From Candidatus Daviesbacteria bacterium (GTDB lineage Bacteria; Patescibacteriota; Microgenomatia; Daviesbacterales; UBA10151): a stretch of DNA of 64,000 nucleotides. The stretch covers positions 322,477 through 386,476 of the forward strand of contig JACOXI010000003.1 of the NCBI GenBank assembly GCA_016176335.1, written 5' to 3'. The notes beneath the pieces were generated by a model, which was given only the letters and a program-made list of their open reading frames with translations, ran no database searches and was not told the origin of the DNA. Positions 1 to 64,000 of the stretch are shown here, in pieces (within the stretch, counting starts at the first letter, position 1; every line of letters begins with the position of its first letter). Both the position numbers and the translations under genes were made by a program.

Positions 1-140
1 TGGAAGGGGTCATAAATGTTAAAACAAGCTACGCCAAAGCTGAAACAGAAATAGAATTTGACCCTGCCAAATTAGATGAGGAGCAAATTTTGGCAACCAT
101 CAAAAAATCCGGCTACACAGCCGTCCCTATTGAAACTTAA
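1..140 (+). CDS. 3' end of a gene encoding a heavy-metal-associated (HMA) domain; upstream part lies outside the window
   Basis: Frame starting at nt 3 translates EGVINVKTSYAKAETEIEFDPAKLDEEQILATIKKSGYTAVPIET and stops TAA at 138-140. This is a typical C-terminal half of an HMA/CopZ-type metal-binding fold. Confidence 0.55.
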   Translation, partial: EGVINVKTSYAKAETEIEFDPAKLDEEQILATIKKSGYTAVPIET

Positions 141-164
141 TACTAAATACTTAATACTGAATAC

Positions 165-1148
165 ATGCTGGATTTAATCTCTGTTGGTGATGCCACTATT
201 GATAATTTTGTCCAAATTCATGATGCGGAGGTAAAGTGTAATATTGACAAAACCGAGTGCAAGCTTTGCATTGATTATGGAGATAAAATTGCTGTTGATA
301 AGTTGACACACCTTGTTGCCGGTAATGCTGCCAATAATGCTATTGGGGGAGCAAGATTAAAATTAAGATCGGCAATTTATGTCAATGTCGGTTCAGACCC
401 CTCGGGTAAACAAATAACAGAAAAGTTAAAAGAAGAGGGTGTCAGTACAAGATATGTTGTGATAAACGAAGGCATGGAATCCAACTTATCTACAGTGATT
501 AATTTTCAGAAAGAGCGGACAATTCTTGTATATCACCAAGCCTGGAAGTATAAATTACCTGATTTAGATTCGGCAAAATGGATATATTTTACCTCCGTGT
601 CAGCATCTTTTACCGAGTCAAACTTGCTTAACGAATTAACAGTCTATTTGGAAAGAACCGGTAGTAAGCTCCTTTACAACCCGGGGACTTATCAAATGAA
701 AGCGGGAATTAAGAAAAATCCAAAACTTTTGGCCTTGACAGAACTTTTTATTGTTAATAAAGAGGAAGCAAAAAGGATTTTAGTTGGTAAAGATGATGCG
801 GATATCCCGATAAAGAAGCTACTTAAGGATATTGCGGACTTGGGTCCCAAAATGGTTGTGATCACAGACGGGGAAAAAGGATCTTTTGGATTTGACGGAC
901 AAAACTATTACCACTTGGGAATATTTCCTGCTAATTTAGTGGAAATGACCGGTGCGGGAGATGCTTATGCAACGGGTGTGTTGGCAGGACTTTTTCATGC
1001 AAAAAGTTTACCAGAGGCAATGAGATGGGGGGCTGCCAATGGGGCTGCTGTTGTTGAGCAAATCGGTCCCCAAGCAGGCCTCCTAACTTATGAGGGAATG
1101 CAGGAAAAACTAAAAGAAGATTCAAAGATTGTAGCTAAAGAGATATGA
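165..1148 (+). CDS. PfkB-family carbohydrate kinase (ribokinase-like)
   Basis: 327-aa ORF. It has the C-terminal anion-hole motif TGAGDAYATGVLAG and ribokinase-like N-terminal GG-containing region. Confidence 0.8.
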   Translation: MLDLISVGDATIDNFVQIHDAEVKCNIDKTECKLCIDYGDKIAVDKLTHLVAGNAANNAIGGARLKLRSAIYVNVGSDPSGKQITEKLKEEGVSTRYVVINEGMESNLSTVINFQKERTILVYHQAWKYKLPDLDSAKWIYFTSVSASFTESNLLNELTVYLERTGSKLLYNPGTYQMKAGIKKNPKLLALTELFIVNKEEAKRILVGKDDADIPIKKLLKDIADLGPKMVVITDGEKGSFGFDGQNYYHLGIFPANLVEMTGAGDAYATGVLAGLFHAKSLPEAMRWGAANGAAVVEQIGPQAGLLTYEGMQEKLKEDSKIVAKEI

Positions 1149-1372
1149 AAAAGTATACCCCATTTTTTAAAGTTACCCCCTATGACAAAAGAAAATATCT
1201 TCTACCAGAAGATAGGGATTATGAAATCTTGGATAAATGTAAAAGATTGGAAAAATCGAAATTAACAATAGAGGATAAGTATTTAGTAAAGTTTATAAAA
1301 ACACAGTTAAAGAAGGACTGGAGAAGACCATTATTGGTAGAACTGGATAGATTATTAAGAAAATATAGTTAA
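1145..1372 (+). CDS. small lysine-rich hypothetical protein
   Basis: 75-aa ORF whose ATG overlaps the upstream stop (ATGA). No recognisable motif. Confidence 0.4.
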   Translation: MKKYTPFFKVTPYDKRKYLLPEDRDYEILDKCKRLEKSKLTIEDKYLVKFIKTQLKKDWRRPLLVELDRLLRKYS

Positions 1373-1375
1373 ATT

Positions 1376-1507
1376 GTCATTCTGGGGACCCTGGCTTGTC
1401 CAGGGGACTCCAGAATCTTATATGGGTAAGGCAATGTATGTCTACATTAAAGAAGATTCTGGACAAGCTCGCCCCGTCTCCGACGAGTCGGAGCGGGCCA
1501 GAATGAC
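1376..1507. repeat. GC-rich structured intergenic element with nested inverted repeats (candidate small RNA or MITE-like element)
   Basis: Perfect 10-bp terminal inverted repeat gtcattctgg (1376-1385) / ccagaatgac (1498-1507). Perfect 11-bp inner inverted repeat tccagaatctt (1408-1418) / aagattctgga (1451-1461). Local hairpins are ccctgg-cttgt-ccaggg, aatgta-tgtc-tacatt and ctccgac-gag-gtcggag. GC is much higher than the flanks, and it lies between convergent genes. Confidence 0.35.
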
Positions 1508-1515
1508 AGAAAAAA

Positions 1516-3141
1516 TCAGTTTTTAATCATGTGATCAAGAGAATATTGGAAAGTAGCATCTACTTTTTTGTGGGGATTGAAGATATTTTTGGGGTCAAAG
1601 ATTTCTTTTACTTTTTTAAATAATTGGTAGACCTCTTGTCCATACATTTCGGGTAAATATGGACCTCTGATAAGTCCGTCATTGTGTTCTGCGCTCATGG
1701 AGCCTTTGTATTCAAAAACCAATTTAAAAACTTTTTCCATCAGTTCCGGAATGATTCTTCTGACGTCTTCCCTTGCAAGATCCATTAAAGGAATAATGTG
1801 GAAGTTGCCATCTCCTATATGACCTGCCAAAGTATAAACCAGCCTGTCTTTATAGGGAGTAATCAGAGCATTGAGTTTAGGCAAGAATTCCGGCAGATAT
1901 TGAGGTTTAACAATAATGTCATCAATAAAAGATGAGGCTTTGGCATTTTTTGCGTATTTCATAAGTAATCCAAAACTTTTATGCCTGATTAGCCAGTATT
2001 TTTCCTGACTTTCCGTGGTACCTTTTATTTCTGCTTTTAGATTAAACTCTGATATTGCCCTTTTTGCGGCGTTTGCCCTCTCCAAAGCTTCCTCAAAAGA
2101 GTCTGAAGAAAAGTTAGCAAGAAGTATCAAATTGGGTAATTGTTGTTTTTTATCAGAGAGTAAGCTGAAATATGCAAATAATCTATTGCTATGTTTAAAA
2201 TTAGCAGACATATCCCAGGCATGATCTAAAGCCAGTTTTAAAGTTTGGTCATCAAAACACTCAAAAGCTTCAGGTTTATATTCCAAAACCGCTTTTACAA
2301 CAACGTCAAGCTGTAACAGATCAGGTAGTGAGATTACCAGCAGGACTTGATGTTTTTTGGGTTTGATTAAGCTTAATTCTATTTCTGTAATAATACCCAG
2401 AGTGCCCTGGGAGCCAATAATTAATTTGCTTAAATCAAAATTATTGCCATCCCAAACTTCCCAGAGATCATAGCCTGTGGAGTTTTTAGAAGTTTGGGGT
2501 TTGGCGTTTTTTATCAATTGCTGATTTTCAACGATTAAATTATAGATTTCCGAGTATATTTTTCCCTCAAAATCTTTTTGAGCAATTTTTTTATCCAATT
2601 CAGCTTTATCTAAGGCTTTAAAAGTGTATTCGTTTCCGTCGGAAAGAATAACTTTCATGCTCTTAAGATACTTATTAATAGGTCCGTAGGTTAATTCCAG
2701 TTCCCCTCCGGCGTTGGTGGCAACCATGCCTCCAACTGTGCAAATTTCTCGAGAAGCCGGATAGGTTGGTAAAAGTAAACCCTTTTTTAATGTTTCTGTC
2801 TCAAAATCCCTATACAACATCCCCGGCTGCACAACTACCGAAACCTGATCCAATTTTATCAACTTATTAAGGTATTTTTTGACGTCCACAATCACCCCTT
2901 CGCCTATTGCTCCCCCAGTCATGTCCGTGCCTGCCGAGCGCACGGTGATAGATAAATTATCATTTAGATGGCCATTGACGTATTTAACAACTTTTTTGAT
3001 GTCTTGTGAATCTTTGGTAAAAACTACAACTTGTGGAGAAATTTCAAAAATAGAAGCATCTTTTGAATATGCAGTTAAGGTTTGGGTGTCATCTAAAGCC
3101 TCACCTTGTATGAGTTTTCGTAAATCACCTTTTATGGGCAT
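1516..3141 (-). CDS. FAD-linked oxidase (GlcD / D-lactate dehydrogenase-like FAD-binding oxidoreductase)
   Basis: 541-aa ORF. N-terminal FAD-binding PCMH-type region (VVFTKDSQDIKKVVKYVN, RSAGTDMTGGAIGEGVIVD) and C-terminal FAD-oxidase domain. Confidence 0.8.
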   Translation of the reverse strand: MPIKGDLRKLIQGEALDDTQTLTAYSKDASIFEISPQVVVFTKDSQDIKKVVKYVNGHLNDNLSITVRSAGTDMTGGAIGEGVIVDVKKYLNKLIKLDQVSVVVQPGMLYRDFETETLKKGLLLPTYPASREICTVGGMVATNAGGELELTYGPINKYLKSMKVILSDGNEYTFKALDKAELDKKIAQKDFEGKIYSEIYNLIVENQQLIKNAKPQTSKNSTGYDLWEVWDGNNFDLSKLIIGSQGTLGIITEIELSLIKPKKHQVLLVISLPDLLQLDVVVKAVLEYKPEAFECFDDQTLKLALDHAWDMSANFKHSNRLFAYFSLLSDKKQQLPNLILLANFSSDSFEEALERANAAKRAISEFNLKAEIKGTTESQEKYWLIRHKSFGLLMKYAKNAKASSFIDDIIVKPQYLPEFLPKLNALITPYKDRLVYTLAGHIGDGNFHIIPLMDLAREDVRRIIPELMEKVFKLVFEYKGSMSAEHNDGLIRGPYLPEMYGQEVYQLFKKVKEIFDPKNIFNPHKKVDATFQYSLDHMIKN

Positions 3142-4135
3142 AATTTTATGTTACCATAGATATGTGGAACAAAATCTGCCGGAGATTTTTGATACCATTG
3201 TTATTGGCGGGGGAGCTGCAGGTATTACTGCGGCAATTTATACAGTCAGAAAAAACCTCAAAGTATTACTGTTGACTAAAATTATTGGAGGGCAAGCTGC
3301 CCTATCAGGAGATGTAGAAAATTATCCGGGGTTTACCATGATTACTGGGGCAGATTTAGCCCGTAAATTTAGAGAAGATCTGATGAATTTTGAAAATAAA
3401 GGGCTATGGATTAAAGAAGGAGTTGAAGTGACTGATTTATCAGGCGCTGATCCTGACTTTATTGCCAAGACTGCTGATGGAGGTCAATATCACGGCAGAA
3501 CTGTGATAATTGCTTCCGGGAGAATCCCTAAAATGTTGGGTATTCCAGGCGAGAAGGAGTTATTTGGAAAAGGAGTGGCAACTTGTGCAACATGTGATGC
3601 ACCATTCTACAAAGACAAAGATGTGGCAATAGTTGGGGGAGGGAATTCTGCTCTGGATGCAGCTTTTTCGCTGCAAAAAGTTGCCCGAACTGTTGTAATT
3701 ATCAATACTACAGATACCTTGAGGGGAGATGAGATATTAATGAAAAATGTTACTTCCTCGCCAAAAGTTAAAGTTTTAAACAATCATGAGGCTTTAGAGA
3801 TTTTGGGTGATCAAGCAGTCGGAGGAGTAAAGATTAAAAACAGGCAAACCGGGCACCAACAAGTAATTCCTGTTTCAGGAGTATTTGTAGAAATTGGCTG
3901 GACTCCTGCAACTTCTTTTGATAAGTTAACAAATAAAAATGACAAAGGAGAAATAGAGGTAGATGAATATGGTGCAACATCAGTTCCTGGAATTTATGCA
4001 GCAGGGGATGTTAATGATGTTTGGGGAGAGCAAATTGTGATTGCGGCAGGTGAGGGTGCCAAAACAGCATTGCGAGTTGCAGAACATCTTTCAAAGGTTC
4101 CTCATCCAAAAACTTCAAATCTGCATGACGGCTAA
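3134..4135 (+). CDS. trxB: thioredoxin-disulfide reductase
   Basis: Dinucleotide-binding motif DTIVIGGGAAGITAA and redox-active CATCDAPF motif, followed by a second GGGNSALD NAD(P)-binding motif. The start is ambiguous: the ATG at 3134 overlaps the divergent upstream gene by 8 nt, and GTG at 3164 would give a more typical N-terminus. Confidence 0.85.
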   Translation: MGIILCYHRYVEQNLPEIFDTIVIGGGAAGITAAIYTVRKNLKVLLLTKIIGGQAALSGDVENYPGFTMITGADLARKFREDLMNFENKGLWIKEGVEVTDLSGADPDFIAKTADGGQYHGRTVIIASGRIPKMLGIPGEKELFGKGVATCATCDAPFYKDKDVAIVGGGNSALDAAFSLQKVARTVVIINTTDTLRGDEILMKNVTSSPKVKVLNNHEALEILGDQAVGGVKIKNRQTGHQQVIPVSGVFVEIGWTPATSFDKLTNKNDKGEIEVDEYGATSVPGIYAAGDVNDVWGEQIVIAAGEGAKTALRVAEHLSKVPHPKTSNLHDG

Positions 4136-4920
4136 TGGATATAGACTCTGGTGCCGGGATTTTCGGCTGTTGCCCTGACTACATTTTGGCCGGGTGGTAC
4201 AACAGGTCCGGCCCAATCAAAGATTTGGGCGGCATATGCAAGCGGTGAATTAACACACCCGTGACTCATTGGCTGGCCAAAATTGTTGTGCCAATACGCT
4301 CCATGAATAGCATAACCTTTGTAGAAGAACATATTATTAGGAACGTTTGGCAGGTTATAATAGGTACCTAATGTTTGTGAACCTCCAACCATGCTTTGGG
4401 ATCTAGTTTTGTACCAGATATTAAATGTGCCTTCGGGGGTTGGGGCCCACTTACCTGAAGAGATGGGAAATTCCATGACAATTCTCTTTCCTTCCCAAGC
4501 CTTAAGTCTTTGGTCCGAGAGCGAAATCTCTATCCATTTTTCATCTCCGGAAGTATTGGTGGTACCCAAAACCGCCTGATTTTGATTTTCTTCTGCTAAT
4601 TTTTTTGACTGCTCAAAACTGTAAGCAAGAGATGTTTTAGGGTAATTTATTATTTGGTTATCAAAAATTGCGGTTGATGAGTTTTCATCAAAATCTCCAT
4701 TTGAGGATAAGATCTGTTGAACTGTGCAACAGGAAGTCGTAGGGTCTCCTGATATGTGTAGTTTATAAGCAAGATCGCGCCTGATTGTTTGAAAGTTAAA
4801 TGCAAGATAAAAAAGAGCGGAGATTATTAAGATCGCGGGCAATAGACGGTGCAGCATATCAAAATTTATGCTCCGTCCAAGCATTAAATTAATTGTGGAA
4901 TAGAATAAATTGGACGTCAA
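4132..4920 (-). CDS. L,D-transpeptidase (YkuD domain) with N-terminal membrane anchor
   Basis: Catalytic signature YAIHGAYWHNNFGQPMSHGCVNSP (His ... Ser-His-Gly-Cys) of the YkuD family, with an N-terminal hydrophobic segment. Confidence 0.8.
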   Translation of the reverse strand: MTSNLFYSTINLMLGRSINFDMLHRLLPAILIISALFYLAFNFQTIRRDLAYKLHISGDPTTSCCTVQQILSSNGDFDENSSTAIFDNQIINYPKTSLAYSFEQSKKLAEENQNQAVLGTTNTSGDEKWIEISLSDQRLKAWEGKRIVMEFPISSGKWAPTPEGTFNIWYKTRSQSMVGGSQTLGTYYNLPNVPNNMFFYKGYAIHGAYWHNNFGQPMSHGCVNSPLAYAAQIFDWAGPVVPPGQNVVRATAENPGTRVYIH

Positions 4921-4949
4921 GAGGCAAGTTTTGTATGATAGAAAATTAC

Positions 4950-5867
4950 ATGAAAAAGTCCTTTTTTTTAGGTTCAGTTTGTCTGATAATTATTCTTTCT
5001 GCTCTTTTCCTATCACAAAATTTTAAAAGCGAATCTTCAAAACTCATTTCTCCCGTTCCCCACAGTAAAGTTTTAGGCGTTAATCTTTGGTTTCCCAAGC
5101 AAGTGTTCCAAAAAGAAGCTGATGAGCCAAAAATCACCGCAAAATCCGCTCTTTTTATAGAAACAAAAACAGGAGAGGTACTTTATTCAAAAGACGCCAA
5201 TAAAAAACTGCCCATTGCCTCACTTGTGAAAGTTATGACTGCTTTGATTGCTTTGGATCATAGGGGAATGGATGATAAATTTATTGTTTCAAAGCAAGCC
5301 TCGGAGATGGAAGCGGATAAAATGCTGCTTATTGCAGGAGAAAAGTTAACTTTGAAAGAATTGTTGTTTGGCATATTCTTAATTTCCGCCAATGATGCGG
5401 CAGAGGTTTTGGCCCAGGGTACAACAGGACAAAGAGATGAGTTCATAAAGCTTATGAATGAAAGGGGGAAACAACTGGGGATGAATGATACATATTTTGC
5501 AAACCCAACAGGATTGGATGAAGATTCTAATAATTCGTATTCTACAGCCTACGATTTGGCAATACTGACCAGGTATTTGATCAGGGAGCATCCGGAAGTT
5601 GTGGAAATATCAAAGACCCCGCATATTTATATTGACAGGACAGATGAACATCAGGATTATGATATGTATTCGGGAATAAATTTATTAACAACATATCCGG
5701 GAGTTGTTGGTTTTAAAACAGGTTATACGCCGGAAGCAGGTTTAACTCTAATTACTCTGGCAAGAAAAAACGGGCAAGAGGTTATTGGGGTTTTACTGGG
5801 ATCAGAATATAGAAGAGATGAGGCCAGAGAACTTTTGGATTATAGCTTCAAGAAATTAGGCATCTGA
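4950..5867 (+). CDS. D-alanyl-D-alanine carboxypeptidase (S11, PBP5/DacA-like)
   Basis: SxxK (ASLVK), SxN (SANDAA) and KTG (KTGYT) motifs in the correct order. Signal peptide [20 protein letters not shown]. The upstream in-frame ATGs at 4893/4935 are probably not the start. Confidence 0.8.
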
Positions 5868-5910
5868 TAAAAATAATACTTGTAACAGTATAAGTTTAGG
5901 TGATATAACG

Positions 5911-6603
5911 TTGGCGATGTTTACTAATCAGAAAGTGTTGGGGGTGATCTTGATTCTGTTTATTCTGGGTGCGGTAGGCTATTTTTTTATGAGTAAGTTT
6001 AAAAAAGATACAGCTGTTTTCTCATCTCCTACCCCTACCCCTGCAAGTTTAGACTTTAACTTTAATCCGCAATCTGCCCAAAACCAGCAGACCGAACAGC
6101 AACCACAAGCCACAGAATTGCCTTTGGCTAAAAACAAAAGGTTGGATAAATTTCCAGGCATTTTAAAACCGGAAATTTTACAAAACAAAAAAGCGGTTAT
6201 CCAAACCAAAAAAGGCATTATTCAACTTCAGATTTATCCGGAAGCCTCAATGGCAGCCTCCAATTTTATGCTTTTGGCTGCCAATGGTTTTTATGACGGA
6301 TTGATCTTTCATCGGGTTGAAGATTGGGTAGTTCAAGGAGGTGACCCAATAGGTACAGGCGGAGGAGGGCCGGGATACCAATTCCAGGATGAGCTGGTGA
6401 GGAAGGATTACACAAAAGGGATTGTGGCGATGGCAAATAGCGGACCCAATACAAACGGCAGCCAATTTTTTATATTAAAGACAGATTATCCGCTTGAGCC
6501 CCAGTATACTATTTTTGGTGTTGTTATTACCGGTATGGATGTTGTGGAAAAAATTACTGTCGGTGATATTATGCAAAAAGTAGTTATTCAAGAATTAAAG
6601 TAG
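5911..6603 (+). CDS. peptidyl-prolyl cis-trans isomerase, cyclophilin type, membrane-anchored
   Basis: Cyclophilin core [14 protein letters not shown] ... GPGYQFQDE ... [19 protein letters not shown]. Preceded by a TM helix and a Q/P-rich linker. Confidence 0.85.
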
Positions 6604-6610
6604 CTTTCTG

Positions 6611-6677
6611 CTGTCAGTCATCAGTCATCAGACAGTCGTAATTTTAGTCTGAAAGCTGATAGCTGAAGTCTGATGAC
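6611..6677. repeat. inverted and direct repeats downstream of the PPIase gene (weak terminator-like hairpin)
   Basis: gtcatcagac (6624-6633) pairs with gtctgatgac (6668-6677). A direct repeat tcagtcatcag/tcatcagac is also present. There is no T-run, so intrinsic-terminator function is uncertain. Confidence 0.25.
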
Positions 6678-6678
6678 T

Positions 6679-6694
6679 ATACTATATATTGTAT
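6679..6694. promoter_or_regulatory. candidate NrdR box upstream of nrdR-nrdJ
   Basis: ataCTATATATTGtat matches the published NrdR-box consensus acaCwAtATaTwGtgt at 14/16 positions, with a perfect core CwAtATaTwG. It lies immediately upstream of a TTGACA (6696-6701) and an extended -10-like TGtTATGCT. Confidence 0.35.
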
Positions 6695-6738
6695 CTTGAC
6701 ATTAACAGATATCAACATGTTATGCTAAACTAGGTATT

Positions 6739-7182
6739 GTGAAATGTCCATTTTGTGCGAGTAATTTATCAAAAGTGGTAGATAAAAGATCGGTTGATAG
6801 CCGCGGGGAAATCAGGAGAAGAAGAGAATGTTTGAAATGCGGTAGGCGTTTCACAACTTATGAGGCCATGGCAGCCTTGGAGATCTCCGTCATTAAAAAG
6901 GATGGCAGAAGAGAACCCTTTGTGCAAGAGAAAATTAGGATGGGTCTTTTGAAAGCTTTGGAGAAGCGTCCTGGTATTGAGAAGGTCTCAAGCATTGTGG
7001 ATAGAATCGAGGCCAGGATCAGAGGACGGCATTTAAAGGAGATAGAGTCGCAGACTCTTGGAAAATGGGTTCTTTCCGAATTGAAAAGGTTGGACTCGAT
7101 TGCATATTTGCGGTTTGCATCTGTTTATCGGACTTTTTCCGACCCGAGAGATTTTAAAAGAGAGCTTGAGACATTAAATTAA
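6739..7182 (+). CDS. nrdR: transcriptional repressor NrdR
   Basis: N-terminal zinc ribbon MKCPFCASNLSKVVDKRSVDSRGEIRRRRECLKCGRRFTTYE followed by an ATP-cone domain. Confidence 0.9.
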   Translation: MKCPFCASNLSKVVDKRSVDSRGEIRRRRECLKCGRRFTTYEAMAALEISVIKKDGRREPFVQEKIRMGLLKALEKRPGIEKVSSIVDRIEARIRGRHLKEIESQTLGKWVLSELKRLDSIAYLRFASVYRTFSDPRDFKRELETLN

Positions 7183-7185
7183 AAA

Positions 7186-9870
7186 ATGAAGACAACCAAG
7201 ACGAAAAATACAATACGAGAAAGGCCTGCTCTGCAAGTTGTTTCCGTGCCACGCGCCCATGGGAAAAGCGTTCGTAAAACTAATGGTTTTGGCAGAAATG
7301 GCCGTGCATTTGAGACAAGGTTTATTCCGCGTTATAAAGTTATGCCCATCATTCCGGATGGTTTACCCATTCCCACTTTTTCCGAGAGTTCCAATAAGAT
7401 TTTAAAAGAAAGGTATCTTTTAAAAGGTGGGAATCTGGAAGTTGTAGAGAGCGTATCGGAGCGGTTTTGGCACATAGCTTATGATATTGCATCTGGTGAT
7501 TTTGACTTTAGGGCGAGTACCAAAGAGGTGATGGATAAGGCTGTCGAATTTTATAGCATGATGGTGCGCCAGGAATTTTTGCCAAACTCCCCAACCATTA
7601 TGAATGCCGGAAAAATTAACGGTTTGCAATACTCTGCCTGCTTTGTTCTGCCAGTGGGAGACTCGCTTCCTGAAATCTTTGATTCGGTCAAATATGCTGC
7701 TTTGATTCATCAAACAGGAGGCGGGACAGGTTTTGCTTTCTCCAGGCTTCGTCCGGCGGGATCGGTTGTTAACACAACAGGAGGCGTGGCATCCGGTCCG
7801 GTTTCGTTTTTGCGGGTTTTCAATGCAGCAACAGAATCTATCAAACAGGGTGGTACAAGGCGGGGAGCTAATATGGGAATTTTAAGAATAGATCATCCGG
7901 ATGTTTTGGAGTTTATAAGATGTAAGGCAGAATTGGATGATTTGAACAGGCCAGTATACGAAGGAGTTGCACCAATGCTGCCGGATGATGAATCGAGGGA
8001 TTATTTCAAAACTCTTCTTTTAGATAAACAAATTGCCAATTTTAATATCTCTGTGGCGGTAACCAAAAAATTTATGAAAGCAATGGAACAAGGTGCAGAT
8101 TATGAGCTGATTGCTCCTCACAACGGTGAGATTGTGGGAAAACTAAATGCAAAGGAAGTTTTTGATGAGATAGTTGAGCGGGCCTGGAAAACAGGTGACC
8201 CCGGACTGATCTTTATTGATCGGATTAACGACTCTCCTGCCAACCCGGTTCCCAAATTGGAGACAATTGAATCGACCAATCCTTGCGGTGAGCAGCCCCT
8301 GGCCCCTTGGGATGCTTGTAATCTAGGTTCTATTAATTTGGGTAAGTTTGTTCACCAGCTTAAGGATGGCAGTTTAGATGTGGATTGGGAAGGCTTAAAG
8401 AATGTGACAAGATTGGCAGTACACTTTCTGGATAACGTGGTTCAAACAAATCCTTACACCTTAAGACAGATTTATGACGAGGTACACCAAAACAGAAGGA
8501 TTGGCCTTGGGGTAATGGGTTGGGCTGATATGCTGTTTAGATTAAAGATTGCCTATAACTCCGATGAGGCTTTGCAATTGGCAGAAAAGGTAATGGAGTT
8601 TATAAACGACGAAGGACACAAAATGTCGGAGGAATTGGCAGAGAGGAGAGGTCCTTTCCCGAATTGGGCAAATTCCATTTATGCTGATAAAAAATCATCT
8701 GCTTTTTCCGAAAGACCGCGTAGTTATGCCTATCATAGTAGAAAACCCATCAGGAATTCAACAATTACCACAATTGCCCCAACAGGAACGATCTCTATTA
8801 TTGGTGACTGTTCATCAGGAATTGAGCCTGTTTTTGCCTTAGCTTATATACACAAAGCCAAAGGGGTGGGGGATGAATATAGAATTTTAACAATCGCCAA
8901 TAAAACTTTTGAGGAAATTGCTAAGCTTGAGGGTTTTTGGAGTGATGATTTGGCCAAAAAAGTTTTGGATAAGGGTTCGGTTGCGGGATTAGACGGAGTA
9001 CCAAAGAGGTGGCAGGAAGTTTTTATTACTGCCCCTGAAATTGATCCGGTAACCCACGTTAAAATGCAGGCAGTATTCCAAAAACATACGGATAATGGGG
9101 TTTCCAAAACCATCAATCTTCCAAATTCGGCAACTTTAGATGATGTAAGAATAGCTTATATGATGGCTTGGGAGACTGGTTGTGATGGTATCACAATTTA
9201 TCGCGACGGCTCCAAAAGTACCCAGGTTTTGAACGTTTCCTCAACCCTTAAGATGAAAACCCAAGTGGATCCGCAAGCACCACTCGAGTCCGACTCGGCT
9301 CCTATTGCTCAAAGACCGATGATTCTTCGGGGCAGGACCTACAAAATCACCACACCTGTAGGTGAGGCATTCATTACCATTAACCGGGACGAGCAGGGTC
9401 AGCCCTTTGAAGTATTTGTAACCGTGGGGCGGGGGGGAATGCATACTATGGCGGATGCAGAGGCGATGGGAAGGTTAGTTTCTTTGTCGCTGCGTTTAGC
9501 AAGAGGAGCAAAAGAAACAGACCCAAAAGCTGTTGCACAAAAGATTGTCAACCAACTTAAAGGAATTGGAGGAGCAAACCATGTTGGGTTTGGCAAAAAT
9601 AGGGTAATGAGTCTGGCAGATGCAATTGCCAAGGTGCTGGCAGAGGATCTGGCTTTGGTGGAAAGCCAAGATGCGGCAGAACCGATTCCCCTTAATCTGA
9701 CAAACGGAGAATTACTTGATCTCAAAACTACCAATCTTGCAACTTCCTTCGACGAGACCCAAGACAAATTGCTCGGTAATGTGGATCTTTGTCCAGACTG
9801 TGGTTCAGCTTCCTTTGTGATGGAAGAGGGCTGCAAAAAATGCCACAGCTGTGGATACTCTATGTGCTAA
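7186..9870 (+). CDS. nrdJ: ribonucleoside reductase class II (adenosylcobalamin-dependent)
   Basis: Class II RNR motifs are present (NSPTIMNAGK, LQYSACFVLPVGDSL, TNPCGEQPL), and a C-terminal Cys-rich tail CPDCGS ... CKKCHSCGYSMC. The N-terminus carries a ~50-aa basic extension; the internal Met at 7342 is an alternative start. Confidence 0.85.
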   Translation: MKTTKTKNTIRERPALQVVSVPRAHGKSVRKTNGFGRNGRAFETRFIPRYKVMPIIPDGLPIPTFSESSNKILKERYLLKGGNLEVVESVSERFWHIAYDIASGDFDFRASTKEVMDKAVEFYSMMVRQEFLPNSPTIMNAGKINGLQYSACFVLPVGDSLPEIFDSVKYAALIHQTGGGTGFAFSRLRPAGSVVNTTGGVASGPVSFLRVFNAATESIKQGGTRRGANMGILRIDHPDVLEFIRCKAELDDLNRPVYEGVAPMLPDDESRDYFKTLLLDKQIANFNISVAVTKKFMKAMEQGADYELIAPHNGEIVGKLNAKEVFDEIVERAWKTGDPGLIFIDRINDSPANPVPKLETIESTNPCGEQPLAPWDACNLGSINLGKFVHQLKDGSLDVDWEGLKNVTRLAVHFLDNVVQTNPYTLRQIYDEVHQNRRIGLGVMGWADMLFRLKIAYNSDEALQLAEKVMEFINDEGHKMSEELAERRGPFPNWANSIYADKKSSAFSERPRSYAYHSRKPIRNSTITTIAPTGTISIIGDCSSGIEPVFALAYIHKAKGVGDEYRILTIANKTFEEIAKLEGFWSDDLAKKVLDKGSVAGLDGVPKRWQEVFITAPEIDPVTHVKMQAVFQKHTDNGVSKTINLPNSATLDDVRIAYMMAWETGCDGITIYRDGSKSTQVLNVSSTLKMKTQVDPQAPLESDSAPIAQRPMILRGRTYKITTPVGEAFITINRDEQGQPFEVFVTVGRGGMHTMADAEAMGRLVSLSLRLARGAKETDPKAVAQKIVNQLKGIGGANHVGFGKNRVMSLADAIAKVLAEDLALVESQDAAEPIPLNLTNGELLDLKTTNLATSFDETQDKLLGNVDLCPDCGSASFVMEEGCKKCHSCGYSMC

Positions 9871-9879
9871 AATACCTGC

Positions 9880-10413
9880 GTGGATTCTGAAAAAGGATTA
9901 GTTATTTTATATACAGGTGAAGGGAAGGGCAAGACTACTGCGGCTTTGGGGTTAGTGCTTCGAGCTTCGGGATATAATAAAAAATGTTTAATTGTCCAGT
10001 TTGGTAAAATTTGGTTTACTGGAGAGCTTGAAGGTATTAAAAAATTAGCCCCCTTTGTAAAAATAATTCAGGGAGGAAAAGGATTTGTTAAAATTTTGGG
10101 AGACAAGCTACCTTTAAAAGAACACAAAAAAGCAGCCAAAAATACTTTTGACTTGTTATATAAAGAGGTAATTTCTGATAAATGGGATGTGATGGTGGCA
10201 GATGAGATAGTGGGAGCTTGCTCGTCTGGATTATTATCTATTAGTAAGGTAGTTAAGTTAATTAAAGACAAGCCAGATAGGTTGGATTTAGTTTTGACAG
10301 GCCATCATGCATCCAGAAAATTACTTGACTTTGCAGATTTGGCAACAGAGATGGTAGAATTAAAACACCCCTACAGATTGGGAATTTTAGCAAAACAAGG
10401 GGTTGACTTTTAG
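9880..10413 (+). CDS. cob(I)alamin/corrinoid adenosyltransferase (CobO/BtuR type)
   Basis: GTG start. P-loop GEGKGKTTAALGLVLRA typical of the CobA/CobO/BtuR family. Sits directly downstream of the B12-dependent RNR. Confidence 0.8.
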   Translation: MDSEKGLVILYTGEGKGKTTAALGLVLRASGYNKKCLIVQFGKIWFTGELEGIKKLAPFVKIIQGGKGFVKILGDKLPLKEHKKAAKNTFDLLYKEVISDKWDVMVADEIVGACSSGLLSISKVVKLIKDKPDRLDLVLTGHHASRKLLDFADLATEMVELKHPYRLGILAKQGVDF

Positions 10414-10452
10414 CACTCAAGGTAGTAAACTGCTAATTACAAAGTAAAAATC

Positions 10453-12870
10453 ATGGCTGATTTTATAAAACCTATTTTAAATGAGCCTCTAAAACTTAAA
10501 CCAACCATGCCGGTTGGGCCGCTACGAGATACAGTGATCTTTCCTGGTAACTCTGTTCCCATAATTTCCGGTAGACCCAAATCAAAGGCTGCTTTAGATG
10601 TTGCCTGGAATTCTGATAAGCTGATTGTTTTTGTCACCCAAAAAAATAGCAGAATTGAAGATCCATCAGATAAGGATCTTTATAAGGTAGGTACTGTTTG
10701 TTTGATAAGAAGAGTTGTTAAAAATCCAGAAGGTGAATATACCCTTCAAGCAGAAGGAATGGCAAGAGTGTTCATTAAAAATTTCACCCAAATTGATCCA
10801 TATTTGGAAGCAGAAATTGAGGAAATCCCGGAGCTTTATGAACGGTCTGATCAAACGGAAGCACAAGTTCGAACGGTTAGAGAGCAGGTTCGCCGTTTTA
10901 TGGAGCTTGGGGGTAGTCCTTTCTTTGATCAGAATATTTTTACCAATTGGTCGGTATTTTCTTATACGGACGATCCAAATCAACTTGTTAATACTATAAC
11001 TCAAGCAGTTGATTTCAAAACTATTGATAAACAACAGATTTTGGAGATGGTTTCCGCCCAAGAAAGATTGCAAAGACTGTCCGAGCTTTTGGCAAAAGAA
11101 ATAAGAATTATGGAGATTTCCCAAAAGATTTCTTCTCAAACTCAAGAGCGTGTTTCCAAGATCACAAAAGAAGCCATATTAAAAGAGCAGATGAGAAGTA
11201 TTGAGGAGGAGCTGGGCGGGGGGGATTCGGAGCATCAGGAAATTAAGGAATTTGAATTGAAAATTAAAAAGAGTGGTATGCCAAAGGAAGTTTTGGAGAG
11301 GACTAAGAGGGAGTTATCAAGGCTGGCCAAGATGTCCCCATATAATCCCGAAGCGGGCTACATCAGAAATTACTTGGAGTGGTTAACTGATCTTCCTTGG
11401 AAGTTGGAAAAACAGCCGAAAGTAGATCTTAAAAAAGCCGAAGAAATCTTGGAAGAAGACCATTATGGTTTAAAGAAAGTGAAGGAAAGAATCCTGGAAT
11501 ACTTGGCAGTACACAAACTGGCAGGTAAAATTCACGGTCCTATCCTTTGTTTTGTGGGGCCTCCGGGTGTTGGTAAAACCTCTATCGGAAAATCCATTGC
11601 CAGAGCACTGTCGCGAAAATTTATTAAGGTTTCCCTGGGAGGAATCAGGGATGAGGCAGAGATCAGAGGTCACAGAAGAACTTATGTAGGGAGCATGCCG
11701 GGAAGAATAGTCCAAGGTATAAAACAAGCCGGCACTGTTAATCCTGTATTTATGCTGGATGAGATAGACAAAATCGGTGCAGACTACAGAGGTGATCCGT
11801 CAGCCGCACTTTTGGAAGCATTAGATCCGGAACAAAATTTTGGTTTTTCAGACCATTATCTGGAAGTATCGTTTGATCTTTCCAACGTGATGTTTATCAC
11901 AACTGCCAATATTTTGGATACCATTCCTCCGGCTTTGCGGGATAGGCTGGAAATTATCCGTTATGCAGGCTATACAGAGGATGAAAAATTCCATATTGCT
12001 GAAAAATTCCTCATCCCAAAACAGGTGGTGGGTCATGGTTTAAAAAAAGATCAGATTAATTTTTCAGATTTGGCCGTACGGTCAATTATTCGCGAATATA
12101 CCAGGGAAGCAGGAGTAAGAAGTTTGGAAAGGGAGCTTTCAGCAGTGATGCGAAAAGTTGCAAGAAAAATTGCAGAGGGAGATGGGAAAAAACTATTTAA
12201 GATTACCCCGGAGGTTGTACACAAATTCTTGGGTCCGATCAAGTTTTTGCCACAACTGGCAGAAATAGAGGATACAATAGGTATGACCACCGGTCTATCT
12301 GTCACAGAAGCAGGTGGAGAGATTTTATTTATAGAAGTGACATTAATGCCTGGAAAGGGTGGGTTGCTCTTGACAGGACAATTAGGGGATGTGATGAAAG
12401 AGTCAGGACAGGCTGCAATGTCTTATGTCAGGTCTCATTGGTTAAATTTAGGCCTACCGGAAAAATTCTTCCAAAAAGTAGATGTCCATGTCCATGTTCC
12501 GGAAGGGGCAATACCAAAAGACGGGCCATCTGCCGGCATCGCCCTCACAACTGCCATAGTTTCCGCATTTAGTAAAATTCCTGTTCATAAAGATATTGCT
12601 ATGACAGGTGAGGTAACTTTAAGAGGAAGAGTGTTGGAAATTGGGGGACTTAAGGAAAAAGTCTTGGCTGCACACAGAGCCGGGGTGAAAACCATTATTG
12701 TACCGGACGATAATAAAAAAGACATGGAAGATATACCAATGTTTGTACAAAAAGATTTGAAATTTATTTTTGTCAAACATATGGATGAGGTTTTGGATGT
12801 AGCATTAGTTAGATTTCCAAAACCTGTTTTAAACAAAAGAATTCCGGTTAGTCCTGCCTTTGTCGCATGA
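10453..12870 (+). CDS. lon: ATP-dependent protease Lon (LonA)
   Basis: LON N-domain, AAA+ Walker [10 protein letters not shown], and protease domain with catalytic Ser in [18 protein letters not shown]. Confidence 0.9.
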
Positions 12871-14876
12871 TGGATTTAATTGTCAATAACATATCAAACA
12901 TCATTTGGCTTTCTGTTGGAGCCTCCCTATTTTATGGATTGTGGTTAATAATTGATATTTTAAGAAGACCTTCGGGTGATGAGAAAATGAGGGAAATCCA
13001 AACGGCGATTCAAATAGGGGCTTCGGCTTACCTGCAAAGACAATATAAAGTTGTGGCTTCTGTTGCTGTAATACTGGCGGCAGGAATTTATTACTTCCTG
13101 GGAGCAAATACTGCTTTAGGGTTTTTAATAGGAGCTACTCTTTCTGCGTTGGCTGGGTTTATAGGTATGAATGTGGCGGTAAGAACCAATGTTCGGGTCG
13201 CGGAAATTGCCAAAGGGGGCTTACCTCAAGCTTTCTCTCTTGCCTATAAAGGTGGGGCAGTCACAGGGTTTTTTGTGGTGGGTTTAGCATTGGCTGCAGT
13301 TTATGGTTTTTATCAATACACTGGCGGGGATATTAAATCTTTAATTGGTCTTGGCTTTGGAGGGTCTTTAATTTCCGTTTTTGCCAGGCTTGGTGGTGGA
13401 ATTTTTACAAAAGGGGCAGATGTGGGGGCTGATTTGGTTGGTAAACTTGAGGCAGGGATTCCCGAAGATGATCCAAGAAACCCGGCAGTTATTGCGGATA
13501 ATGTGGGGGATAATGTCGGAGATGATGCCGGCATGGCAGCGGATATTTTTGAGACACATATTGTCACGGCAATTGCCGCAATGATTTTGGGACAACTGCT
13601 TTTGCCTAACTTTCCCAATGCCCTAGTCTATCCTCAATTACTTTTGGCAGTAGCTATTTTGGGTTCTATCTTTGGCAGCGCAGTCGTTCGCTTAAACGGT
13701 AAAAATATTATGGGCGCTCTTTATAAGGGTTTAACCGCCGCAGTTATCTTCTCCCTAATACTTTTTTATCCGGCAACTTTAGCTTTAATGGGACAAAACC
13801 CCCTTTTCCCGGTGATTAATCTGTATCTTTCAACCATTGTCGGTGTTTTAGTAACAGCCGCCATATTTTGGATTACAGAGTATTACACTTCAACAAAATA
13901 TGCTCCCGTGCAACATATAGCCGAGGCATCAAGAACAGGTCATGCTACCAATATTATCGCCGGACTGGCCACTTCCATGAAATCTACCTTCTTTCCTGTT
14001 CTGCTAATTTCAGCAGCGGTGTTAGTAAGTTTCTGGCTGGCTGGTTTGTATGGCATAGCTTTGGCTGCAGTTGCAATGCTGTCTTTGGCAGGAACGGTTG
14101 TGACAATTGATGCTTTTGGACCGATCACCGATAATGCCGGGGGGATTGCCGAAATGGCACACTTACCGCAAAAGGTGCGGGATGTGACAGATCCTTTGGA
14201 TGCTGTTGGCAATACCACCAAAGCTGTGACAAAAGGTTACGCCATTGCTTCTGCCGGGTTGGCTGCTTTGGTGCTTTTTACAGCTTACGCGGAGGAATTG
14301 GCAACAACTGGGGCGGAATTATCTTTTTCTCTGACCGACCCGCAAGTTTTGATAGGCCTTTTTATAGGCGGTGCTCTTCCCTATCTTTTTGCCTCATACG
14401 CAATGGAGGCTGTGGGAAAAGCAGGCGGGGCGGTGGTTGAGGAAGTCAGGAGACAGTTCAAAACAATAAGAGGGATAATGGAGGGGAAGGCCAAACCGGA
14501 TTATGCCCGTTGTGTGGAGATAGTGACAGTTGTTGCACAAAAAGAAATGTTAATTCCGGCTTTGATTCCTGTGTTAGCGCCTATTTTAGTGGGATTTGTT
14601 TTGGGACCTGTTGCTTTGGGGGGGATGCTTGTGGGAACAATTGTGACAGGGATATTTGTGGCAGTTTCCATGACCACGGGTGGTGCTGCCTGGGATAATG
14701 CCAAAAAATATATAGAAACGGGAAAATTTGGAGGTAAAGGATCAGATGCTCACAAAGCTGCAGTCACAGGTGATACGGTCGGTGATCCATATAAAGATAC
14801 AGCAGGGCCAGCGATAAATCCGATGATAAAAGTCGTTAATATCGTCGCGTTACTTCTTGTGCCTTTTCTTAAATAA
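12867..14876 (+). CDS. hppA: membrane-bound proton/sodium-translocating pyrophosphatase
   Basis: 669-aa polytopic protein with the signature [18 protein letters not shown] and DNVGDNVGD motifs. Its start overlaps the lon stop (ATGA). Confidence 0.9.
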
Positions 14877-14900
14877 CGTGTCTTTGTTAGCTTTGTGTTT

Positions 14901-15320
14901 CTATTGAGGCGAGGTTGGATTTGGGGGAGGGGTGGGTTGACTGCCCATTAGGGCGTTTTTCACCTCCATCACCACTTGATCGGGAGTATAAGACGCCTTA
15001 ATTAAATAAGCTTGCGCGCCTAATTCAAATCCTTCCTTAATAACCGCTTCCTGTCCTAAATTCGTCAAAAGTATGGTAATCATTTTAGAATTTGGATTTT
15101 GAGTCTTAAATTCCCTTAGAACTTGTAATCCATTCATTCCCGGAAGCATGATATCCAAAAGTAACAGATCAAAAGGTTCACTCTTTAACATATTCAAACC
15201 ACTTTGCCCGTCCATCGCACTTTTAACCTGAAAACCCGCTTTGGTCAGTTGTCTAACATACAGGTCTCTTATAAAGTTCTCATCCTCAATCAGAATAATT
15301 TTTTTGGAATTCGGATCCAT
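14901..15320 (-). CDS. stand-alone response-regulator receiver domain (CheY-like)
   Basis: Receiver motifs ILIEDE ... LLLLDIMLPGMNG ... K. The C-terminal tail is Pro-rich and there is no output domain. Confidence 0.8.
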   Translation of the reverse strand: MDPNSKKIILIEDENFIRDLYVRQLTKAGFQVKSAMDGQSGLNMLKSEPFDLLLLDIMLPGMNGLQVLREFKTQNPNSKMITILLTNLGQEAVIKEGFELGAQAYLIKASYTPDQVVMEVKNALMGSQPTPPPNPTSPQ

Positions 15321-15382
15321 TAGAATTATTTTAACCTGAACCTTATCCTTCTTTCAACCACAATTATGCAAACTAATTGTGG

Positions 15383-16831
15383 TCAATAATTAAGTGCACC
15401 GTGTTGAATTTCTTGGCCAACAAATTTATCAGATACAAAAGGTTTCATTTGGGAAGCAGCAGGTAACGTAAAGTAAAACTTACTTCCGGATCCTTCTTCG
15501 GATTCGACCCAAATTTTTCCTCCCAGTTTGCTAATAATAGATTTGGCAATATACAAACCCAGTCCGGTGCCTTTGGAGGCTTGCTGCGAAGTGTTGGAAA
15601 CCCGGAAGAATTTATTAAAAAGATGAGGAATGGCTTCTTTCGGTATGCCAATTCCCGTATCGGAGACAACTGTTGTAATCTCAAGCGGTGTAATTTTAAA
15701 AGAAATATCGACTTTCCCCCCCGGGTTTGTATAATTTATGGCATTTGCAATAAGGTTTGTGACAACTTCGTTAATTCTAATCGGATCAGCAAGAACTTTG
15801 GGAAGGGCATCTTTTGGAAAATTGAGCGTTAAAGAGATATTTTTCTGCTTAGCCAGGTTGCCCAGATCATCAACACTCTTTGTCAAAACTGTTTGATAAT
15901 CAATCGGTTCCGGTGAAACTGCCAACTGGTCTCTTTCAATTTTATTAACGTTTAAAATATTTTGAACCAGAGCCAAAAGCTGTTGGGCGGAAACTTGGCT
16001 TTTTTCCAGAAGGTCAAGTTCCTCGCTTGCTATTTTGCCTCTATTTTCATTTATAAATACAGAAAGGTAGCCGATAATACCAGTTAGGGGGGTTCTTAGC
16101 TCGTGTGATGCCATTGAAACAAAATCAAGCTTCATTCTTTCCAATTCTTCTTCTTTTGAAAGGTCACGCAATAGCAACAGGCATCCCAAGTTTGTCTGAA
16201 CTCCACTGTCTATTTTGGAAGTAGTTAAATTTATCCTTGTCTGCTTACCGTCTCTTCCGACTAAAGTTACTGTTTGGTTAAAAGAGATATCGCAATAAGT
16301 TTTAGATAAAATTTCCTCTTGACCGGAGTAAAGACGAACAAACTGGTCTATTGATTTGCTGTTTAATTCGTTTTGTGTGTAGCCGGTGATACTTTCTGCT
16401 GCTTTATTGACAAAAACGATATTTTTATTAAAGTCTAATGCTATAATCCCATCAACAATGGCTGATAGTACAGAATCAATTCTATTTCGCTCGGAAGCAA
16501 GTGCATCTTTTTCTGTCTCCAATTTTTGAAAAGAGATTGCGAGTTTCCCTGCCATTAAATTGAAAGCATCAGCCACACTTTGAAGTTCATCTTGACTTCT
16601 TATATCAAGTTTATAGTTTAGATTACCTTCGCCCAAAGATTTGGCAGCTTGAACGAATTTGCCCAAAGGTTTTAGGATTAAAAATAGGACTAAAGTAGCA
16701 ATAAATGCTGAAAGCGCGCCAATAATATAAGAAATTGGTGAGTTAAGATTTAGGAAATTTATCGCAAAGATAGGTATAAATACAGCAAATAAGATCAGAA
16801 TAATTAATTTGAGGAGGAGTGAAATTTTCAT
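15383..16831 (-). CDS. sensor histidine kinase (2 TM, PAS, HisKA, HATPase_c)
   Basis: Two N-terminal TM helices. H-box SHELRTPLTGIIGY. G-boxes DTGIGIP and GTGLGLYIAKSII. Confidence 0.85.
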   Translation of the reverse strand: MKISLLLKLIILILFAVFIPIFAINFLNLNSPISYIIGALSAFIATLVLFLILKPLGKFVQAAKSLGEGNLNYKLDIRSQDELQSVADAFNLMAGKLAISFQKLETEKDALASERNRIDSVLSAIVDGIIALDFNKNIVFVNKAAESITGYTQNELNSKSIDQFVRLYSGQEEILSKTYCDISFNQTVTLVGRDGKQTRINLTTSKIDSGVQTNLGCLLLLRDLSKEEELERMKLDFVSMASHELRTPLTGIIGYLSVFINENRGKIASEELDLLEKSQVSAQQLLALVQNILNVNKIERDQLAVSPEPIDYQTVLTKSVDDLGNLAKQKNISLTLNFPKDALPKVLADPIRINEVVTNLIANAINYTNPGGKVDISFKITPLEITTVVSDTGIGIPKEAIPHLFNKFFRVSNTSQQASKGTGLGLYIAKSIISKLGGKIWVESEEGSGSKFYFTLPAASQMKPFVSDKFVGQEIQHGALNY

Positions 16832-16882
16832 TTTAGTATCTAATCTAGCGTACCAGAAGCGGAAGATTTTGACAAGGAAAAT

Positions 16883-16891
16883 TGGTATAAT
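16883..16891 (+). promoter_or_regulatory. extended -10 promoter element (TGgTATAAT) for tRNA-Glu
   Basis: TGgTATAAT ends 13 nt upstream of the tRNA 5' end. A TTGACA lies at 16869-16874, but the spacer is too short (11 nt), so the extended -10 is the likely determinant. Confidence 0.3.
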
Positions 16892-16903
16892 TTAGCAAAA
16901 TTC

Positions 16904-16975
16904 GGCTCTGTCGTCTAGGGGTTAGGACACAGCGTTCTCAACGCTGTAACACGGGTTCGAATCCCGTCAGAGCCA
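16904..16975 (+). tRNA. tRNA-Glu (anticodon CUC)
   Basis: Manually folded cloverleaf. Acceptor ggctctg/cagagcc. D-stem gtct/ggac with GG-containing loop. Anticodon stem cagcg/cgctg with loop ttCTCaa. T-arm acggg-TTCGAAT-cccgt. Discriminator A. CCA is not encoded. Confidence 0.8.
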
Positions 16976-17011
16976 CTGATTAATATTCTCTTAAAGCCTT
17001 CTCTCGCAGGT

Positions 17012-17040
17012 TTGACTTTGTGGATAAATTAGCATAGAAT
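17012..17040 (+). promoter_or_regulatory. sigma70-like promoter for greA
   Basis: -35 TTGACT at 17012-17017, 17-nt spacer, -10 TAGAAT at 17035-17040. The greA ATG follows 14 nt after the -10, so the mRNA would be near-leaderless. Confidence 0.35.
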
Positions 17041-17053
17041 CTGCCTAAAATAA

Positions 17054-17542
17054 ATGACTAAAAATAATAAGTCAAACAAACTTGCCAAAAATGTTTATCT
17101 TACTCAAAAGGGGCTTTCCGAAGCCAGAGGGGAGCTTGATTACTTAAAAAAAGTCAAAAGAGCGGACATTGCCAGCAGAATAAATCAAGCTCGGGAGTAC
17201 GGAGATTTATCAGAGAATTCCGAATATGACAGTGCAATGGAGGATCAGGCTTTAATGGAAAGCAGAATCAGTGCACTGGAAAACATTCTCAAAGATGCAA
17301 AAGTTATTTCAAATAACCTCACCAATGATTTTGTGGTGATTGGGTCAACTGTTAGGATAGAGATGGACAGGGAGATTGATGAATTCACCATAGTAGGCAG
17401 AGTGGAGGCAGATCCTGCCAAAAAAAGAATATCAAATGAATCACCTTTGGGATCAGCACTTTTGGGTGGTAAAAAAGGGGAGATTGTGGAGGTCACAACA
17501 CCAATTGTTAAGTATAAATGTAAAATTCTGGAGGTAAAATGA
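17054..17542 (+). CDS. greA: transcription elongation factor GreA
   Basis: GreA/GreB N-terminal coiled coil (LSENSEYDSAMEDQALMESRISALENIL) and C-terminal FKBP-like domain. Confidence 0.85.
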   Translation: MTKNNKSNKLAKNVYLTQKGLSEARGELDYLKKVKRADIASRINQAREYGDLSENSEYDSAMEDQALMESRISALENILKDAKVISNNLTNDFVVIGSTVRIEMDREIDEFTIVGRVEADPAKKRISNESPLGSALLGGKKGEIVEVTTPIVKYKCKILEVK

Positions 17543-18876
17543 GGACTAGTAAACCAATTTTATTATTTAAGCCCACTTTAACATTGCTTTCTAAAAATGA
17601 AAGTCAAGTTTTAGAGGTTCTTGTTGAGGCAGGGAAGTTAATTATCCCTATATATATTGCTCAAGAGAATCACAATCAATTAGGTGCCAATTTTTATCCA
17701 AAAGGTATCAGTAAGGAGGAAATAGAAAAGGCAGCAAAAAAAGATCCTAAAATTCTTTCTCCTTATACAGTTGTGGAGAAAATTAATGGTAAATTAGTGG
17801 CCATTCCCTATCATGTTAAGTATGCAAACTTGCTAAAACCTATTGCTGATAAGTTAATTGAAGCTGCAAATATTACTGACAATAAAGAATTTGCCAGGAG
17901 ATTGTTGATACAGGCTAAGGCATTGCTTAATGGTAGTTATGATGAGGCAACTATTGCCTGGATGAAAATGAAGCCTTATGTCTTGGATATAAACATTGGG
18001 CCAGTTGAAAGATATGATGATAAACTATTCTTTACGAAAACTTCGTATCAGGCTTGGGTTGGGGTAATGGATGAGGGTGCTACTAAACGTGCAAGACAAT
18101 TCAGAGATATTATCTTAAGTGCCAGAAAGCATTCTTTGATGTCTTCAGAACAAGTGGATTTTTATGATAAGGTACAAATTCGGGTTGATGACTTGTTACT
18201 ATTTTCAGGGCTGATAGCAAGGACAGTCTTTTTAGGGGTGGATGTTCCTAATGATCCAAATTTAATGGAGAAATATGGATCAGAGATTACTATATTTAAT
18301 CAAGCTAACGAGTACCGTTTTAAGCACGAGGTTCTGCCAGCTTTTAACAGGATATTCTCCGTCTCATTTAAGAAGCTGTTCAGTATTAGAGATATAGAAT
18401 TAGGGACATTATACTCTACAATTTTACATGAACTGGGACATGTTTATCTAAGATATCGAGATTCTGAAAAGAGGTTAAGGGATCTATTCCCAATAATTGA
18501 TGAGTTATCAGCCTATGTGACTGGTCTGAAAGTTGGAGGATATCTGTTACTGAAAGATGTTACCGACACAAAACAGCTTGAATCTATGATGGTCGCCTTT
18601 TTGGCAAGATCTTTTGAGATGGTTTTATACGAGAAAGATAACCGCTCTAAATATCACTATATGCTTGGCGGGGCCATATTTATAAATTATCTGTTGGAGA
18701 GTGGAGCCATTCAGGAAAAAGGTGGTGTTTCTTGGCCAAATTTCACAAAGATGTTTTTCTCATTAAGTGAATTAGCTGTTGTTTTGGATAGGATTTTATC
18801 CTGTGGCACAAGAGCAGATGCTGAAGTATTTATTAAAAAATACGGCAACATAAAAAAACTCCAAAGGTTTAAGTAA
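17539..18876 (+). CDS. putative zinc metallopeptidase (HExxH, gluzincin-like)
   Basis: 445 aa with HELGH followed ~20 aa later by IIDELSAY (candidate third zinc ligand). No other recognisable domain. Translationally coupled to greA (ATGA overlap). Confidence 0.4.
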   Translation: MRTSKPILLFKPTLTLLSKNESQVLEVLVEAGKLIIPIYIAQENHNQLGANFYPKGISKEEIEKAAKKDPKILSPYTVVEKINGKLVAIPYHVKYANLLKPIADKLIEAANITDNKEFARRLLIQAKALLNGSYDEATIAWMKMKPYVLDINIGPVERYDDKLFFTKTSYQAWVGVMDEGATKRARQFRDIILSARKHSLMSSEQVDFYDKVQIRVDDLLLFSGLIARTVFLGVDVPNDPNLMEKYGSEITIFNQANEYRFKHEVLPAFNRIFSVSFKKLFSIRDIELGTLYSTILHELGHVYLRYRDSEKRLRDLFPIIDELSAYVTGLKVGGYLLLKDVTDTKQLESMMVAFLARSFEMVLYEKDNRSKYHYMLGGAIFINYLLESGAIQEKGGVSWPNFTKMFFSLSELAVVLDRILSCGTRADAEVFIKKYGNIKKLQRFK

Positions 18877-18933
18877 GCCTATAAATTTGCAAATTATCCT
18901 CAAAAAATGTAAAATACTTCAGAAATTTTAATC

Positions 18934-20202
18934 TTGATGCTTATGATGGAACGAACAAGGGATTTAGACATACAACATGGGAAAGATCTAGTTCGCGGTG
19001 TGAGAGCTTGGCAAGAGTTAGAGGACAGAAGAAGAACAGGACTTGATATTATAGACTTTAGACTGGCTCCTTCGGACTGGATCCTTAGATACTCCCCCTT
19101 CTTTTATAGAAAGGATGTATTGAGATACTTTCAAAGGTTGGCAGAGGATATTCACAGAGATACTTCAGACGGGTTGTACTTAGGTGCAAAGGTGGATGGT
19201 CTCGTCACATATCTGGGGTTTTTAACTATGGAGCCTCGCTCTTTTCATCCTCGAGATCATTTTGAGTTAGGCATGACCAGAATTGCCGGATATATTCCAA
19301 GATTAATACCCGGTCCAGAGGTTGATAAGGTAAGAGGAGAAATATCGACAAACTTTTCTGATAGATATGAACTGCCATTTGATAGAAATGGCTGGTTAAC
19401 GTTTCGTAGGCGACACGGTATTTCTCCTACCCAAGCAAGAAAGGAAATTGCAGCGTCAGAAAGAGCAATCGTGTCAAAAGTAGCAAAAATTGTTGGAGCA
19501 AGATCACTCCCAAGAGTAACAATAAGAGTAGTTAACGAGGAAACAGACTATTGGCTAGGGTGGGTAAGAGCTAATTCCTCTGATACAGAATTTAGAATTA
19601 ACGAGGCTGATATAAATTCGGAACGCTACTATGATGGTGTTCCCGTAAGAATGCTAATTCATGAGTTAGGGGGTCATGGGATACAAGCCCGCTCTTTTGC
19701 AGATAATACCAAAGAGGAATCTGTTAACCCTGGTCGGGTAGAAACCACTGTGCCAGGTGTTGAACAATGGCTACTCGAGGCTTGGGCCTCTGAAATTAGT
19801 CGACTATACCCTTCAGTGTTTGATGGTTTAACTGATGAACGAAGGCAGAATGCGGAAATGGCAGTGGAATTACAATATCTAACTGATACAGCTTATACAA
19901 ACGCTCAATATGAACTGCTTATTTCAGGGAGAGATAGAAAGGTGGTAGTGGGAGAATTAGCGGATCTTTTACCTCATGAGCCAACAGCGAGAATAGAGTT
20001 AATATTAGAGTTGATGACGACCAGACTTGATAGAATGTTTTATCTTCCTGTATATGGTGATGGTAGCTTCTTCCTAAGACAGCACGTAGAATCATTACCA
20101 GAGGAGGCAAAAAGACGGTTTACCAACGAGATACACAGACAACCGATGACCCCCGATCAAGTTAAAAGTTTAGTAGCTCAACTTCAATTGTCAAACTCCT
20201 AA
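18934..20202 (+). CDS. putative zinc metallopeptidase with HExxGH motif (DPP III / M49-like signature)
   Basis: 422 aa. HELGGH matches the unusual hexapeptide zinc-binding motif of family M49 (HELLGH/HECLGH). A downstream acidic motif EQWLLEAWASE is present. Overall homology cannot be confirmed by eye. Confidence 0.35.
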   Translation: MMLMMERTRDLDIQHGKDLVRGVRAWQELEDRRRTGLDIIDFRLAPSDWILRYSPFFYRKDVLRYFQRLAEDIHRDTSDGLYLGAKVDGLVTYLGFLTMEPRSFHPRDHFELGMTRIAGYIPRLIPGPEVDKVRGEISTNFSDRYELPFDRNGWLTFRRRHGISPTQARKEIAASERAIVSKVAKIVGARSLPRVTIRVVNEETDYWLGWVRANSSDTEFRINEADINSERYYDGVPVRMLIHELGGHGIQARSFADNTKEESVNPGRVETTVPGVEQWLLEAWASEISRLYPSVFDGLTDERRQNAEMAVELQYLTDTAYTNAQYELLISGRDRKVVVGELADLLPHEPTARIELILELMTTRLDRMFYLPVYGDGSFFLRQHVESLPEEAKRRFTNEIHRQPMTPDQVKSLVAQLQLSNS

Positions 20203-20222
20203 CTTCAAGGTATACTCATTGC

Positions 20223-21692
20223 ATGGCTTTGCAGGATTTGCAAAAAGAAAGAATTAAAAAGTTAAAAAATATTCAGAGACTTGGGGTTGACCCTTTTCCT
20301 TCTAAATCCAATAGAAAACATACTATTTCCATTGCCCGAAAGATGATGGGCAAAAAGGTAGTAGTTGCAGGGAGAATTAGATCTCTTCGTCCTCATGGCA
20401 AAATCACTTTTGTTGATATTGAAGATGCTTCCGGAAAAATTCAACTATTTTTTTCCCAGGCAGAACTGCCTGGTGAAAAATATGAGTTTTTAACCAATCT
20501 TGATCTGGGAGATTTTATTGAAACAAGTGGTGAAATTTTTAAAACTCAAGCAGGGGAAATTTCAGTTCGGGTTTCCAATTATAAATTGCTCACAAAAAGC
20601 TTAAGACCTCTTCCTTCTGCATGGTATGGGTTGGAAGACGTGGAAGAAAGATACAGGCAAAGATATGTAGATTTAACAATGAATCCAGATGTGAGAAAAG
20701 TTTTCGAGATAAGACACCAAGTTATTAAATTAATTAGAAAATTTATGGAGGATAAAGGATTTGTTGAGGTAGAGACTCCAACTCTTCAGCCAATCTATGG
20801 AGGAGCAACTGCCAAGCCATTTACGACTCACCATAATGCTCTTGATACAAAACTATACTTACGAATTGCTGATGAGCTTTATTTAAAAAGGTTAATAGTT
20901 GGAGGATATGAAAAAGTCTTTGAGATCTGTAAGGACTTTAGGAATGAAGGAATAGATAAACAGCACAATCCGGAATTTACCATGATGGAATTTTATTGGG
21001 CATATGCAGATTATGAGGATTTGATGAGATTAACAGAGGAAATGGTATCAAGCATTGTCAAACAGATACATGGAAGTTTTAAATTTGAATTTGAAGGAGA
21101 AAAATTAGACTTTACACCACCCTTTAAAAGGATTTCATTTAATGATTCAGTTAAGCAATACTCTGGGATTGATTTAGAGAAGATTATTGTTGTAGATGAT
21201 CTAAAAAGATCAATTAAAAAAAAAGGGATTAAATTGGATTTAGATGGTATAGTAGGATTTGGTTCAATCTCTGACGAACTTTATAAAACTACTGCCAGAC
21301 AAAATATTAAACAACCAACTTTTGTAGTTGATCATCCTTATGAGATGAGACCCTTGGCCAAACGGAAAGAAGGAGAAGGTAACCAAACAAAATCTGCCAG
21401 TTTTCAGCTTTTAGCCATGGGATATGAATTAGTTAACGCTTACAATGAACTAAATGATCCGATAGAGCAAGAACGGCAGTGGAAATTTCAGATGAAACTC
21501 GCCAAGGAAGGTTTAGAAGAGCATCAAGTTTTGGATGAAGATTATATAAGAGCGCTAGAGTATGGTATGCCTCCAACTGCAGGATGGGGGATGGGAATTG
21601 ATAGATTTGTGTCACTTCTTACCAACCAACATACCATAAAAGATGTGATATTATTTCCGACGCTTAGATCAGAAAGGAAGAGGAAAAGATGA
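20223..21692 (+). CDS. lysS: lysine--tRNA ligase (class II)
   Basis: N-terminal OB anticodon-binding domain. Class II motifs FVEVETPTLQ, FRNEGIDKQHNPEFTMMEFYWAY and GMGIDRFV. Confidence 0.9.
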   Translation: MALQDLQKERIKKLKNIQRLGVDPFPSKSNRKHTISIARKMMGKKVVVAGRIRSLRPHGKITFVDIEDASGKIQLFFSQAELPGEKYEFLTNLDLGDFIETSGEIFKTQAGEISVRVSNYKLLTKSLRPLPSAWYGLEDVEERYRQRYVDLTMNPDVRKVFEIRHQVIKLIRKFMEDKGFVEVETPTLQPIYGGATAKPFTTHHNALDTKLYLRIADELYLKRLIVGGYEKVFEICKDFRNEGIDKQHNPEFTMMEFYWAYADYEDLMRLTEEMVSSIVKQIHGSFKFEFEGEKLDFTPPFKRISFNDSVKQYSGIDLEKIIVVDDLKRSIKKKGIKLDLDGIVGFGSISDELYKTTARQNIKQPTFVVDHPYEMRPLAKRKEGEGNQTKSASFQLLAMGYELVNAYNELNDPIEQERQWKFQMKLAKEGLEEHQVLDEDYIRALEYGMPPTAGWGMGIDRFVSLLTNQHTIKDVILFPTLRSERKRKR

Positions 21693-22303
21693 CAAGAGAT
21701 GAAGCATACAATTTAATGATTCAGATGCTGAAAAGCAAAAATCTGCAAAAACACGGGTTGGCGGTTGAGGCGATAATGAGAGCGCTTTGTCAAGAATTAA
21801 GAATTAAGAATAAGCAAAGCTTGCGATCTAAAGATCTTAAAGAATTAAGCGATAAGGAATTTGATGAAGATGAATGGGCGATAGTTGGACTTTTACATGA
21901 TGCTGATTATGAGCTGGTGGAAAAAGATCCAAAAAGACACACTCTGGTAACTGAAGAAAAATTAGGAGAAATTGGTGGGGTTTCAGAAAGAATAATCAAT
22001 GGGATAAAAGCGCATCATGACGGGATTAAAGATTCTCGCGATAACCTAATGGAAAAGAGTGTGTACGCCTCTGATGAACTATCTGGATTGATTACAGCAG
22101 TAGCATTAGTCAGACCAGATAAGAAGCTGTCTTCGGTAACCGTTGAATCAGTCATGAAAAAGTTTCCCCAAAAATCTTTTGCAGCCGGGGCCAAAAGGGA
22201 ACAGATTTTGGCTTGTGAAAAAGAATTAAATATTCCTTTAGAAGAATTTGTGGGAATTGCTTTGAAAGCTATGCAGGGAATAGCAGGTGAATTAGGATTA
22301 TAA
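21689..22303 (+). CDS. HD-domain phosphohydrolase
   Basis: 204 aa with H ... HD metal-binding signature (HGLAVEA ... VGLLHDADYE). Overlaps the lysS stop (ATGA). Confidence 0.65.
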   Translation: MTRDEAYNLMIQMLKSKNLQKHGLAVEAIMRALCQELRIKNKQSLRSKDLKELSDKEFDEDEWAIVGLLHDADYELVEKDPKRHTLVTEEKLGEIGGVSERIINGIKAHHDGIKDSRDNLMEKSVYASDELSGLITAVALVRPDKKLSSVTVESVMKKFPQKSFAAGAKREQILACEKELNIPLEEFVGIALKAMQGIAGELGL

Positions 22304-22893
22304 TGAATATAGCTGATTTAAAAAAGATTTTAAAAGTATTTCTGACTTTGCAGTGGGCAAAAGAATTGCCAAGACAGGGTTTTATTGCCATGGGTTTTAA
22401 AAGGAATGAGGCAGATTCTGTGGCTGCTCACTCTTTCTCCACAGCCCTACTCTCTTACTTTTTGGCAAAACAATTACAAAAAGAAGGGGTAAAAATTGAT
22501 ACTGAAAAAGTATTGAAGATGGGGTTAGTACATGATATTGGTGAGACAATTGTGGGGGATGTGGGAACTTTTGTAAAAGGAATGGCCGGAGGGGTTTTTA
22601 AAGATATAGAAGAGGAGGGAGTTAAAGCTTTAGTAAAAGATTTAGACTCTGAAGATGAGATTACAAAACTGGTGGAAGAATACAACCAAAGAAAAACTTT
22701 GGAGGCCAGACTTGTAAAAGCAGCAGATAATTTGGATGCTTTAGCACAAGCCAAAGGTGTACCCGGGGCCAAGGATGCGTTAAAATATTTTAAGGAGGTT
22801 TATCATATTACCAAATTTGACTGGCACAAAAAAGCTGTGGATTTAATATTGAGTGGGGAAGTAGAACCTGAAAGAAGTTGGCAAAAAAAATAA
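22303..22893 (+). CDS. HD-domain hydrolase (YfbR-like 5'-deoxynucleotidase family)
   Basis: 196 aa with HSFSTALL ... LVHDIGETIVGD ... D pattern of the YfbR-type HD domain. Its start overlaps the upstream stop. Confidence 0.65.
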   Translation: MNIADLKKILKVFLTLQWAKELPRQGFIAMGFKRNEADSVAAHSFSTALLSYFLAKQLQKEGVKIDTEKVLKMGLVHDIGETIVGDVGTFVKGMAGGVFKDIEEEGVKALVKDLDSEDEITKLVEEYNQRKTLEARLVKAADNLDALAQAKGVPGAKDALKYFKEVYHITKFDWHKKAVDLILSGEVEPERSWQKK

Positions 22894-22894
22894 T

Positions 22895-24127
22895 ATGTTA
22901 GACATTAATTTTATTCGGGATAATTTAGATAAAGTCAAACAATCAATCGATGCCAGAGCTATAGATTTGGATTTAGAAAACTTGGTCAAATTGGATGATG
23001 AAAGAAAAGAATTAATTACAAAAGTAGATGAACTTAGAGCAAAAAGGAATGTTGCAGCTAAAGCTAGGGATAAGGGGGAAGGAGGAAAGGTAAAGTCAGA
23101 ACTGAAAAGTCTGGAAAAGCAATTAGGTGATGTGGAGAGGGAATGGGATAAACTAATGCTTCAAGTGCCAAATATTATTTTGGATGAAGTACCAATCGGA
23201 GATGTAAAAGTTAATAAAGTTATCAGAAAAGAGGGGGAGATACCAAAATTTTCTTTCAAAATAAAAGATCATATAGAATTGGGAAAACTTTTGGATATTA
23301 TAGATTTTGAAAGGGGGGTGAAAGTTGGAGGATTCAGGGGATATTATTTAAAAAATGAAGGGGCAAGATTGCATTGGGCCATCTTAAATTTTGCTTTAGA
23401 TTATATAACCCAAAAAGGTTTTAAATTGGTTGTACCTCCGGTTATAAATCGCGGTTTTGCACTTTTAGGTGGGGGACAATTCCCCTGGGGCGAGGAAGAT
23501 ACATACAAATTAGAGGATGATGAATATTTGGTTGGGACCTCCGAGATTCCTTTGATGGCTTTGCATGCTGATGAAACTTTGGACATAAAGGATTTACCAA
23601 AAAAATATGTGGCGCTGTCCCCTTGTTTCAGAACGGAAATCGGATCTTACGGAAAAGATACCAAGGGATTATATAGGGTACACGAGTTCGTAAAAGCGGA
23701 ACAAGTTATTTTATGCGAAGCAGATGAAAAGGAAAGTCTGGGGTACTTTGAAGATTTACAGGATAATGCGGAGGGGATGTTGCAAGAACTTGGGCTTCCT
23801 TATCAGGTAGTTTGTTTATCAAGTCAAGATATGGGTAAAAAAGCAGCTTTAACTTATGATATAGAAACTTGGATGCCGGGAAGATTAGGATATGGAGAAA
23901 CACACTCAAATTCCATAGTGTTGGATTTTCAAACCAGAAGATTAAAGATCAAATATCGCGACAAAGATGGACAAGTGAGATTCTGTCACGCTCTAAACAA
24001 TACTGCTATTGCTTCCCCCAGGATTTTGATTCCCATTTTGGAAAACTTTCAGCAGGAAGATGGTTCTGTCAAAATCCCGGAAGTCTTACAAAAATACACG
24101 GGATTTTCCGAGATTAAACCTAAATAA
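22895..24127 (+). CDS. serS: serine--tRNA ligase
   Basis: N-terminal coiled-coil arm. Class II core FRTEIGSYGKDTKGLYRVHEFVKAEQ and GETHSNS. Confidence 0.9.
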   Translation: MLDINFIRDNLDKVKQSIDARAIDLDLENLVKLDDERKELITKVDELRAKRNVAAKARDKGEGGKVKSELKSLEKQLGDVEREWDKLMLQVPNIILDEVPIGDVKVNKVIRKEGEIPKFSFKIKDHIELGKLLDIIDFERGVKVGGFRGYYLKNEGARLHWAILNFALDYITQKGFKLVVPPVINRGFALLGGGQFPWGEEDTYKLEDDEYLVGTSEIPLMALHADETLDIKDLPKKYVALSPCFRTEIGSYGKDTKGLYRVHEFVKAEQVILCEADEKESLGYFEDLQDNAEGMLQELGLPYQVVCLSSQDMGKKAALTYDIETWMPGRLGYGETHSNSIVLDFQTRRLKIKYRDKDGQVRFCHALNNTAIASPRILIPILENFQQEDGSVKIPEVLQKYTGFSEIKPK

Positions 24128-24128
24128 G

Positions 24129-24398
24129 ATGGCAACTATTGCAGAATTAGAGAAAGAAGTTGAAGCAATTAAACAAAGAAATAAGAGAGTAGAGAACGAG
24201 AAGTCTTGGGAAACTAGCTGGACTAGAAGAGTAGTGATAGTAATTCTCACATATCTGGTTACTTCTTTATTCTTTTTATTTGCCGGAGTATCCCAGCCTT
24301 TTATTAATGCCATAGTTCCTGCTTTAGCTTTTGTTCTATCCACTGCATCAGTGCCAATTTTTAAAAACTTTTGGTTGAAGTATATTAACAAAAAGTAA
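24129..24398 (+). CDS. small two-TM membrane protein
   Basis: 89 aa from MATIAELEKE, with a coiled N-terminus and two hydrophobic helices. The longer in-frame ORF from 24060 overlaps the serS 3' end and is unlikely to be the real start. Confidence 0.45.
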   Translation: MATIAELEKEVEAIKQRNKRVENEKSWETSWTRRVVIVILTYLVTSLFFLFAGVSQPFINAIVPALAFVLSTASVPIFKNFWLKYINKK

Positions 24399-24405
24399 GC
24401 TAGAT

Positions 24406-25353
24406 TTATTGAGGTTGTCTAATTAAGTCTGCTGCGCGGGTGGCTTGTTGTGTTCCGCTTCCTTGTAACTGACCAAAGTTTGCTGATCCTGTTGCAGTGG
24501 GTGTAGGTTGAACAACAGGTGTTGGGATTGGTGCAGGAGGTTTGACTTGTTGACTGACAGGTGCAGTTTCCGCAGGAATACTTGTGGTTTGTTTAGGACT
24601 TTGTCCAATCCCTAAAATAAAGTAGGCAGATACTCCGGTCACTATGATTAATAAACCAACCCCAACCCCGATCAGCCACTTTGGAAAACCTTTATGTCCT
24701 TCTGTTGGAACAGTCGGAACTTCCGGTACACCATTGGCTGGCGCAACCACAGTTTCAGCTTCACTGCCGGCAGGTTTGGTACTTTCTGGCGGAGCATTGT
24801 TGTTAATAAGATGAGAGAGGTCAGTAGGTGCAGGTTCTCCTTCGAACGGATTTGGAGGTTTGGGGTTTTCCAAACCTTGGTCTGCAGATTGGATTGAAGG
24901 ACTGTTCTGATTAAACCAAGGCGGAGTAGTTTCCGGTTGCGGTTTTGGGGGGGAAGAGAATGTATCGACCGCATCTTGGGTCATGGGTGTAGATCCGTCA
25001 ATAGGAGGAGGTTGAGTAGGTGCTCCCCAAGGATTATCTAATGGAGAAGTGACAGGTTGTGTACTTTCTGTTGAAAGAGGAGTATAGGTACTGGGTTGAA
25101 TTGGAGAGGTATCAACCGGTGGGCTGTCCAACGGTTGGGGAGCAGGAGAATATGTTGGAGTTCCGCTAGGTGTCAAATCTTGTGGCGTGGTATTCACAGA
25201 TGAGGTTGGTTGAGGTTGAACCGGGTTTGGATCCCAAGGGGAAGGTGTTGAGGGAGGAGCAGGTAGATTGGGTGTTTGAGGATTCTCCCCACTGTTAGGT
25301 AAAGGTTGAGGAAGTGGATTATTTGATGGATTATTATTGTTTGAATTATCCAT
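24406..25353 (-). CDS. Pro/Thr/Ser-rich low-complexity protein with a single TM anchor
   Basis: Start taken at MDNSNNNN. The ~230-aa P/T/S/Q-rich region is followed by a TM helix LIGVGVGLLIIVTGVSAYFILGI and a short C-terminal tail. The upstream part of the long ORF overlaps the secA promoter region. Confidence 0.5.
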   Translation of the reverse strand: MDNSNNNNPSNNPLPQPLPNSGENPQTPNLPAPPSTPSPWDPNPVQPQPTSSVNTTPQDLTPSGTPTYSPAPQPLDSPPVDTSPIQPSTYTPLSTESTQPVTSPLDNPWGAPTQPPPIDGSTPMTQDAVDTFSSPPKPQPETTPPWFNQNSPSIQSADQGLENPKPPNPFEGEPAPTDLSHLINNNAPPESTKPAGSEAETVVAPANGVPEVPTVPTEGHKGFPKWLIGVGVGLLIIVTGVSAYFILGIGQSPKQTTSIPAETAPVSQQVKPPAPIPTPVVQPTPTATGSANFGQLQGSGTQQATRAADLIRQPQ

Positions 25354-25428
25354 GAGGGCAGATATTTTAGTATTGTTAGTGTATAAACTGGAGCAACAAA
25401 TGTCAATGACTCTTTTATCCTGTATAAT

Positions 25429-28173
25429 ATGCAAGATATGCTAGGCTTTTTTGGCAAGTTATTGGATTCAAATGAACGTGAGATTAATAAGTTTAAACCT
25501 CTTGTTCAGACTATCAATTTACTGGAAAAAAAGTTCTCCAAGCTGACAGACAAACAACTGAAGGGAAAATTTGCGGAATTTAAGCTGCGGTATGAAAGGG
25601 GAAACTCTTTGGGTGAACTTTTACCCGAGGTTTTTGCGCTCGTTCGCGAGGCTGCAAAAAGAACAGTGAAACAACGCCATTTTGATGTGCAGATGATGGC
25701 GGCAATAACATTACATCAAGGTAGAATTGCAGAACAAAAAACCGGAGAAGGAAAAACTCTTTCTGCCACTCCGGCTATTTTTTTAAATGCGGTAACAGGT
25801 AAAGGAATACATGTTGTCACAGTCAATGATTATTTGGCAAGAAGGGATTGCGGATGGATGGGGCCGATTTTTTATGCACTGGGTGCAACCTGCGCCACAA
25901 TAGTCCACGATGCGGCCTTTATTTTTGACCCTAAATATAAGGATCCTGCCCGCGATGATAAAAGATTACAACATTTGCGGCCGGTTTCCAGAAAAGAAGC
26001 TTATCAGGCAGATATTACTTACGGAACAAACAATGAGTTCGGCTTTGATTATTTACGTGATAATATGGTTTTTAGATTGTCCGATCAATCACAACGCGGA
26101 CACTATTTTGCAATTGTTGATGAGGTGGACTCTATCTTGATTGATGAGGCAAGAACCCCTTTAATTATTTCTCAACCGGCACAGGAGGCAACAGATAAAT
26201 ACTACAAATTCGCCAAAATTATTGATTCTCTCGCACCTTCCGATTATGTGGTTGATGAAAAACTGAAAACCGCGCACTTAACAGAACACGGAATATTGAA
26301 AATAGAGAAGATTTTGGGGGTTGATAATTTATATGAGAAAGATTTTTCCACTCTTCACCATTTGGAGCAATCTTTGAAAGCCAAGACTCTTTTTGACAAA
26401 GATCGGGACTATGTGGTGAAAGACGGGGAGGTAATAATTGTTGATGAGTTTACAGGCAGACTTATGCTGGGAAGAAGGTACTCGGAAGGATTGCATCAGG
26501 CAATTGAGGCAAAAGAAGAAGTGTCAATTCAACAAGAATCGCAAACCTTGGCAACCATCTCTTTTCAGAATTATTTTAGAATGTATGAAAAACTTTCCGG
26601 CATGACAGGTACTGCGGCAACGGAGGCGGAGGAATTCAGTAAAATTTATAAACTGGATGTGGTTGTTATTCCCACAAACAATCCAATGATCAGGACAGAC
26701 CATCCGGACACAATTTACAAAACCCAATCTGCAAAATACACTGCAGTTGCAAATTTGATTGAAAGCTTGCATAAAAAAGGTCAGCCGGTTTTGGTAGGCA
26801 CTACCTCAATCGAGAAAAATGAATTTTTATCGGAGCTCTTGAAAAGAAAAGGTATCTCCCACGCTCTTTTGAATGCAAAAAATCATGAAAAGGAAGCAGA
26901 AATTATTGAAAAAGCAGGAGAAAAAGGTTCGGTGACAGTTGCCACAAATATGGCAGGCAGAGGTGTGGATATAGTTTTAGGTAAAAATGTTGATAAGTTG
27001 GACGGGCTTTATGTTATTGGAACAGAAAGACATGAATCAAGAAGAATTGATAATCAGCTTCGTGGTCGTTCCGGAAGACAGGGTGACCCGGGCGAGACAA
27101 GATTTTTTATTTCGTTGGAGGATGATTTGATGAGGATTTTTGGAGGAGAACAAGTTTCCAAGGTTATGGATTTTCTCAAAATGCCGGCCGATGTACCGAT
27201 CGAGCATGGCCTTGTTTCCAAAGCCATAGAAGGTGCTCAAAAGAAAGTTGAGGGACACAATTTTGATATTAGAAAACACACTGTTGAATATGATGATGTG
27301 ATGAATCAGCAAAGAAAAATTATTTATGAGGTAAGGAAGAAAATTTTGGAAGCGGCAGAAAGTGAGCAAAGCTCGAGCGCTCCGCGCACTAAAGGCACTC
27401 AACTCAAGCAGGAAATCTTAGAGAAGATAGAAAAAGAAATGCAAGCTCTGGTTACAATTTATTCTGAAGAAGGCATTGATAATAAAAAGATTATTGATGA
27501 ATTTTCAACAATAGTTCCCATTGATGAGGAAAGTAAAAAGCAACTTGTTAGTCAGATTTCATCTTTTTCAACAACAGATGAAGTCAGTAAATTTCTAACA
27601 AACCTGTCGGTACAATTTTATGAGGAAAGAGAAAAACAGGTTGGAGAGGATGTGGCAAGGCAAATGGAGGTATTTGTATATCTTAATACCCTTGATACGC
27701 TTTGGATTGAACATCTGGATACTATGGATGATTTAAGATCAGGAATAGGACTTCGGGGTTATGCACAAAGAGATCCCTTAATTGAATATAAGAGGGAGGG
27801 ATTTGAATTATTTGAAAAATTAATGGTGACTATAGATTTTGAAATAGTCAGGAGAATTTATAAAGTTGCCCTCCAACAACCGCCGCCGCCCAGTCAGGTG
27901 GAAGTTTTGGAAAAGCGCCCGGAAATAGAAATAGGTGTGGCAACAGAAAAAAAGGAAATAGAAGAAATTGCGGAAGGTAAACCTTTGAATGAAGTTTTGG
28001 AGCAAGAGAGCGGGGTAACCAAAGTAACTATTGAAAGAAACGGTCAAGTGATTGCTCAAGAGACTTATGGAGCAAGTGGTCAGTTAACTAAACCTCATGG
28101 AAAGTTGGGCCGCAATGACCCATGCTATTGCGGATCTGGTAAGAAATACAAACGCTGCCATTATCCAAATTAA
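25429..28173 (+). CDS. secA: preprotein translocase ATPase SecA
   Basis: 914 aa. DEAD-like motor domains (MMAAITLHQGRIAEQKTGEGKT, IVDEVDSILIDEARTPLIIS). C-terminal zinc-binding CYCGSGKKYKRCH. Confidence 0.9.
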   Translation: MQDMLGFFGKLLDSNEREINKFKPLVQTINLLEKKFSKLTDKQLKGKFAEFKLRYERGNSLGELLPEVFALVREAAKRTVKQRHFDVQMMAAITLHQGRIAEQKTGEGKTLSATPAIFLNAVTGKGIHVVTVNDYLARRDCGWMGPIFYALGATCATIVHDAAFIFDPKYKDPARDDKRLQHLRPVSRKEAYQADITYGTNNEFGFDYLRDNMVFRLSDQSQRGHYFAIVDEVDSILIDEARTPLIISQPAQEATDKYYKFAKIIDSLAPSDYVVDEKLKTAHLTEHGILKIEKILGVDNLYEKDFSTLHHLEQSLKAKTLFDKDRDYVVKDGEVIIVDEFTGRLMLGRRYSEGLHQAIEAKEEVSIQQESQTLATISFQNYFRMYEKLSGMTGTAATEAEEFSKIYKLDVVVIPTNNPMIRTDHPDTIYKTQSAKYTAVANLIESLHKKGQPVLVGTTSIEKNEFLSELLKRKGISHALLNAKNHEKEAEIIEKAGEKGSVTVATNMAGRGVDIVLGKNVDKLDGLYVIGTERHESRRIDNQLRGRSGRQGDPGETRFFISLEDDLMRIFGGEQVSKVMDFLKMPADVPIEHGLVSKAIEGAQKKVEGHNFDIRKHTVEYDDVMNQQRKIIYEVRKKILEAAESEQSSSAPRTKGTQLKQEILEKIEKEMQALVTIYSEEGIDNKKIIDEFSTIVPIDEESKKQLVSQISSFSTTDEVSKFLTNLSVQFYEEREKQVGEDVARQMEVFVYLNTLDTLWIEHLDTMDDLRSGIGLRGYAQRDPLIEYKREGFELFEKLMVTIDFEIVRRIYKVALQQPPPPSQVEVLEKRPEIEIGVATEKKEIEEIAEGKPLNEVLEQESGVTKVTIERNGQVIAQETYGASGQLTKPHGKLGRNDPCYCGSGKKYKRCHYPN

Positions 28174-29568
28174 TTACTGTGTGTTATGCAGTATTAAGAC
28201 TTTATCTCTATCTTCTTTAAGAATCTTATAAGCATTCTTGGAGATATTAGGATTATTCAGACTATTTTTGCGAGTAATCATCAAAAAATCATCTTTACTC
28301 TGCAAAAGTGAAACAAGTCGTTCTATTTGTATTTGATCTACACGTTCCTTTTTTGAGTAAAATATTGCCGCGGGTACAAAATCTCCATCTATCAAAAGGG
28401 GCTGTGGATATTTACTTGCCTCTTCCGATAATATTGCCTCATCTGAAACAAAGGCGGGGATATCAATAAATTGATGCCAAATCATTTTAATTTGGTTAAA
28501 GTAAATTATTGCATTAAAGATTATAAAAATTGTATAGATTTGATATTTCCAATTTTTTAGGTATCTTTCCAAAACAGTAAAAGTAAATCCAAAGTAAACC
28601 AAGATTAAAATAGGGAAAGTAGGTATCAGGTGCCAAATTTGTATTTTGGGTGAGAAAGCAATTGGAGCCATAAAGGAAACAAAAAAAATTATAAATATGA
28701 AAAATCTCTTCTGTTTAAGGAAAACTGACAACATTATCGCTATCAAACTTCCCCAAAACCATTTTCCAATACCACTATGGAGATACTCTTTGGCAAGATT
28801 TAAGTTAGCAAGATAGGTAGAGTTAAAAGTTGCTCCGCGCAGGCCTATCCCTAAATAATTTCGGGTAAAGTTATGATCCTGAATTAGTTGAAGTGCAAAC
28901 CAACCTAATACAGTGGTTAAAAATAACACGACCGGTAATATTAAATCCTGCCACTTATATAGTTTATTCTTGTAAAAAATCAAAATGAGAGTTGGAATAA
29001 TTACCAGTGGTACCATAGTTTTTGTTAAAAATAATAAGACTAAACTTATTACAAGAGGAACAATAAATCTTTTATTTTCAATAGCCTTAATTGCCAAGAA
29101 AATAGTGAGAAGAAAAAACATGGTTAACAAAATATCAAGATCTCCAAGTCGGGATCTGTACACAAACCAAGTGGCTGAAGATAAAGCTATACCTGAAATT
29201 AAACCAACCAAAGGATTAAAAAGTTTTCTACCCAGGAAACAGAGTAGAATAATACTGATAATACCTGCTAATGCAGAAGGAAATCTGGTCCAAAACTCAT
29301 TTATCCCAAATATTTTATAAGTTAACGCCATTATCCAATAACCTGTTGGAGGATGATCAGTATAAAGACGATTGTTCCAGCTCAAGTTTATAATATTACC
29401 TGTTTTAAGAATATTTCTGGCCACTTCCGCATACCAAGCTTCATCCCAACTTACTAAGGAAGTCTGGCCTAATTTATATAGAAATAAAGGAAGCGTCAGT
29501 ATTACTAATACAGAAACGATTAGGTAGAATAAATAATTTGGGCTAATTGTTTTAAACGGTTTCATCAC
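28174..29568 (-). CDS. GT-C membrane glycosyltransferase, PMT/ArnT-like (DE-motif type)
   Basis: Polytopic (>10 TM). The first periplasmic loop carries SWDEAWYAEVARNIL ... HPPTGYW, resembling the DE motif and loop of the GT39/GT83 families. Confidence 0.65.
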   Translation of the reverse strand: MMKPFKTISPNYLFYLIVSVLVILTLPLFLYKLGQTSLVSWDEAWYAEVARNILKTGNIINLSWNNRLYTDHPPTGYWIMALTYKIFGINEFWTRFPSALAGIISIILLCFLGRKLFNPLVGLISGIALSSATWFVYRSRLGDLDILLTMFFLLTIFLAIKAIENKRFIVPLVISLVLLFLTKTMVPLVIIPTLILIFYKNKLYKWQDLILPVVLFLTTVLGWFALQLIQDHNFTRNYLGIGLRGATFNSTYLANLNLAKEYLHSGIGKWFWGSLIAIMLSVFLKQKRFFIFIIFFVSFMAPIAFSPKIQIWHLIPTFPILILVYFGFTFTVLERYLKNWKYQIYTIFIIFNAIIYFNQIKMIWHQFIDIPAFVSDEAILSEEASKYPQPLLIDGDFVPAAIFYSKKERVDQIQIERLVSLLQSKDDFLMITRKNSLNNPNISKNAYKILKEDRDKVLILHNTQ

Positions 29569-29595
29569 AAGTAGTATATCATCATATAATTAGAT

Positions 29596-31143
29596 ATGAT
29601 TTTCAAAATGAACATTTTTTCAAAAAACATCACGGCGCTTCTTTTTATTTTAATTGTTTTCAATACTCTACTGAGTGCTTACTGGTTATTACAAAAAGAT
29701 ATTCATTATGATGTGGATGTATCACGAGATTTTTTGGTAATGGATGATATAGTTAGAAATCATCATTTTACTCTTTTGGGTCCTCGTTCAGGAGCTATCC
29801 CGGGTATTTTCCATGGTCCCTTATGGTTCTATATTAATTTACCAGCCTTTTTAATTGGTGGAGGCAATCCTTTGGTAGTAGCTTGGTTTTGGTTTTTCTT
29901 ATCAATAATTTTTTTACTGATTGTCTTTTTGGTGGCAAAGAAATTATTTGATTTTAAAGTAGCCATATTTTCCGCACTTCTTCTTTCTGTCAACTCAATT
30001 GTCAATCCTTCAATTGGCTTGAAAAATTTTTATAATCCATATGGCGCAGTATTTTTGACTCCAGTATTCTTCTGGTGGTTTTATCAGTACATTACTACTC
30101 TAAAGGTGAAATACTTGATTTTTAGTCTATTTACTTTAGGTTTTATCATTCAATTTCAGATGGCTTTTGGGGTACCAGTTCTTATCACTATCACTATTTT
30201 TTTACTGTTTTTTTTATTTTATAAAAAAAGACTTTATGATTGTCTAGCTTATTTCATACTAGTAATTCCGCTTATGACTTTTATTATATTTGACCTAAGA
30301 CATAATGGTTTACAGTTTAATGCATTGGTTCAATTCCTAGGTCAGCACCATGGTTCTGCAGGTATTATATTAAATATCAGTGATCGTGTTAGGGCTGTAT
30401 TTTTTGATTTTTTTGATTTTTTCTCTCCGGGAAAAAATCTTCTAACTGTTTTTTTTGCAATTTTCTTTCTGACTGTCATCAGCATTCTTTTAAAGAAGAG
30501 TATTTATCCACAGAAAAAAATTTATTGGTTATTTATCTATTTATTTTTTGGATTTTGGATAATCTCTTTATTTTTTCAGGGAGGGGTGGGAAATTATTTT
30601 TGGCCATTCCTTCCTCTACTAATTATTATATTTTCTTCTTTTTATAATTTCCTGAATAAAAAAATTTTTATGATGGTTTTTATCTTAGTTTATTTAGTCA
30701 ATCTTTACACAGGTATTTTAGCAATTACTAATTTTAAATCCGATATTAATAAAAGAGGCCCGCATAGTTGGGGCTTTAATTTGCAAGTTGCAAAGGAAAT
30801 TTATATGGATGCTAAGGAAGATTTTGGATATTATACTTTCTCGCCCGACAGGTTTGCCTACCAACAAAGATACGCAATGATTTATGCTAAAAAGTTTTTT
30901 CCAAACTTAAATTCATATCCTTCAACAAAAAAGCCGAACACATATTTAATAGAAGTAGATCCGCCTAAAGATAGACCAGAGCTGGATAGTATTGGCTGGA
31001 GAATTAGTGAGGTTGGAATTAACCGTTCTCCAGATCAAACTTTTCGTTTTGATTTTATTCAAGTTGAGAAATACTTATTGTCTGATAAGGAGATTAAAAT
31101 TCCGGCAAATCCTTTAATTCTTGATTATATGTTTGTAAGATAG
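29596..31143 (+). CDS. GT-C-like polytopic membrane glycosyltransferase paralog (FDLRHN-motif subfamily)
   Basis: 515 aa. N-terminal loop HYDVDVSRDFL ... LLGPRSGAIPGIFHGPLWFY. Mid-protein motif FDLRHNGLQF. Soluble C-terminal domain. Paralog of 32637-34175. Confidence 0.55.
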   Translation: MIFKMNIFSKNITALLFILIVFNTLLSAYWLLQKDIHYDVDVSRDFLVMDDIVRNHHFTLLGPRSGAIPGIFHGPLWFYINLPAFLIGGGNPLVVAWFWFFLSIIFLLIVFLVAKKLFDFKVAIFSALLLSVNSIVNPSIGLKNFYNPYGAVFLTPVFFWWFYQYITTLKVKYLIFSLFTLGFIIQFQMAFGVPVLITITIFLLFFLFYKKRLYDCLAYFILVIPLMTFIIFDLRHNGLQFNALVQFLGQHHGSAGIILNISDRVRAVFFDFFDFFSPGKNLLTVFFAIFFLTVISILLKKSIYPQKKIYWLFIYLFFGFWIISLFFQGGVGNYFWPFLPLLIIIFSSFYNFLNKKIFMMVFILVYLVNLYTGILAITNFKSDINKRGPHSWGFNLQVAKEIYMDAKEDFGYYTFSPDRFAYQQRYAMIYAKKFFPNLNSYPSTKKPNTYLIEVDPPKDRPELDSIGWRISEVGINRSPDQTFRFDFIQVEKYLLSDKEIKIPANPLILDYMFVR

Positions 31144-31148
31144 TTAAA

Positions 31149-32636
31149 ATGAGATTTTTCCAAAAAACCAAACTTGCCCTTTTATTGATTGTTTTTCTGG
31201 GACTTTTCTTTAGGGTATATAAATTAGAAATTTTTTACCCTTGGGGTCACGACCAAGATCTTTTTGCCTGGATTGCCAAAGATATTGTCATAAATCATCA
31301 TTTTCGTTTAATTGGTCAGGAAACTAGCATTACCGGAGTATTTATTGGCCCCATTTTTTACTATTTAATATCTTTATCATTTGCAATTTTTAATATGAAC
31401 CCACTTAGTGCTGCAGTTGTGACTATTATTATTAGTCTATTCACCATTTTTAGTATATATTGGGTATTTAAAAAGTTCTTTGGACAAAGTGTGGGGATTT
31501 TAGGGTCTTTTTTATATGCAATTTCCCCGGGAGCAGTATTTTTAGATCGCTGGGTAGTACCTACTCAGCCTACAATGCTTTGGACGATTTGGTTTTTGTA
31601 TGTTTTATTATCTACTCTTACAGGAAATTTTAAAATTGTCATACCGCTTGCCATTTTAGTAGGTCTGATTTGGCATATCCATATTGCTTTCATACCTTTA
31701 CTTGTTTTACTGCCTGTTGCTTTTTGGTTGTCGGGGAGAAAACTTCAAGATCTTAAATTTAACCTAAAATCAATGTCAATAACCATTTTGATATTAGTTT
31801 TTTTTCTTGCTCCTTTTTTTGCTTTTGAGCTGCGACATGGTTTTCAACAAATTAAAGGCATAATTAGAGCAAGCTATCAAAAAGCAGATAATTTAGAAGG
31901 GACCAGTAGATTAGGTAAAGTTTTTGAATCCGGTGGAAGATCACTTGCTGGCGCCTTTGTTTTAAGCGGTCCTGCAACAAATCTGGACTCTGGGATTGCA
32001 ACTGCCTTACCGCTTTTATTATTTGGGGCAATTTTATATCTCTGGTCTATCAAAATTTTGAAAAAGGAGCAAGCAGTATTATTTATGGTATGGTTTGTGA
32101 TTGTATTCTTAGGTCAGTATTTCTCCAAAAGAATTATCACCGAATATTATTTTAATAATCTTTTTATTTTACTTTTTTTGATTTTGGCTCTTGTATTGAA
32201 TAAATTAAATAGTTTATCAAAAATGGTACCTGTTAGTTTACTTATGATAATCTATCTACTAACTGTGACAGTTTGGTTTATTAAAAGGGATGATGATCAG
32301 GGAGGATTCTTTTATAAAAGGAAAGCTTTCGAATATATTCAAGCTCATTCGGCTAGCAAAAATTATCCTTGTGTTGCTATAAACTTTATTGAAAGCAAAC
32401 CAGGAGGTGGAAGTGGCTCCAGATATCTTTATTGGTATTACAAGCTGCCTGTAATTGCAGCAGGAAGTTATACTGCTGTCTATAATATTGTCAATCCTTG
32501 GACAATTTCCAAAGATGAAGTGAAGGTAAGGTTCGGTAGTCTAGGGGTAATTATACCTTCTCAAGAAAAGGTTGATCCTAGTCAATGCTTAAAAGCAGAT
32601 CGTCAATTATTACCTTTGTGGGGGTTTACTAACTAA
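31149..32636 (+). CDS. GT-C-like polytopic membrane glycosyltransferase paralog
   Basis: 495 aa. GHDQDLFAWIAKDIV ... LIGQETSITGVFIGPIFYY ... DRWVVPTQPTMLW ... LVGLIWHIHIAFIP ... FELRHGFQQ. Close paralog of the minus-strand gene 35021-36553. Confidence 0.55.
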   Translation: MRFFQKTKLALLLIVFLGLFFRVYKLEIFYPWGHDQDLFAWIAKDIVINHHFRLIGQETSITGVFIGPIFYYLISLSFAIFNMNPLSAAVVTIIISLFTIFSIYWVFKKFFGQSVGILGSFLYAISPGAVFLDRWVVPTQPTMLWTIWFLYVLLSTLTGNFKIVIPLAILVGLIWHIHIAFIPLLVLLPVAFWLSGRKLQDLKFNLKSMSITILILVFFLAPFFAFELRHGFQQIKGIIRASYQKADNLEGTSRLGKVFESGGRSLAGAFVLSGPATNLDSGIATALPLLLFGAILYLWSIKILKKEQAVLFMVWFVIVFLGQYFSKRIITEYYFNNLFILLFLILALVLNKLNSLSKMVPVSLLMIIYLLTVTVWFIKRDDDQGGFFYKRKAFEYIQAHSASKNYPCVAINFIESKPGGGSGSRYLYWYYKLPVIAAGSYTAVYNIVNPWTISKDEVKVRFGSLGVIIPSQEKVDPSQCLKADRQLLPLWGFTN

Positions 32637-34175
32637 ATGAACAAGTTCTTTCCTTCGGAAATGAGATTACTATATTACCTAATTTATGCTTTTATTATGC
32701 TAAATATAATGTTAAGCGCTTGGTGGTTGTTTCATGGTGATATTCGCTACGACGTAGATATAGCCAGAGATTTCCTGTTAATAAAAGAAATTCTCACCAT
32801 TAAACCTTTTACCTTGATAGGATCGCATACCTCAGTAAGTGGAGTTTTCCATGGTCCTTTGTGGTATTACCTCAATGTCCCTGCCTTTTTGATTTCTTCT
32901 GGTAATCCTATTTTCATTGGCTGGTTTTGGTGGGGGCTTTCAATTTTAACACTTATGATATTTTTCTTTGTAACTCAAAAATTATTTAATAAACTTACGG
33001 CTTCTTTGGCAACACTTCTCTACAGCGCAAGCGCAATTATTAATCCTATATACGGCTTAAAGATGTTTTTTCCTCCATATGGTGCTGTGGTTTTATCTCC
33101 TGTATTTTTTTACCTATTTTTAAAATATATCAATAGTAAAAAAGCCAAATATTTGACAGCGGCTTTATTTAGCTTGGGGCTTATTATTCAATTTGAGATG
33201 GCTTTCGGAATCCCAATGTTACTTCTTACCATATTATTTTTGACATTTTTTCTATTTACCAAAAAGTTAGTAAAACATTGGTTAGCTTTCCCCGTAATTC
33301 TTTTACCTTTGTCTACTTTTATACTTTTTGATCTTCGCCATAATTTTTTGCAAACTCTCTCCTTAGTAAGATATGTGACGTCGGAGGTGGGTAAACGTCA
33401 ATTTGATTTGTTTACCATTTTTATAGAGAAGATTAATGGAATTTTCTCCGACACATTTTTCTTATTAACACAGGACAGTAGAATGTTAAGCTGGATATAT
33501 TCTATTTTGTTTATCATTTTAGTTTTCAAAGTTAAACAAAAGACAAAAAAAACCTACTTTTTCTTTTTATATTTTTTCATAGGATATTGGCTTCTTCATC
33601 TTTCTCTAAAACCTCTCTGGAGCACTTATTATTGGCCTCTTTTACCTCTGATTATTATGCTTTACAGTGCCTTCGTAAACTTTTTCTCCAAGAAAGTCTT
33701 TGTAATAATTTATATTCCACTTTTAATTTGGAGTATGTATATAGGTATAAGTTATATTAAAGATTTTAAGATAGATGTGACTGAAAGAGGTAAATATAGC
33801 TGGGCTTTCAATAAGTTAATTGCGGACAGTGTTTTCAAGGATACAGAGAGTGATTTTGGATATTTTATCTTTACTTCTGATCGATGGGTTTATCAAAATT
33901 GGTATGCCTTGGATTTTGTGCAAAAAGATTATCCTCAAAAAAAAGCACATCCTTTCACCAAGCAAAAATTAACCTATTTAATAATAATTGATTATCCAAA
34001 AGATCGTCAGGATCCAGTGAGTCAGGGATGGAGAATAACTGATCTTAAAATTACATCAGAGCCTCAAGAAATAAAAAATATTGATATTGTGCAAATTCAA
34101 AAATATTTCTTAACTGAAGAAGAGATAAAGTCACCAGTAAATCCTTATCTTTTAAATTCAACTTTTTTCAGATGA
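32637..34175 (+). CDS. GT-C-like polytopic membrane glycosyltransferase paralog (FDLRHN-motif subfamily)
   Basis: 512 aa. RYDVDIARDFL ... LIGSHTSVSGVFHGPLWYY ... FDLRHNFLQT. C-terminal soluble domain is alignable with that of 29596-31143. Confidence 0.55.
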   Translation: MNKFFPSEMRLLYYLIYAFIMLNIMLSAWWLFHGDIRYDVDIARDFLLIKEILTIKPFTLIGSHTSVSGVFHGPLWYYLNVPAFLISSGNPIFIGWFWWGLSILTLMIFFFVTQKLFNKLTASLATLLYSASAIINPIYGLKMFFPPYGAVVLSPVFFYLFLKYINSKKAKYLTAALFSLGLIIQFEMAFGIPMLLLTILFLTFFLFTKKLVKHWLAFPVILLPLSTFILFDLRHNFLQTLSLVRYVTSEVGKRQFDLFTIFIEKINGIFSDTFFLLTQDSRMLSWIYSILFIILVFKVKQKTKKTYFFFLYFFIGYWLLHLSLKPLWSTYYWPLLPLIIMLYSAFVNFFSKKVFVIIYIPLLIWSMYIGISYIKDFKIDVTERGKYSWAFNKLIADSVFKDTESDFGYFIFTSDRWVYQNWYALDFVQKDYPQKKAHPFTKQKLTYLIIIDYPKDRQDPVSQGWRITDLKITSEPQEIKNIDIVQIQKYFLTEEEIKSPVNPYLLNSTFFR

Positions 34176-35020
34176 ATCAAGAATTTAGGAATTTAACGAA
34201 TAGGTGGGTTGCAGGAAAGTTACCAGCAAGACCGCTGGATGCCAATAAAGGGACTTTTGGAAAAGTATTGGTAATTGCGGGTTCCGAAAATTTTCCTGGA
34301 GCGGCATATCTTTGTTGTGCTGCTGCTTATAGAGTAGGAGCTGGACTGGTAACATTAATAACTGAAAAGGAGGTCAAAACTGTGGTTTCTAAGAAACTAC
34401 CTGAAGTCACTTTTCTATCTTTTTCTGAAGTTTTTGAAAAACTGAATCACTATGATGTTGTTTTGTTAGGTCCTGGTTTAGGTCAAAGTAAAAATCTTGT
34501 TGAGTTTGTAGACAGATTCTTAAAAGAGAGATTGTCAAAAACAGTCATAGATGGAGATGGTTTGAATATTCTTTCTAAAAAGCAGAATTGGTGGGAGAAA
34601 TTAAACGGGGAAGTAGTTTTAACACCTCACCCGGGCGAAATGGCAAGATTGACTGACCTATCTATAGATGAGATTCAGGCAAATAGAGAAGAGATTACAA
34701 AACATTTTGCAAAAAAATGGAACAAAATTGTAGTTTTAAAGGGCGCAAATACTGTTATTGTCTCCCCTGGTGGGGAAGTGGGGGTAAGTCCTTTTGCAAA
34801 TCCCGCTCTTGCAACAGCAGGCACAGGTGATGTTTTATCGGGAATAATTGCTGGTTTAATTGCCCAAGGACTGAAACCTTTTGATGCGGCATGTTGTGGG
34901 GTGTACATTCATGGGATGGCAGGTGAAGAAATAAAGCAGAATATGGGTGACGCGGGAGTACTAGCAAGTGACCTGCTACCGTTTTTACCAGGGATTTTAA
35001 AAAAACTTAGGCAATCTTGA
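34172..35020 (+). CDS. nnrD: ADP-dependent NAD(P)H-hydrate dehydratase (YjeF C-terminal domain)
   Basis: GTFGKVLVIAGSENFPGAAYLCCAAAYRVGAGLV and GTGDVLSGIIAGL motifs. Confidence 0.8.
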   Translation: MNQEFRNLTNRWVAGKLPARPLDANKGTFGKVLVIAGSENFPGAAYLCCAAAYRVGAGLVTLITEKEVKTVVSKKLPEVTFLSFSEVFEKLNHYDVVLLGPGLGQSKNLVEFVDRFLKERLSKTVIDGDGLNILSKKQNWWEKLNGEVVLTPHPGEMARLTDLSIDEIQANREEITKHFAKKWNKIVVLKGANTVIVSPGGEVGVSPFANPALATAGTGDVLSGIIAGLIAQGLKPFDAACCGVYIHGMAGEEIKQNMGDAGVLASDLLPFLPGILKKLRQS

Positions 35021-36553
35021 CTATTCAACAAACCCAAGCATTGGATCAGTTAAATTGGTATTTTGTCCGCTGCAGGCTGTTTGCATAACTTCTTTGGATG
35101 CAATTTCTGTAGGAGGAATTATCCCGATATGACCGTATTTTGCCCTGACTTCTTTTAAAGCATATTCATTGGGAATAACGATGTTATATACGGGACTGCC
35201 TCGTCCTGCAACTGCAATATGAGCATTTTTTAAAAAGAAGAAATATCTGAATCCCACATTTTCCCCCGGAGAGGTGATGTAATTTATGGAAAAACAAGGG
35301 AAGTTTTTATTTTTTGCATCGTTGGTAATATAATCTACCACGGCCTTCTTTTCTATATAGCCTTTGTGATAAGTATCTTGAGTGATAATGGAAAAGGCAT
35401 TTTTTAATGCAATGACCACCAAAAGAGCTGCTACCAAGATCTTCCCGTAAGGTAAATTTTTATATAGGTAATAAAGGTAAAGAGCGATAATACCCAAAAA
35501 AACAGCTTCAATATTAGTAAAATAATATTCTGAAATAGGCGTTGAGGAGACAGAAAAAAACAAAACTACAGTCAGTACCCAAATATAGAGTGGGATTAGC
35601 TCTTTTGTTTTAATCAACTTCTTTTTCACTAGCCAAAGAGCAGAGGTGAGTATCACTAATGGAAAAAGAAAATTACTGGTTGCCTTGAATGTTTGAGGAG
35701 CGAACAAAAGACTATTAATATTTTTGGTGATCACCTCTATCACTATTTGAAACTTATACCATCCGCTTGCTCCTTCACGGGGGGTGATAAAGTTTTGCAA
35801 AAGATTTGAGGTCTGTTGAAATCCATTTTTAAATTCAAAAATCATTAACGGGAGGGAAATAATAAAAAAGAGCGCTATGAAATTAAAAACTTGTCTAGAC
35901 TTTGGTAATTTTTTGGAAAGTAAGATCGCAAATGGTATTGCAGTAAGTGTGGGAATTAGAGCAATATGGATATGCCAAATCAGACCCACTAAAATGCCTA
36001 ACAATAAAAGTGCAGAAAAATTTCCCCGAGATAACATCACTAATGAATAAAAGTACCAGATAGCCCAAAGAGGTGTGGCGACTGTTGGTACTATCCATCT
36101 ATCAGCATTAACGGTGGTAATTAAAATAGCATATAAAAATGCACCAATTAATCCGGCCTCCTCTTTAAAAAGTTTGGCTAAAATAAAGTAATAGCTAAGA
36201 ATTGTAAAAAGACCCAAGAAGGTTATTGGAATAAGTACTCCAATTGGATCCATTCTGGTGAAGAGAAAGAAGGGTGCCAGAAGATAATAAAAGGCAGGTC
36301 CAATATAAATTCCGGGAGCGGATGTCAGTTGTCCAATCAGTCTTGGGTGATGATTGACAACGATATCTTTTACAACCCAAGAATATAAATCACCGTCATG
36401 ATCAAAACCAAACCTCTCAACTACCTGATATGTTCTGAAGAATAATCCTACAGCCAGAATTAGCCCCAATATAAGAAGATGCCATCTTTTTTTGAGATAA
36501 TTGACTACCTTATGCATCCCTCTGATAGTATCAGCAAAAATTTGAATGTGCAA
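35021..36553 (-). CDS. GT-C-like polytopic membrane glycosyltransferase paralog
   Basis: 510 aa. FDHDGDLYSWVVKDIV ... LIGQLTSAPGIYIGPAFYY ... DRWIVPTVATPLW ... LVGLIWHIHIALIP ... FEFKNGFQQ. Inverted paralog of 31149-32636. Confidence 0.55.
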   Translation of the reverse strand: MHIQIFADTIRGMHKVVNYLKKRWHLLILGLILAVGLFFRTYQVVERFGFDHDGDLYSWVVKDIVVNHHPRLIGQLTSAPGIYIGPAFYYLLAPFFLFTRMDPIGVLIPITFLGLFTILSYYFILAKLFKEEAGLIGAFLYAILITTVNADRWIVPTVATPLWAIWYFYSLVMLSRGNFSALLLLGILVGLIWHIHIALIPTLTAIPFAILLSKKLPKSRQVFNFIALFFIISLPLMIFEFKNGFQQTSNLLQNFITPREGASGWYKFQIVIEVITKNINSLLFAPQTFKATSNFLFPLVILTSALWLVKKKLIKTKELIPLYIWVLTVVLFFSVSSTPISEYYFTNIEAVFLGIIALYLYYLYKNLPYGKILVAALLVVIALKNAFSIITQDTYHKGYIEKKAVVDYITNDAKNKNFPCFSINYITSPGENVGFRYFFFLKNAHIAVAGRGSPVYNIVIPNEYALKEVRAKYGHIGIIPPTEIASKEVMQTACSGQNTNLTDPMLGFVE

Positions 36554-36578
36554 TTGTAAGCTGATACACTAGGTCACT

Positions 36579-37352
36579 ATGATTGTCAAATCTATCAAAA
36601 CAAGAAAATTCCTTCCACCTAAAGATGATCTTTGGGGATTATTATCAGATAACATAAAATCATTAAAGGAAAATTCAGTGGTGGCAGTAACTTCTAAAAT
36701 TGTTTCTATTGGGGAGGGAAGATGTATTCCTATTGCAGACTTTCCGGATAAAGATAAACTGGTCGCAGAGGAGGCAGATAAATATCTTCCTAGAGCTGCA
36801 GCGCCCCATGGCTTTGTGATGCATACAATTAAAAATGGTATGATGGTGGCATCAGCCGGAATAGATGAAAGTAATGGAGCCAACTTTTATATACTTTGGC
36901 CAAAAGACCCACAGAAGTCTGCACAGCGGATTTGGGAATTTTTAAAAGAGAAATTTAAGGTTAAAAATTTAGGAGTAATAATCACTGATTCCAGGTTAGT
37001 TCCCCTAAAACGTGGAGTTTTGGGAATTGCCATAGGTTATTTTGGATTTAAACCCTTAAGAGACTATAGAGGTAAAATTGATATTTTTGGTAGAGAATTT
37101 AAAATGGAAACATCCAACTTACCGGATAGTTTGGCAACAGCTGCGGTTTTGGAAATGGGGGAAGGTAACGAGCAAACCCCAATAGGTATAATTACAGATA
37201 CTCCATATTTGGAATTTACAAATACCTTACCTGGTGAAAAAGTAGGAAATTTTAGTTTTAAGATTCCTGAAAAGGAAGATATGTTTCATCCTTTGATAGC
37301 AGCTGTTAAGTGGAAGAAAGGCGGGAGCGGTAAAAAAGGGTATAGGGGTTAG
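36579..37352 (+). CDS. F420-0:gamma-glutamyl ligase (CofE)-like gamma-glutamyl ligase family protein
   Basis: VVAVTSKIVSIGEGR ... ASAGIDESNG ... IITDSRLVPLKRGVLGIAIGYFGF resembles the CofE/FbiB N-domain signature. Confidence 0.6.
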   Translation: MIVKSIKTRKFLPPKDDLWGLLSDNIKSLKENSVVAVTSKIVSIGEGRCIPIADFPDKDKLVAEEADKYLPRAAAPHGFVMHTIKNGMMVASAGIDESNGANFYILWPKDPQKSAQRIWEFLKEKFKVKNLGVIITDSRLVPLKRGVLGIAIGYFGFKPLRDYRGKIDIFGREFKMETSNLPDSLATAAVLEMGEGNEQTPIGIITDTPYLEFTNTLPGEKVGNFSFKIPEKEDMFHPLIAAVKWKKGGSGKKGYRG

Positions 37353-38275
37353 GGTTTAGGGTATAGAGTTTTGAAGAATTCAATTGTTTTTTTAAGACCT
37401 TCTTTTAAATCTACTTTTGCTTCCCAGCCTAGCTCTCTCTTAATTTTTTGGGAAGATGCAACCAGTTTGGGTACATCGCCCTGCCTCTCGCCTTTATCAT
37501 CAATTGGTACAGCGTATCCTATCAGGTTAAAAATCTCTTTTACAACATCTATTACCTTCATTCCCGTTTCGGTCCCGACATTGTAAATATTTAACCCTGA
37601 CAAAGAGAGAGGCATTATATGTGCTGCTGCCAAATCATCAATATAGATGAAATCCCGGACTTGTTCCCCTTTCCAAAATAGAGGAACCGGCTGTTTGGAA
37701 AGAACTGCTTTTACAAAATTTGGGATGGCGTGTGTTTCCGGATCATGTAATTCTCCGGGGCCATATGGGTTAAAATATCGCAAAATTGCCACATCAAAAT
37801 TAAAAAGATGATGGTATAGACTACAAAATTGTTCTGTTGTAACTTTTGTAATCCCATACGGGTTTTCCTGCACCCCTTGCGGATCATCTTCTGTGATAGG
37901 TAATTTTTTGGGAGTACCATAAACACAGGCGCTTGAGGAAAAGATAATTTTTTTAACTTGCGTTTTTTTCATCGCTTCTAAAAGTTTGACTCCACCCAAG
38001 ATATTATTTTGGGCAAACTCTGCGGGGTTTCTAATAGATTCCGAAACCTCAATAAAGCTTGCCATGTGGATTACCCCGTCATGACCGGGTAAAATTTTTT
38101 CAATAGAAGGTTGATCTAGGAGATCTGCCTGTATAAAAGTTGCTCTTTTATCAATCAGTTCTTTTTTTCCTGTAGACAAATTATCAACAACTGTGACAAT
38201 ATGACCTTGCTTAAGTAGCAGTTTTGTTACATGAGATCCTACAAAACCGGCACCACCTGTAACAAGTATTTTCAT
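37349..38275 (-). CDS. NAD-dependent sugar epimerase (UDP-glucose 4-epimerase-like SDR)
   Basis: MKILVTGGAGFVGSH Rossmann motif and catalytic YGITK (YxxxK). 308 aa. Confidence 0.8.
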   Translation of the reverse strand: MKILVTGGAGFVGSHVTKLLLKQGHIVTVVDNLSTGKKELIDKRATFIQADLLDQPSIEKILPGHDGVIHMASFIEVSESIRNPAEFAQNNILGGVKLLEAMKKTQVKKIIFSSSACVYGTPKKLPITEDDPQGVQENPYGITKVTTEQFCSLYHHLFNFDVAILRYFNPYGPGELHDPETHAIPNFVKAVLSKQPVPLFWKGEQVRDFIYIDDLAAAHIMPLSLSGLNIYNVGTETGMKVIDVVKEIFNLIGYAVPIDDKGERQGDVPKLVASSQKIKRELGWEAKVDLKEGLKKTIEFFKTLYPKP

Positions 38276-38322
38276 ATAAGGTTCATTTTATCACACTATA
38301 TAACATACATTAGTTCATTGCT

Positions 38323-39870
38323 GTGATAACATACTTAGTGATGAAAAAATTAATCGTCTTCGTTTTATTAATAGGAGTTATTTTCAAGCTATCTTTATCC
38401 TCGGACGGTCGCTTTCTTTTTAATATGGATAATGCAAGAGATTTAATTGATGTAAGAGAAATGATAGTTTTAAAAAAATTACGTCTTATCGGACCTTCAA
38501 CCGCGATAGAAGGTTTTTTTAACGGTCCGGCCTGGTATTATTTGCTGGCAATACCTTTTGTACTTTCTCAAGGTGATCCTTATTCAACCATTATTTTACA
38601 GATTATATTCTGGGTAATTGGCGGATATTTTCTTTTAAAGATTGTTTCAAAATGGAGTATGTTTTTGGTAGTCCCCATTGGTTTTTTATGGATTGCATCT
38701 GATTATATTAACTTGGCCACATCTTATGTTTTTAATCCAAATCCGATCACACTGCTTACCCCGCTTTTTATATATCTACTTTATAAATATACAGAAACAA
38801 ACAAGTTGATTTTTGCAGCATTAACTTTTTTGTTAGGCGGGTTATTTTTTAATTTTGAGATGAATTTTGGGATTTTTATACCGGTAATAATTTTCTTTAG
38901 TATTTTGTTGTCAAAAAAAGCATATTTTTTAAAAGGTTTAAATTTTTGGATTGGAGCTTCCTTTTATGTTATTTGTCTTATGCCACAAATTATTTTTAAT
39001 TTTAAACATAACCTTTTAATATCGAATGCAGTAATAAATCATCTGCAGCGTGAAAGCAAAAGTGTTGATTTTCCTAATCGTTTTCAAAGTACAACCTCCA
39101 TTTTTTATAATATTTTTATACCGACTATTTTAAACAGAAAATTACTCGCCTTTGCTATTTTAATCTTTTCAATGCCTGTTTTGTTAAAATTTATTCGACA
39201 GGGTCATAAAGACCCTATAGTTATTATAAGTTTATGCTATATTTTTATTCCCTTTACTTTCTACCTATTCTTGCCTGTTACTGTTAGTCCCTGGCATCTT
39301 GGTGGAATAATGTCAGCATCGATTATTTTAGTTGGTTTTCTTTTAAGAAAACTGTGGGAATTTAATTTAGCAGGAAAATTAATATCTTTAAGTTTAGCGA
39401 TTTTAATCTTCTATTTTTCATTATTTAATATTTTTAAATTTCTTCTTGTTGATATAAAAATTCCCAATATGGATCCTGCGCTTTTTAAGAATGAAGTAGC
39501 GGCAATAGATTACGTTTATAAATATGCTAATGGCAAAAATTTTAAAGTTTATACATACCTTCCTTCGATAATAGATTACCCCTATCAGTATTTGATCTGG
39601 TGGTACGGATTAAAGGAATACGGTTTCTTGCCGATAGAATATGCTTATGCGAAGAATAAACCCGAGTATATTTCCAACAAAGCAAAATTTTCGGAAACAG
39701 AAGAAAAGTTAAAACTTAGAGAGAATTCGAACTTGATTTTTTTGATCAAAGAGCCCAATAGAAATTACACCCGTTTCGGTTGGGAGGGAGATTTTGTAAA
39801 ATTTGAGACTGTGGATAAACACATGGTAGGGCCTTTGGAAATTGAGGTAAAAACTGAAGTTAGTCAATAG
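38323..39870 (+). CDS. GT-C-like polytopic membrane glycosyltransferase paralog
   Basis: 515 aa. NMDNARDLIDVREM ... LIGPSTAIEGFFNGPAWYY ... FNFKHNLL. Same family as the 29.6-36.5 kb paralogs. Confidence 0.55.
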   Translation: MITYLVMKKLIVFVLLIGVIFKLSLSSDGRFLFNMDNARDLIDVREMIVLKKLRLIGPSTAIEGFFNGPAWYYLLAIPFVLSQGDPYSTIILQIIFWVIGGYFLLKIVSKWSMFLVVPIGFLWIASDYINLATSYVFNPNPITLLTPLFIYLLYKYTETNKLIFAALTFLLGGLFFNFEMNFGIFIPVIIFFSILLSKKAYFLKGLNFWIGASFYVICLMPQIIFNFKHNLLISNAVINHLQRESKSVDFPNRFQSTTSIFYNIFIPTILNRKLLAFAILIFSMPVLLKFIRQGHKDPIVIISLCYIFIPFTFYLFLPVTVSPWHLGGIMSASIILVGFLLRKLWEFNLAGKLISLSLAILIFYFSLFNIFKFLLVDIKIPNMDPALFKNEVAAIDYVYKYANGKNFKVYTYLPSIIDYPYQYLIWWYGLKEYGFLPIEYAYAKNKPEYISNKAKFSETEEKLKLRENSNLIFLIKEPNRNYTRFGWEGDFVKFETVDKHMVGPLEIEVKTEVSQ

Positions 39871-40279
39871 TTATCAATCGTTTATTCCCTTCTAATTTTG
39901 CTATAGTTATTTTAGTTGTATTTTTTGGCAAGATTTTCTTTATTTTGCCTGCCCATTCAATTAGGACAATATTTTTTGGATTTGACCAAGTATCATGAAG
40001 CCCAAGTTGTTTTAAATCTTTTAATTTTTCCAGTCTGTATAAATCAACATGGAAGAGGAAATTGTTGGAATTGGGAATTTGGTGTTGGCGGATTAAGATA
40101 AAAGTGGGGGAGATGATTTTTTCCTTAATACCCAATCCTTGTGCAAATCCCTGGGTAAACATGGTCTTGCCTGCTCCTAATTCACCAAAAAGTCCAATAA
40201 CTCCACCTTGAAAATTTTTAGCCAGTTTTTTGGCAAGGTCTTTAGTTTCTTTTTCCGAATATGTTAAATATTGCTTCAC
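39860..40279 (-). CDS. tsaE: tRNA t6A37 biosynthesis ATPase TsaE (YjeE)
   Basis: P-loop GGVIGLFGELGAGKTMFTQGFAQGLGI at the canonical distance from the N-terminus. Start taken at GTG (VKQYL). The longer ATG-initiated ORF to 40327 overlaps the upstream gene by 86 nt. Confidence 0.7.
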   Translation of the reverse strand: MKQYLTYSEKETKDLAKKLAKNFQGGVIGLFGELGAGKTMFTQGFAQGLGIKEKIISPTFILIRQHQIPNSNNFLFHVDLYRLEKLKDLKQLGLHDTWSNPKNIVLIEWAGKIKKILPKNTTKITIAKLEGNKRLITID

Positions 40280-41474
40280 GTAAATCCTTACTTCGTAAGT
40301 ATACAAAAGCAAAAAGGCCAATTCCACAAGCTGTCATGAAAAGCCCAACCCAGTTTAAATAATTTGTCCGACTTTCACCTTTGACTACCGTTTGTCGGTT
40401 GCTTGATGTTGTGGCTTTTGCGGCAGGAGTAGCTATCTTAATATATTTTTCTAATGAATATTCCGCATCTTTTAAGGATATGGGCGTATCTTTCTTTCTT
40501 TGGCTTCCCGTTACACCCAAGACTTCACTATCATCTTCTTCCTCAAGTATAACTTCTTGTGCATTTATTTTTATAACTGACTCGTTACTCCAACTTAAGG
40601 ATCCATCTTCTGTATATCTTCCTACTTTAAAAATATACTCCCCTGCCCCTTCATATCCGGAGTCTAAAATATCCGGTCGGATTTCTAAATTACCCGACCA
40701 ATTTCCTTCTCCATTAGTGGTAATTTTATATTGATCTTGATATTTTATGCTGTTTTTTATCCAACTGTTTCCAACTTTTGTCAGGCCGAAATAATTTGTT
40801 CCATCTTTCTTTTTAAATGCTCCCTTAAGATAAAAAGTGGTATTGGGTTTGCCGGATAAAGACAAATTAACAACCACATTAAAAGTTTCTGTGGAATCAA
40901 TTTGAGAGGGGGTATTGGAAATGGTGAAGGTAGATGAAGAAGAGGTGGTTGAGAAGGGCGATGGGCTGGATGAGGAGTTGGGGGATGGGGAAGTAGATGG
41001 AGTTGGGGAGGGAGTTGGAGAGGGTGTGGTAAAAGCTATGGTAATATCTTTAGGTGTTTGTTGGTCAGAAGATACTTGGCTATAGCCAGAACTTGTGTAA
41101 CGTCTTATCCTTAATTTATAAGCACCCAATCCAGGATATTCTGTAGATGTTGGGGTACCGACTTTACCTTGGACAGAACCGTTCCATGTTTGGCCAGAAA
41201 CGATGGTAATAGGAAAATATTGCGTTCCAGTAGAGCCACTGTACCAACTGTTATTATTATAAGTTTCTCCAAAGTAATTTATAGAGCCATCCTTAAATAA
41301 ATCAATTCTTAAGTAATTTGTGCCAGCAGATGCTCCTGTGACAGAGACATTAATATCAAAAGTTTGATCTGAAATAGATGAGGGAATATTGGAAGTTGTG
41401 ACTGTGACAGCGAAAACGGGTCTTACCCCAAAAAAGAGGAAAAAACAAGTAAGAATGAGTAATGTGATTCTCAC
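40242..41474 (-). CDS. secreted/surface protein with two tandem ~110-aa repeat domains, a Ser/Thr/Pro-rich linker and a C-terminal TM anchor
   Basis: Signal peptide MRITLLILTCFFLFFGVRPVFA. Domain 1 (TSNIPSSISDQTFDINVSV ... GAYKLRIRRYTSSG) and domain 2 (SNTPSQIDSTETFNVVVNL ... GEYIFKVGRYTEDG) are clearly homologous. Linker TPSPTPSPTPSTSPSPNSSSSPSP. C-terminal helix LNWVGLFMTACGIGLFAFVYL. Confidence 0.5.
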   Translation of the reverse strand: MRITLLILTCFFLFFGVRPVFAVTVTTSNIPSSISDQTFDINVSVTGASAGTNYLRIDLFKDGSINYFGETYNNNSWYSGSTGTQYFPITIVSGQTWNGSVQGKVGTPTSTEYPGLGAYKLRIRRYTSSGYSQVSSDQQTPKDITIAFTTPSPTPSPTPSTSPSPNSSSSPSPFSTTSSSSTFTISNTPSQIDSTETFNVVVNLSLSGKPNTTFYLKGAFKKKDGTNYFGLTKVGNSWIKNSIKYQDQYKITTNGEGNWSGNLEIRPDILDSGYEGAGEYIFKVGRYTEDGSLSWSNESVIKINAQEVILEEEDDSEVLGVTGSQRKKDTPISLKDAEYSLEKYIKIATPAAKATTSSNRQTVVKGESRTNYLNWVGLFMTACGIGLFAFVYLRSKDLREAIFNIFGKRN

Positions 41475-41496
41475 TACCTTAATAGTAGATCAAAAA

Positions 41497-42687
41497 TTAG
41501 GGGATATGCCAATACAAAGTAACTATATCGCTATTATCATGATCCAATAACACCCCTTTTCCTACAGTTCCTGTTAAGTAACAGGCATTGGAGTCTGAAA
41601 ACTCATAAGCCATCCCGTCTGCAACAGCCTTGATTGGATATCCAGAGGGGTTGGCAATGTCTAAGCCAGTATGTGGCGGCCAGCCGGGAATATAATCTGA
41701 TCCAGATGCCCCATAAAGAGTAGTTATATCTCCATAACAGGAACTGGTAAAATTACATTTGTTACCAGAGTAGTTATCAAGTGGTGAACCGAACTGAGAA
41801 TTTATGTAAGGCTTTGGATCTACTTTATTTTCCCGTCCTACTACATTATTATTTTCCACTCTGGCATTGGTCATTACTTCAAAGTGTAGATGGGGTCCTG
41901 TGGAACATCCGGAATTACCAACAGATGCAATTACCTCTCCTTTTTTAACAGGTCCTTTTTTTACACCTACCCCGCTTAAGGCACGTCTAATAGAGTCGGT
42001 ATCTGCTCTAAGCTGAGCAATTAAACCTTGATAGCGAGCTTCATCGTTTTTGGTAATTGCCAAAAGTTCATCCTTGGCCTTTTTTTGTTGAGTCAGTTGA
42101 TCCTTATAAACAGATAATTCTTTATTTAATTTTTCCGCCTCTTGTTGTCTTGTTTCCTTATCCTGTTTTTGTTCGTTGTAAGCAAGTTTGGTAGCTTGCA
42201 GCTCATATAATTTTTTCTTATCATAAGCTTGGGCAACCTGGATGTATTTTAATCTCTCAATTAGTTCAGCAAAACCGTGTGAGGAAAAAAGTAGATCAAA
42301 GGTAGTGACGGCATTACCGTATTTATAGGTTTGAATAATTCTTTTTAATAAAATTTCGGAAAGTGTATCCAAAGTTTTGGAAATCCTGTCAATTCTTCCT
42401 GATAAATCATTAATCTCCCTTTCTAATTTTTCAATTTTTAAACTCGTTTCCTCAATTTTTAAAGTTGTAACCTTAGTTTGCCCATCAATGATGGTAAGCT
42501 GTGATTGTAAAGTCTTTTCCGTGCCTCTCACTTGTTGCAGTTGAGCTTCAAGTTTTTGGATCTCTGCCTGTTTTTCCTGAAGTTGTTTTGATAGATCATC
42601 TTGAGATTGTGCGGATACGCCAAGCGTAAACAAAAGATTGATGAATGAGAAGATAAAGATGAAAAACAAGAGGGAAACTTTTCTCAT
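41497..42687 (-). CDS. M23 (LytM) family peptidase with long N-terminal coiled coil (EnvC/PcsB-like FtsEX partner)
   Basis: Signal peptide from MRKVSLLFFIFIF and ~200 aa of heptad-rich coiled coil. M23 motifs are present, but in the order GNSGCSTGPHLHFEV and then HTGLDIANPSGYPIKAVADGMA ... YWH (see findings). Confidence 0.7.
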   Translation of the reverse strand: MRKVSLLFFIFIFSFINLLFTLGVSAQSQDDLSKQLQEKQAEIQKLEAQLQQVRGTEKTLQSQLTIIDGQTKVTTLKIEETSLKIEKLEREINDLSGRIDRISKTLDTLSEILLKRIIQTYKYGNAVTTFDLLFSSHGFAELIERLKYIQVAQAYDKKKLYELQATKLAYNEQKQDKETRQQEAEKLNKELSVYKDQLTQQKKAKDELLAITKNDEARYQGLIAQLRADTDSIRRALSGVGVKKGPVKKGEVIASVGNSGCSTGPHLHFEVMTNARVENNNVVGRENKVDPKPYINSQFGSPLDNYSGNKCNFTSSCYGDITTLYGASGSDYIPGWPPHTGLDIANPSGYPIKAVADGMAYEFSDSNACYLTGTVGKGVLLDHDNSDIVTLYWHIP

Positions 42688-42706
42688 TTGGTGTAAAAAT
42701 ACTCCC

Positions 42707-43579
42707 TTATATCTTAAGGTAACGCCTAACTGCACCCAAGGAGCCTAATCCTCCAATGACACAAGCCATAAGTAGCACCACTCCCAGTAATGCCATCATG
42801 AAGACGGGATTAACCGGCAGCATTTTTACTTCTCCCAAGTATCCTTGCAAAAATGGAGTAAAGTACCAAAGTAAAATATAAATAATTATCCAGGATGATA
42901 CGGCACCTGCAACTCCATAAAACATACCCTCCAAAATAAAAGGGTTTCTGACAAAGGATGAGGATGCCCCCAAAAGCCTCATTGTTTCTATCTCTCCTCT
43001 TCGAAGCCTTATTTTAAAACCTATTATCATCAAAATCACCAGCATAGAAAATATCAGCAGGAATCCAACTATGGAGCCGCCCACCAGTCGTATAATAGTT
43101 GTGATGGCGGTTAAGGTTTCAATAACATCCACTGGTACTATTACCTCGGAAACCACCGGCTCTTTACTTACAATTTGGGCGATAGGTTTCAAATCGTCAG
43201 GGCTTTTGGTAGATACTTCCAAAGAAGCCGGCAGTATATTGGCGGTCACCAACTCCAAGAGAGTTGGGTCATTTTTATTTTTCTCACGGTAAATTTCCAA
43301 AGCTTCCTGTTTTGAAACAAATTTTGTTGCAATAACCCTTGCTTCTGCCTTTAGGGCATTTTCAATTGTTGAAACATCCTGATCGGTTGTACCCTCTTTG
43401 AAAAAAACAATTATTTGAGGTTTACTTTCAAAAAATCGTAGAGCTTGCTGTGATCCTGCTGCAACCAAAAGAAAAGCAAGGAGCGCAAAAAAAGTTAAAA
43501 ACATCACCATTGAGGCGGCAATTGCCTGAATTGGAGTTCTTCTAATATTTCTTTTGGCAAACTCAAAAGATCTACTCAT
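42707..43579 (-). CDS. ftsX: cell-division permease-like protein FtsX
   Basis: 290 aa. N-terminal TM, periplasmic loop, three C-terminal TM helices. Overlaps ftsE by 8 nt. Confidence 0.85.
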   Translation of the reverse strand: MSRSFEFAKRNIRRTPIQAIAASMVMFLTFFALLAFLLVAAGSQQALRFFESKPQIIVFFKEGTTDQDVSTIENALKAEARVIATKFVSKQEALEIYREKNKNDPTLLELVTANILPASLEVSTKSPDDLKPIAQIVSKEPVVSEVIVPVDVIETLTAITTIIRLVGGSIVGFLLIFSMLVILMIIGFKIRLRRGEIETMRLLGASSSFVRNPFILEGMFYGVAGAVSSWIIIYILLWYFTPFLQGYLGEVKMLPVNPVFMMALLGVVLLMACVIGGLGSLGAVRRYLKI

Positions 43580-44246
43580 ATTTACCCTCCTTGCTGTCTT
43601 TTACAATTTTGCCGGTTTTTAAGACAACAACCCTTCTTTTTAAGGTATTTACAATTTCCTGATTGTGGGTGGCCATGATAATTGTTGTACCCCAGGAGTT
43701 TATTTCATTTAAAAGTTGGATTACCCCCCAGGCTGTTTTAGGGTCCAAATCTCCTGTTGGTTCATCTGCCAAAAGAACATCAGGTTTCCCTACAATAGCT
43801 CTGGCAATTGCAGTTCTTTGTGCTTCTCCTCCCGAAAGTTGTCTTGGGAAAAGATTTCTTTTATCCCAAATTTCAACCAGTTTTAAAATATGCTCAACTC
43901 CTTTTTCAATTTCTTTATTGCTTTTTCCCCGAACTTCCAAAGCAAGAGCAACATTTTCAAAAACGGTTCTCTCGTCCAGCAGCTTAAAATCTTGGAAAAC
44001 TACCCCGACTCTTCTCCTCAAATGGGGAATTTCTTTATGCGGCAGTTTTGTTAAATCCCTTTTATCAAGATATACTTTTCCAGATGTTGGTAGTAGTTCT
44101 CTGGTTAAGATTCGAAGGAGTGTAGATTTGCCAGCACCGGAGGGTCCCACTATAAAAACAAATTCGCCCTGTTTTATCTCTAAGGAGATATCATCTAAAG
44201 CGATGGAGGAGCCAAATTTTTTTGTGACAGATTCGAAGACAATCAT
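43572..44246 (-). CDS. ftsE: cell-division ABC ATPase FtsE
   Basis: Walker A GPSGAGKSTLLRIL, ABC signature LSGGEAQRTAIARA, Walker B VLLADEPTGDLD. Confidence 0.9.
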   Translation of the reverse strand: MIVFESVTKKFGSSIALDDISLEIKQGEFVFIVGPSGAGKSTLLRILTRELLPTSGKVYLDKRDLTKLPHKEIPHLRRRVGVVFQDFKLLDERTVFENVALALEVRGKSNKEIEKGVEHILKLVEIWDKRNLFPRQLSGGEAQRTAIARAIVGKPDVLLADEPTGDLDPKTAWGVIQLLNEINSWGTTIIMATHNQEIVNTLKRRVVVLKTGKIVKDSKEGKYE

Positions 44247-44690
44247 TCATTTAATCTCTTCTATTTTACCAACATCCATTAACCAACCTTCTTTAATGGC
44301 TTTTTGGGTTTCACCGAAAACTTTCACTTTTTTATCTTCATATTGAGACAAATCTACAACAGAGGAGGTAAGGGCAACAGGTACAGCTCCTTCCCGCGCA
44401 AGCAAATGTGTGCCTTCAACATACTCTGTCGGATTTTTAGGTTGCGGTCTGGCTTGAATTGTACCTTCCGCAAAATCCCTGAAAGTTCTGGTATCTTGTT
44501 GTGGAGCGGCAGGGGTTTTATTAGCACCCAACGGGGATATATTGGCTCCACTACCTTTGGAAGAAAGAATATAGCCTGTGACCGTACCCAATAAAATAGC
44601 AGCTACCGCCACTACAATCAGCATCCTGATAGGGCTCATGTTGGAAAAATGCTTGGTGATATTTTCATAAGGTGTGGTCTTTTCTTCCAT
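44247..44690 (-). CDS. hypothetical membrane-anchored protein
   Basis: 147 aa with a single TM helix (MLIVVAVAAILLGTVTGYIL) and a soluble C-terminal domain. Tightly coupled to ftsE. Confidence 0.4.
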   Translation of the reverse strand: MEEKTTPYENITKHFSNMSPIRMLIVVAVAAILLGTVTGYILSSKGSGANISPLGANKTPAAPQQDTRTFRDFAEGTIQARPQPKNPTEYVEGTHLLAREGAVPVALTSSVVDLSQYEDKKVKVFGETQKAIKEGWLMDVGKIEEIK

Positions 44691-44726
44691 TGTCTTTCTA
44701 TATTAACAATAAATTGAGTAATTTGT

Positions 44727-45803
44727 CTATCCTGTATTTTGAACTTTAGTTTCGGCTTCTATGAACTTATCCAAATCCCCATCCAATACTGCATTTGTAT
44801 CCGAGGTTTCAATTTCTGTCCGTAGATCCTTAACCATGTGGTATGGATGTAGAACATATGATCTAATTTGGGTACCCCAAGAAGCTTGAGTTGCAGTGCC
44901 TTTTAGTTGTTTAGTTAACTGCTCTTTTTCTCCCTGTTGTTTCTCCCAAAGTTTAGAAAGAAGTAATTTCATAGCACTTTCTCTATTCTGCAACTGCGAT
45001 CTTTCGGTCTGTGCCGTCACTGTAAGGCCGGATGGTTTATGCTTAACTCTGACTGCTGTTGAAACTTTGTTAACATTTTGGCCTCCTGCACCACCGGATC
45101 TAAAAGCATCAAATTCAATATCTTTCTCATCAACTGCTATTTCCGAAGATTCAATAACCGGTAAAACTTCAACCAAAGCAAAAGAAGTTTGTCTCAACTT
45201 ATCTGCATTGAAAGGTGACTGGCGAACTAATCTGTGTGTACCCCTCTCTCCTTTTAAATAGCCGTAAGCGTAGGGTTCGTGTACAATCATGGAAAAAGTT
45301 TTATATCCTGCTTCATCCCCCAGCATCTCATCTGTTATTTCAAATTTCCAATCCTTTTTTTCACAATACCTTTGGTACATCCGGGCTAACATTGCTGCCC
45401 AATCCATAGCTTCAACCCCGCCTGCCCCGGAGTGGACGGAGACAATCGCTTCTGACTCGTCGTGCGGGTTCGATAAAAATAATTTTAGCTCCAGTTTATC
45501 CAGGATTTCTTCAAGCTCCTTTGTTTCTTTCTTTAACTCCTCCTCCATTGATACTTCTTCCGAGATTTCCAGGGCATTACTGATTCTTGTCTCCAGACTT
45601 TCCAATGTGGATAGTGTTTTTTGCTTATCTGATAACTTCCTACTGACAGATGATGACTCCTTTTGATCATTCCAAAAATCTTCCTTCATGGTTTGAGCCT
45701 CAAGTTGCCTGATGTCCCCACGTAATTTATCCAGATCAGTTTGATCGGAAATTTTTTTAAATCTGTTTTGCAAATCTTTTACTTTCTTCTGAACTTCTTC
45801 CAT
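44727..45803 (-). CDS. prfB: peptide chain release factor 2
   Basis: SPF tripeptide (RQSPFNA) and GGQ motif (FRSGGAGGQNVNK). A single uninterrupted 358-aa ORF, with no programmed +1 frameshift site. Confidence 0.9.
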   Translation of the reverse strand: MEEVQKKVKDLQNRFKKISDQTDLDKLRGDIRQLEAQTMKEDFWNDQKESSSVSRKLSDKQKTLSTLESLETRISNALEISEEVSMEEELKKETKELEEILDKLELKLFLSNPHDESEAIVSVHSGAGGVEAMDWAAMLARMYQRYCEKKDWKFEITDEMLGDEAGYKTFSMIVHEPYAYGYLKGERGTHRLVRQSPFNADKLRQTSFALVEVLPVIESSEIAVDEKDIEFDAFRSGGAGGQNVNKVSTAVRVKHKPSGLTVTAQTERSQLQNRESAMKLLLSKLWEKQQGEKEQLTKQLKGTATQASWGTQIRSYVLHPYHMVKDLRTEIETSDTNAVLDGDLDKFIEAETKVQNTG

Positions 45804-45882
45804 AGGGGAAATTATATTATGAACGAGATGAATAATATAGTCCTATGGTTTATATCAGTTTTGAGGTAAAATCTGGGGTATT

Positions 45883-46197
45883 ATGATTTTGCATATTGAT
45901 ACCAGGGGCGGCTCTGCCGCTAAAGATCGTGAAGCAATAATTGTTTCTTTAAAGAAGGATGGGCAAGTTGTGAAAAGTTTATCGGAAAAAAATGAATACG
46001 GATCACAGGTGCTTTTGCCGCTGATTGAGAAGCTGCTGAAAAAAAGGATATGGAAACAGTTGGAAGGAATTGAGGTTGGGGTTGGACCAGGTTCTTTTAC
46101 GGGACTTCGAGTTGGAGTATCTGTTGCAAATGCTTTAGGTTTTTCTCTAGATATTCCGGTTAATGGGAAGAAAATAGAGACAGAACTTAAATATTAA
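45883..46197 (+). CDS. TsaB (YeaZ)-like protein, N-terminal domain only
   Basis: 104 aa. MILHIDTRGG ... LLPLIEKLL ... VGVGPGSFTGLRVGVSVANALGF matches the N-terminal half of TsaB. The C-terminal half is absent. Confidence 0.55.
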   Translation: MILHIDTRGGSAAKDREAIIVSLKKDGQVVKSLSEKNEYGSQVLLPLIEKLLKKRIWKQLEGIEVGVGPGSFTGLRVGVSVANALGFSLDIPVNGKKIETELKY

Positions 46198-46290
46198 TTC
46201 AGAATTCAGAATTTATAATTCAGAATTCTAAACTCTAAATTCAATTCTTAATTCTAAACTCTAGATTCTAAATTTTCTTCAGCTCATGTT
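46198..46290. repeat. AT-rich imperfect tandem repeats in a promoter region
   Basis: attcagaattcagaattt ... aattctaaactctaaattcaattcttaattctaaactctagattctaaatt. Units ttcagaa and aattctaaactcta recur 2-3 times. Directly upstream of the CAP-domain gene. Confidence 0.3.
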
Positions 46291-46301
46291 ATACTTTCTA
46301 T

Positions 46302-47186
46302 ATGCTCTGGCATAAAATTCATCATTGGTTTATCCCGCATAAAGACACCCACAAAAAAGCCCATCTTCTTTCTTGGGAAGGCTTAGTCATCTATATTATG
46401 ATTTTTATCCTTTTGCAGGTGGGTTTTTCCATAGTAGGGTATACAAAACCTGGAATTTTAGGTATTACCTCAAGCATTGACCAAAAAATGTTGATTGAAC
46501 TAACCAACAAAGAAAGAGAGAGATTGGGACTTGTTCCTGTGACGGAAAATGAAGCTTTGGATAAGGCAGCTTCGGCTAAAGCCCAAAATATGTTTTCCGA
46601 AAATTACTGGGCTCACTTTGCCCCCTCCGGCAAAACCCCCTGGGATTTTATTCTGGGATCAGGGTATAAGTTTACTTTTGCCGGGGAAAATCTGGCCAAA
46701 AATTTTTATGATTCCGCAGGGGTGGTAACTGCTTGGATGGCATCTAAAACACACAGAGAAAATCTGCTAAATGCCAGATATCAAGATATTGGGATTGCGG
46801 TAGCGGAAGGCGTCTTAAATGGTCAAAAAACAACACTTGTGGTGCAAATGTTTGGCACAACCGGCGCTATCGGTCCGGCTCCGATTGTTGACATTGGCGG
46901 ACAAAGAATTGAAATTTCAAAACAAGAATATCTTGAAAAACCGCAACTGGTTGCTGCTGTTTCGGAAGGGCGTCCACAGATAAAACCTTTGTTTGATCCA
47001 TATTTTGCAACTAAAACCTTGGGGTTTTTCCTAATTACTCTTATGGGAGGACTGCTTTTAGTTGACATATTTGTTCTGTACAGAAGAGGAATATTTAGGA
47101 TAAGCTCGCACTATATTGCTCACATGTCAATTCTTTCAATTGCATCCGCAGGATTAATTTTCGCAAATCCGGGGAGTATATTGTAA
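46302..47186 (+). CDS. CAP/SCP (YkwD-like) domain protein with TM helices at both ends
   Basis: LTNKERERLGL ... NYWAHF ... GENLAKNFY ... THRENLLNARYQDIGIAV matches the CAP superfamily. N- and C-terminal hydrophobic helices are present. Confidence 0.65.
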   Translation: MLWHKIHHWFIPHKDTHKKAHLLSWEGLVIYIMIFILLQVGFSIVGYTKPGILGITSSIDQKMLIELTNKERERLGLVPVTENEALDKAASAKAQNMFSENYWAHFAPSGKTPWDFILGSGYKFTFAGENLAKNFYDSAGVVTAWMASKTHRENLLNARYQDIGIAVAEGVLNGQKTTLVVQMFGTTGAIGPAPIVDIGGQRIEISKQEYLEKPQLVAAVSEGRPQIKPLFDPYFATKTLGFFLITLMGGLLLVDIFVLYRRGIFRISSHYIAHMSILSIASAGLIFANPGSIL

Positions 47187-47261
47187 GGACCTGCTTCGCT
47201 CGCAGTATGCAAAATTTTACTGCTCGCTTGCAGAACCTTGCCTTTTTAGTAAACTAAAAAC

Positions 47262-47519
47262 GTGAAACTAAGAAAACAAAAATTAATCAATAATATCTTT
47301 TTTGTAGTATTAACTCTGGCGTCAATTTATTTGATTTTCAAAAACAGAAATTCTACCAACCTATCTTTATCTATAATGCTTGGAGCTGCCAGTATTTATC
47401 TTGCCTGGGCGTTAATTTATCATAAGATTGACAAAAGTTTGACATTACCCATTTTTTTGGAGTATCTTTTAACTGCTGTTTTGGTTTTGATATTACTTTT
47501 GGGAGTTTTATATAATTAA
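47262..47519 (+). CDS. small membrane protein (3 predicted TM)
   Basis: 85-aa hydrophobic ORF directly upstream of the rml genes. No motif. Confidence 0.35.
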   Translation: MKLRKQKLINNIFFVVLTLASIYLIFKNRNSTNLSLSIMLGAASIYLAWALIYHKIDKSLTLPIFLEYLLTAVLVLILLLGVLYN

Positions 47520-47522
47520 ATA

Positions 47523-48245
47523 ATGAAAGGCATCATATTGGCAGGAGGGTTAGGGACCCGTCTTTACCCTCTGACTAAAGTAACCAATAAACATTTATTA
47601 CCGGTTTACAACAAGCCGATGATTTTTTACCCCATTGATACCCTTGTCAAGGCGGGTATTACCGATATTTTGGTGGTGACCGGTGGCCCTCATTGTGGTG
47701 ACTTTATGTCAATTTTAAAGAATGGTCAGCAGTTGGGTATTAAACATTTGGAATATGCATATCAGGAAGATGAAGGGGGGATAGCCCATGCCTTATCTTT
47801 GGGGGAAAATTTTGCTGAAGGAGATAGTATTACGGTTATCCTGGGTGATAACACTTCTGATTCGGATATTTCCGAGTCTGTGGCAAACTTTAAAGAAGGA
47901 GCGTTAATATATCTTAAGAAAGTTCCCGACCCCCAGCGTTTCGGTATTGCCACCTTTGACCCAAAAGATGGGTCAAAAATAATTAAGATCACAGAAAAAC
48001 CCCACAAAGCGGATTCTGATATGGCGGTAACAGGAGTTTACATCTATGATAATCAGGTTTTTGATTTTATTAGACAAATAAAACCTTCGGGCAGAGGAGA
48101 GTTGGAAATCACTGATGTTAATAATAAATATATAGAAAAAGGACAATTAAATTGGAGTGAGCTCAAGGGCTATTGGTGGGATGCCGGAACCTTTGATACC
48201 CTGCTTGAGGCCAATAATTATTGGGCCAAGAAAGCAAAAGGATAA
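47523..48245 (+). CDS. rmlA: sugar-1-phosphate nucleotidyltransferase (RmlA-like, short form)
   Basis: MKGIILAGGLGTRLYPLTKVTNKHLLPVYNKPMIFYPI matches the G1P thymidylyltransferase N-terminal signature. At 240 aa it is shorter than canonical RmlA. Confidence 0.75.
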   Translation: MKGIILAGGLGTRLYPLTKVTNKHLLPVYNKPMIFYPIDTLVKAGITDILVVTGGPHCGDFMSILKNGQQLGIKHLEYAYQEDEGGIAHALSLGENFAEGDSITVILGDNTSDSDISESVANFKEGALIYLKKVPDPQRFGIATFDPKDGSKIIKITEKPHKADSDMAVTGVYIYDNQVFDFIRQIKPSGRGELEITDVNNKYIEKGQLNWSELKGYWWDAGTFDTLLEANNYWAKKAKG

Positions 48246-48251
48246 TAAACA

Positions 48252-48287
48252 ATGAAGGTTTTAGTGACAGGAGGCGCGGGTTTTTAG
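48252..48287 (+). pseudogene. remnant 5' fragment of a dTDP-glucose 4,6-dehydratase gene
   Basis: atgaaggttttagtgacaggaggcgcgggttttTAG encodes MKVLVTGGAGF followed by a stop. It duplicates the first 11 codons of the intact rmlB (MRILVTGGAGF) that begins 36 nt downstream. Confidence 0.5.
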
Positions 48288-48322
48288 AGCGTTAGCTCGC
48301 AAAACCGGCCAGCAAGAAACAC

Positions 48323-49327
48323 ATGCGTATTTTAGTGACCGGAGGAGCAGGTTTTATTGGATCTAACCTTATCCATTATTGGTTAAAAAATCATCCGGAT
48401 GATCAAGTTGTCAATCTTGATGCTTTAACTTACGCTGGACATCTGGAAAGTTTAACAGATGTCGAAAATAACCCCAATTATAAATTTATCAAAGGAGATA
48501 TTACGGATCAGAAAATAGTTTCGGATGCCATGAATGGTGTGGATATTGTTATACATTTTGCGGCGGAGTCTCACGTTGACAGATCGATAATTGATCCTTT
48601 GCAGTTTGTCAAAACCAATATTTTGGGAACGGCTGTTTTATTGAATGCGGCAGTGGAAACAGAGGTTAAAAGGTTTCATCATATCTCAACAGATGAGGTG
48701 TATGGAGAGCTTGGCCCAAATGATCCGCCATTTGGTGAGAAAAATGCTTATGCTCCCAGGACCCCTTATGCCGCATCAAAGGCAGGTTCGGATCATTTGG
48801 TACGTGCATATCATCAAACTTACGGTTTACCAGTAACCATTAGTAATTGCGCCAATAACTTTGGTTCTTACCATGATCCGGAGAAATTGATCCCGCGCTT
48901 TATTACCAATCTTTTGGAGGGTAAAAGAGTGCCATTGATGGGTAAAGGAGAAAATATCAGAGAATGGTTGCACGTTTTAGATCATGCTGCGGCCATTGAT
49001 TTGGTATTAAAAAAGGGTGAGATTGGTGAGACTTATCTTATTCAAGGTGAGGAAAAAACCAATTTGGAAATAACACAAATGATACTTAAGATTTTGGGGC
49101 TTGGTGAGGATATGATTGAGTTTGTTGAGCATAGGTTAGGGCATGATTTCCGTTATGCAATTGACGGATCAAAACTTAAATCTTTGGGGTGGGAAAGAAA
49201 ACACAGTCTGGAAGAAGATTTACCTATTGTTGTTTCTTGGTATAAAGAAAATGAATGGTGGTGGAAACCCCTAAAAGGTAATCGGCCAAATGTAGACAGA
49301 GTTGCCCAAAAATCATACAATCAATGA
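48323..49327 (+). CDS. rmlB: dTDP-glucose 4,6-dehydratase
   Basis: MRILVTGGAGFIGSNLIHYW, catalytic YAASKAGSD (YxxxK), and RmlB-typical length of 334 aa. Confidence 0.9.
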   Translation: MRILVTGGAGFIGSNLIHYWLKNHPDDQVVNLDALTYAGHLESLTDVENNPNYKFIKGDITDQKIVSDAMNGVDIVIHFAAESHVDRSIIDPLQFVKTNILGTAVLLNAAVETEVKRFHHISTDEVYGELGPNDPPFGEKNAYAPRTPYAASKAGSDHLVRAYHQTYGLPVTISNCANNFGSYHDPEKLIPRFITNLLEGKRVPLMGKGENIREWLHVLDHAAAIDLVLKKGEIGETYLIQGEEKTNLEITQMILKILGLGEDMIEFVEHRLGHDFRYAIDGSKLKSLGWERKHSLEEDLPIVVSWYKENEWWWKPLKGNRPNVDRVAQKSYNQ

Positions 49328-49330
49328 AGA

Positions 49331-49879
49331 ATGAGTGATTTTGTGAAGACTACTTCCATCCCCGGGGTGTTAAAACTTGAGAGACCTACTCATCAAGATG
49401 AGCGCGGATTTTTCAGAGAAATTTTCCATTTAGATGAGTTGGAGCAAGTTTTGGGCTGGCAGTTTAAGCCGGTTCAATGGAATCACTCCAGATCAAAACC
49501 AAAAGTTTTGCGGGGTCAGCATGCGGAAAACTGGAATAAGTTAATTTATCCGGTAACGGGGGAGGTATTTGCTTCTGTTTTGGATATCAGGTCAGATTCG
49601 GCAACTTTCGGAAAAGTTGAAACTTTTCAATTTGACGGTACAAATAGATTTGCGCTTTTTGTACCCAAAGGGATGGCAAACTCTTTTTGTGTAACAGGAG
49701 ATGAGGATGTAAATTATTTGTATTTGGTAGATAGCTACTATGATGGTTCTGATACAACCGCAATTGCCTGGAATGATCCTGATATAAAGATTGTATGGCC
49801 AATAAATGATCCGATAATTTCTGAAAGAGATAAAAATAATCCTAAGCTGCGTGATCTATTTCCCGAAAAATTTAAATGA
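49331..49879 (+). CDS. rmlC: dTDP-4-dehydrorhamnose 3,5-epimerase
   Basis: Cupin fold protein with IPGVLKLERPTHQDERGFFREIF and WNDPDI motifs. 182 aa. Confidence 0.85.
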   Translation: MSDFVKTTSIPGVLKLERPTHQDERGFFREIFHLDELEQVLGWQFKPVQWNHSRSKPKVLRGQHAENWNKLIYPVTGEVFASVLDIRSDSATFGKVETFQFDGTNRFALFVPKGMANSFCVTGDEDVNYLYLVDSYYDGSDTTAIAWNDPDIKIVWPINDPIISERDKNNPKLRDLFPEKFK

Positions 49880-50751
49880 AGAAACTATTAATTTTTGGCG
49901 GTAGCGGCTTGGTTGGCTCCAAATTTATAGAAAGCCACAACCAAACTTTTGAAATTAACGCCCCTCCCGCCAAAGAAGTAGATATTTTAAACAAAAATCA
50001 AATCTTAAAAGCGTTGGAGGATTTAAATCCCGACTCGGTTATAAATTTTGCAGCTTATACAAATGTTGAGCAAGCAGAAGAACAAACAGAAGATAAAGCG
50101 GGTGTTTGTTTTCAAATAAATGCAATGGGCGCAAAAAATGTAGCAGATGCTTGTCGCATTTTGGATAAACATCTACTCCATATTTCTACAGAATATGTGT
50201 TTGATGGAACAAAAGCGGAGAGGCCTTATGTAGAAGAGGATAAGCCAAACCCTATAAATTGGTATGGACACACAAAGTATTTTGGGGAGCAATTTGTTTT
50301 AGGAAGTGGATGCAAATCGTCAATTGTCAGAATTTCTATGCCTTACTCTGCATATTATGAATTTAAAAAAGATGTTGCCAGATTTTTTCTTGAGCAACTT
50401 AAATTAAAAAATCCGATTAGAGCAGTGGTAGATCAATTAATAACTCCTACACTGGTTGATGATATAGCAGACGCATTGTCAGAAATTGTCAAAAAAAGAC
50501 TTGAGGGAGTTATTAATGTATCATGTAAAAGTTCAACCACGCCATTTGATTTTGCAAAAACAATTGCGAAAGTGTTTGGTTTGAATGAATCTTTAGTCAA
50601 TAGCATCAGTCTGACGGATTATAACTTAAATAAAAAAGCCAAGATGTTGAAAAATTCAGCCCTCGATCCTTCCAAGTTTGATTCCCTTTTCCCTGGCGTT
50701 TTGCATACTTTGGATGAAAGTGTAAATTTATTCAAGGTAGTTGTTGAATAA
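49876..50751 (+). CDS. rmlD: dTDP-4-dehydrorhamnose reductase
   Basis: MKKLLIFGGSGLVGSKF Rossmann motif and RmlD substrate-binding domain architecture. Start overlaps the rmlC stop. Confidence 0.8.
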   Translation: MKKLLIFGGSGLVGSKFIESHNQTFEINAPPAKEVDILNKNQILKALEDLNPDSVINFAAYTNVEQAEEQTEDKAGVCFQINAMGAKNVADACRILDKHLLHISTEYVFDGTKAERPYVEEDKPNPINWYGHTKYFGEQFVLGSGCKSSIVRISMPYSAYYEFKKDVARFFLEQLKLKNPIRAVVDQLITPTLVDDIADALSEIVKKRLEGVINVSCKSSTTPFDFAKTIAKVFGLNESLVNSISLTDYNLNKKAKMLKNSALDPSKFDSLFPGVLHTLDESVNLFKVVVE

Positions 50752-50779
50752 CTTTAGAAAATCCGATATAGTTACGATT

Positions 50780-51793
50780 ATGGCAGGTAAAAAAGCTTTC
50801 ATCACAGGAATCTCCGGACAAGACGGATCATATTTAACGGAATTTTTATTGGATAAGGGCTACGAGGTGGCAGGGTTGGTCAGAAGAAATGCTTTGGCGG
50901 AATTGGGTAATATTGAGAAATTTAAAGAGGAGGTTAGAATTTACTTCGGGGATTTGCAATTTCCCGAGTCCATTGTATTGGCCTTGTATGATTTTAAACC
51001 TGACGAAATTTATAATTTGGCATCTCTTTCTTCTCCCCTTTCGTCTTTTTCAGACAAATTCGCATCAATAATGGTGACCGGAGTTGGGGCTTTGCATGTA
51101 TTTGAGAGAGCCAAACAGATTGTACCGGATGCAAAAATTTATCAGGCTTCAACCTCCGAAATGTTTGGAGCGCCAAAACAGGTTCCCCAAAATGAAGATA
51201 CCCCGCTTTCTCCCGCAAACCCATACGCGGCAGCCAAAGAGTATGCTCACAGGATGGCTGTAATTGCGAGGCAAGACAAAAATCAGCCGCAATTTATTGC
51301 CTGCGGAATTCTGTTTAATCATGAGAGCCCGCGTCGCGGATTAAATTTTGTGACCAGGAAAATTTCTGCCGCGGTTGCCTGTATTAAAAACGGCAGAAAG
51401 GAAGGGATCCCGTTAAATGAAATGGGTGAACCGATTGTTAAAAACGGCAAATTAAAATTGGGGGATTTGAATGCAAAAAGAGACTGGGGGTATGCACCGG
51501 ATTATATCGAGGCAATGTATAAGATCATGCAACAAAAGATTGCTGATGATTTTGTAGTAGCGACAGGTGAGGTACACACTGTCGAGGATTTTGCCAAAGA
51601 GGCTTTTGAGGTTGTGGATTTAAATTATAACGATTATGTTGAGACAGATCCTCACTTTGTCCCGCCTATTCAAACAGGTCCTTTACACGGTGATGCGAGC
51701 AAAGCCAAAAAAGTTTTAGGTTGGGAACCAAAAACAAAATTTTCAGATCTTGTCAGAATAATGGTTCACGCTGATCTTGCTAAATTTTCCTGA
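50780..51793 (+). CDS. gmd: GDP-mannose 4,6-dehydratase
   Basis: MAGKKAFITGISGQDGSYLTEFLLDKGYEV and LFNHESPRRG are Gmd hallmarks. Start taken at MAGKK rather than the in-frame ATG at 50741. Confidence 0.85.
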   Translation: MAGKKAFITGISGQDGSYLTEFLLDKGYEVAGLVRRNALAELGNIEKFKEEVRIYFGDLQFPESIVLALYDFKPDEIYNLASLSSPLSSFSDKFASIMVTGVGALHVFERAKQIVPDAKIYQASTSEMFGAPKQVPQNEDTPLSPANPYAAAKEYAHRMAVIARQDKNQPQFIACGILFNHESPRRGLNFVTRKISAAVACIKNGRKEGIPLNEMGEPIVKNGKLKLGDLNAKRDWGYAPDYIEAMYKIMQQKIADDFVVATGEVHTVEDFAKEAFEVVDLNYNDYVETDPHFVPPIQTGPLHGDASKAKKVLGWEPKTKFSDLVRIMVHADLAKFS

Positions 51794-51811
51794 TTTCCCT
51801 ACAATCACAGC

Positions 51812-52996
51812 ATGCGCAAAGTTTCGGTAGTACTTCCCACTTTTAACGAAAAAGCAAATATAGAAAAAACTGTGGAAAAAGTTTTTGAACAGGAAAAAAA
51901 CTTACCAGATTGGGAAATCCACATTGTGATTGCGGATGACATACGTTCTTCCGACGGAACGGAAGAAATTGCCAAAAAACTTGCAAGAAAAAATCAAAAA
52001 ATACACTTTATAAAAGTTGACCCGGGCCTTGGAGTAGGACTTATTAAAGGTCATCAATTTGCAATAGAAAAAATCAAGCCTGATATTTTGGCACAACTTG
52101 ATGCGGACGGACAGGTTGTTCCGGATGTTTTGGTGAAACTGGTTACTACCATTCAGGAAGGATATAATTTGGTAATTGGATCCAGGTTTGTTACGGGAGG
52201 GAAAAATCAATTATCGCTGGCAAGAAAAATTTTTACATCAGGGGCATCCCTTTTTTGCAGAATGGTGATAGGACCCTCCGACATTAAAGAATTTACAAAT
52301 TCTGCCAGGGCTTTTACACCAGCTCTTTTTGAGAAAATAAATTTAAACAGACTGCCCTGGAGAGAAAGGACTTTTATTGTCCAGCCCGCCTTTTTGCATG
52401 AGGCAATTTTGGCAGGAGCAAAATATAAAGAAGTACCCTTAATTTTTAAAAATCGCTTAGAGGGTTACTCCAAAAATAAAGTCTTCAATTATACTTATGA
52501 CATTATTACTTATGGCATTGATGTAAAACTTCGAAGTCTGGGATTTCATGTCAGGTTTTTTTATTTTTCCCGCAGGGTCAAAACTTTGGTCAAATTTTCT
52601 TTGGTTGGATTTGTAGGAACAGTGGTAGATTTCTTCTTCTACAAAATGTTCATTAACGCTTTAGGTTTACCTCCCGCCACCTCAAAGGGAATCTCAACAG
52701 AAATTGCCATTATTAATAATTTTATTTTAAATAATTATTGGACATTCAGGTATAGAAAGACTAAAACCAGAATTTGGCAAAAGCTGGGAATTTTTAACCT
52801 GGTCTCATTAGGAGGATTGGTGATAGGAGTTTTAATAGTTAAGTATTTACATTTAACATTTGGGGATGGATTTATAAATGTTTTTGGTAGGCCAGTTGCC
52901 TACAACAATTTTTACTTTTTTGCCACTATTCCCCCTGTTATGCTTTGGAATTTTATCGTTAACCACTTCGTAACATGGCGTCACCAGGAAGATTAG
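51812..52996 (+). CDS. GT2 polyprenol-phosphate glycosyltransferase fused to a C-terminal GtrA-like membrane domain
   Basis: N-terminal VSVVLPTFNEKANI ... HIVIADD ... DADGQ (GT2, DPM1/GtrB-like). C-terminal 4-TM region FSLVGFVGTVVDFFFYKMF ... NNYWTFRY (GtrA family signature). Confidence 0.75.
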   Translation: MRKVSVVLPTFNEKANIEKTVEKVFEQEKNLPDWEIHIVIADDIRSSDGTEEIAKKLARKNQKIHFIKVDPGLGVGLIKGHQFAIEKIKPDILAQLDADGQVVPDVLVKLVTTIQEGYNLVIGSRFVTGGKNQLSLARKIFTSGASLFCRMVIGPSDIKEFTNSARAFTPALFEKINLNRLPWRERTFIVQPAFLHEAILAGAKYKEVPLIFKNRLEGYSKNKVFNYTYDIITYGIDVKLRSLGFHVRFFYFSRRVKTLVKFSLVGFVGTVVDFFFYKMFINALGLPPATSKGISTEIAIINNFILNNYWTFRYRKTKTRIWQKLGIFNLVSLGGLVIGVLIVKYLHLTFGDGFINVFGRPVAYNNFYFFATIPPVMLWNFIVNHFVTWRHQED

Positions 52997-54162
52997 TTGA
53001 AAGGAGCAAGATTTGGTATTGAGGCTACGTTTTGGATAATGAAATTTTGGGAATATAAATAAATTGCCAAAGCAATAATAGGTAAAATAATTTTAAACTC
53101 TTTTGAAGTTAAGACTTTTTCAAAAGCTATCAGTACAAACGGTGTTATGGGTAATAAGTATCTGCTGATGTCGCGGTGGGCTATTAATGTAGAGGCCGCA
53201 AGATAGGTTAAAACAAAGAATGCCAAAGGATATAATTTTTGTTTTATCAACAGCACCCCGCCTAAAAACCCCAATATAAAAATGTAAACTATATCTTCAA
53301 GCCAGATATCCCCGACCCAAAATTGACCCTTGTTGAAAACCTGGAAGGGAGGAAAGGTCAGATGAATATTATCCCCGCTATGAAAGTATGCCCAAAAATC
53401 CCCATATGTTTGGCTATATAAATAAAATATTCCCCAAAGTCCTATGAGGATAAGAATAAGGGGGAAATATCTTAAGTGATCAAGATATGCTTTTTTAAAC
53501 CCGACGATTTTGGATTGTATATAAAATTTATAGTGGATATATAGTGCCAGGGCTAAAAATAGCAATATTCCGGGGGGTCTGGTTATTTGGGCCAGTAGTC
53601 CAAATATGGCAGAGATCCAAATATAGTAAGTATTTGAATATTTTTCGAACTTTAAGAAAAAATAAATAGATGTAATGACAAAAAAAATAAAGACTGGTTC
53701 GGCAGATCCGACCGAGTGGATGATCACCCATCTTGCCGGTAGAAACAAAAATAGAATGGATAAAAACAGTGGTTTGTTACTTAATTTAAAATCTTTTACC
53801 AAAAAGTAGAATGCCCAGCTTGAGAGAATGGTAAATATCAAAGAGACTACAAGCATTGATTTCAAAAATCCCAAAAGCGGTGCAAAAATTAGTATCAATA
53901 GAGAATAACCGGGAAAGTGAGCAGCATAGTAATTTGCAGGAAGCGACTGGGGTATTTGGGCAACAAGATTAGGGTTGTAAAAAGATTTGGCAATGACAAT
54001 ATATTCCAATCCGTCAAAGTTGTTATAGATTGTGGAAAAACCTTTTGAAAAATTTAAGCCCCAAAAATTGGGAAGGGATAAAATGTGGGGTAGCCAGATT
54101 AGAAGGGTGGCGAGAGAAACGGTAAAAGCGAGGACTAACAGATTAGATATTGTTTTGTTCAT
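52993..54162 (-). CDS. polytopic membrane protein, possible GT-C glycosyltransferase of another family
   Basis: 389 aa with ~11 TM helices. N-terminal loop NFDGLEYIVIAKSFYNP ... AAHFPGYSLLILIF. Its membership of the GT-C superfamily is a guess based on context and topology. Confidence 0.4.
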   Translation of the reverse strand: MNKTISNLLVLAFTVSLATLLIWLPHILSLPNFWGLNFSKGFSTIYNNFDGLEYIVIAKSFYNPNLVAQIPQSLPANYYAAHFPGYSLLILIFAPLLGFLKSMLVVSLIFTILSSWAFYFLVKDFKLSNKPLFLSILFLFLPARWVIIHSVGSAEPVFIFFVITSIYFFLKFEKYSNTYYIWISAIFGLLAQITRPPGILLFLALALYIHYKFYIQSKIVGFKKAYLDHLRYFPLILILIGLWGIFYLYSQTYGDFWAYFHSGDNIHLTFPPFQVFNKGQFWVGDIWLEDIVYIFILGFLGGVLLIKQKLYPLAFFVLTYLAASTLIAHRDISRYLLPITPFVLIAFEKVLTSKEFKIILPIIALAIYLYSQNFIIQNVASIPNLAPFN

Positions 54163-54200
54163 TTAATTAATTATACAGGAAAATATGCTAAACTTGAAAA

Positions 54201-56381
54201 GTGAATCATCTAAAATCCCTCTCTACGAAATCGCTATCTGTATTTTTCCCTCTATATAATGAGGAAGGAAATGTGGAAATTCTGGTTGAAAAAGCCTTAA
54301 AAGTCTTGGAGGGATTAAAACTTAAAGATTATGAAATACTTCTTATAAATGATGGCTCAACAGACAACACCGGAAAAGTTGCAGATAAGTTGGCTGTTGG
54401 GAATCGAAAAATTAGAGCTATTCACCACCAGAAAAATTTAGGTTACGGTGAGGCCTTAAAGAGTGGATTTTATAATGCAAAATTTGATCTGATTGTTTAT
54501 ACGGATGGGGATGGACAGTTTGATTTTTCGGAAGTCACCAAATTTTTGGAAACAATTGAAGACTATGATTTATTGATTGGATACAGGATTAAAAGGCAGG
54601 ACCCTATTTTTCGAATTCTCTTTAAAAAAGGCTGGACACTCTCTCTTTGGATAATGTATCAGCTAACCTTAAGAGATGTTGATTGTGGTTTTAAGATGAT
54701 CAAGCGGGAAGTACTGGAAAAAATTCCCAACCTGGAATCTCAAAGAGGTGCAATGATCAATGCCGAGATTGCCATAAAGGCTAAAAAGTATGGCTTCAGG
54801 GTTGGTCAGATCGGAGTGAGCCACTATCCAAGATTATCCGGCAAGCCGACAGGTGCAAGCTTAAAAGTGATCGTTCGTTCGTATGTTGATCTTTTAAGGC
54901 TTTGGTGGAAATTAAAAGATCAAAAATATGTTCTTATATTGCTTTTTTTAACTCTCGCGCTGGCAACATCCTTTCGTTTCTATAGGATTGATGCTTATAT
55001 GACTTTTTTGGGAGATGAAGGAAGGGATGCTCTTATTATGAAAAGAATGCTTTCGGGAGATTTTCCTCTGATCGGTCCTCCTACATCTTTTGGGAATATA
55101 TATTTGGGTCCGCTGTACTACTATATGATGTTTGTTCCAATGGTTCTGACTGGTTTTAATCCGGTTTCGGCAGCGGCCATGAATGCTTTAATAGGTCTTT
55201 TAACTGTCGGGTTTATCTATTATCTTGGCAAAATTTGGTTTGGAAGAATTTCGGGACTGATTGCAGCGTTCCTTTATGCCATATCTCCGGTGACAATAAT
55301 TTATTCCCGTTCGTCCTGGAATCCTAATCCCGCACCTTTTTTTGCCCTGCTGGGAATTTTTAGTTTATATAAACTAAACAAAGGTGGAAATTTCCGTTGG
55401 CTTATTGCAACAGGCGCATCATTTGCAGCTGCTTTACAGATGCATTATCTGGCTATAATTTTAACTCCTATTGGGGCTTTCTTGTGGTTACATGAAATCT
55501 GGTACAGATCTTCAAAGAAGATGCACATTAAAAATTTATTTTCAGGAACATTGCTTGGGATAATTTCTTTTCTTGCAGTTATGTCACCGCTTTTTATTTT
55601 CGATTTAAGACACAATTTTTTAAACTACAGGGCAATCACAACTCTTTTTTCACAAAGCTCTGCTGTTGGTTGGGATATCATTCCGAATATAGTAAGGATT
55701 CCCTCTCTTTATTCTTATAATTTGATCGGAAGATATATGACGGGGGAAAATTACTTATTGCAAGTTATACTTACTGTTTTAATTATTATTCCTTTTGTCA
55801 GGAGAAAAACTTTAAACTGGCCGATTTTGGCTTTGGGAGTATGGTTAATTGTTGGTCTTTTCGGGATTTCCTTTTATCAGCAGAGCGTTTATGATCATTA
55901 CTTGGGGTTTTTAAACCCTGCCCCGTTTTTACTTTTCGGGTCTCTGGCTAACCTTAAATTAGGTTTTCGTAAACTGATATATGTTGTACTTTTCATATTA
56001 GTAATTGCTTTGACTTGGGTAAATTTGCAGAAAAATCCTCAACTTAATCCTCCAAACAGGCAGCTTAAAAGGACGCAAGATGTGGCAAAATTTATAATTA
56101 ATCAAGCAAAGGGTGAGGATTTTAACTTTGCACTACTGGCGAAAAATAATTATGATTCAGCTTATTCATTTTATCTTGGGGAATATGGTCACAAACCAAA
56201 GAACGTGCCGTTTGAAAAAACAGATCAATTATTTGTAGTTTGTGAAGATCCTTGTGATCCCATATATTCTCCAAAATATGAGATTGCCGCGTTTGGCTGG
56301 ACGCTTGTTGAAAGAGAATGGGATTTTGAGGGTATTCAAATATATAAGCTTATTCATAATCCGGAGGAATTAAAACAATGA
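54201..56381 (+). CDS. fusion protein: N-terminal GT2 polyprenol-phosphate sugar synthase plus C-terminal GT-C membrane glycosyltransferase
   Basis: Residues ~10-240 are GT2 (SVFFPLYNEEGNVEIL ... LINDGSTDNTGKV ... DGDGQ). Residues ~250-726 carry the GT-C paralog motifs (RFYRIDAYMTFLGDEGRDAL ... LIGPPTSFGNIYLGPLYYY ... FDLRHNFLNY) and a soluble C-terminal domain. Confidence 0.7.
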   Translation: MNHLKSLSTKSLSVFFPLYNEEGNVEILVEKALKVLEGLKLKDYEILLINDGSTDNTGKVADKLAVGNRKIRAIHHQKNLGYGEALKSGFYNAKFDLIVYTDGDGQFDFSEVTKFLETIEDYDLLIGYRIKRQDPIFRILFKKGWTLSLWIMYQLTLRDVDCGFKMIKREVLEKIPNLESQRGAMINAEIAIKAKKYGFRVGQIGVSHYPRLSGKPTGASLKVIVRSYVDLLRLWWKLKDQKYVLILLFLTLALATSFRFYRIDAYMTFLGDEGRDALIMKRMLSGDFPLIGPPTSFGNIYLGPLYYYMMFVPMVLTGFNPVSAAAMNALIGLLTVGFIYYLGKIWFGRISGLIAAFLYAISPVTIIYSRSSWNPNPAPFFALLGIFSLYKLNKGGNFRWLIATGASFAAALQMHYLAIILTPIGAFLWLHEIWYRSSKKMHIKNLFSGTLLGIISFLAVMSPLFIFDLRHNFLNYRAITTLFSQSSAVGWDIIPNIVRIPSLYSYNLIGRYMTGENYLLQVILTVLIIIPFVRRKTLNWPILALGVWLIVGLFGISFYQQSVYDHYLGFLNPAPFLLFGSLANLKLGFRKLIYVVLFILVIALTWVNLQKNPQLNPPNRQLKRTQDVAKFIINQAKGEDFNFALLAKNNYDSAYSFYLGEYGHKPKNVPFEKTDQLFVVCEDPCDPIYSPKYEIAAFGWTLVEREWDFEGIQIYKLIHNPEELKQ

Positions 56382-57106
56382 AATTGTCTGTTGTAATACC
56401 TGCATATAATGAGGAAGGAAATCTTAAGAAAGGGGTTTTGGAGGGGGTTGAAAAATATTTGAAAGGGAAAGATTATGAGGTAATTATTGTTGATGACGGT
56501 TCAGCAGATGAAACAAGGAAGATAGTAAAAAAATATATATCCAAAAATGAGAACTTTAAGTTAATTGAGAATTCTCACGGTGGGAAAGCAATGGCGGTGA
56601 TGACCGGGATGTTGGCAAGTAAGGGAGAGGTAATTTTATTTACCGATATGGATCAGGCAACACCGATAAAGGAATGGGATAGATTTTCTCCTAAATTTGA
56701 GCAAGGTTATGATTTGGTGATTGGTTCCCGCAGGGGGAGGAAAGGAGCGCCCATGGTGAGAAAACTGGCAGCTTGGGGGTTTTCCGTTCTTCGTGGAATA
56801 ATTTTAGGTCTGCCATTTTCCGATACCCAATGTGGATTTAAAGCTTTTAATAGAAAATCAATTGAAAAAATTATTCCAAAGATTAAGGATGAGTGGGGAG
56901 TGGTGCACTTTAGGGGGGGAGCTGTTAATGCCGGATTTGATGTCGAGCTATTATATCTTGCCAAGAAATACGGCTTTAAGGTTGCAGAGGTTGATGTTGA
57001 GTGGAACTATGTTGATACCGAAAGAGTACAGGTTATCAAAGATGCCCTGGCAGCAATATATGATATGCTCCGAATTAGAATTAATGATTTATCAGGTAAA
57101 TATTAA
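56378..57106 (+). CDS. GT2 polyprenol-phosphate glycosyltransferase (DPM1/GtrB-like), stand-alone
   Basis: MKLSVVIPAYNEEGNL ... VIIVDDGSADETRKIV ... DMDQ. 242 aa with no membrane domain. Start overlaps the upstream stop (ATGA). Confidence 0.8.
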   Translation: MKLSVVIPAYNEEGNLKKGVLEGVEKYLKGKDYEVIIVDDGSADETRKIVKKYISKNENFKLIENSHGGKAMAVMTGMLASKGEVILFTDMDQATPIKEWDRFSPKFEQGYDLVIGSRRGRKGAPMVRKLAAWGFSVLRGIILGLPFSDTQCGFKAFNRKSIEKIIPKIKDEWGVVHFRGGAVNAGFDVELLYLAKKYGFKVAEVDVEWNYVDTERVQVIKDALAAIYDMLRIRINDLSGKY

Positions 57107-57144
57107 CCCTGTTAGATTTTTTGATAATGTGGTAATTTAATCAA

Positions 57145-57657
57145 ATGAGCGATTCAACTGATGTATGTCCTAAATGCGGTGCTCCCTTGGGAAATGTTAC
57201 AGAAACACAAAGCGGAAAAAAGCTACAAAAGTGTTCTAAGGGTTTTTGGAATAAAGAAGAGAGAAGAAATGAGGGTTGTGATTATGTTAAGTGGTTGCAA
57301 GTTGAACCTCAAGAATTAGATGAAAAATGCCCCAAGTGTGGTAATAATTTAATTTTGCAGGTTACCCGTTTTGGCAAGAAGTTGAAGAAATGCTCAACCG
57401 GGGGGTGGGATAAAGAAGCCAAAAAAGCTACAGGGTGTGACTTCGTAGAATGGATTACAGGCAAAACAGAACCTTTGGGTGTAGATTGTCCAACTTGCGG
57501 GGAGAAATTAGTTTTATTTACAACAGCAAATGGAAAGAAGATGGAGAAATGTTCAACATCAGGATGGGATTCTAAAGAGAAAAGACCAACAGGTTGTACT
57601 TACATTAGATGGTTAAAGCCAGGGGAGACACCTATACCTTCAAAATCAGGAGGATAG
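57145..57657 (+). CDS. protein with three topoisomerase-type C4 zinc-ribbon repeats (YrdD-like)
   Basis: Three repeats of CPxCG-x(14-18)-KCS-x-G-W-x(7-10)-GC-x(3)-W. Confidence 0.45.
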   Translation: MSDSTDVCPKCGAPLGNVTETQSGKKLQKCSKGFWNKEERRNEGCDYVKWLQVEPQELDEKCPKCGNNLILQVTRFGKKLKKCSTGGWDKEAKKATGCDFVEWITGKTEPLGVDCPTCGEKLVLFTTANGKKMEKCSTSGWDSKEKRPTGCTYIRWLKPGETPIPSKSGG

Positions 57658-57658
57658 A

Positions 57659-58261
57659 TTAGCTCTCTAGCAGAGGAGATTTCTTAACTGCTGTTTTCTT
57701 TTTACCTCCGGAAGAGGGGGGTGTTGCTACTTTGATAGGTTTTTCTGTCTCTTGGGATGGTATAACAGGGGACAATAAGCCTAAGATCCTGTCAAGTTTG
57801 GCATTGATTTCTTCAAACTTATCCTGCAAAGCAGGAGAGTTTCGCTCATCCCTACCTCCAGCATTCTTTTTATCCCCAAAACAATTGCGGCAAAATACTG
57901 GTTTATCACTGTTAGGTTGAAATGGAACTTTACAGGTGTCTCCACAGTCAGCACAGGTAGCGTCAAACATTGGTCTAAGATCGTGAGATCGCAAGCTTTG
58001 CTTTAGGTCGTCAGACCGCAAGCTCTGCTTATCTTCAGATCTTTCAGAGTGTCTTCCTTCAAATCTTCTTGAATTAGAACTTCCTCTCTGGTTTGCAAAG
58101 CAGTTGCTGCAAAAAATTGGCTTACCGCTGGTTGGTCTAAAGGGTACTTCGCATTCCTTACCACAGTTATCACAAATTGCTTTGTGTAATTCAACAGGAC
58201 CGCGGCCTGGGCCGCGATTGTTAAATCTTGGTCTATCATGTCTACTTCTATTGAATGCCAT
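57659..58261 (-). CDS. basic protein with two CxxC-x(15-17)-CxxCF zinc-ribbon repeats
   Basis: CDNCGKECEVPFRPTSGKPIFCSNCF and CADCGDTCKVPFQPNSDKPVFCRNCF. Arg/Gly-rich N-terminus. Internal short tandem peptide repeat KQSLRSDDL/KQSLRSHDL. Lys-rich C-terminus. Confidence 0.45.
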   Translation of the reverse strand: MAFNRSRHDRPRFNNRGPGRGPVELHKAICDNCGKECEVPFRPTSGKPIFCSNCFANQRGSSNSRRFEGRHSERSEDKQSLRSDDLKQSLRSHDLRPMFDATCADCGDTCKVPFQPNSDKPVFCRNCFGDKKNAGGRDERNSPALQDKFEEINAKLDRILGLLSPVIPSQETEKPIKVATPPSSGGKKKTAVKKSPLLES

Positions 58262-58375
58262 AATATTGCTTAGTGTGTAAGTATACCACGTTATCCTCCT
58301 TTGTGCTTTAATATAGCAGGAAAAATGTATCCATTGAACTTGCCTTTTTGATACTCAAAAACGTAATATATAAGA

Positions 58376-59875
58376 GTGAAACTTCTTGTAAAGCATAAGG
58401 TTGAATTGTTTATTCTTTTGATCCTTATCGCCTGTTATTTTATTTTAAGGCTTCCAAATCTTACTCTTCAGCCCATTTTTGCGGATGAGGCCATCTATAT
58501 CCGCTGGGCCCAAGTTATGAGAGCGGAGCCAACCTTGCGGTTTATTTCCATGCAAGATGGTAAAACCCCTCTTTTTATGTGGACAATGATGCCTATTTTT
58601 AAAATTTTTGAAGACCCCTTATTTGCCGGAAGGGTTTTATCAGTTACATCCGGTTTCTTTTCACTTTTGGGCGTATATTTCCTTTCCAAAAAAATTTTTA
58701 ATAAGCAAACAGCTTTTTGGGCCGCCCTTTTGTATGTAATTACTCCTTATACTGTTTTTTTTGACAGGATGGCTTTGGTGGATTCCATGCTTTCCGCATT
58801 TGGCATTTGGATAATTTATTTTGCAATTTGGCTGTCAAAAACTTTAAGGCTGGATATTGCCATGATTTTAGGTTACCTTTTGGGAGGAGCGGTTTTAACC
58901 AAAACTTCGGGGATGGTAAATTTTTTGCTTGTGCCTGTTTCTATTTTGGGATTCAACTTTGAAAAAAGTAAGAGAAAACCTTTTTTAAAGCTTGCCTTAC
59001 TTTGGGGAGTGGCCATAGGTATAGGTTTAATAATGTATAATCTGTTAAGACTGGGACCGGAATTTCACCAGCTATCTTCTAGAAATCAGGATTATGTGTT
59101 TTCCCCCCTAGAACTTATCGGTAGACCCTTGGATCCATTTTTACCGCATTTTCAAGATATTTTTGATTGGTTCCCCAAACTCTTAACTTGGCCGATTCTT
59201 TTTTGCGGAGCTGTAGGTTTATTTTATGTTTTGACTAACTTTCACAAACTAGGTCTGGTTTTATTTTTGTGGGGTTTTATACCTTTAATTTTGGATATGG
59301 TATTTTTAAAAACTTTTACGGCAAGATATTTACTGCCAACAATCCCCACACTCTTAATTATTTCAGCATATGGCATTTATCATATACTCCCAAGATTTGT
59401 TTCTCACAGACCCCTATCTTTCGTACTGATGCTTTTAGTGGTACTACCTTTACCCTTATATTTTAATTATTTGCTTCTGACTAATCCTCAAAAAGCACCT
59501 TTACCTTCTGAAGAAAGATCGGGGTATTTTGAAGCTTGGACTGCAGGTTATGGTTTTTCTGAAATTTCACAATTTTTAAAAGAGCAAAAGAAAGCAGGTA
59601 AGGTGGTAGTTGGAACAGAAGGTTTTTTTGGAACTTTGCCAGACGGATTGCGCATCTATTTGGATAAAGATGATATAGCAATAATTGGCAGTCATGCTAC
59701 AATTTCCGCACAGATTAGAAATGCGGCTAAAGATAATTTAACATTCTTTGTCGGCAACAAAAGCAGAGTTTCGGGAAGCGTTAATAATGTTGTTTTACTT
59801 AAAGAATATCCGAAAGCAAAACCCTTAGAAAAGTTAGATCAAGATGCCATAGTTTTATATAAGGTTTTACCATAA
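58376..59875 (+). CDS. GT-C membrane glycosyltransferase, ArnT/PMT-like (DE-motif type)
   Basis: First loop IFADEAIYIRWAQVM ... QDGKTPLFMW resembles the ArnT/PMT catalytic DE loop. ~11 TM and a C-terminal soluble domain. Confidence 0.65.
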   Translation: MKLLVKHKVELFILLILIACYFILRLPNLTLQPIFADEAIYIRWAQVMRAEPTLRFISMQDGKTPLFMWTMMPIFKIFEDPLFAGRVLSVTSGFFSLLGVYFLSKKIFNKQTAFWAALLYVITPYTVFFDRMALVDSMLSAFGIWIIYFAIWLSKTLRLDIAMILGYLLGGAVLTKTSGMVNFLLVPVSILGFNFEKSKRKPFLKLALLWGVAIGIGLIMYNLLRLGPEFHQLSSRNQDYVFSPLELIGRPLDPFLPHFQDIFDWFPKLLTWPILFCGAVGLFYVLTNFHKLGLVLFLWGFIPLILDMVFLKTFTARYLLPTIPTLLIISAYGIYHILPRFVSHRPLSFVLMLLVVLPLPLYFNYLLLTNPQKAPLPSEERSGYFEAWTAGYGFSEISQFLKEQKKAGKVVVGTEGFFGTLPDGLRIYLDKDDIAIIGSHATISAQIRNAAKDNLTFFVGNKSRVSGSVNNVVLLKEYPKAKPLEKLDQDAIVLYKVLP

Positions 59876-59881
59876 TTCGAA

Positions 59882-61642
59882 ATGTTTAACTTTCTTGCAA
59901 ACAGATCTTTTCTTGAAAAGATTTCATATAAATCTTGGATCATTTTAATTGTCATATTGACCATCCCCACCTTTTATCAACTGATTAGGCCCGGTTTTTT
60001 CTTTATGCAAGATGACCTGCAAGCAATGAGAGTACATCAGATGTTTAGGTGTTTGCAGGATTTTCAAATTCCCTGCAGGTGGGTGCCTGACATGGGTTAT
60101 CAGTATGGCTATCCCCAGTTTTTATATTACCCTCCCAGTGTATATTATTTGGGTGCTTTAATTCATTTATTTGCTGTTCAAATCATAGATTCTGTCAAAA
60201 TTCTGTTTATCTTCGGTTATATTCTTTCAACACTTTTTATGTTTATTTTTTTAAAAGCTTTTTTTGATGGAGAATCTAAAGAAAAAAGATTTGTCAGTAC
60301 TACCCTGCCTGCATTTTTGGGGGCAATGCTTTATACATACATTCCATATAAAGCATTAGAGGTCTATGTTAGAGGTGCTTTAAACGAATTTTGGAGTCTG
60401 GTTTTCTTTCCTTTGATTTTTTGGGCAATCTATCAGCTGATAAGCAAACAAAAGTTAAAATATGTAATTTTCCTTGCTCTCTCCACAGCTGCACTGATGC
60501 TTACTCACAATTTAATGACACTTATTTTTGCGCCACTTTCCATACTTTGGTGTTTAAGTTTGCTCGTATTAAAAAAGACTTGGAAAGTGATCCCCAAAAT
60601 ATTTTTGGGAGGACTTTTGGGAATAGGACTGGCAGCTTTTTTTACACTACCGGTAATTTTTGAAGGGAAATACGCTCATCTGGAAACTCTGGTAGGCGGA
60701 TATTTTGACTACAGGCAACACTTTGTTTCTATCAATAGATTATTGATTTCAAACCAATTTGGTTACGGGTCATCTGGGTTTGGACAAGATAATAATTTAA
60801 CTTTATCAACAGGACAAATACAATGGATGGTGGCTTTATTTGGATTTATTTTAGCGCCATTCTTTTTAAAAAAGCATAAAAATATAGCAATACTTGTAAT
60901 AATCAATTCTTTAGTTGAACTTGTAGTTTTATTTTTGATTCATCAAAAATCCTCTTTCATTTGGGAGCGAATACCAATTATGGTCTATTTACAATTTCCC
61001 TGGAGATTTTTGACAGACAGTATTTTTCTACTGTCTTTTTTAGGAGCGGGAACAATTTTCTTTATTAGTCAAATCAACATTAAAGGAGCAAAAATTTTTG
61101 CAACTTTGATTTTAATAGGAATCTTCCTACTGCATGCTCAATTTTTTAAACCTAAAGAGTGGTTTGGTATTTCCGACAAGGATAAATTTTCCGGCCCTTT
61201 TTGGGAGAAAGAATTAACAATCAGCATTTTTGATTACCTGCCCGCCTATGCAGAACTTCCTCCCAACAAAATTGCACCGGATACCCCTGAAGTTTTGGAA
61301 GGAAAGGTACGCTTTATAACCTACAGGAAGGGAAGCAACTACCAGATAGGAGAAGTTGAGGCAAGGGAGGATTCTGTCATTAGATTGCCGTTATTTGATT
61401 TTCCGGGGATGAGAGTAACAGTAGATGGAAAAGTAGTTGGACACAAAAATGATGACTGCAGGGGAGAGGAATATTGTTTGGGTTTAATAACCTTTGATTT
61501 GCCTCAAGGATCCCACCTTATAAAAGCACAACTGATGGATACACAAATTAGGAGTATAGGGAATATAATTACCTTGACCTCTTTTCTTTTACTTTTAGTA
61601 TTAGTTGGTAAAAACTATGGTTACAAAAAAGTTCATCTTTAA
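59882..61642 (+). CDS. YfhO-like polytopic membrane protein (GT-C glycosyltransferase candidate)
   Basis: N-terminal loop GFFFMQDDLQAMRVHQMFRCLQDFQIPCRWVPDMGYQYGYPQFLYY parallels the YfhO N-terminal D-x-x-Q-Y ... FYSW ... GlG ... YY region. Many TM helices and a C-terminal soluble domain. Confidence 0.5.
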   Translation: MFNFLANRSFLEKISYKSWIILIVILTIPTFYQLIRPGFFFMQDDLQAMRVHQMFRCLQDFQIPCRWVPDMGYQYGYPQFLYYPPSVYYLGALIHLFAVQIIDSVKILFIFGYILSTLFMFIFLKAFFDGESKEKRFVSTTLPAFLGAMLYTYIPYKALEVYVRGALNEFWSLVFFPLIFWAIYQLISKQKLKYVIFLALSTAALMLTHNLMTLIFAPLSILWCLSLLVLKKTWKVIPKIFLGGLLGIGLAAFFTLPVIFEGKYAHLETLVGGYFDYRQHFVSINRLLISNQFGYGSSGFGQDNNLTLSTGQIQWMVALFGFILAPFFLKKHKNIAILVIINSLVELVVLFLIHQKSSFIWERIPIMVYLQFPWRFLTDSIFLLSFLGAGTIFFISQINIKGAKIFATLILIGIFLLHAQFFKPKEWFGISDKDKFSGPFWEKELTISIFDYLPAYAELPPNKIAPDTPEVLEGKVRFITYRKGSNYQIGEVEAREDSVIRLPLFDFPGMRVTVDGKVVGHKNDDCRGEEYCLGLITFDLPQGSHLIKAQLMDTQIRSIGNIITLTSFLLLLVLVGKNYGYKKVHL

Positions 61643-63284
61643 TTTTTGGCCGTTCTTTCTTTTGTTGCTTTTTACAACGCTCATTGCATGGCCGATATTT
61701 TTACCCGGTTATTTTTCTCACCATGATGATTTGCAAGTGATGAGGATATTTGAGATGAAAAAATGTATAGATGATTGGCAAATTCCCTGCAGGTGGGTGC
61801 CTGATTTAGGTTTTGGAAACGGTTACCCACTTTTTAACTATTACAATGTTTTCCCTTATTATATAGGTGCAATAGGAAGCTATTTTTTAGGCTTTATCGG
61901 TAGTGCAAAACTGCTTTTTTTCATGGCGGTAACCCTTGCTGGAGTATCCATGTATCTTCTTGCAGAGGAACTTTTTGGCACATACCCTGCTCTTTTGGCC
62001 GCCACTCTTTATATGTTTGCTCCGTACAGGGCACTTGATATTTATGTAAGAGGTGCAGTAGCAGAAAGTTTTTCACTTGCAATCATCCCTCTTGTTTTGT
62101 ATTTTGCCTTCAAACTTACCAAAAAAGATCTGCCAAGATTTAAGATAGGACTTGCTTTATCTTTTGCCGCGTTTTTAACCAGCCACAATATCATGACCTT
62201 GTTGTTTTTACCGGTCATTTCTGCATTTTTTTTGATTTGGTTTTGGAAAAGAGAATTTACGATAGTTAAATCTTTAATTCTTTATCTGTTGTTGGGATTT
62301 GGATTATCCGCTTTTTTTATAGTCCCGGCATTCTTGGAGAAAAATTTGGTACAAATAGATAATTTAGTGAGATTAGAATTGGATTTCAGAGGCCATTTTG
62401 TAACTTTATATCAGTTATTTTTAGACAGAGGGTGGGGGTATGGAGCATCATTCCCGGGAGTTGGTGATACCATCTCGTTTCAAATTGGCTGGCCCCATTG
62501 GTTTTTGGCACTTGGCTCAATTGTCAGCTGGTTTTTTGTAAAGAAGAGGGATTACAAATGGCTCATTCTCTATTGTGCAACACTGCTAATTTTTGCAGGA
62601 TCTATCTTTATGACCCATATACGATCTGCTTTTATTTGGGAGCAAATTGGGATATTAAGATTCACCCAGTTTCCTTGGCGCTTTTTGTCTATTGTAATAT
62701 TTAGTTCAAGTTTACTGGGAGGATTTTTTGTATATAACCTCAAAGAATCTGTTGCTAAAATTGTGACAGTAATACTAATTATAGTTACAGTTTTTTTAAA
62801 CTGGAACTATTTTAAGCCACAGCAGTTCATATTTGATTTAACTGATAAAGAAAAATTAAGCGGGAAACTTTGGGAGACTCAACAAAAGGCTGCTATTTTA
62901 GATTATTTACCAATTCAATCTGTGGAGCCTTTAGAGCCAGCCCCCCCCAAACCGATTATTGTTAAGGGCGATGCAGAGATTAAAAATTTTGAAAACAAAT
63001 CTAACAGATGGCAATTTGAAGCAAATGTTTTTGATTCGTCTGTTGTGGAAGTTCCTGTTTTTGATTTTCCTGATTGGCAAGTATTTGTTAATGGTAAAAA
63101 GATAGACCATTCCAACAAAAATTATCTGGGAAGAATCAGTTTTAATCTAAGCAGAGGGGATTATTTTGTTGTCGGCAAGTTTGAGAATACATTGATTAGG
63201 ACAATTGCCAATATAATCTCTGCTATCTCTATATTGGTTATTATTTTTATTCTTTATGGAAAAATTAGAAAAACTGATAACTAG
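61605..63284 (+). CDS. YfhO-like polytopic membrane protein, paralog
   Basis: GYFSHHDDLQVMRIFEMKKCIDDWQIPCRWVPDLGFGNGYPLFNYY. Clear paralog of 59882-61642. Its start overlaps the upstream gene. Confidence 0.5.
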   Translation: MVKTMVTKKFIFNFWPFFLLLLFTTLIAWPIFLPGYFSHHDDLQVMRIFEMKKCIDDWQIPCRWVPDLGFGNGYPLFNYYNVFPYYIGAIGSYFLGFIGSAKLLFFMAVTLAGVSMYLLAEELFGTYPALLAATLYMFAPYRALDIYVRGAVAESFSLAIIPLVLYFAFKLTKKDLPRFKIGLALSFAAFLTSHNIMTLLFLPVISAFFLIWFWKREFTIVKSLILYLLLGFGLSAFFIVPAFLEKNLVQIDNLVRLELDFRGHFVTLYQLFLDRGWGYGASFPGVGDTISFQIGWPHWFLALGSIVSWFFVKKRDYKWLILYCATLLIFAGSIFMTHIRSAFIWEQIGILRFTQFPWRFLSIVIFSSSLLGGFFVYNLKESVAKIVTVILIIVTVFLNWNYFKPQQFIFDLTDKEKLSGKLWETQQKAAILDYLPIQSVEPLEPAPPKPIIVKGDAEIKNFENKSNRWQFEANVFDSSVVEVPVFDFPDWQVFVNGKKIDHSNKNYLGRISFNLSRGDYFVVGKFENTLIRTIANIISAISILVIIFILYGKIRKTDN

Positions 63285-64000
63285 ATACTGGTTTTTTATA
63301 ATATTAATTTTTTTTATCCCGGCTGTTTGGGCACTTTTTGTGAAAGGATATTTTGGGGCATCGGATGATTTGCATGTTGCTTGGCTTTATGAACTTGATA
63401 GAGCGATTAAATTAGGACAAATCCCTCCGCGTTTTGTTCCGGACTTAAGTTTTGGCTTTGGATATCCTCTTTTTAATTTTGTTTTCCCATTACCCTTTTA
63501 TATCGGGGAGATATTTCATCTTTTGGGATTAACCTTAGTGGATAGTGTCAAGGCGGTTCTTTTTGTAAGCATTCCCATTTCTGGAATATTTATGTATCTG
63601 CTGCTTCGGGAGTTTACAAAAAGCAGGTTTGCCTTTGTTGGTGCAATGCTCTATATTTACGCGCCTTACAGAGCAGTGGATATTTACGTGAGGGGTGCAA
63701 TAGGGGAGGCCTTAAGTTTTATTTTCTTGCCTTTGGTGATACTTGCCATAGTCAAGTTAAAAAGTTCTAAACATTGGAAATGGGCAGGATTGGGGGCAAT
63801 ATCGGTCGCTTCCCTAGTGTTGTCGCACAATATAGCAGCATACATGTTCTTCCCTTTTGTGATTGTGTTTTTTTTCTTACAATTTTTTTCCACAGCAGCT
63901 TGGAAAGCATTTTTCTTAAGATTATTTTTAATGTTTTTTTTGGGTTTTTTGATCAGTATTTATTTTTGGTTGCCGGCACTTTTAGAGAGCAGTCTGCTCA
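63257..64000 (+). CDS. YfhO-like polytopic membrane protein, third tandem paralog (3' end outside window)
   Basis: From ATG 63257: MEKLEKLITRYWFF ... GYFGASDDLHVAWLYELDRAIKLGQIPPRFVPDLSFGFGYPLFNF. The open reading frame continues to the window edge. Confidence 0.5.

Follow-up and report, generated by a model that had tools for sequence, protein, structure and literature searches.

The window analysed here, a stretch of 64,000 nucleotides, encodes between positions 28174 and 64000 twelve polytopic membrane proteins which are GT-C glycosyltransferases and not transporters, together with three GT2 enzymes predicted to charge a lipid carrier with sugars, and the presence of both sets implies that the cell surface is very probably sugar-coated from outside. 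The source is a tiny-genome groundwater bacterium of the Microgenomates/Daviesbacteria within the Candidate Phyla Radiation (CPR), with a genome of ~1 Mb. As a generic mechanism it is highly likely that a lipid-phosphate sugar is made by a GT2 and transferred outside by a GT-C. As for the more specific reading, that the region holds the main envelope-glycosylation machinery of the cell, a many-armed multi-component system in which assembly proceeds stepwise on an acceptor that is mixed or not a protein, we give it a probability of about 0.55.

The preliminary description of this DNA had counted at least eleven GT-C-like membrane proteins. The ORF list of the window has an ORF at each of twelve positions (the last starting at 63256 instead of 63257 and continuing past the window end), and all twelve were confirmed by Pfam, BLASTP, hhalign and AlphaFold. 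Their genes, named here by first coordinate, take up ~18.1 of 35.8 kb, and every product shows 7–13 hydrophobic segments in a crude Kyte-Doolittle scan. They form four related families: A with six members, which takes in the C-terminal half of 54201, B with two, C with three and D with one.

Four related families of GT-C proteins

Pfam PMT_2 exceeds its cutoff in 28174, 31149, 58376 and the C-terminal half of 54201, sub-threshold matches to PMT_2 or YfhO are found in 29596, 35021, 52993, 59882 and 63256, and 32637 and 38323 have no Pfam match at all. The weak and absent cases are rescued by BLASTP links, profile-profile comparison and AlphaFold fold matches. The hhalign comparison connects the four families, with 99.3% for A–B (58376 as family B reference), 98.9% for B–C, 98.8% for B–D and 97.9% for A–C. 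The proteins do fall into the subfamilies proposed earlier. For the AlphaFold models of 32637 (pLDDT 89.8) and 52993 (pLDDT 80.8, pTM 0.86), the top 28, 37 and 21 PDB matches all have the GT-C fold, not that of unrelated transporter families, and nearly all of them are glycosyltransferases; the top 37 Foldseek matches of 52993 include STT3, PglB (TM 0.56), Pmt4, AftA, ALG3/9, PIG-M and PimE. From this fold we infer transferase activity. PIGU, a non-catalytic subunit of GT-C fold, is also among the matches, and some of the paralogs could be inactive or serve as partners. None of the GT-C members reaches an NCBIfam equivalog cutoff, the scores being far below.

In family B, 28174 (28174..29568, minus strand, 464 aa) is ArnT/PMT_2-like with ten hydrophobic segments, and exceeds the cutoffs of both Pfam PMT_2 (66.6 bits) and PMT (27.4 bits). 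It matches ArnT of Cupriavidus metallidurans (5EZM) with a phmmer E of 2.2e-14 and with the motifs aligned, LYTDHPP standing at the position of YFEKPP in ArnT. Its partner 58376 (58376..59875, plus strand, 499 aa) is PMT_2-like, with PMT_2 above its cutoff (47.8 bits) and PMT below (21.6 bits). Both carry the DE loop ascribed to them before, as WDEAWYAE in 28174, where DE aligns with that of ArnT, and as ADEAIY in 58376. The three members of family C do form a YfhO-like tandem array on the plus strand, with a mutual BLASTP identity of 37–43%: 59882 (59882..61642, 586 aa, QDDLQ loop; YfhO 23.6 bits, under cutoff), 61605 (61605..63284, 559 aa, HDDLQ loop), which is YfhO/PTPS_related-like, exceeds the cutoff of Pfam PTPS_related (30.6 bits), shares 36.8% identity with 59882 and is linked by BLASTP to both neighbours, and 63256 (63256..64000, SDDLH loop; YfhO 21.1 bits, under cutoff), of which the window end leaves the N-terminal 248 aa. 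Family D consists of 52993 (52993..54162, minus strand, 389 aa), a transmembrane-only protein with an NFDGLEY loop assigned by AlphaFold/Foldseek and hhalign, whose homologs of 66–92% identity fill >120 clusters.

All six members of family A are connected by BLASTP. They include 29596 (29596..31143, plus strand, 515 aa, motif FDLRHNG), with 42.5% identity to 32637 and a PMT_2 score under cutoff (20.5 bits), and two proteins of a D-x-D subgroup, namely 31149 (31149..32636, plus strand, 495 aa, HDQDLF, motif FELRHGF; PMT_2 31.3 bits, above cutoff) and 35021 (35021..36553, minus strand, 510 aa, HDGDLY, motif FEFKNGF with N in place of H; PMT_2 25.4 bits, slightly under cutoff), which share 35.7% identity at a BLASTP E of 7e-83. 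The product of 32637 (32637..34175, plus strand, 512 aa, motif FDLRHNF at residues 231–237) is predicted to cross the membrane with eleven TM helices and to end in an alpha/beta domain on the outer side; translation probably begins at 32661, for a length of 504 aa. The fifth stand-alone member, 38323 (38323..39870, plus strand, 515 aa, motif FNFKHNL), carries a literal LIGPST and GPAWYY and finds 29596 and 32637 at E 8e-19 and 2e-20. The sixth is part of a fusion, 54201 (54201..56381, plus strand, 726 aa), with a GT2 domain at residues ~1–235 (Pfam Glycos_transf_2 92 bits, match at 13–175) and a GT-C domain at ~243–726 (PMT_2 48 bits, motif FDLRHNF at residue 467). Its N-terminal part finds ArnC, GtrB and DPMS with E values near 1e-14, and the order of GT2, TM helix and D-containing loop places the GT2 domain in the cytoplasm and the active site of the GT-C on the outer side. 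This fusion is lineage-restricted: it is kept in Daviesbacteria at 62–90% identity, and ~10 further full-length clusters are more distant, the three named ones coming from Beckwithbacteria, Microgenomates and Patescibacteria. Family A as a subfamily is so far known only in Microgenomates, where its members diverge to ~40% identity, and curated models detect it weakly or not at all.

Regarding its motifs, six proteins had been described as sharing F-[DE]-[LF]-[RK]-H-[NG]-F in mid-protein, preceded by an N-terminal loop with L-I-G-P. Both motifs align throughout the family, the former in a column common to all six paralogs; however, that exact pattern occurs only in 31149, 32637 and 54201, and LIGP is literal in two copies only, the others having LLGP, LIGS or LIGQ. 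Taken over 147 distinct sequences, family A has the consensus F-[DE]-[LIV]-[RK]-[HN]-x-F, with F in 133, [DE] (position 232 in 32637) in 144, [RK] (position 234) in 138, H in 112 and the final F in 119. The positive-inside rule places this motif where TM7 reaches the outer face, and the C-terminal domain outside as well; the motif falls a little beyond the Pfam PMT_2 domain. In the first loop family A has D-[IV] followed by R-D, or D-x-D, instead of DE; D41, invariant in the six paralogs and present in 133 of the 147 sequences, aligns with the Asp of the DE motif in family B, and FHGP with the (K)PP position. The mid-protein motif had also been called previously unannotated, which is right in that it falls outside the Pfam PMT_2 match and that NCBIfam models have no match to the five stand-alone proteins, but for some homologs NCBI already uses the name 'glycosyltransferase family 39 protein'. 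ArnT depends functionally on K69 of YFEKP and on R254, which lies in a later periplasmic loop (PMC5377068); the loop that follows TM7 in family A holds a basic residue, analogous to this essential R254 of the Burkholderia cenocepacia enzyme. From position and analogy, we propose that the F-[DE]-x-[RK]-H motif at the TM7 end and the FHGP element may together hold the donor phosphate.

Sugar donors and the question of the acceptor

The partner genes named in the preliminary description, i.e. three GT2s, rmlABCD, gmd and a GalE-like gene, are all recovered with Pfam and NCBIfam. The GalE-like UDP-hexose 4-epimerase (37349..38275, minus strand; Pfam Epimerase 211 bits) scores 257.6 bits against NCBIfam galE with a cutoff of 262.3. 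The dTDP-L-rhamnose genes rmlA, rmlB, rmlC and rmlD (47523..50751, plus strand) are assigned by their best Pfam and NCBIfam matches, rmlB exceeding the cutoff of dTDP-glucose 4,6-dehydratase with 447.8 bits, and are followed by GDP-mannose 4,6-dehydratase, gmd (50741..51793, plus strand; Pfam GDP_Man_Dehyd 308 bits, NCBIfam gmd 295 bits), for which neither an fcl nor an rmd partner is seen in the window. The final gene of this run, 51812 (51812..52996, plus strand), joins a Pfam Glycos_transf_2 to a GtrA_DPMS_TM domain, and residues 3–352 of its 394 match DPMS of Pyrococcus furiosus (5MLZ) at E 5.2e-28; it is a putative polyprenyl-phosphate hexose synthase, probably for mannose. The start of 56378 (56378..57106, plus strand, 242 aa; Glycos_transf_2 102 bits) overlaps the stop codon of the fusion gene. 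It encodes a soluble GT2 free of hydrophobic segments, with 36% identity to the N-terminus of 54201 and with GtrB, ArnC and DPMS as best PDB matches (E 7e-16). As judged by sequence, the three GT2 domains thus most resemble polyprenyl-phosphate sugar synthases, as had been suggested. On the donor side the best NCBIfam matches are PgfS, ArnC, dolichyl-phosphate hexose transferase and PpgS, and for all three GT2s the best is PgfS of the streptococcal Pgf protein glycosylation system. Within the window there is no gene for a TagO/WecA-type primer, a polymerase, an LCP ligase or an ABC exporter, and no free-standing GtrA or Wzx gene; in relatives a Wzx-type flippase gene lies directly 3' of the PMT_2/YfhO-like array, past the window's end.

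Between both gene groups lies 40242 (40242..41474, minus strand), whose sequence features are those of a secreted, C-terminally anchored protein, with a signal peptide, two repeats, a Pro/Ser/Thr-rich linker (TTPSPTPSPTPSTSPSPNSSSSPSP) and a C-terminal TM helix. It has neither a Pfam nor an NCBIfam match, shares only 37–47% identity with its syntenic orthologs, and is speculatively a candidate O-glycosylation acceptor. A PMT-/Pgf-like O-glycosylation might be the main job of the region, with mannose or other hexoses moved from polyprenyl-phosphate donors to Ser/Thr of surface proteins as they emerge from Sec, such as pili, S-layer proteins or 40242 itself. Besides this linker protein, the PMT match of 28174, the DE loops of 28174 and 58376, the PgfS matches, the GalE-like epimerase, which Pgf also has, and the first GT-C gene adjoining secA, an arrangement kept in relatives, all speak for it. 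However, the NCBIfam Pmt equivalog gives 28 bits against a cutoff of 800 and PgfS 57–82 against 500, a MIR domain or other protein-binding module was not detected with Pfam, and the fold is as near to an enzyme acting on proteins (Pmt4) as to enzymes acting on glycans or lipids (ALG12, ArnT, AftA). Moreover, known bacterial O-mannosylation needs one Pmt and not twelve GT-Cs, and the adjacency to secA may be a coincidence in a compact genome. We consider it rather unlikely that protein O-glycosylation is the main job.

Conservation and chromosomal setting

In Daviesbacteria-type genomes every GT-C of the 28–40 kb half is matched by a positional ortholog of its own, traced in four related genomes at 52–73% identity, similar to the 62–71% of neighbouring non-essential genes, and the gene order of the 52–64 kb half is retained in relatives. 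Such stable syntenic orthologs and retained order point to one glycoconjugate built stepwise, with which interchangeable serotype variants compare less well. The paralogs would in the latter case be surface-variation genes of the Gtr seroconversion type, putting side-chain sugars at different positions of one polymer, evading phages or a host and turning over fast between strains. Classical three-component systems do diversify through serotype-specific GT-Cs (PMC11127046), family A has the divergence noted above, and the number of GT-C genes per locus differs between genomes; but besides the positional orthologs, 52993 and the fusion rank with the best-conserved genes (62–92% identity), and mobile elements and phage genes are absent among the Pfam-annotated ORFs, so that we regard such variation as improbable.

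The region had been introduced as an oversized island, a view that we abandon on both counts: other Microgenomates loci have a comparable density, 6–7 GT-C genes per ~20 kb, and the stretch is ordinary chromosome. Horizontal acquisition, for which the dense cluster of related functions and a GC content that falls to 0.31–0.33 in the 28–34 kb and 38–40 kb segments from 0.36–0.43 in the rest could be cited, is very improbable and in our view ruled out by the synteny on both halves. Genes for SecA, NAD(P)HX dehydratase, TsaE, FtsE/FtsX, an M23 peptidase and RF2 lie between the glycosylation genes, no integrase, transposase or phage gene is among the Pfam-annotated ORFs of the window, no tRNA flanks the region (the window's only one being ~11 kb upstream), and low GC would be expected of membrane proteins rich in Phe, Ile, Leu, Tyr, Asn and Lys in an AT-rich genome.

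Comparison with known systems and a proposed mechanism

The closest known kind are the three-component systems, including GtrA/GtrB/Gtr*, CsbB/GtcA/YfhO, GacI/J/K/L and Lactococcus Csd (PMC8035078, PMC11127046). Like these, the region combines GT-A/GT2 polyprenyl-phosphate sugar synthases with polytopic GT-Cs that have an acidic outer-loop motif, of both PMT_2 and YfhO type, and has a GtrA-type domain, with a Wzx-type flippase in relatives; the soluble 56378 recalls the cytoplasmic GT-A variant proposed for S. pyogenes GacI. Unlike them, it has one synthase fused to its GT-C, half of its GT-Cs belong to the Microgenomates subfamily, and twelve GT-Cs stand against three synthases where one-to-one pairs are the rule, of which B. 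subtilis and L. lactis have three each. This ratio is unusual against the classical paired systems.

When the family A model is searched with Foldseek, ArnT (GT83), the undecaprenyl-phosphate-Ara4N:lipid A transferase, comes first (TM 0.57–0.59). This enzyme shares the C-terminal outer alpha/beta domain and is matched directly in sequence by 28174, where its DE and RYA/YFEKPP positions align. Nevertheless, the score with the NCBIfam ArnT equivalog is 48.5 bits where the cutoff is 567, YFEKPP gives way to LYTDHPP in 28174 and to FHGPLW in family A, and ArnA, ArnB and ArnD genes are not seen in the window; judging by CPR bacteria in general, this organism would be expected to lack lipid A. With GT39 (yeast Pmt1/2/4, and actinobacterial Pmt with Ppm1/DPMS) the region shares the two DE loops, the DPMS-like synthase 51812 nearby and the NCBI label of some homologs, but not the MIR domains, an equivalog-level score or, in family A, the DE itself. 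The mycobacterial envelope GT-Cs (PimE, AftA–D and EmbA–C, the decaprenyl-phosphate-using set also including MptA–C) are comparable in that many GT-Cs use very few lipid-monophosphate donors to build a glycan outside the membrane, that the paralogs are stable and non-interchangeable, and that AftA, AftB, AftD, EmbA and PimE are among the fold matches. In contrast to them, the present proteins are much smaller, have no carbohydrate-binding domains and are packed in one 36-kb stretch of a ~1-Mb genome, and similarity beyond the fold is not detectable in sequence.

For Gram-positive wall polymers and O-antigens, glycosylation by a GT-A, a flippase and a GT-C is an established general scheme (PMC8035078, PMC11127046). 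Following it, three GT2s at the cytoplasmic face would, by homology, load single sugars from nucleotide sugars onto polyprenyl phosphate, and the rmlABCD, gmd and galE-like genes would belong to the same sugar-nucleotide economy. The lipid-linked sugar would then be flipped outward, candidates for this step being the GtrA-like domain of 51812 and the Wzx-type flippase, and each of the twelve outer-face GT-Cs would take a sugar from one of these few donors and add it at a particular site of the acceptor. For this they would rely on the conserved Asp in the first outer loop, and family A presumably also on its TM7 motif and FHGP; the fusion 54201 may make and consume its own donor in one polypeptide. 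The paralog set would in this way build or decorate, step by step, one conserved complex surface glycoconjugate, in the manner of mycobacterial LAM and arabinogalactan. In this organism, half of a conserved 36-kb stretch in a tiny genome is spent on GT-Cs.

Twelve GT-C genes in four families

An open reading frame (ORF, named here by its start in the window) is present at each of the twelve positions proposed to encode GT-C glycosyltransferases in the region 28174-64000, the last one beginning at 63256 and running past the window end. The encoded proteins have 7–13 hydrophobic segments each, so that all twelve are polytopic, and their genes take up ~18.1 of the 35.8 kb. Membership of the GT-C superfamily was judged by 8–13 transmembrane (TM) helices, a cytoplasmic N-terminus, an acidic motif in loop 1 and likeness of fold. 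In Pfam, PMT_2 is matched above cutoff by 28174, 31149, 58376 and the C-terminal half of 54201, and PTPS_related by 61605 (30.6 vs 26.4); five further GT-C ORFs give sub-threshold PMT_2 or YfhO matches only (YfhO scores of 23.6 for 59882 and 21.1 for 63256, gathering cutoff 28.5), and 32637 and 38323 have no Pfam match.

All-vs-all BLASTP sorts the proteins into family A (29596, 31149, 32637, 35021, 38323 and residues ~243–726 of 54201), family B (28174 and 58376), family C (59882, 61605 and 63256, with mutual identity of 37–43%) and 52993, which groups with no other ORF and is thus the sole member of family D. The five members of family A that stand alone have no NCBIfam match. Family profiles, built from the window sequences and homologs from 78 related loci, are connected by hhalign probabilities of 99.3% (A–B), 98.9% (B–C), 98.8% (B–D) and 97.9% (A–C). 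The direct sequence match of 28174 to Cupriavidus metallidurans ArnT (E 2e-14) supports a GT-C fold for family B, and for family C the same fold is supported by profiles, namely the PTPS_related match above cutoff and the hhalign link to family B. Searches of PDB sequences with the profiles of families A and D, and with the single sequences 58376 and 61605, returned no match, hence a comparison of folds was required. The model of 52993 is an all-helical membrane bundle (pLDDT 80.8, pTM 0.86) whose best 37 Foldseek matches are all GT-C-fold proteins, and 52993 is accordingly modelled as a transmembrane-only minimal GT-C resembling ALG3, PIG-M and PimE.

By Pfam, profile links, fold matches and the ArnT match, the twelve polytopic proteins are GT-C enzymes, as the preliminary description had proposed; neither matches to unrelated transporter families nor a failure of the shared motifs to align was encountered. 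A transporter identity is ruled out by the best fold matches, all of which are GT-C, pseudogenes by the intact ORFs and the retained catalytic Asp, and recent tandem duplication by the identity of just 22–43% among the paralogs. With regard to named families, 28174 is the sole ORF matched by the NCBIfam Pmt equivalog, at 28.3 bits vs a cutoff of 800. It passes Pfam PMT (27.4 vs 22.7), 58376 falls below at 21.6, the other ten have no match, and the Asp-Glu loop-1 motif of GT39/PMT is shared by these two proteins only; at trusted thresholds no sequence would be assigned to GT39/PMT. Similarly, 28174 scores 48.5 bits vs the cutoff of 567 for ArnT (GT83, PRK13279) and has WYA and LYTDHPP where ArnT has RYA and YFEKPP, and it would fall outside ArnT by both equivalog and motif.

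Conserved loops of family A and a putative donor site

An acidic motif in loop 1 is found throughout: WDEA (28174) and ADEA (58376) in family B, DDL in family C, NFDGLEY in family D, where D50 is invariant across 35 sequences, and D41 (32637 numbering) followed by RD or DxD in family A. In the six-way alignment of family A, D41, L60, G62, G73/P74 and Y78 are invariant. Among 147 distinct family A ORFs, taken from the window and 78 Microgenomates loci, the loop-1 residues are kept in 133 (D41), 116 (R44), 126 (D45), 145 (G62), 126 (F71), 96 (H72), 137 (G73), 131 (P74) and 141 (Y78). A second motif lies mid-protein and is conserved in the same set at F231 (133), [DE]232 (144), [RK]234 (138) and F237 (119), residue 235 being H in 112 and N in 25. 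This motif had been put down literally as F-[DE]-[LF]-[RK]-H-[NG]-F; it does stand in the same register in 6/6 window copies, but the literal pattern matches only 3/6 and leaves out FDLRHNG, FNFKHNL and FEFKNGF, so that F-[DE]-[LIV]-[RK]-[HN]-x-F is the better consensus. The PMT_2 match stops one to about twelve residues ahead of it, and the motif therefore appears unannotated. Family A can be recognised by a clear signature motif, which the curated models overlook.

The topology was examined by applying the positive-inside rule to the helices of the 32637 model, which has 11 TM helices, the predicted cytoplasmic loops being the Lys/Arg clusters at 168–169, 209–211, 297–305 and 352–353. The model puts the mid-protein motif at the predicted outer end of TM7, at the start of an outer loop of ~50 residues with two amphipathic helices, and the C-terminal alpha/beta domain of family A would likewise be extracytoplasmic.

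A candidate function for these residues is suggested by ArnT, for which RYA and YFEKP are defined motifs and whose function in Burkholderia cenocepacia needs K69 of YFEKP as well as R254, located in a periplasmic loop further along the chain (PMC5377068). Aligned with ArnT, 28174 places WDEAWYAE over PDEGRYAE and LYTDHPP over YFEKPP, and in the family A–B profile alignment D41 lies over the D of the DE motif, with D-[IV] in A where B has DE. By this two-step sequence alignment, which concerns the first-loop motifs only, FHGP of family A falls at the (E)KPP position of ArnT. In Cupriavidus ArnT the residues equivalent to K69 and R254, K85 and R270, touch the undecaprenyl-phosphate head group. 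By analogy, we infer that H72 together with the [DE]232/[RK]234 pair may make up the site for the donor phosphate in family A.

Gene order and distribution in Microgenomates

The first 1–28 kb of the window hold ordinary housekeeping genes, among them those for PfkB kinase, NrdR, ribonucleotide reductase, Lon, H+-pyrophosphatase, a two-component system, GreA, LysRS, SerRS and SecA. Upstream of SecA are three minus-strand ORFs of 445, 422 and 342 aa (17539-18876, 18934-20202 and 24406-25434), two lacking a Pfam family and one with a borderline DUF7897 match, and none of them matches the GT-C family profiles. The GT-C genes themselves are interleaved with SecA, NAD(P)HX dehydratase, an F420-ligase-like gene, TsaE, M23 peptidase, FtsX, FtsE, RF2, a short TsaB-like gene and a CAP-domain gene. 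The TsaB/TsaD-fold protein (45883-46197, plus strand) has 104 aa, about half the normal TsaB length; since relatives of 100–108 aa are kept at the same position, the gene probably encodes a real short protein rather than being a pseudogene. Between groups of glycosyltransferase genes there is also a convergent pair of zinc-finger genes, the product of one (57145-57657, plus strand) having 170 aa and three tandem Top1-type Zn ribbons, that of the other (57659-58261, minus strand) 200 aa and two treble-clef fingers; a relative (L081/L083) also carries the first of them at this site.

For the genes that were searched, the nearest database sequences belong to Candidatus Daviesbacteria and other CPR Microgenomates, with best non-identical matches of 73–92% identity, so that the window would come from a close but unsampled relative of the Daviesbacteria sequenced so far. 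A relative with just 65% identity at 32637 has its genes in the same order from SecA past family A as far as FtsX, apart from an inserted glnA, and two other relatives share the order of the second half, from RF2, short TsaB, CAP, rmlA–D, gmd and the GT2-GtrA gene onward to 52993, the GT2/GT-C fusion 54201, the GT2, PMT_2 and the YfhO-like array. For every GT-C of the first half (28–40 kb), four genomes contain a separate ortholog at the matching position with 52–73% identity, as compared with 78–80% for SecA and 62–71% for neighbouring non-essential genes, and both 52993 and the fusion are found at 62–92% identity over >120 clusters each. These positional orthologs and the conservation of the cluster indicate that the GT-C paralogs are old, non-redundant and vertically inherited.

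The "oversized island" of the preliminary description is thus not upheld, as housekeeping genes are interleaved and the gene order is shared with relatives. Conserved synteny, mild GC dips and the lack of mobility genes or a flanking tRNA speak against a horizontally acquired island: no integrase or transposase was found among the Pfam-annotated ORFs, and tRNA and Rfam scans gave a single tRNA-Glu at 16.9 kb. The window GC is 31–43%, with 0.31–0.33 at 28000-34000 and 38000-40000, where family A genes lie, vs 0.36–0.43 elsewhere; given the conserved synteny, the low values probably reflect membrane proteins rich in Phe/Ile/Leu/Tyr/Asn and not foreign origin. Moreover, when 83 loci were scanned with the profiles of the four GT-C families, 6–7 GT-C genes per ~20 kb proved common in Microgenomates (L046, L057, L001, L004, L011), so that such a density characterises the clade and is not peculiar to this genome. 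Family A has so far been found only in Microgenomates, on a scan of a genome collection with one narrow peptide pattern, [IV]xG[VLI]FHGPLW, which cannot exclude a wider spread. Many Microgenomates-type loci (L003, L006, L009, L010 and others) sit in genome-collection records of binchicken / SRP co-assembly MAGs that bear the title 'uncultured Gammaproteobacteria', which looks like a placeholder or mis-assignment.

Putative lipid-linked donors, the fusion and the proposed pathway

The predicted donor side comprises three GT2 domains. ORF 51812 joins GT2 to a GtrA/DPMS membrane domain (Pfam GtrA_DPMS_TM) and aligns with Pyrococcus dolichol-phosphate mannose synthase (residues 3–352 of 394 matched, E 5e-28). 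The first ~235 residues of 54201 and soluble 56378 (242 residues), 36% identical to each other, are closest to ArnC, GtrB and DPMS. At the level of homology, these GT2 enzymes would charge polyprenyl phosphate with a monosaccharide; their best NCBIfam matches (PgfS, ArnC, dolichyl-phosphate hexose transferase, PpgS) all lie under the equivalog cutoffs, and the donor sugars therefore cannot be named. The genes rmlA–D, gmd and 51812 form a single co-directional, partly overlapping run, and the place of gmd (50741-51793, plus strand) between rmlD and the DPMS-like GT2 is kept in relatives. No fcl or rmd partner of gmd (GDP-fucose synthase, GDP-rhamnose reductase) is recognisable in the window, and the epimerase 37349 is GalE-like, at 257.6 bits vs a cutoff of 262.3. 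The window is without a free-standing flippase gene, the GtrA-like domain being fused to 51812, and no genes for acceptor synthesis were identified in it. In the related locus L083, a Wzx-type flippase gene (19714-21186; PF01943 Polysacc_synt) begins 1 bp after the PMT_2/YfhO-like array, at a position corresponding to just beyond 64000 of the window, and is followed by an overlapping gene for a 1135-aa protein with a weak DUF3863 match.

The chain of the fusion 54201 runs from the GT2 domain over a TM helix into the Asp-bearing loop, an order that would place the synthase inside and the GT-C site outside. A search of 1.84 billion cluster representatives gave mostly stand-alone relatives for each half, GT2s of ~230–250 aa or GT-Cs of ~500 aa. 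The full-length fusion recurs in ~10 more distant clusters at 32–41% identity, three of them named as Beckwithbacteria, Microgenomates and Patescibacteria. By the Rosetta-stone argument, soluble GT2s and family A GT-Cs may act as physical pairs.

A polyprenyl-phosphate- or diphosphate-linked sugar donor for the GT-Cs is suggested by context, that is, by the three neighbouring or fused synthase-like GT2 domains. The best-supported scheme for the region is multi-component transmembrane glycosylation, an established pathway (PMC8035078, PMC11127046), in which a GT2 would make the polyprenyl-phosphate sugar, the product would be flipped across the membrane, and a GT-C would transfer the sugar on the outer face. 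In enzyme class and general function the preliminary description was right. What is unusual relative to other such systems is the ratio of twelve GT-Cs to three synthases, and also the GT2–GT-C fusion and a GT-C subfamily so far known only from Microgenomates.

As to the product, we favour a single conserved surface glycoconjugate assembled or decorated stepwise. Protein O-glycosylation is a serious rival, or a parallel function: members with a DE loop exist, Pmt4 is among the best fold matches, PgfS is the best GT2 match, and the product of 40242 is predicted to be secreted and anchored in the membrane and has a long Pro/Ser/Thr linker, yet no member reaches an equivalog threshold for PMT, ArnT or PgfS. 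The GT-C fold does not separate acceptor types. ORF 40242 (40242-41474, minus strand) specifies 410 aa with a signal peptide, a C-terminal TM anchor and two ~130-aa repeats joined by that linker (TTPSPTPSPTPSTSPSPNSSSSPSP...); it is fast-evolving (37–47% identity to syntenic orthologs), has no family match, and is plausibly an O-glycosylation substrate or a surface adhesin. Serotype-style variation by the GT-C paralogs is less favoured than stepwise assembly, since the paralogs are stable rather than variable. Going further, Microgenomates might build, nearly all of it outside the membrane, an undescribed and lineage-specific surface glycoconjugate with ~12 non-redundant GT-Cs and 2–3 lipid-monophosphate sugars, in which the fusion would make its lipid-linked sugar inside, translocate it and transfer it outside with no separate flippase, an arrangement that could extend to the soluble-GT2/family A pairs; we regard this as unlikely. 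Mycobacteria are the main other known case of many GT-Cs fed by few lipid-monophosphate sugars.

In open-access papers and preprints, no description of a GT-C, GT39 or PMT_2 expansion in CPR/Patescibacteria/Microgenomates was found. As public databases already contain the genes and the class of mechanism is an established one, the advance would be incremental unless the product or the coupling proves new. The DPMS-like synthase 51812, the fusion 54201, the highly conserved minimal GT-C 52993 and family A are targets for experiments, and the fusion could serve as a compact model for coupling donor synthesis and use across a membrane. CPR bacteria have genomes of ~1 Mb and minimal metabolism, and are often attached to other cells. 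By giving ~18 kb of conserved chromosome to twelve GT-Cs and three lipid-sugar synthases, this lineage shows glycosylation outside the cytoplasm to be among its core functions and under selection, and reveals how much a poorly understood radiation invests in its surface glycans, in a conserved form that is open to experiment.

What the first reader, a model, noticed from the sequence alone, without database searches (positions are those of the whole stretch)
41497..44246. FtsEX with an EnvC/PcsB-like coiled-coil M23 peptidase whose M23 halves are in swapped order
ftsE-ftsX are followed directly by a secreted protein with ~200 aa of coiled coil and M23 motifs, the classic FtsEX-activated hydrolase arrangement. 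In canonical LytM/M23 domains the order is HxxxD ... YxH ... G-x-G-x-TG-PHLHFE. Here the G-N-S-G-C-S-T-G-P-H-L-H-F-E half comes first. About 60 residues later come H-T-G-L-D-I-A-N-P-S-G-Y-P-I-K-A-V-A-D-G and Y-W-H at the extreme C-terminus. This is consistent with a circular permutation of the catalytic domain. Alternatively, it is two partial domains.
Basis: partly seen in the sequence, partly recalled or inferred. Interest (0 to 1): 0.6.

Follow-up and report, generated by a model that had tools for sequence, protein, structure and literature searches.

The report
Circularly permuted M23 hydrolase beside FtsEX
In this candidate-phylum bacterium the cell-wall-cutting enzyme encoded next to the division proteins FtsE and FtsX has the two halves of its zinc-peptidase domain in swapped order; the swap is real, is conserved across a whole bacterial lineage, and moves the enzyme's tether to right beside its active site.

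Summary
The gene at 41497..42687 (-), 396 aa, follows ftsE-ftsX directly. It encodes a signal peptide, about 210 aa of EnvC/PcsB-type coiled coil, and an M23 (LytM) domain. The HxH half of that domain precedes the HxxxD...YxH half.

- **Exact complementarity:** re-joining the halves in silico turns two out-of-order matches into one colinear M23 match.
- **Active site kept:** all five Zn and catalytic residues are invariant down to about 27% identity.
- **One domain:** AlphaFold2 predicts a single compact domain (pTM 0.84), and a Cys parity rule suggests a disulfide between the halves.
- **Not an artefact:** 225 of 230 homologues and 80 of 80 checked GTDB species loci are permuted. ftsX lies directly upstream in 70 of 74 loci.
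- **Distribution:** the permuted form is found in Microgenomates-group Patescibacteria. The closest relatives with the same coiled coil but normal M23 order are Parcubacteria-group Patescibacteria.

The parts
43572..44246 (-). ftsE (ABC ATPase), 224 aa
   Evidence: TIGR02673 FtsE scores 279.5 bits against a cut-off of 264.85. Pfam ABC_tran E = 1.9e-39. It overlaps ftsX by 8 nt.
42707..43579 (-). ftsX (permease-like, with extracellular domain), 290 aa
   Evidence: Pfam FtsX_ECD 65.6 bits and FtsX 50 bits, both above their cut-offs. The NCBIfam FtsX equivalogs score 172-177 bits, below their cut-offs of 225-255.
41497..42687 (-). Gene for the coiled-coil protein with a circularly permuted M23 domain (396 aa plus stop)
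   Evidence: It is 100% identical to P0001, annotated as a peptidoglycan DD-metalloendopeptidase family protein of Candidatus Daviesbacteria.
42613..42687 (-). N-terminal signal peptide or membrane anchor (aa 1-25, MRKVSLLFFIFIFSFINLLFTLGVS, followed by A-Q)
   Evidence: Read directly from the sequence. A hydrophobic N-terminus is present across the family alignment. Cleavage is inferred, not tested.
41974..42603 (-). Coiled-coil region (aa 29-238): long helices 60-124 and 139-212 forming a hairpin, then a terminal helix 216-238 that leads straight into the M23 domain
   Evidence: AlphaFold2 secondary structure, pLDDT mostly 89-97. Weak Pfam CC_PcsB match, 23.1 bits against a cut-off of 27. 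Foldseek top hit is EnvC in V. cholerae FtsEX-EnvC, 8tzl_E, E = 2.3e-4. The region is colinear with the coiled coil of canonical-order relatives.
42040..42054 (-). Conserved TKNDE motif (aa 212-216, E216 invariant) at the start of the last helix
   Evidence: E216 is invariant, and T212 is nearly invariant (invariant); N214 is invariant only among close homologues. The motif is shared by permuted and canonical-order relatives. Its role is unknown.
41797..41985 (-). M23 C-terminal half placed first (aa 235-297), containing GNSGCSTGPHLHFE and the canonical domain end KVDPKPYI
   Evidence: Aligns to 3slu 293-337 and to Pfam M23 profile positions 52-92.
41884..41892 (-). HLH (H266, H268): the HxH motif, one catalytic His and one Zn ligand
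   Evidence: Invariant in 35 diverse family members. Translation verified. Residue roles follow the M23 literature (PMC11534333).
41746..41796 (-). New linker (aa 298-314) joining the canonical C-terminus to the canonical N-terminus. It is variable in length and carries a Cys pair in many members.
   Evidence: Alignments. pLDDT is lower here.
41500..41745 (-). M23 N-terminal half placed last (aa 315-396), containing HTGLD and ending at YWH-IP
   Evidence: Aligns to 3slu 222-295.
41659..41673 (-). HTGLD (H339, D343): the HxxxD Zn ligands
   Evidence: Invariant. Translation verified.
41506..41514 (-). YWH (H394): second catalytic His, two residues from the C-terminus
   Evidence: Y392 and H394 are invariant. 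In 221 of 225 permuted proteins exactly two residues follow this His.
44247..44690 (-). Conserved 147-aa single-pass membrane protein of unknown family, immediately upstream of ftsE. It may be part of the same operon.
   Evidence: No Pfam or PDB match. There is a 0-nt gap to ftsE. The full prfB, this gene, ftsE, ftsX order is kept in 49 of 53 loci.

Best explanation
The gene encodes a secreted or membrane-tethered peptidoglycan metallo-endopeptidase. It belongs to the class of FtsEX-coupled coiled-coil hydrolases, and its M23 (LytM) catalytic domain is a natural circular permutant.

**What is shown.** The domain starts at the segment that normally follows the 'YxH' strand. It runs through the G-x-S-G-x-S-T-G-P-H-L-H-F-E strand to the normal C-terminus (VDPxPYL). 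A new linker of about 17 residues follows. The chain then runs from the normal N-terminus through HxxxD and stops two residues after the YxH histidine.

**What is predicted.** The two halves fold into one domain carrying the full M23 active site: Zn bound by H339, D343 and H268, and water activated by H266 and H394.

**What is inferred.** The coiled-coil hairpin docks on the FtsX extracellular domains, as in EnvC, PcsB and RipC. ATP-driven movements of FtsEX are passed along the coiled coil and switch the hydrolase on at the division site. The permutation makes the last coiled-coil helix (aa 216-238) continuous with the chain segment next to catalytic H394. The mechanical input therefore arrives at the edge of the active site rather than at the distal N-terminus of the domain.

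**Likely origin.** The permutation probably arose once, in the Microgenomates lineage of Patescibacteria, from a canonical coiled-coil-M23 ancestor like those still found in Parcubacteria. The route may have been a tandem M23 duplication followed by loss of the outer halves.
For: **Sequence permutation**
- Pfam M23 matches in two stretches, the best covering profile 52-92 at aa 253-292.
- PDB alignments show the halves in reversed order and abutting at the same chain residues, 3slu 293-295.
- The re-joined sequence gives one colinear match: Pfam profile 2-92/96 at 77.4 bits against 68.1 bits for native order, and one PDB stretch at E = 5.9e-16 against two stretches at 1.7e-10.
- Controls behave as expected. 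Canonical relatives give one stretch over profile 1-96 and permuted members give two.

**Selection on one active site**
- H266, H268, H339, D343 and H394 are invariant in 35 members down to 27% identity.
- M23 catalysis needs two His plus one Asp for Zn and two more His for the water (PMC11534333).

**One domain**
- AlphaFold2 gives the full-length protein pLDDT 88.6 and the domain alone pLDDT 86.1 with pTM 0.84.
- Cys parity: all 325 sequences with C261 have 1 or 3 Cys in the N-half loop, and the 8 without it have 0 or 2.

**Not an artefact**
- 120 of 120 and 105 of 110 homologues are permuted.
- About 50 of the top 150 cluster representatives at 50% identity are permuted.
- 80 of 80 best GTDB loci cover essentially the whole permuted domain (query residues 1-163 to 1-165).

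**FtsEX link**
- ftsX lies directly upstream in 70 of 74 loci, and also in divergent clades.
- The best structural match of the full-length model is EnvC in the FtsEX complex, followed by EnvC, RipA and PcsB coiled coils.
- The known FtsEX partners and their mechanotransmission are described in PMC11627006.

**Ancestry**
- The coiled-coil HMM hits canonical-order proteins at E = 4e-23 to 7e-16.
- The alignment shows a colinear coiled coil with the HxH block relocated.
- Named canonical relatives are Liptonbacteria, Wolfebacteria and Ryanbacteria. Permuted members are Daviesbacteria, Levybacteria, Curtissbacteria, Beckwithbacteria and Woykebacteria.
Against: - My coevolution analysis failed.
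- The Cys co-variation rests on only two or three independent losses (p = 0.011 at the level of 50%-identity representatives).
- The window protein's CC_PcsB match is below the Pfam cut-off (23.1 against 27 bits).
- No direct evidence exists for FtsX binding, enzymatic activity or substrate.
- The nearest canonical relatives checked in Parcubacteria are not next to ftsEX, so FtsEX coupling of the ancestor is uncertain.
- No coiled-coil-M23-M23 intermediate was found.
- One permuted protein carries a 'Parcubacteria' label, so the taxonomic boundary is not clean.
Confidence: 0.78

Rival explanations
1. The halves complement in trans. The C-half of one chain pairs with the N-half of another, giving a domain-swapped dimer, so the active enzyme exists only as an oligomer assembled on FtsEX.
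For: PcsB, a known FtsEX partner, has an inter-domain autoinhibited arrangement (PMC11627006). I could not inspect coordinates, so intramolecular packing is only a prediction.
Against: The AlphaFold2 monomer of the domain alone is compact, with pTM 0.84. The 17-residue linker, with longer versions in other members, joins the canonical C- and N-termini. EnvC binds FtsX as a single chain with 2:1 ECD:EnvC stoichiometry.
Confidence: 0.07
2. The protein is an EnvC-like activator of another hydrolase, such as an amidase, rather than an enzyme. The M23 groove would serve as a docking site.
For: E. coli EnvC, the closest structural analogue, works this way. JGI names one family member 'septal ring factor EnvC (AmiA/AmiB activator)'.
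Against: EnvC's LytM domain has lost its Zn ligands. Here all five catalytic residues are invariant across the family. The NCBIfam EnvC equivalog scores 36 bits against a cut-off of 270.
Confidence: 0.1
3. These are two separate, partial or decaying M23 fragments that do not form a single catalytic domain, as in the reader's alternative.
For: Pfam and phmmer report two separate stretches. Foldseek does not recognise the model as M23.
Against: The fragments abut exactly, with no overlap and no missing segment, and become one colinear domain when re-joined. Every catalytic residue is under strict conservation. The predicted domain is compact. The Cys parity rule links the halves.
Confidence: 0.03
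4. Local misassembly or a strain-specific rearrangement produced the swapped order.
For: None found.
Against: The same order appears in 225 of 230 homologues from NCBI, ENA, JGI and Logan assemblies and in 80 GTDB species representatives. The proteins end at the same position, His+2, in 221 of 225.
Confidence: 0.01
5. The enzyme is a genuine permuted M23 hydrolase, but it is not regulated by FtsEX. The adjacency would only reflect operon history.
For: Canonical relatives in Parcubacteria sit in an ftsW-murG-...-murC cluster without ftsEX. One permuted locus has no ftsX upstream and three have a 1.3-kb insertion.
Against: Adjacency holds in 70 of 74 loci across proteins down to about 40% identity, and in divergent clades. 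The coiled coil is of the EnvC/PcsB type. Another canonical relative, P0252, is also directly after ftsX.
Confidence: 0.1

Closest known systems
EnvC (E. coli, V. cholerae, P. aeruginosa), the FtsEX-bound murein hydrolase activator
   Same: It has an N-terminal export signal, a long antiparallel coiled-coil hairpin, a further helix, and a C-terminal M23/LytM domain. Its gene is linked to ftsEX. It is the best structural match of the full-length model (8tzl_E, E = 2.3e-4; 6tpi).
   Different: EnvC's LytM domain is in canonical order and catalytically dead, with Zn ligands lost, and it works by activating AmiA and AmiB. Here the domain is circularly permuted and keeps all five catalytic residues. 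The NCBIfam EnvC equivalog scores 36 bits against a cut-off of 270.
PcsB (S. pneumoniae), CwlO (B. subtilis) and RipC (mycobacteria): FtsEX-activated coiled-coil hydrolases
   Same: The coiled-coil protein is itself the hydrolase and is autoinhibited until FtsEX acts. There is a weak CC_PcsB Pfam match in the hairpin-tip region, and stronger matches in relatives.
   Different: Their catalytic domains are CHAP or NlpC/P60 cysteine peptidases, not M23 metallopeptidases. The PcsB equivalog scores 21 bits against a cut-off of 450.
Canonical coiled-coil-M23 proteins of Parcubacteria-group Patescibacteria (e.g. P0215, P0416 Liptonbacteria, Wolfebacteria, Ryanbacteria) and P0252
   Same: The coiled coil is homologous and colinear, including the T-K-N-x-E-x-x-Y-Q motif (E = 4e-23 to 7e-16). 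The M23 active site is intact and overall length is similar.
   Different: Their M23 domain is in normal order, with one Pfam stretch over profile 1-96. The two Parcubacteria genes checked lie in an ftsW-murG-...-murC cluster and not after ftsX.
Canonical M23 endopeptidases with solved structures (LytM, lysostaphin, ShyA, zoocin A, 3slu/6muk)
   Same: They share the motifs HxxxD, YxH and G-x-S-G-x-S-T-G-P-H-L-H-F-E. The re-joined sequence aligns end to end (E = 6e-16 to 2e-7).
   Different: The order of the halves differs. New termini lie two residues after the YxH histidine, and a new linker joins the old termini.
Circularly permuted NlpC/P60 families (YaeF/poxvirus G6R and LRAT-like)
   Same: These set a precedent for a cell-wall-hydrolase superfamily in which the catalytic residues are swapped in primary sequence by circular permutation (PMC6403190).
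   Different: They have a different fold and chemistry (papain-like Cys peptidase). No equivalent report for M23/LytM was found in the searchable literature.

Membership tests
Peptidase family M23 (Pfam PF01551, LytM domain) | Significant match to the family HMM above the gathering threshold | tested here: met
   65.1 bits against a cut-off of 28.7, E = 6.7e-18.
Peptidase family M23 (Pfam PF01551, LytM domain) | Complete catalytic set: HxxxD (two Zn ligands), HxH (one Zn ligand and one catalytic His), and a further catalytic His (YxH) | tested here: met
   H339, D343, H266, H268 and H394 are present and invariant. Roles follow PMC11534333.
Peptidase family M23 (Pfam PF01551, LytM domain) | Canonical colinear order HxxxD ... 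YxH ... HxH within one domain | tested here: not met
   The match falls in two stretches in reversed order. It is colinear only after in-silico re-joining. The protein is homologous to M23 but topologically a permutant.
Peptidase family M23 (Pfam PF01551, LytM domain) | LytM-type fold with the five residues converging on one Zn site | tested here: inconclusive
Peptidase family M23 (Pfam PF01551, LytM domain) | Zn-dependent peptidoglycan endopeptidase activity | not testable with these tools
   Requires biochemistry.
FtsEX-coupled coiled-coil hydrolases and activators (EnvC/PcsB/CwlO/RipC class) | Gene adjacent to ftsE-ftsX | tested here: met
   A 19-nt gap in the window. ftsX is directly upstream in 70 of 74 loci, and also in divergent clades.
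FtsEX-coupled coiled-coil hydrolases and activators (EnvC/PcsB/CwlO/RipC class) | Exported protein with a long N-terminal coiled-coil hairpin followed by a C-terminal catalytic or activator domain | tested here: met
   AlphaFold2 helices 29-54, 60-124, 139-212 and 216-238 are followed by a beta domain. Foldseek top hits are EnvC in the FtsEX complex, EnvC, RipA N-terminal domain and PcsB.
FtsEX-coupled coiled-coil hydrolases and activators (EnvC/PcsB/CwlO/RipC class) | Match to the PcsB-type coiled-coil model (PF24568) | tested here: inconclusive
   The window protein scores 23.1 bits against a cut-off of 27. Many homologues carry the precomputed hit. Canonical relative P0252 scores 56.8 bits.
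FtsEX-coupled coiled-coil hydrolases and activators (EnvC/PcsB/CwlO/RipC class) | Physical binding to the FtsX extracellular domain and ATP-dependent activation | not testable with these tools
   Requires a complex structure or biochemistry. FtsX does carry the ECD (PF18075, 65.6 bits).
EnvC proper (NCBIfam NF008644 equivalog) | Score above the equivalog cut-off, and a degenerate LytM groove used to activate amidases | tested here: not met
   36.2 bits against a cut-off of 270. The active site is intact rather than degenerate (one search compared).
PcsB proper (NCBIfam NF046104 equivalog) | Score above the cut-off, and a C-terminal CHAP domain | tested here: not met
   21 bits against a cut-off of 450. 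No CHAP domain is present, and the C-terminal domain is M23.

The most novel reading that the evidence does not exclude
The permutation is an adaptive rewiring of FtsEX mechanotransmission rather than a neutral curiosity. The new N-terminus of the domain sits two to three residues from catalytic His394. The last coiled-coil helix is therefore covalently continuous with the active-site edge. FtsEX-driven movement of the coiled coil would then gate a fully active endopeptidase by pulling on or unmasking the catalytic strand itself. The strictly fixed His+2 C-terminus and the inter-half disulfide would be part of that switch. This mode of control is not known for any FtsEX partner. As a rare genomic change, the permutation would also mark the Microgenomates lineage within Patescibacteria.
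Probability: 0.2. Interest if true: 0.75.

Novelty: new variant of a known kind. Interest (0 to 1): 0.6.

Why it matters
M23/LytM domains are among the most studied cell-wall hydrolase and regulator modules. They include lysostaphin, LytM, EnvC, NlpD, ShyA and DipM. In the searchable literature I found no natural circular permutant of this domain.

A whole lineage of ultrasmall Patescibacteria uses such a permutant as its FtsEX-linked division hydrolase. This matters in four ways.

1. It shows that the M23 fold tolerates new termini right next to the catalytic histidine. That is useful for engineering lysostaphin-type enzybiotics and for designing switchable hydrolases.
2. It offers a natural experiment on how the attachment point between the coiled coil and the catalytic domain affects FtsEX control.
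3. It gives a clean rare-genomic-change character separating Microgenomates from Parcubacteria.
4. It flags an annotation blind spot. HMM and structure-search pipelines report a partial or weak M23 domain, or in the case of Foldseek nothing at all, for these proteins.

Tried and rejected
- **Foldseek, isolated-domain model against PDB.** No significant hits and no M23 chains. I judge this uninformative because Foldseek depends on residue order. It leaves the 3D claim unverified.
- **Foldseek against viral structures.** One unnamed hit, A0A510E7V3_3, E = 4e-5, TMq 0.55. I could not interpret it.
- **Mean-field direct-coupling analysis.** Run on 331 permuted domains with Neff of about 104. The top couplings were indel-column and conserved-block artefacts, even after removing gappy columns, so I abandoned it.
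- **Genome scan with the diverse alignment A3.** Alignment A2 worked.
- **Cluster-member look-ups for taxonomy.** They returned almost no names. Taxonomy came from GTDB record titles and NCBI names instead.
- **Search for a coiled-coil-M23-M23 duplication intermediate.** Many tandem M23-M23 proteins match the permuted profile across their junction. None convincingly shares the family's coiled coil; P0153 gave only two short matches (14.3 bits, E = 1.8e-4). The duplication route stays a hypothesis.
- **Promoter and terminator scan of 40.0-46.3 kb.** Nothing above shuffled expectation, and no terminator between ftsX and the M23 gene.
- **Misassembly, two partial domains, and the upstream GTG start at 42735.** All considered and rejected. 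The GTG start would overlap ftsX by 29 nt and precede the signal peptide. The ATG at 42687 has a GGGAG site and matches the NCBI model.


Full report
**What is in the window**

Three tightly packed genes lie on the minus strand.
- ftsE is at 43572..44246. It matches TIGR02673 FtsE at 279.5 bits, above the cut-off of 264.85.
- ftsX is at 42707..43579. It matches Pfam FtsX_ECD and FtsX and overlaps ftsE by 8 nt.
- After a 19-nt gap containing GGGAG, an ATG at 42687 opens a 396-aa ORF that ends at 41497.

The longer GTG-initiated ORF from the mechanical list (start 42735) would overlap ftsX and precede an obvious signal peptide. The 396-aa version is identical to an NCBI protein from Candidatus Daviesbacteria. 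The window therefore comes from a Microgenomates-group member of the Patescibacteria (CPR).

**Checking the observation**

In the 396-aa numbering the protein has these features:
- a hydrophobic signal or anchor (aa 1-25);
- about 210 residues of helix (aa 29-238);
- GNSGCSTGPHLHFE at 257-270;
- HTGLD at 339-343;
- YWH at 392-394, two residues from the end.

Pfam finds Peptidase_M23 at E = 6.7e-18, but as two stretches. The best stretch covers only profile positions 52-92.

Residue-level alignments to solved M23 chains make the order explicit (412-aa ORF numbering). Protein residues 331-411 align to 3slu 222-295, which is the HxxxD...YxH half. Residues 251-295 align to 3slu 293-337, which is the HxH half. 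The two pieces meet at the same chain residues (293-295), so nothing is duplicated and nothing is missing.

The only adjustment is that the spacing is 71 residues rather than about 60.

**Permutation or two fragments?**

I re-joined the halves in canonical order in silico.
- The result is a single colinear Pfam match over profile 2-92 of 96 at 77.4 bits. The native order gives 68.1 bits in two stretches.
- Against 3slu the result is one PDB stretch of about 124 residues at E = 5.9e-16. The native order gives two stretches at 1.7e-10.
- As controls, canonical relatives give one stretch over profile 1-96, and other permuted members give two stretches.

M23 catalysis needs a Zn held by two His and one Asp, plus two further His that activate water (PMC11534333). 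All five are present here: H339 and D343, H268, H266 and H394. They are invariant among close homologues and among 35 diverse members down to 27% identity. Such selection makes sense only if both halves build one site.

AlphaFold2 models the full protein at mean pLDDT 88.6. It models the C-terminal 165 residues alone at pLDDT 86.1 and pTM 0.84, which indicates one compact globule.

One further line of evidence is independent of the model. The Cys in GNSG-C-STGPH (C-half) and Cys residues in the DSxAC loop (N-half) obey a parity rule in 333 of 333 non-redundant domains. All 325 sequences with the first Cys have 1 or 3 loop Cys. The 8 without it have 0 or 2. That is what a disulfide between the halves predicts. 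The rule rests on only a few independent losses (p = 0.011 among representatives below 50% identity).

**Limits of the structural evidence**

I could not verify that the model superposes on the LytM fold.
- Foldseek, which requires conserved residue order, returned no M23 chain for the isolated domain.
- Coordinates are not exposed.
- My own coupling analysis was dominated by artefacts.

The single-fold claim therefore rests on complementarity, conservation, model confidence and the Cys pattern, not on a measured superposition.

**Not an artefact, and how widespread**
- All 120 best homologues of the window protein (58-100% identity, from NCBI, ENA, JGI and Logan assemblies) have the same order and end in TLYWHI[P/L].
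- A profile of the permuted domain was searched against 1.84 billion cluster representatives. About 50 of the top 150 were permuted, mostly 360-420 aa.
- A search seeded with a divergent member gave 105 of 110 permuted.
- A scan of GTDB species representatives found 291 loci encoding a relative. The best 80 all cover essentially the whole permuted domain (query residues 1-163 to 1-165).
- Named records are Daviesbacteria, Levybacteria, Curtissbacteria, Beckwithbacteria, Woykebacteria and 'Microgenomates group', all in the Microgenomates group.
- In 221 of 225 permuted proteins the chain ends exactly two residues after the catalytic His.

**Genomic context**

ftsX lies directly upstream (gap under 300 nt) in 70 of 74 loci that have at least 1 kb of upstream DNA. 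Three loci have an insertion of about 1.27 kb, and one has no ftsX.

The whole order prfB, 147-aa membrane protein, ftsE, ftsX, permuted M23 is kept in 49 of 53 loci with enough sequence. Divergent permuted clades show the same order, with tsaE downstream as in the window.

**Relation to known FtsEX partners**

The full-length model's best PDB match is EnvC in the V. cholerae FtsE/FtsX/EnvC complex (8tzl_E, E = 2.3e-4). Next come E. coli EnvC bound to the FtsX ECD, the RipA N-terminal coiled coil, and PcsB.

Known partners share an autoinhibited design of coiled coil plus C-terminal domain. FtsEX relieves the inhibition through movements passed along the coiled coil. In EnvC a 'restraining arm' helix fills the groove of a catalytically dead LytM domain, which then activates amidases. 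PcsB, CwlO and RipC carry active CHAP or NlpC/P60 domains (PMC11627006).

The protein here has the EnvC architecture but an intact active site. It fails the EnvC and PcsB equivalog models by a wide margin. It works like this class but is not an orthologue of either named member.

**Nearest un-permuted relatives and origin**

An HMM of the family's coiled coil alone hits four canonical-order proteins over its full length (E = 4e-23 to 7e-16).

A joint alignment shows a colinear coiled coil, including a shared T-K-N-x-E-x-x-Y-Q motif with invariant E216. The block VKxGxxIxxxGNxGxSTGPHLHF...(D/N)PxxYL sits at the C-terminus in canonical proteins. In permuted proteins it sits between the coiled coil and the GxLxWP...ITQxFG lead-in.

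Homologues of the canonical relative P0215 are 116 of 119 canonical. Where named, they are Liptonbacteria, Wolfebacteria, Ryanbacteria, Paceibacterota and 'Parcubacteria', all in the Parcubacteria group.

The simplest reading is a single permutation event in the Microgenomates lineage from a canonical coiled-coil-M23 ancestor within Patescibacteria.

Tandem M23-M23 proteins are common, and their junctions match the permuted profile in one stretch. This makes the classic route of duplication followed by trimming plausible. None of these tandem proteins convincingly carries this coiled coil; one (P0153) gave only two short matches at 14.3 bits, E = 1.8e-4, so the route is inferred, not shown.

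Two Parcubacteria canonical genes lie in an ftsW-murG-gltX-[M23]-murC cluster rather than after ftsX. Another canonical relative (P0252) lies directly after ftsX.

**Proposed mechanism, with status of each step**
- *Shown:* the permuted M23 sequence, the complete and conserved catalytic set, an EnvC-type coiled coil, and conserved ftsEX adjacency.
- *Predicted:* one compact domain, and an inter-half disulfide.
- *Inferred from established knowledge of EnvC, PcsB and RipC:* the hairpin tip (aa ~120-150, the best conserved part and the part matching CC_PcsB) binds the FtsX ECDs, and FtsE ATPase cycles release autoinhibition.
- *Inferred from spacing:* helix 216-238 ends about 28 residues before H266. 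Adding the two residues after H394 gives roughly the canonical gap between the YxH histidine and the first HxH histidine, measured in solved M23 chains (39 residues in 3slu, shorter in LytM-type chains). The chain entering from the coiled coil and the free C-terminus should therefore sit side by side at the edge of the active site. The permutation thus moves the tether from the far N-terminus of the domain to the catalytic strand. This could give more direct coupling between coiled-coil movement and an enzyme that is itself lytic.

**Novelty and score**

Full-text searches gave no report of a permuted M23. The queries combined circular permutation with M23, LytM or FtsEX, and Patescibacteria or CPR with FtsEX or EnvC. 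The only permutation mentioned among cell-wall hydrolases is in NlpC/P60 families.

Public annotations call these proteins 'peptidoglycan DD-metalloendopeptidase family protein', 'CwlO-like' or 'EnvC', with no note of the topology.

I rate it a new variant of a known kind, with interest 0.6. It is a clean, lineage-wide natural circular permutation in a heavily studied catalytic domain, located at a mechanistically suggestive position. It sits within a well-understood functional class, and its functional consequence is untested.

Noticed in passing
window 44247..44690 (-): A 147-aa single-pass membrane protein with no Pfam or PDB match abuts ftsE with a 0-nt gap. It is conserved between prfB and ftsE in 49 of 53 loci. 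Divergent permuted clades have an unannotated 131-180 aa gene in the same slot. It may be an extra FtsEX-associated component in this lineage.
   Followed up: partly
window 41500..41514 (-); family-wide: In 221 of 225 permuted proteins the chain ends exactly two residues after the catalytic His of YWH. The reason for this fixed C-terminal length is unknown.
   Followed up: partly
L088 5001-6293; L089 5001-6323: The nearest canonical-order coiled-coil-M23 genes, from Parcubacteria, lie in an ftsW-murG-gltX-[M23]-...-murC cluster rather than next to ftsEX. Another canonical relative lies directly after ftsX and before a CtpB-like S41 peptidase (L087).
   Followed up: partly
L002, L004, L006, L007, L011, L012 and many others: GenBank titles read 'uncultured Gammaproteobacteria (or Pseudomonadales) bacterium isolate binchicken_/SRP...'. 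Yet the contigs carry the Daviesbacteria-type prfB-x-ftsE-ftsX-permuted-M23 operon at 55-84% amino-acid identity. The organism labels are probably wrong.
   Followed up: no
L040, L042, L054 (between ftsX and the permuted M23 gene): About 1.27 kb of extra DNA is inserted between ftsX and the M23 gene in three related loci. L073 has a permuted gene with no ftsX in the 1.7 kb upstream.
   Followed up: no
P0148, P0153-P0156, P0161, P0163, P0172-P0174 and others: Many proteins carry closely spaced tandem canonical M23-M23 domains (order N-C-N-C, with the junction spaced much as in the permutant). These are the textbook type of intermediate for circular permutation. None convincingly shares this family's coiled coil; only P0153 gave short weak matches (14.3 bits).
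   Followed up: partly
P0140 (alignment): This 361-aa representative begins with a P-loop GTPase-like N-terminus (MPNVGKSTLFNALT...) joined to the C-terminal part of a permuted protein. It is probably a chimeric gene call or assembly join.
   Followed up: no
window 28174..39870 and 58376..59875: A series of roughly 500-aa membrane-protein genes sits in the lowest-GC DNA of the window (0.31-0.33), and a further one lies at 58376..59875 where GC is about 0.36. At least four match PMT_2 glycosyltransferases, and three similar-sized neighbours have no Pfam match.
   Followed up: partly
window 40242..41474 (-): The gene just downstream of the M23 gene encodes a 410-aa protein with a signal peptide, a Ser/Pro/Thr-rich linker and a C-terminal membrane anchor, with no Pfam family. 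Only part of it is conserved in related loci, at 36-66% identity.
   Followed up: no
window 45883..46197 (+) and 39860..40327 (-): A short 104-aa ORF matches only the N-terminal part of the TsaD/TsaB family. A TsaE gene lies three genes away on the other side of the operon. tsaE is also downstream of the permuted M23 gene in divergent clades.
   Followed up: no
BFVD entry A0A510E7V3_3: This is the only significant structural neighbour of the isolated permuted domain in the viral library (E = 4e-5, TMq 0.55, 170 columns, a 1191-residue target). It is unnamed, and could be a phage tandem or permuted M23.
   Followed up: no
window 16904..16975 (+): A single tRNA is the only Rfam match at gathering threshold in the 64-kb window.
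   Followed up: no

What the first reader, a model, noticed from the sequence alone, without database searches (positions are those of the whole stretch)
51812..57106. Gtr-like three-component glycosylation module compacted by two different domain fusions
The module comprises three genes. 51812-52996 encodes a GT2 (GtrB/DPM1-like) catalytic domain fused to a C-terminal GtrA-like four-helix membrane domain (NNYWTFRY signature). 54201-56381 encodes a second GT2 domain fused in one polypeptide to a full GT-C membrane transferase, so synthesis of the lipid-linked sugar donor and the transferase that consumes it are physically coupled. 56378-57106 is a third, stand-alone GT2. A GtrB-GtrC-type fusion is unusual. 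Combined with a GtrB-GtrA fusion in the same locus, it implies a streamlined polyprenol-phosphate sugar relay.
Basis: seen in the sequence. Interest (0 to 1): 0.7.

Follow-up and report, generated by a model that had tools for sequence, protein, structure and literature searches.

The report
Fused lipid-sugar synthase and transferase locus
In this uncultured groundwater-type bacterium (Candidatus Daviesbacteria), the enzyme predicted to load a sugar onto a membrane lipid carrier is joined in one protein to the membrane enzyme predicted to use such lipid-linked sugars outside the cell. The join is real and has arisen several times, but it is a compact version of a well-known envelope-glycosylation scheme, not a new kind of system.

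Summary
51812-52996 encodes GT2 + GtrA/DPMS_TM, 54201-56381 encodes GT2 + a GT-C (PMT_2/ArnT-like) domain in one 726-aa ORF, and 56378-57106 encodes a GT2 with no membrane helix.

The 726-aa fusion is not a frameshift artefact. It is full length in more than 100 protein clusters and about 33 of 80 species-level genomes, all Microgenomates/Patescibacteria. In 45 other genomes the orthologues are two adjacent genes, joined by an ATGA stop/start overlap where inspected. A tree indicates at least 3-4 independent fusions.

The "GtrB-GtrA fusion" is the already solved type-III dolichyl-phosphate-mannose synthase architecture (P. furiosus DPMS, 5MLZ). The GT2~GT-C fusion most resembles M. tuberculosis Ppm1, a membrane-helix-free polyprenyl-phosphate-mannose synthase that is fused to its membrane partner in some species and split in others. 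Here the partner is a GT-C.

The three genes are not a self-contained module. They sit in a conserved locus (rmlABCD-gmd, three GT2s) within a window holding at least 12 GT-C paralogues.

Direct donor channelling is not shown, and the two active sites lie on opposite membrane faces. Verdict: a new variant of a known kind, of moderate interest.

The parts
47523..50751 (+). rmlA, rmlB, rmlC and rmlD (dTDP-L-rhamnose pathway). These are the upstream part of the conserved locus.
   Evidence: Pfam NTP_transferase 6e-56, GDP_Man_Dehyd/Epimerase 4e-74, dTDP_sugar_isom 5e-45, RmlD_sub_bind 2e-62. Same order in L001/L002.
50741..51793 (+). GDP-mannose 4,6-dehydratase-like gene, immediately upstream of the DPMS-like gene.
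   Evidence: PF16363, E 1e-91, full length. Conserved position in L001.
51812..52561 (+). GT2 catalytic domain (residues 1-250) of the 394-aa type-III-DPMS-like polyprenyl-phosphate glycosyltransferase.
   Evidence: PF00535, E 2e-22. Aligns with PfDPMS 5MLZ.
52574..52987 (+). GtrA/DPMS-type four-helix membrane domain (residues 255-392) of the same protein. NNYWTFRY is at nt 52730-52753.
   Evidence: PF04138, 75 bits, profile positions 1-117 of 117. Helices 1-3 align to PfDPMS chain residues 254-347, E 6e-8. PfDPMS Asn277 is conserved and Asn248 is Asp here.
52993..54162 (-). It is convergent with the DPMS-like gene (4-nt tail overlap) and divergent from the fusion gene (38-nt spacer).
   Evidence: Weak PMT_2 hit, E 0.008. 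Some homologues are named GT39 family or carry PF13231. AF2 model pLDDT 81.7, pTM 0.86. Every Foldseek PDB hit at E<=1e-3 (8 hits) is an oligosaccharyltransferase catalytic subunit (PglB, STT3); weaker matches include AglB, Pmt4, ArnT, ALG9 and Emb. N48, D50 and G51 are invariant in the first loop.
54225..54914 (+). GT2 domain (residues 9-238) of the 726-aa fusion protein. It has no membrane helices of its own and ends in the helix SLKVIVRSYVDLLRLWWKL. The DXD motif D102-G-D104 is at nt 54504-54512.
   Evidence: PF00535, E 4.5e-26. The top 24 Foldseek PDB hits are all ArnC, GtrB or DPMS, E 2e-12 to 8e-9. D51, D102, D104, D159 and D161 are invariant in 46 fused homologues. Secondary structure.
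54915..54929 (+). Fusion junction (residues K239-Y243). In split relatives this is where the GT2 stop codon overlaps the GT-C start codon (ATGA).
   Evidence: Comparison of the window junction with L041, L053 and L064 in all frames. Alignment A2 shows unfused GT-C proteins start just before TM1.
54927..56366 (+). GT-C domain (residues 243-722). TM1 is at 243-261, followed by a first outside loop with invariant D272-(E273)-G274-R275-D276 (nt 55014-55028), then ~12-13 helices and a C-terminal alpha/beta domain (~612-722) with invariant C681, E682 and C685.
   Evidence: PF13231, E 1.9e-12. Best GT-C structural match is ArnT 5F15, E 1.3e-8, TMt 0.56, followed by STT3/PglB/AglB. Invariant columns. 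AF2 pLDDT 86.3, pTM 0.81.
56378..57106 (+). Stand-alone 242-aa GT2 with no membrane helix. Its start overlaps the fusion gene's stop by 4 nt. It is 36% identical to the fused GT2 domain.
   Evidence: PF00535, E 4e-29. No hydrophobic segment. BLASTP 36% identity, E 3e-31. Closest PDB sequences are GtrB, ArnC and DPMS. It follows the fusion gene, or the last GT-C of the array, in the related loci that extend far enough.
58376..63284 (+). Downstream array of three further GT-C-like genes (58376-59875 PMT_2; 59882-61642 YfhO-like; 61605-63284 PTPS_related). A fourth starts near 63260 and runs off the window.
   Evidence: Pfam hits. Open frame to the window end. Same array in L001/L002.

Best explanation
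This is the core of a conserved Microgenomates (here Candidatus Daviesbacteria) cell-envelope glycosylation locus. It works on the known polyprenyl-phosphate-sugar relay principle.

Three GT2 enzymes on the cytoplasmic face are predicted to make polyprenyl-phosphate-monosaccharide donors from nucleotide sugars. These donors reach the outer leaflet, and many GT-C membrane transferases use them to glycosylate an unidentified extracytoplasmic acceptor.

Gene 1 (394 aa) is a type-III-DPMS-like synthase. Its GtrA-like four-helix domain is an integral part of the enzyme: a lipid-binding platform, and possibly a flipping platform.

Gene 3 (726 aa) is a DPM1/Ppm1-like synthase with no membrane helix that has been welded to its obligate neighbouring GT-C partner. 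The weld arose by loss of the stop codon at an ATGA stop/start overlap. The GT-C bundle supplies the membrane anchor and places the synthase beside a consumer. This parallels M. tuberculosis Ppm1, which is fused to its membrane partner while M. smegmatis and C. glutamicum keep the two as separate interacting proteins.

The 242-aa GT2, whose start overlaps the fusion gene's stop (suggesting coupled translation), is a second synthase of the same kind and probably docks on a GT-C as well.

Shown here: the domain architecture, the folds, conservation of catalytic motifs in both halves, the fused/split distribution, the junction mechanism and the synteny.

Inferred: the lipid acceptor of the GT2s, the sugar identity, the flipping step, that the fused GT-C uses its own GT2's product, and the final acceptor.
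For: Architecture and folds:
- Pfam domain calls for all ORFs.
- PfDPMS aligns across both domains of the 394-aa protein.
- AF2 model of the fusion: pLDDT 86.3, pTM 0.81.
- The N-terminal half matches only polyprenyl-phosphate glycosyltransferases in the top 24 hits (ArnC, GtrB, DPMS). The C-terminal half matches ArnT, then STT3/PglB.

Both halves appear to be under selection:
- The GT2 motifs DGS, DGD and DVDCGFK, and the GT-C first-loop motif D272-x-G-R-D276, are invariant in 46 fused homologues.
- The GT-C motifs stay invariant across fused and split homologues at 30-63% identity.

Topology:
- The basic stretch RLWWKLKDQK precedes TM1, and the acidic loop follows it. This fits GT2 inside and the GT-C site outside.

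The fusion marks a functional pair:
- Among 80 species-level genomes, ~33 are fused and 45 are split into directly adjacent GT2 (~235 aa) and GT-C (~505 aa) genes.
- The three split junctions inspected show an ATGA stop/start overlap.
- An NJ tree with Fitch parsimony gives a split ancestor and at least 3-4 independent fusions.
- Other fusion orders exist elsewhere: PMT_2-GT2 and GT2-GtrA-PMT_2.

Locus:
- The order rmlABCD-gmd-DPMS-like-(GT-C)-fusion-GT2-GT-C array is conserved.

Precedent:
- Ppm1 D1-D2 is fused in M. tuberculosis and split but interacting in M. smegmatis and C. glutamicum. GT-C enzymes use its product (PMC3485146).
Against: No biochemical data exist for any member.

All three GT2s score far below every NCBIfam equivalog cut-off (for example 69 bits against 500 for PgfS, 68 against 529 for ArnC). 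Substrate assignment therefore rests on fold and best-hit class only.

GT2 is a very broad family. Glucosyl-3-phosphoglycerate synthases, which are soluble, also match structurally (E ~1e-7).

No dedicated small GtrA or ArnE/F-type flippase gene, and no Wzx, lies inside the window. The flipping step is unaccounted for.

The window has far more GT-C genes (at least 12) than GT2 synthases (3). One-to-one donor/consumer pairing is therefore not implied.

I could not inspect the model coordinates, so the relative orientation of the two active sites is untested.

One fused homologue (P0270) has a degenerate GT2. The fused state can thus persist without synthase chemistry.
Confidence: 0.6

Rival explanations
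1. Anchor-only fusion. The GT-C half serves mainly as the membrane tether or stabiliser for a synthase that has no membrane helix, as Ppm2/Lnt does for Ppm1. The lipid-linked sugar is released into the general pool and used by any of the dozen GT-C paralogues. There is no privileged coupling between the fused halves.
For: The fused GT2 has no membrane helices. The Ppm1 precedent has a partner that stabilises the synthase but is not its consumer. The window has at least 12 GT-C genes against 3 GT2 genes. The two active sites lie on opposite membrane faces.
Against: The GT-C catalytic-loop residues D272, G274, R275 and D276 and several outside-facing motifs are invariant. The GT-C is therefore an active enzyme in its own right. 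This does not exclude the anchor role; it only shows the GT-C is not a mere anchor.
Confidence: 0.2
2. Make-flip-use machine. The GT-C bundle of the fusion (or of the split complex) also provides the path that moves the polyprenyl-phosphate-sugar head group from the inner to the outer leaflet. One polypeptide would then synthesise, translocate and consume the donor without a separate flippase.
For: No stand-alone GtrA, ArnE/F or Wzx gene lies in the window. The GT-C region weakly matches TIGR03663/Agl23 (E 2e-6). Agl23 is a reported hexose-P-dolichol flippase candidate that translocated lipid-linked glycan in proteoliposomes (PMC11182771). Fusions recur, including a GT2-GtrA-GT-C triple fusion. 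PfDPMS crystallographic data suggest a synthase can flip its own product (PMC12992685).
Against: The Agl23 hit is far below the family cut-off (27 bits against 126). No GT-C glycosyltransferase has been shown to flip its donor. The rest of the genome is unseen and may encode a flippase. The DPMS-like protein's GtrA-like domain could serve that role.
Confidence: 0.1
3. The GT2 domains are ordinary GT-A glycosyltransferases acting on other acceptors, such as a lipid-linked oligosaccharide, a diacylglycerol glycolipid or a soluble metabolite, rather than polyprenyl-phosphate-monosaccharide synthases. The fusion would then join two consecutive steps of a different pathway.
For: Scores lie below all curated equivalog thresholds. 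Glucosyl-3-phosphoglycerate synthases and the WTA rhamnosyltransferase RmlT also appear among the structural matches.
Against: The best sequence and structure matches for all three GT2s are consistently ArnC, GtrB and DPMS. The genes are tightly and repeatedly linked to GT-C enzymes, which need polyprenyl-phosphate-sugar donors. One of the three carries the DPMS-type membrane domain.
Confidence: 0.07
4. The 726-aa ORF is an assembly or sequencing artefact: a 1-nt error merged two adjacent genes.
For: Split relatives differ from the fused state by a single frame shift at an ATGA overlap.
Against: 120 of 120 close homologues from independent assemblies are full-length fusions. About 33 species-level genomes share the single ORF and form coherent clades. 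The junction sequence LWWKLKDQK-TM1 is conserved in alignment A1.
Confidence: 0.02

Closest known systems
Type-III dolichyl-phosphate mannose synthase (Pyrococcus furiosus DPMS; PDB 5MLZ/5MM0/5MM1/9EP0)
   Same: The 394-aa protein has the same two-part architecture: a GT2 catalytic domain and a C-terminal GtrA-like four-helix membrane domain. It aligns across both domains (E 5e-28). PfDPMS polar-pocket Asn277 is conserved.
   Different: It is bacterial (Patescibacteria), not archaeal. Asn248 is replaced by Asp. The last helix did not align, so Phe338 and Arg341 are unresolved. There is an insertion before the last helix. The nucleotide-sugar specificity is unknown, and the gene sits directly after a GDP-mannose 4,6-dehydratase gene.
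Mycobacterial Ppm1 (polyprenyl-phosphate mannose synthase): D1-D2 fusion in M. tuberculosis, split Ppm2/Ppm1 in M. smegmatis and C. glutamicum
   Same: A DPM1-like GT2 synthase with no membrane helix is either fused to, or encoded next to and interacting with, a polytopic membrane protein. Fused and split states alternate between related species. The product feeds GT-C transferases (PMC3485146).
   Different: In mycobacteria the membrane partner is an Lnt-type acyltransferase placed N-terminal to the synthase. Here the partner is itself a GT-C glycosyltransferase placed C-terminal, so a predicted producer and a potential consumer share one chain.
GtrA/GtrB/Gtr(type) three-component O-antigen glucosylation; CsbB/GtcA/YfhO teichoic-acid glycosylation; ArnC/ArnE-F/ArnT
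   Same: Same logic: a GT2 makes polyprenyl-phosphate-sugar inside, the lipid flips, and a GT-C transfers the sugar outside. The fused GT2's best structural matches are ArnC and GtrB, and the GT-C's best match is ArnT.
   Different: GtrB, ArnC and CsbB have their own two C-terminal membrane helices, and the fused GT2 and the 242-aa GT2 have none. No separate small GtrA-type protein is present in the window. The GT-C is PMT_2/ArnT-like rather than a Shigella Gtr(type) family member. The ratio here is three synthases to at least 12 GT-Cs instead of 1:1:1.
Agl23 (TIGR03663), haloarchaeal GT-C-like protein associated with hexose-P-dolichol flipping
   Same: It is a polytopic GT-C-like membrane protein. 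The GT-C half and the 499-aa paralogue match this profile weakly (E 2e-6 and 5.5e-10).
   Different: Scores lie far below the family cut-off (27 and 39 bits against 126), so neither is a member. Agl23 is not fused to a GT2.

Membership tests
GT2 / GT-A glycosyltransferase (Pfam PF00535) | Profile match above the gathering score; DXD metal/nucleotide motif | tested here: met
   All three proteins score 80-102 bits against a cut-off of 23.3. D102-G-D104 and D51 are invariant in fused homologues.
Polyprenyl-phosphate glycosyltransferases of the GtrB/ArnC type | GT-A domain plus interface helices plus two C-terminal transmembrane helices of its own | tested here: not met
   The fold matches ArnC and GtrB best (E 2e-12). 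However, the fused GT2 domain ends in one helix (221-238) and runs straight into GT-C TM1. The 242-aa GT2 has no hydrophobic segment. NCBIfam ArnC, PgfS and PpgS equivalog cut-offs are missed by about 7-fold or more.
Polyprenyl-phosphate glycosyltransferases (any type) | Transfers sugar from a nucleotide sugar to polyprenyl phosphate | not testable with these tools
   Needs an enzyme assay. Only best-hit class and GT-C linkage support it.
GtrA family / GtrA_DPMS_TM (Pfam PF04138) | Four-helix membrane domain matching the profile end to end | tested here: met
   Residues 261-389 match profile positions 1-117 of 117, 75 bits against a cut-off of 26.1.
GtrA-type stand-alone flippase (Shigella phage GtrA, GtcA, Rv3789) | Small independent membrane protein of ~120-140 aa | tested here: not met
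   The domain occurs only as the C-terminus of the 394-aa GT2 protein. My GtrA-domain HMM found no other copy among window ORFs of at least 100 aa.
Type-III DPMS (PfDPMS-like) | GT2 catalytic domain contiguous with the GtrA-like membrane domain, alignable over both | tested here: met
   phmmer against 5MLZ: E 5e-28, query 3-352 to chain 24-346.
Type-III DPMS (PfDPMS-like) | Polar-pocket residues Asn248, Asn277 and Arg341, and gating Phe338 (PMC12992685) | tested here: inconclusive
   Asn277 is conserved and Asn248 aligns to Asp (chain numbering offset 22). The last helix carrying Phe338 and Arg341 was not aligned.
GT-C superfamily, PMT_2/ArnT-like (Pfam PF13231) | Profile match above the gathering score; polytopic GT-C fold | tested here: met
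   48.1 bits against a cut-off of 26.1. Foldseek: ArnT 5F15 E 1.3e-8, TMt 0.56, then STT3/PglB/AglB.
GT-C superfamily, PMT_2/ArnT-like | Conserved acidic residue(s) in the first extracytoplasmic loop after TM1 | tested here: met
   D272 and D276 are invariant and E273 is at least 90% conserved across fused and split homologues. The loop's outside location is inferred from the basic stretch before TM1 and from GT-C topology; it is not measured.
Shigella-type serotype-specific Gtr transferases ('GtrC') | Membership of the Gtr(type) GT-C families | tested here: not met
   At E<=0.01 the only GT-C family Pfam reports for the fusion protein is PMT_2, and no Gtr(type) family is listed. The label 'GtrC-type' is only functional analogy.
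Agl23 / TIGR03663 | Score above the NCBIfam cut-off (126 bits) | tested here: not met
   27.1 bits for the fusion and 38.8 bits for the 499-aa paralogue.

The most novel reading that the evidence does not exclude
The recurrent GT2~GT-C fusions, together with the GT2-GtrA-GT-C triple fusion seen in a metagenomic protein, mark a self-contained make-flip-use machine. The GT-C bundle, or the GT2/GT-C interface, would conduct the polyprenyl-phosphate-sugar head group across the membrane from the synthase site to the transferase site. This would give a tractable single-polypeptide model for the still unidentified flipping step of polyprenyl- and dolichyl-phosphate monosaccharides.
Probability: 0.12. 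Interest if true: 0.8.

Novelty: new variant of a known kind. Interest (0 to 1): 0.4.

Why it matters
How polyprenyl- and dolichyl-phosphate monosaccharides cross the membrane, and how synthases without membrane helices are organised with their GT-C consumers, is still poorly understood. That holds even in model organisms.

A lineage in which the synthase and a GT-C are an obligate adjacent pair, and have fused at least 3-4 times, is Rosetta-stone evidence that the two enzymes form a physical complex. It also offers a natural single-chain construct for structural and reconstitution work.

The locus further shows that Microgenomates, which are tiny-genome and probably host-dependent bacteria, invest heavily in extracytoplasmic lipid-donor-dependent glycosylation. 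This window alone holds at least 12 GT-C genes within ~36 kb. That pattern echoes mycobacterial cell-wall assembly and points to an uncharacterised envelope glycan or glycoprotein.

The individual parts and the overall scheme are nonetheless known. The fused proteins are already in public databases, annotated only as "glycosyltransferase" or "hypothetical protein".

Tried and rejected
- **Frameshift artefact:** rejected on conservation.
- **Exact-sequence look-up of the window's 726-aa protein in public assemblies:** not on record. I used the 63%-identical P0118 for synteny instead.
- **Foldseek against afdb50, to see fusions in UniProt with organism names:** library unavailable. I replaced it with the genome-contig scan and cluster names.
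- **Literature searches for a described GT2-GT-C fusion or for Patescibacteria GT-C biology:** nothing relevant found. This does not prove that none exists.
- **Promoter and terminator scan of 51.6-58.5 kb:** counts equal chance expectation, so no operon boundaries could be called.
- **Aligning the last membrane helix of the 394-aa protein to PfDPMS, to check Phe338 and Arg341:** phmmer stops at chain residue 347.
- **Is the reverse-order fusion P0353 (GT-C-GT2) a fused version of the GT-C/242-aa GT2 pair?** Its GT2 is closer to the fused-type GT2 (38%) than to the 242-aa GT2 (31%), so this is not supported.
- **Geometry of the GT2 site relative to the GT-C groove:** could not be examined because model coordinates are not exposed.

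Full report
**1. What is in the sequence**

- 51812-52996 encodes a 394-aa protein. It has a GT2 domain (PF00535, residues 5-135, E 2e-22) and a complete GtrA/DPMS_TM domain (PF04138, residues 261-389, 75 bits against a cut-off of 26). The string NNYWTFRY is at residues 307-314.
- 54201-56381 (GTG start; there is no in-frame ATG upstream of the conserved LSVFFP strand) encodes 726 aa. It has GT2 at 13-175 (E 4.5e-26) and PMT_2 at 304-454 (E 1.9e-12).
- 56378-57106 encodes a 242-aa GT2 (E 4e-29) with no hydrophobic segment.

52993-54162 on the minus strand encodes a 389-aa polytopic membrane protein. Its AlphaFold model (pLDDT 81.7, pTM 0.86) matches only oligosaccharyltransferase catalytic subunits (PglB, STT3) at E<=1e-3. 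AglB, Pmt4, ArnT, ALG9 and Emb follow among weaker matches. Some of its homologues are annotated as GT39 family. It is therefore a minimal GT-C.

**2. Organism and context**

Close homologues of all three proteins that were searched are named Candidatus Daviesbacteria or Patescibacteria. The window is ordinary chromosome: SecA, Lon, ribonucleotide reductase, H+-pyrophosphatase, LysRS, SerRS, RF, FtsEX.

Upstream of the finding lie rmlA-rmlB-rmlC-rmlD and a GDP-mannose 4,6-dehydratase gene. Downstream lie three more GT-C-like genes, and a fourth runs off the window. Six further GT-C paralogues sit at 28-40 kb. That makes at least 12 GT-C genes against three GT2 genes.

The order CAP-rmlABCD-gmd-[GT2-GtrA]-(GT-C)-[GT2~GT-C]-GT2-GT-C array is conserved in a 63%-identical relative (L001/L002). 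In outline it is also conserved across 80 species-level genomes. The "three-gene module" is thus the centre of a larger conserved envelope-glycosylation locus.

**3. The 394-aa protein**

It aligns over both domains with the crystallised type-III dolichyl-phosphate-mannose synthase of Pyrococcus furiosus (5MLZ; E 5e-28, query 3-352). [quoted passage not shown] Recent crystallographic data suggest it may flip its own product (PMC12992685).

Of the residues that paper uses to define the type-III polar pocket:
- Asn277 is conserved here.
- Asn248 is Asp.
- Phe338 and Arg341 could not be aligned.

This is therefore a bacterial member or near relative of a known, structurally solved architecture. 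It is not an unusual new fusion of GtrB with GtrA.

**4. The 726-aa protein is a genuine, selected fusion**

All 120 listed homologues (62-90% identity, 706-740 aa, from many independent assemblies) carry both Pfam domains.

In an alignment of 46 of them, these motifs are invariant:
- GT2: D51 (DGS), D102-G-D104 (DXD), D159/D161 (DVDCGFK).
- GT-C first loop: D272, G274, R275, D276.
- Other GT-C positions: S372-W-N-P375, H415, Y567.

The AlphaFold model is confident (pLDDT 86.3, pTM 0.81). Its N-terminal half matches ArnC, GtrB and DPMS for the first 24 Foldseek hits (E 2e-12 to 8e-9). The first GT-C hit is ArnT (5F15, E 1.3e-8, TMt 0.56), followed by STT3, PglB and AglB.

The GT2 part has no transmembrane helices of its own. 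It ends in a helix (221-238, SLKVIVRSYVDLLRLWWKL). About three residues later, TM1 of the GT-C begins (242-260), followed by the conserved acidic loop. The basic stretch before TM1 and the GT-C fold place GT2 in the cytoplasm and the D272-D276 loop outside. This topology is inferred, not measured.

**5. Origin of the fusion**

An exhaustive profile-free search of 1.84 billion representatives returned about ten fused clusters among the best 150. The remainder were mostly GT-C-only proteins of ~500 aa matching residues ~238-722, or GT2-only proteins of ~235 aa matching residues ~5-238.

I scanned one genome per GTDB species and classified ORFs with HMMs built from the two halves. Of the 80 loci:
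- ~33 have a single fused ORF.
- 45 have a GT2 gene directly followed by the orthologous GT-C gene.
- 2 are undetermined (one cut by a contig edge, one with an intervening gene).

All loci with informative titles are Microgenomates-group Patescibacteria: Daviesbacteria, Woesebacteria, Amesbacteria, Shapirobacteria, Blackburnbacteria. Cluster names add Beckwithbacteria.

Reading three split junctions in all frames shows the GT2 stop overlapping the GT-C start as ATGA (...LWWKIR* / MIKW...). The window reads straight through the same point (...LWWKLKDQKYV...). A single frame change at this overlapped junction therefore makes the fusion.

A neighbour-joining tree of the GT-C domains, with Fitch parsimony, gives a split ancestor and five state changes. 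One of these is a contig-edge artefact (L035). That leaves at least 3-4 independent fusions.

Other arrangements occur in metagenomic proteins:
- PMT_2-GT2, in reverse order (P0353).
- GT2-GtrA-PMT_2, a triple fusion (P0379).
- One fused protein whose GT2 has lost its motifs (P0270).

**6. The 242-aa GT2**

It is 36% identical to the fused GT2 domain. It has the same C-terminal helix and no membrane segment. Its closest solved relatives by sequence are GtrB, ArnC and DPMS.

Its start overlaps the stop of the fusion gene by 4 nt. In related loci it follows the fusion gene or, in most split loci, the last GT-C of the array, usually within a few nucleotides.

**7. Mechanism**

The best-supported reading is the known polyprenyl-phosphate-sugar relay.
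- GT2 enzymes make lipid-linked monosaccharides on the inner face.
- The lipid reaches the outer leaflet.
- GT-C enzymes transfer the sugar to an extracytoplasmic acceptor.

The closest analogy for the fusion is mycobacterial Ppm1. That synthase has no membrane helix. It is fused to a six-helix membrane domain in M. tuberculosis but is a separate, interacting and stabilised protein in M. smegmatis and C. glutamicum. GT-C enzymes use its product (PMC3485146). The new feature here is that the membrane partner is itself a GT-C.

Shown: architecture, folds, motif conservation, fused/split phylogenetic pattern, junction mechanism, synteny.

Inferred: lipid acceptor, sugar identity, which GT-C uses which donor, the flipping agent, and the final acceptor.

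It cannot be direct channelling, because the two catalytic sites are on opposite membrane faces. With three synthases and at least 12 GT-Cs, a shared donor pool is at least as likely.

**8. Rivals**

- Anchor-only fusion: confidence 0.2.
- Make-flip-use machine, in which the GT-C bundle also conducts the lipid head group: 0.1. Hints are the weak TIGR03663/Agl23 similarity, the reported flipping activity of Agl23 (PMC11182771), and the lack of any stand-alone GtrA or Wzx in the window.
- GT2s that are not polyprenyl-phosphate glycosyltransferases: 0.07.
- Assembly artefact: 0.02.

**9. Novelty and score**

Every component family and the overall scheme are known. The DPMS-like architecture is solved. 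The GT2~GT-C proteins are already in public databases under generic names.

I found no paper describing such a fusion in the searchable library. That is weak negative evidence.

The recurrent fusion of a synthase with a GT-C partner, and the obligate adjacent pairing in split relatives, is a useful and apparently undescribed variant. It gives a testable handle on synthase/GT-C complex formation and on the flipping problem.

I rate it a new variant of a known kind, interest 0.4.

Noticed in passing
window 28174-39870 and 52993-64000: There are at least 12 GT-C-fold membrane protein genes in ~36 kb: 28174-29568(-), 29596-31143, 31149-32636, 32637-34175, 35021-36553(-), 38323-39870, 52993-54162(-), 54201-56381, 58376-59875, 59882-61642, 61605-63284, and one from ~63260 to the window end. 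Several get no Pfam hit but match my GT-C HMM. This is an extreme paralogue expansion for a small-genome bacterium.
   Followed up: partly
window 57145-57657 (+) and 57659-58261 (-): Two small cysteine-rich proteins sit between the GT2 gene and the next GT-C array. One is a 170-aa protein of three tandem zinc-ribbon repeats (Zn_ribbon_Top1-like). The other is a 200-aa protein with two zf_Tbcl_2 treble-clef fingers (E 5e-32). In relative L001 this slot holds a DUF3175 gene instead. Their function here is unknown.
   Followed up: no
protein P0270 (metagenomic fused homologue; not in window): This 736-aa GT2~GT-C fusion has a degenerate GT2 half. The DXD and DVDCGFK motifs are lost and there is no Pfam GT2 hit, while the GT-C half is intact. 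It may be a pseudo-enzyme domain retained as a structural appendage.
   Followed up: partly
proteins P0379 and P0353 (metagenomic; not in window): Other fusion orders exist: GT2-GtrA-PMT_2 in one 923-aa chain, and PMT_2-GT2 in reverse order (673 aa). Together they link all three roles of the relay in various combinations.
   Followed up: partly
loci L004, L010-L014, L017-L022 and others (genome contigs): Many GTDB records carrying this locus are titled 'uncultured Gammaproteobacteria/Pseudomonadales bacterium isolate binchicken_...'. Others are titled 'Clostridia' or 'Alphaproteobacteria'. Yet they are 40-66% identical to, and syntenic with, Daviesbacteria or Woesebacteria MAGs. The record titles look like placeholders or mislabels.
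   Followed up: no
window 34172-35020 and 36579-37352: An NAD(P)HX dehydratase gene and an F420-0:gamma-glutamyl ligase-like gene (PF01996, E 4e-36) are embedded within the upstream GT-C array. The latter is odd in an organism not expected to make F420.
   Followed up: no
window 50741-51812: The GDP-mannose 4,6-dehydratase gene ends 18 nt before the DPMS-like gene, and the pairing is conserved in L001. This hints that the DPMS-like synthase may use a GDP-linked 6-deoxyhexose rather than GDP-mannose. No GDP-4-keto-6-deoxymannose reductase or epimerase was identified nearby.
   Followed up: no
window 61605-61642: Two adjacent GT-C-like ORFs (59882-61642 and 61605-63284, TTG start) overlap by 38 nt as listed mechanically. 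The true start of the second is probably downstream.
   Followed up: no
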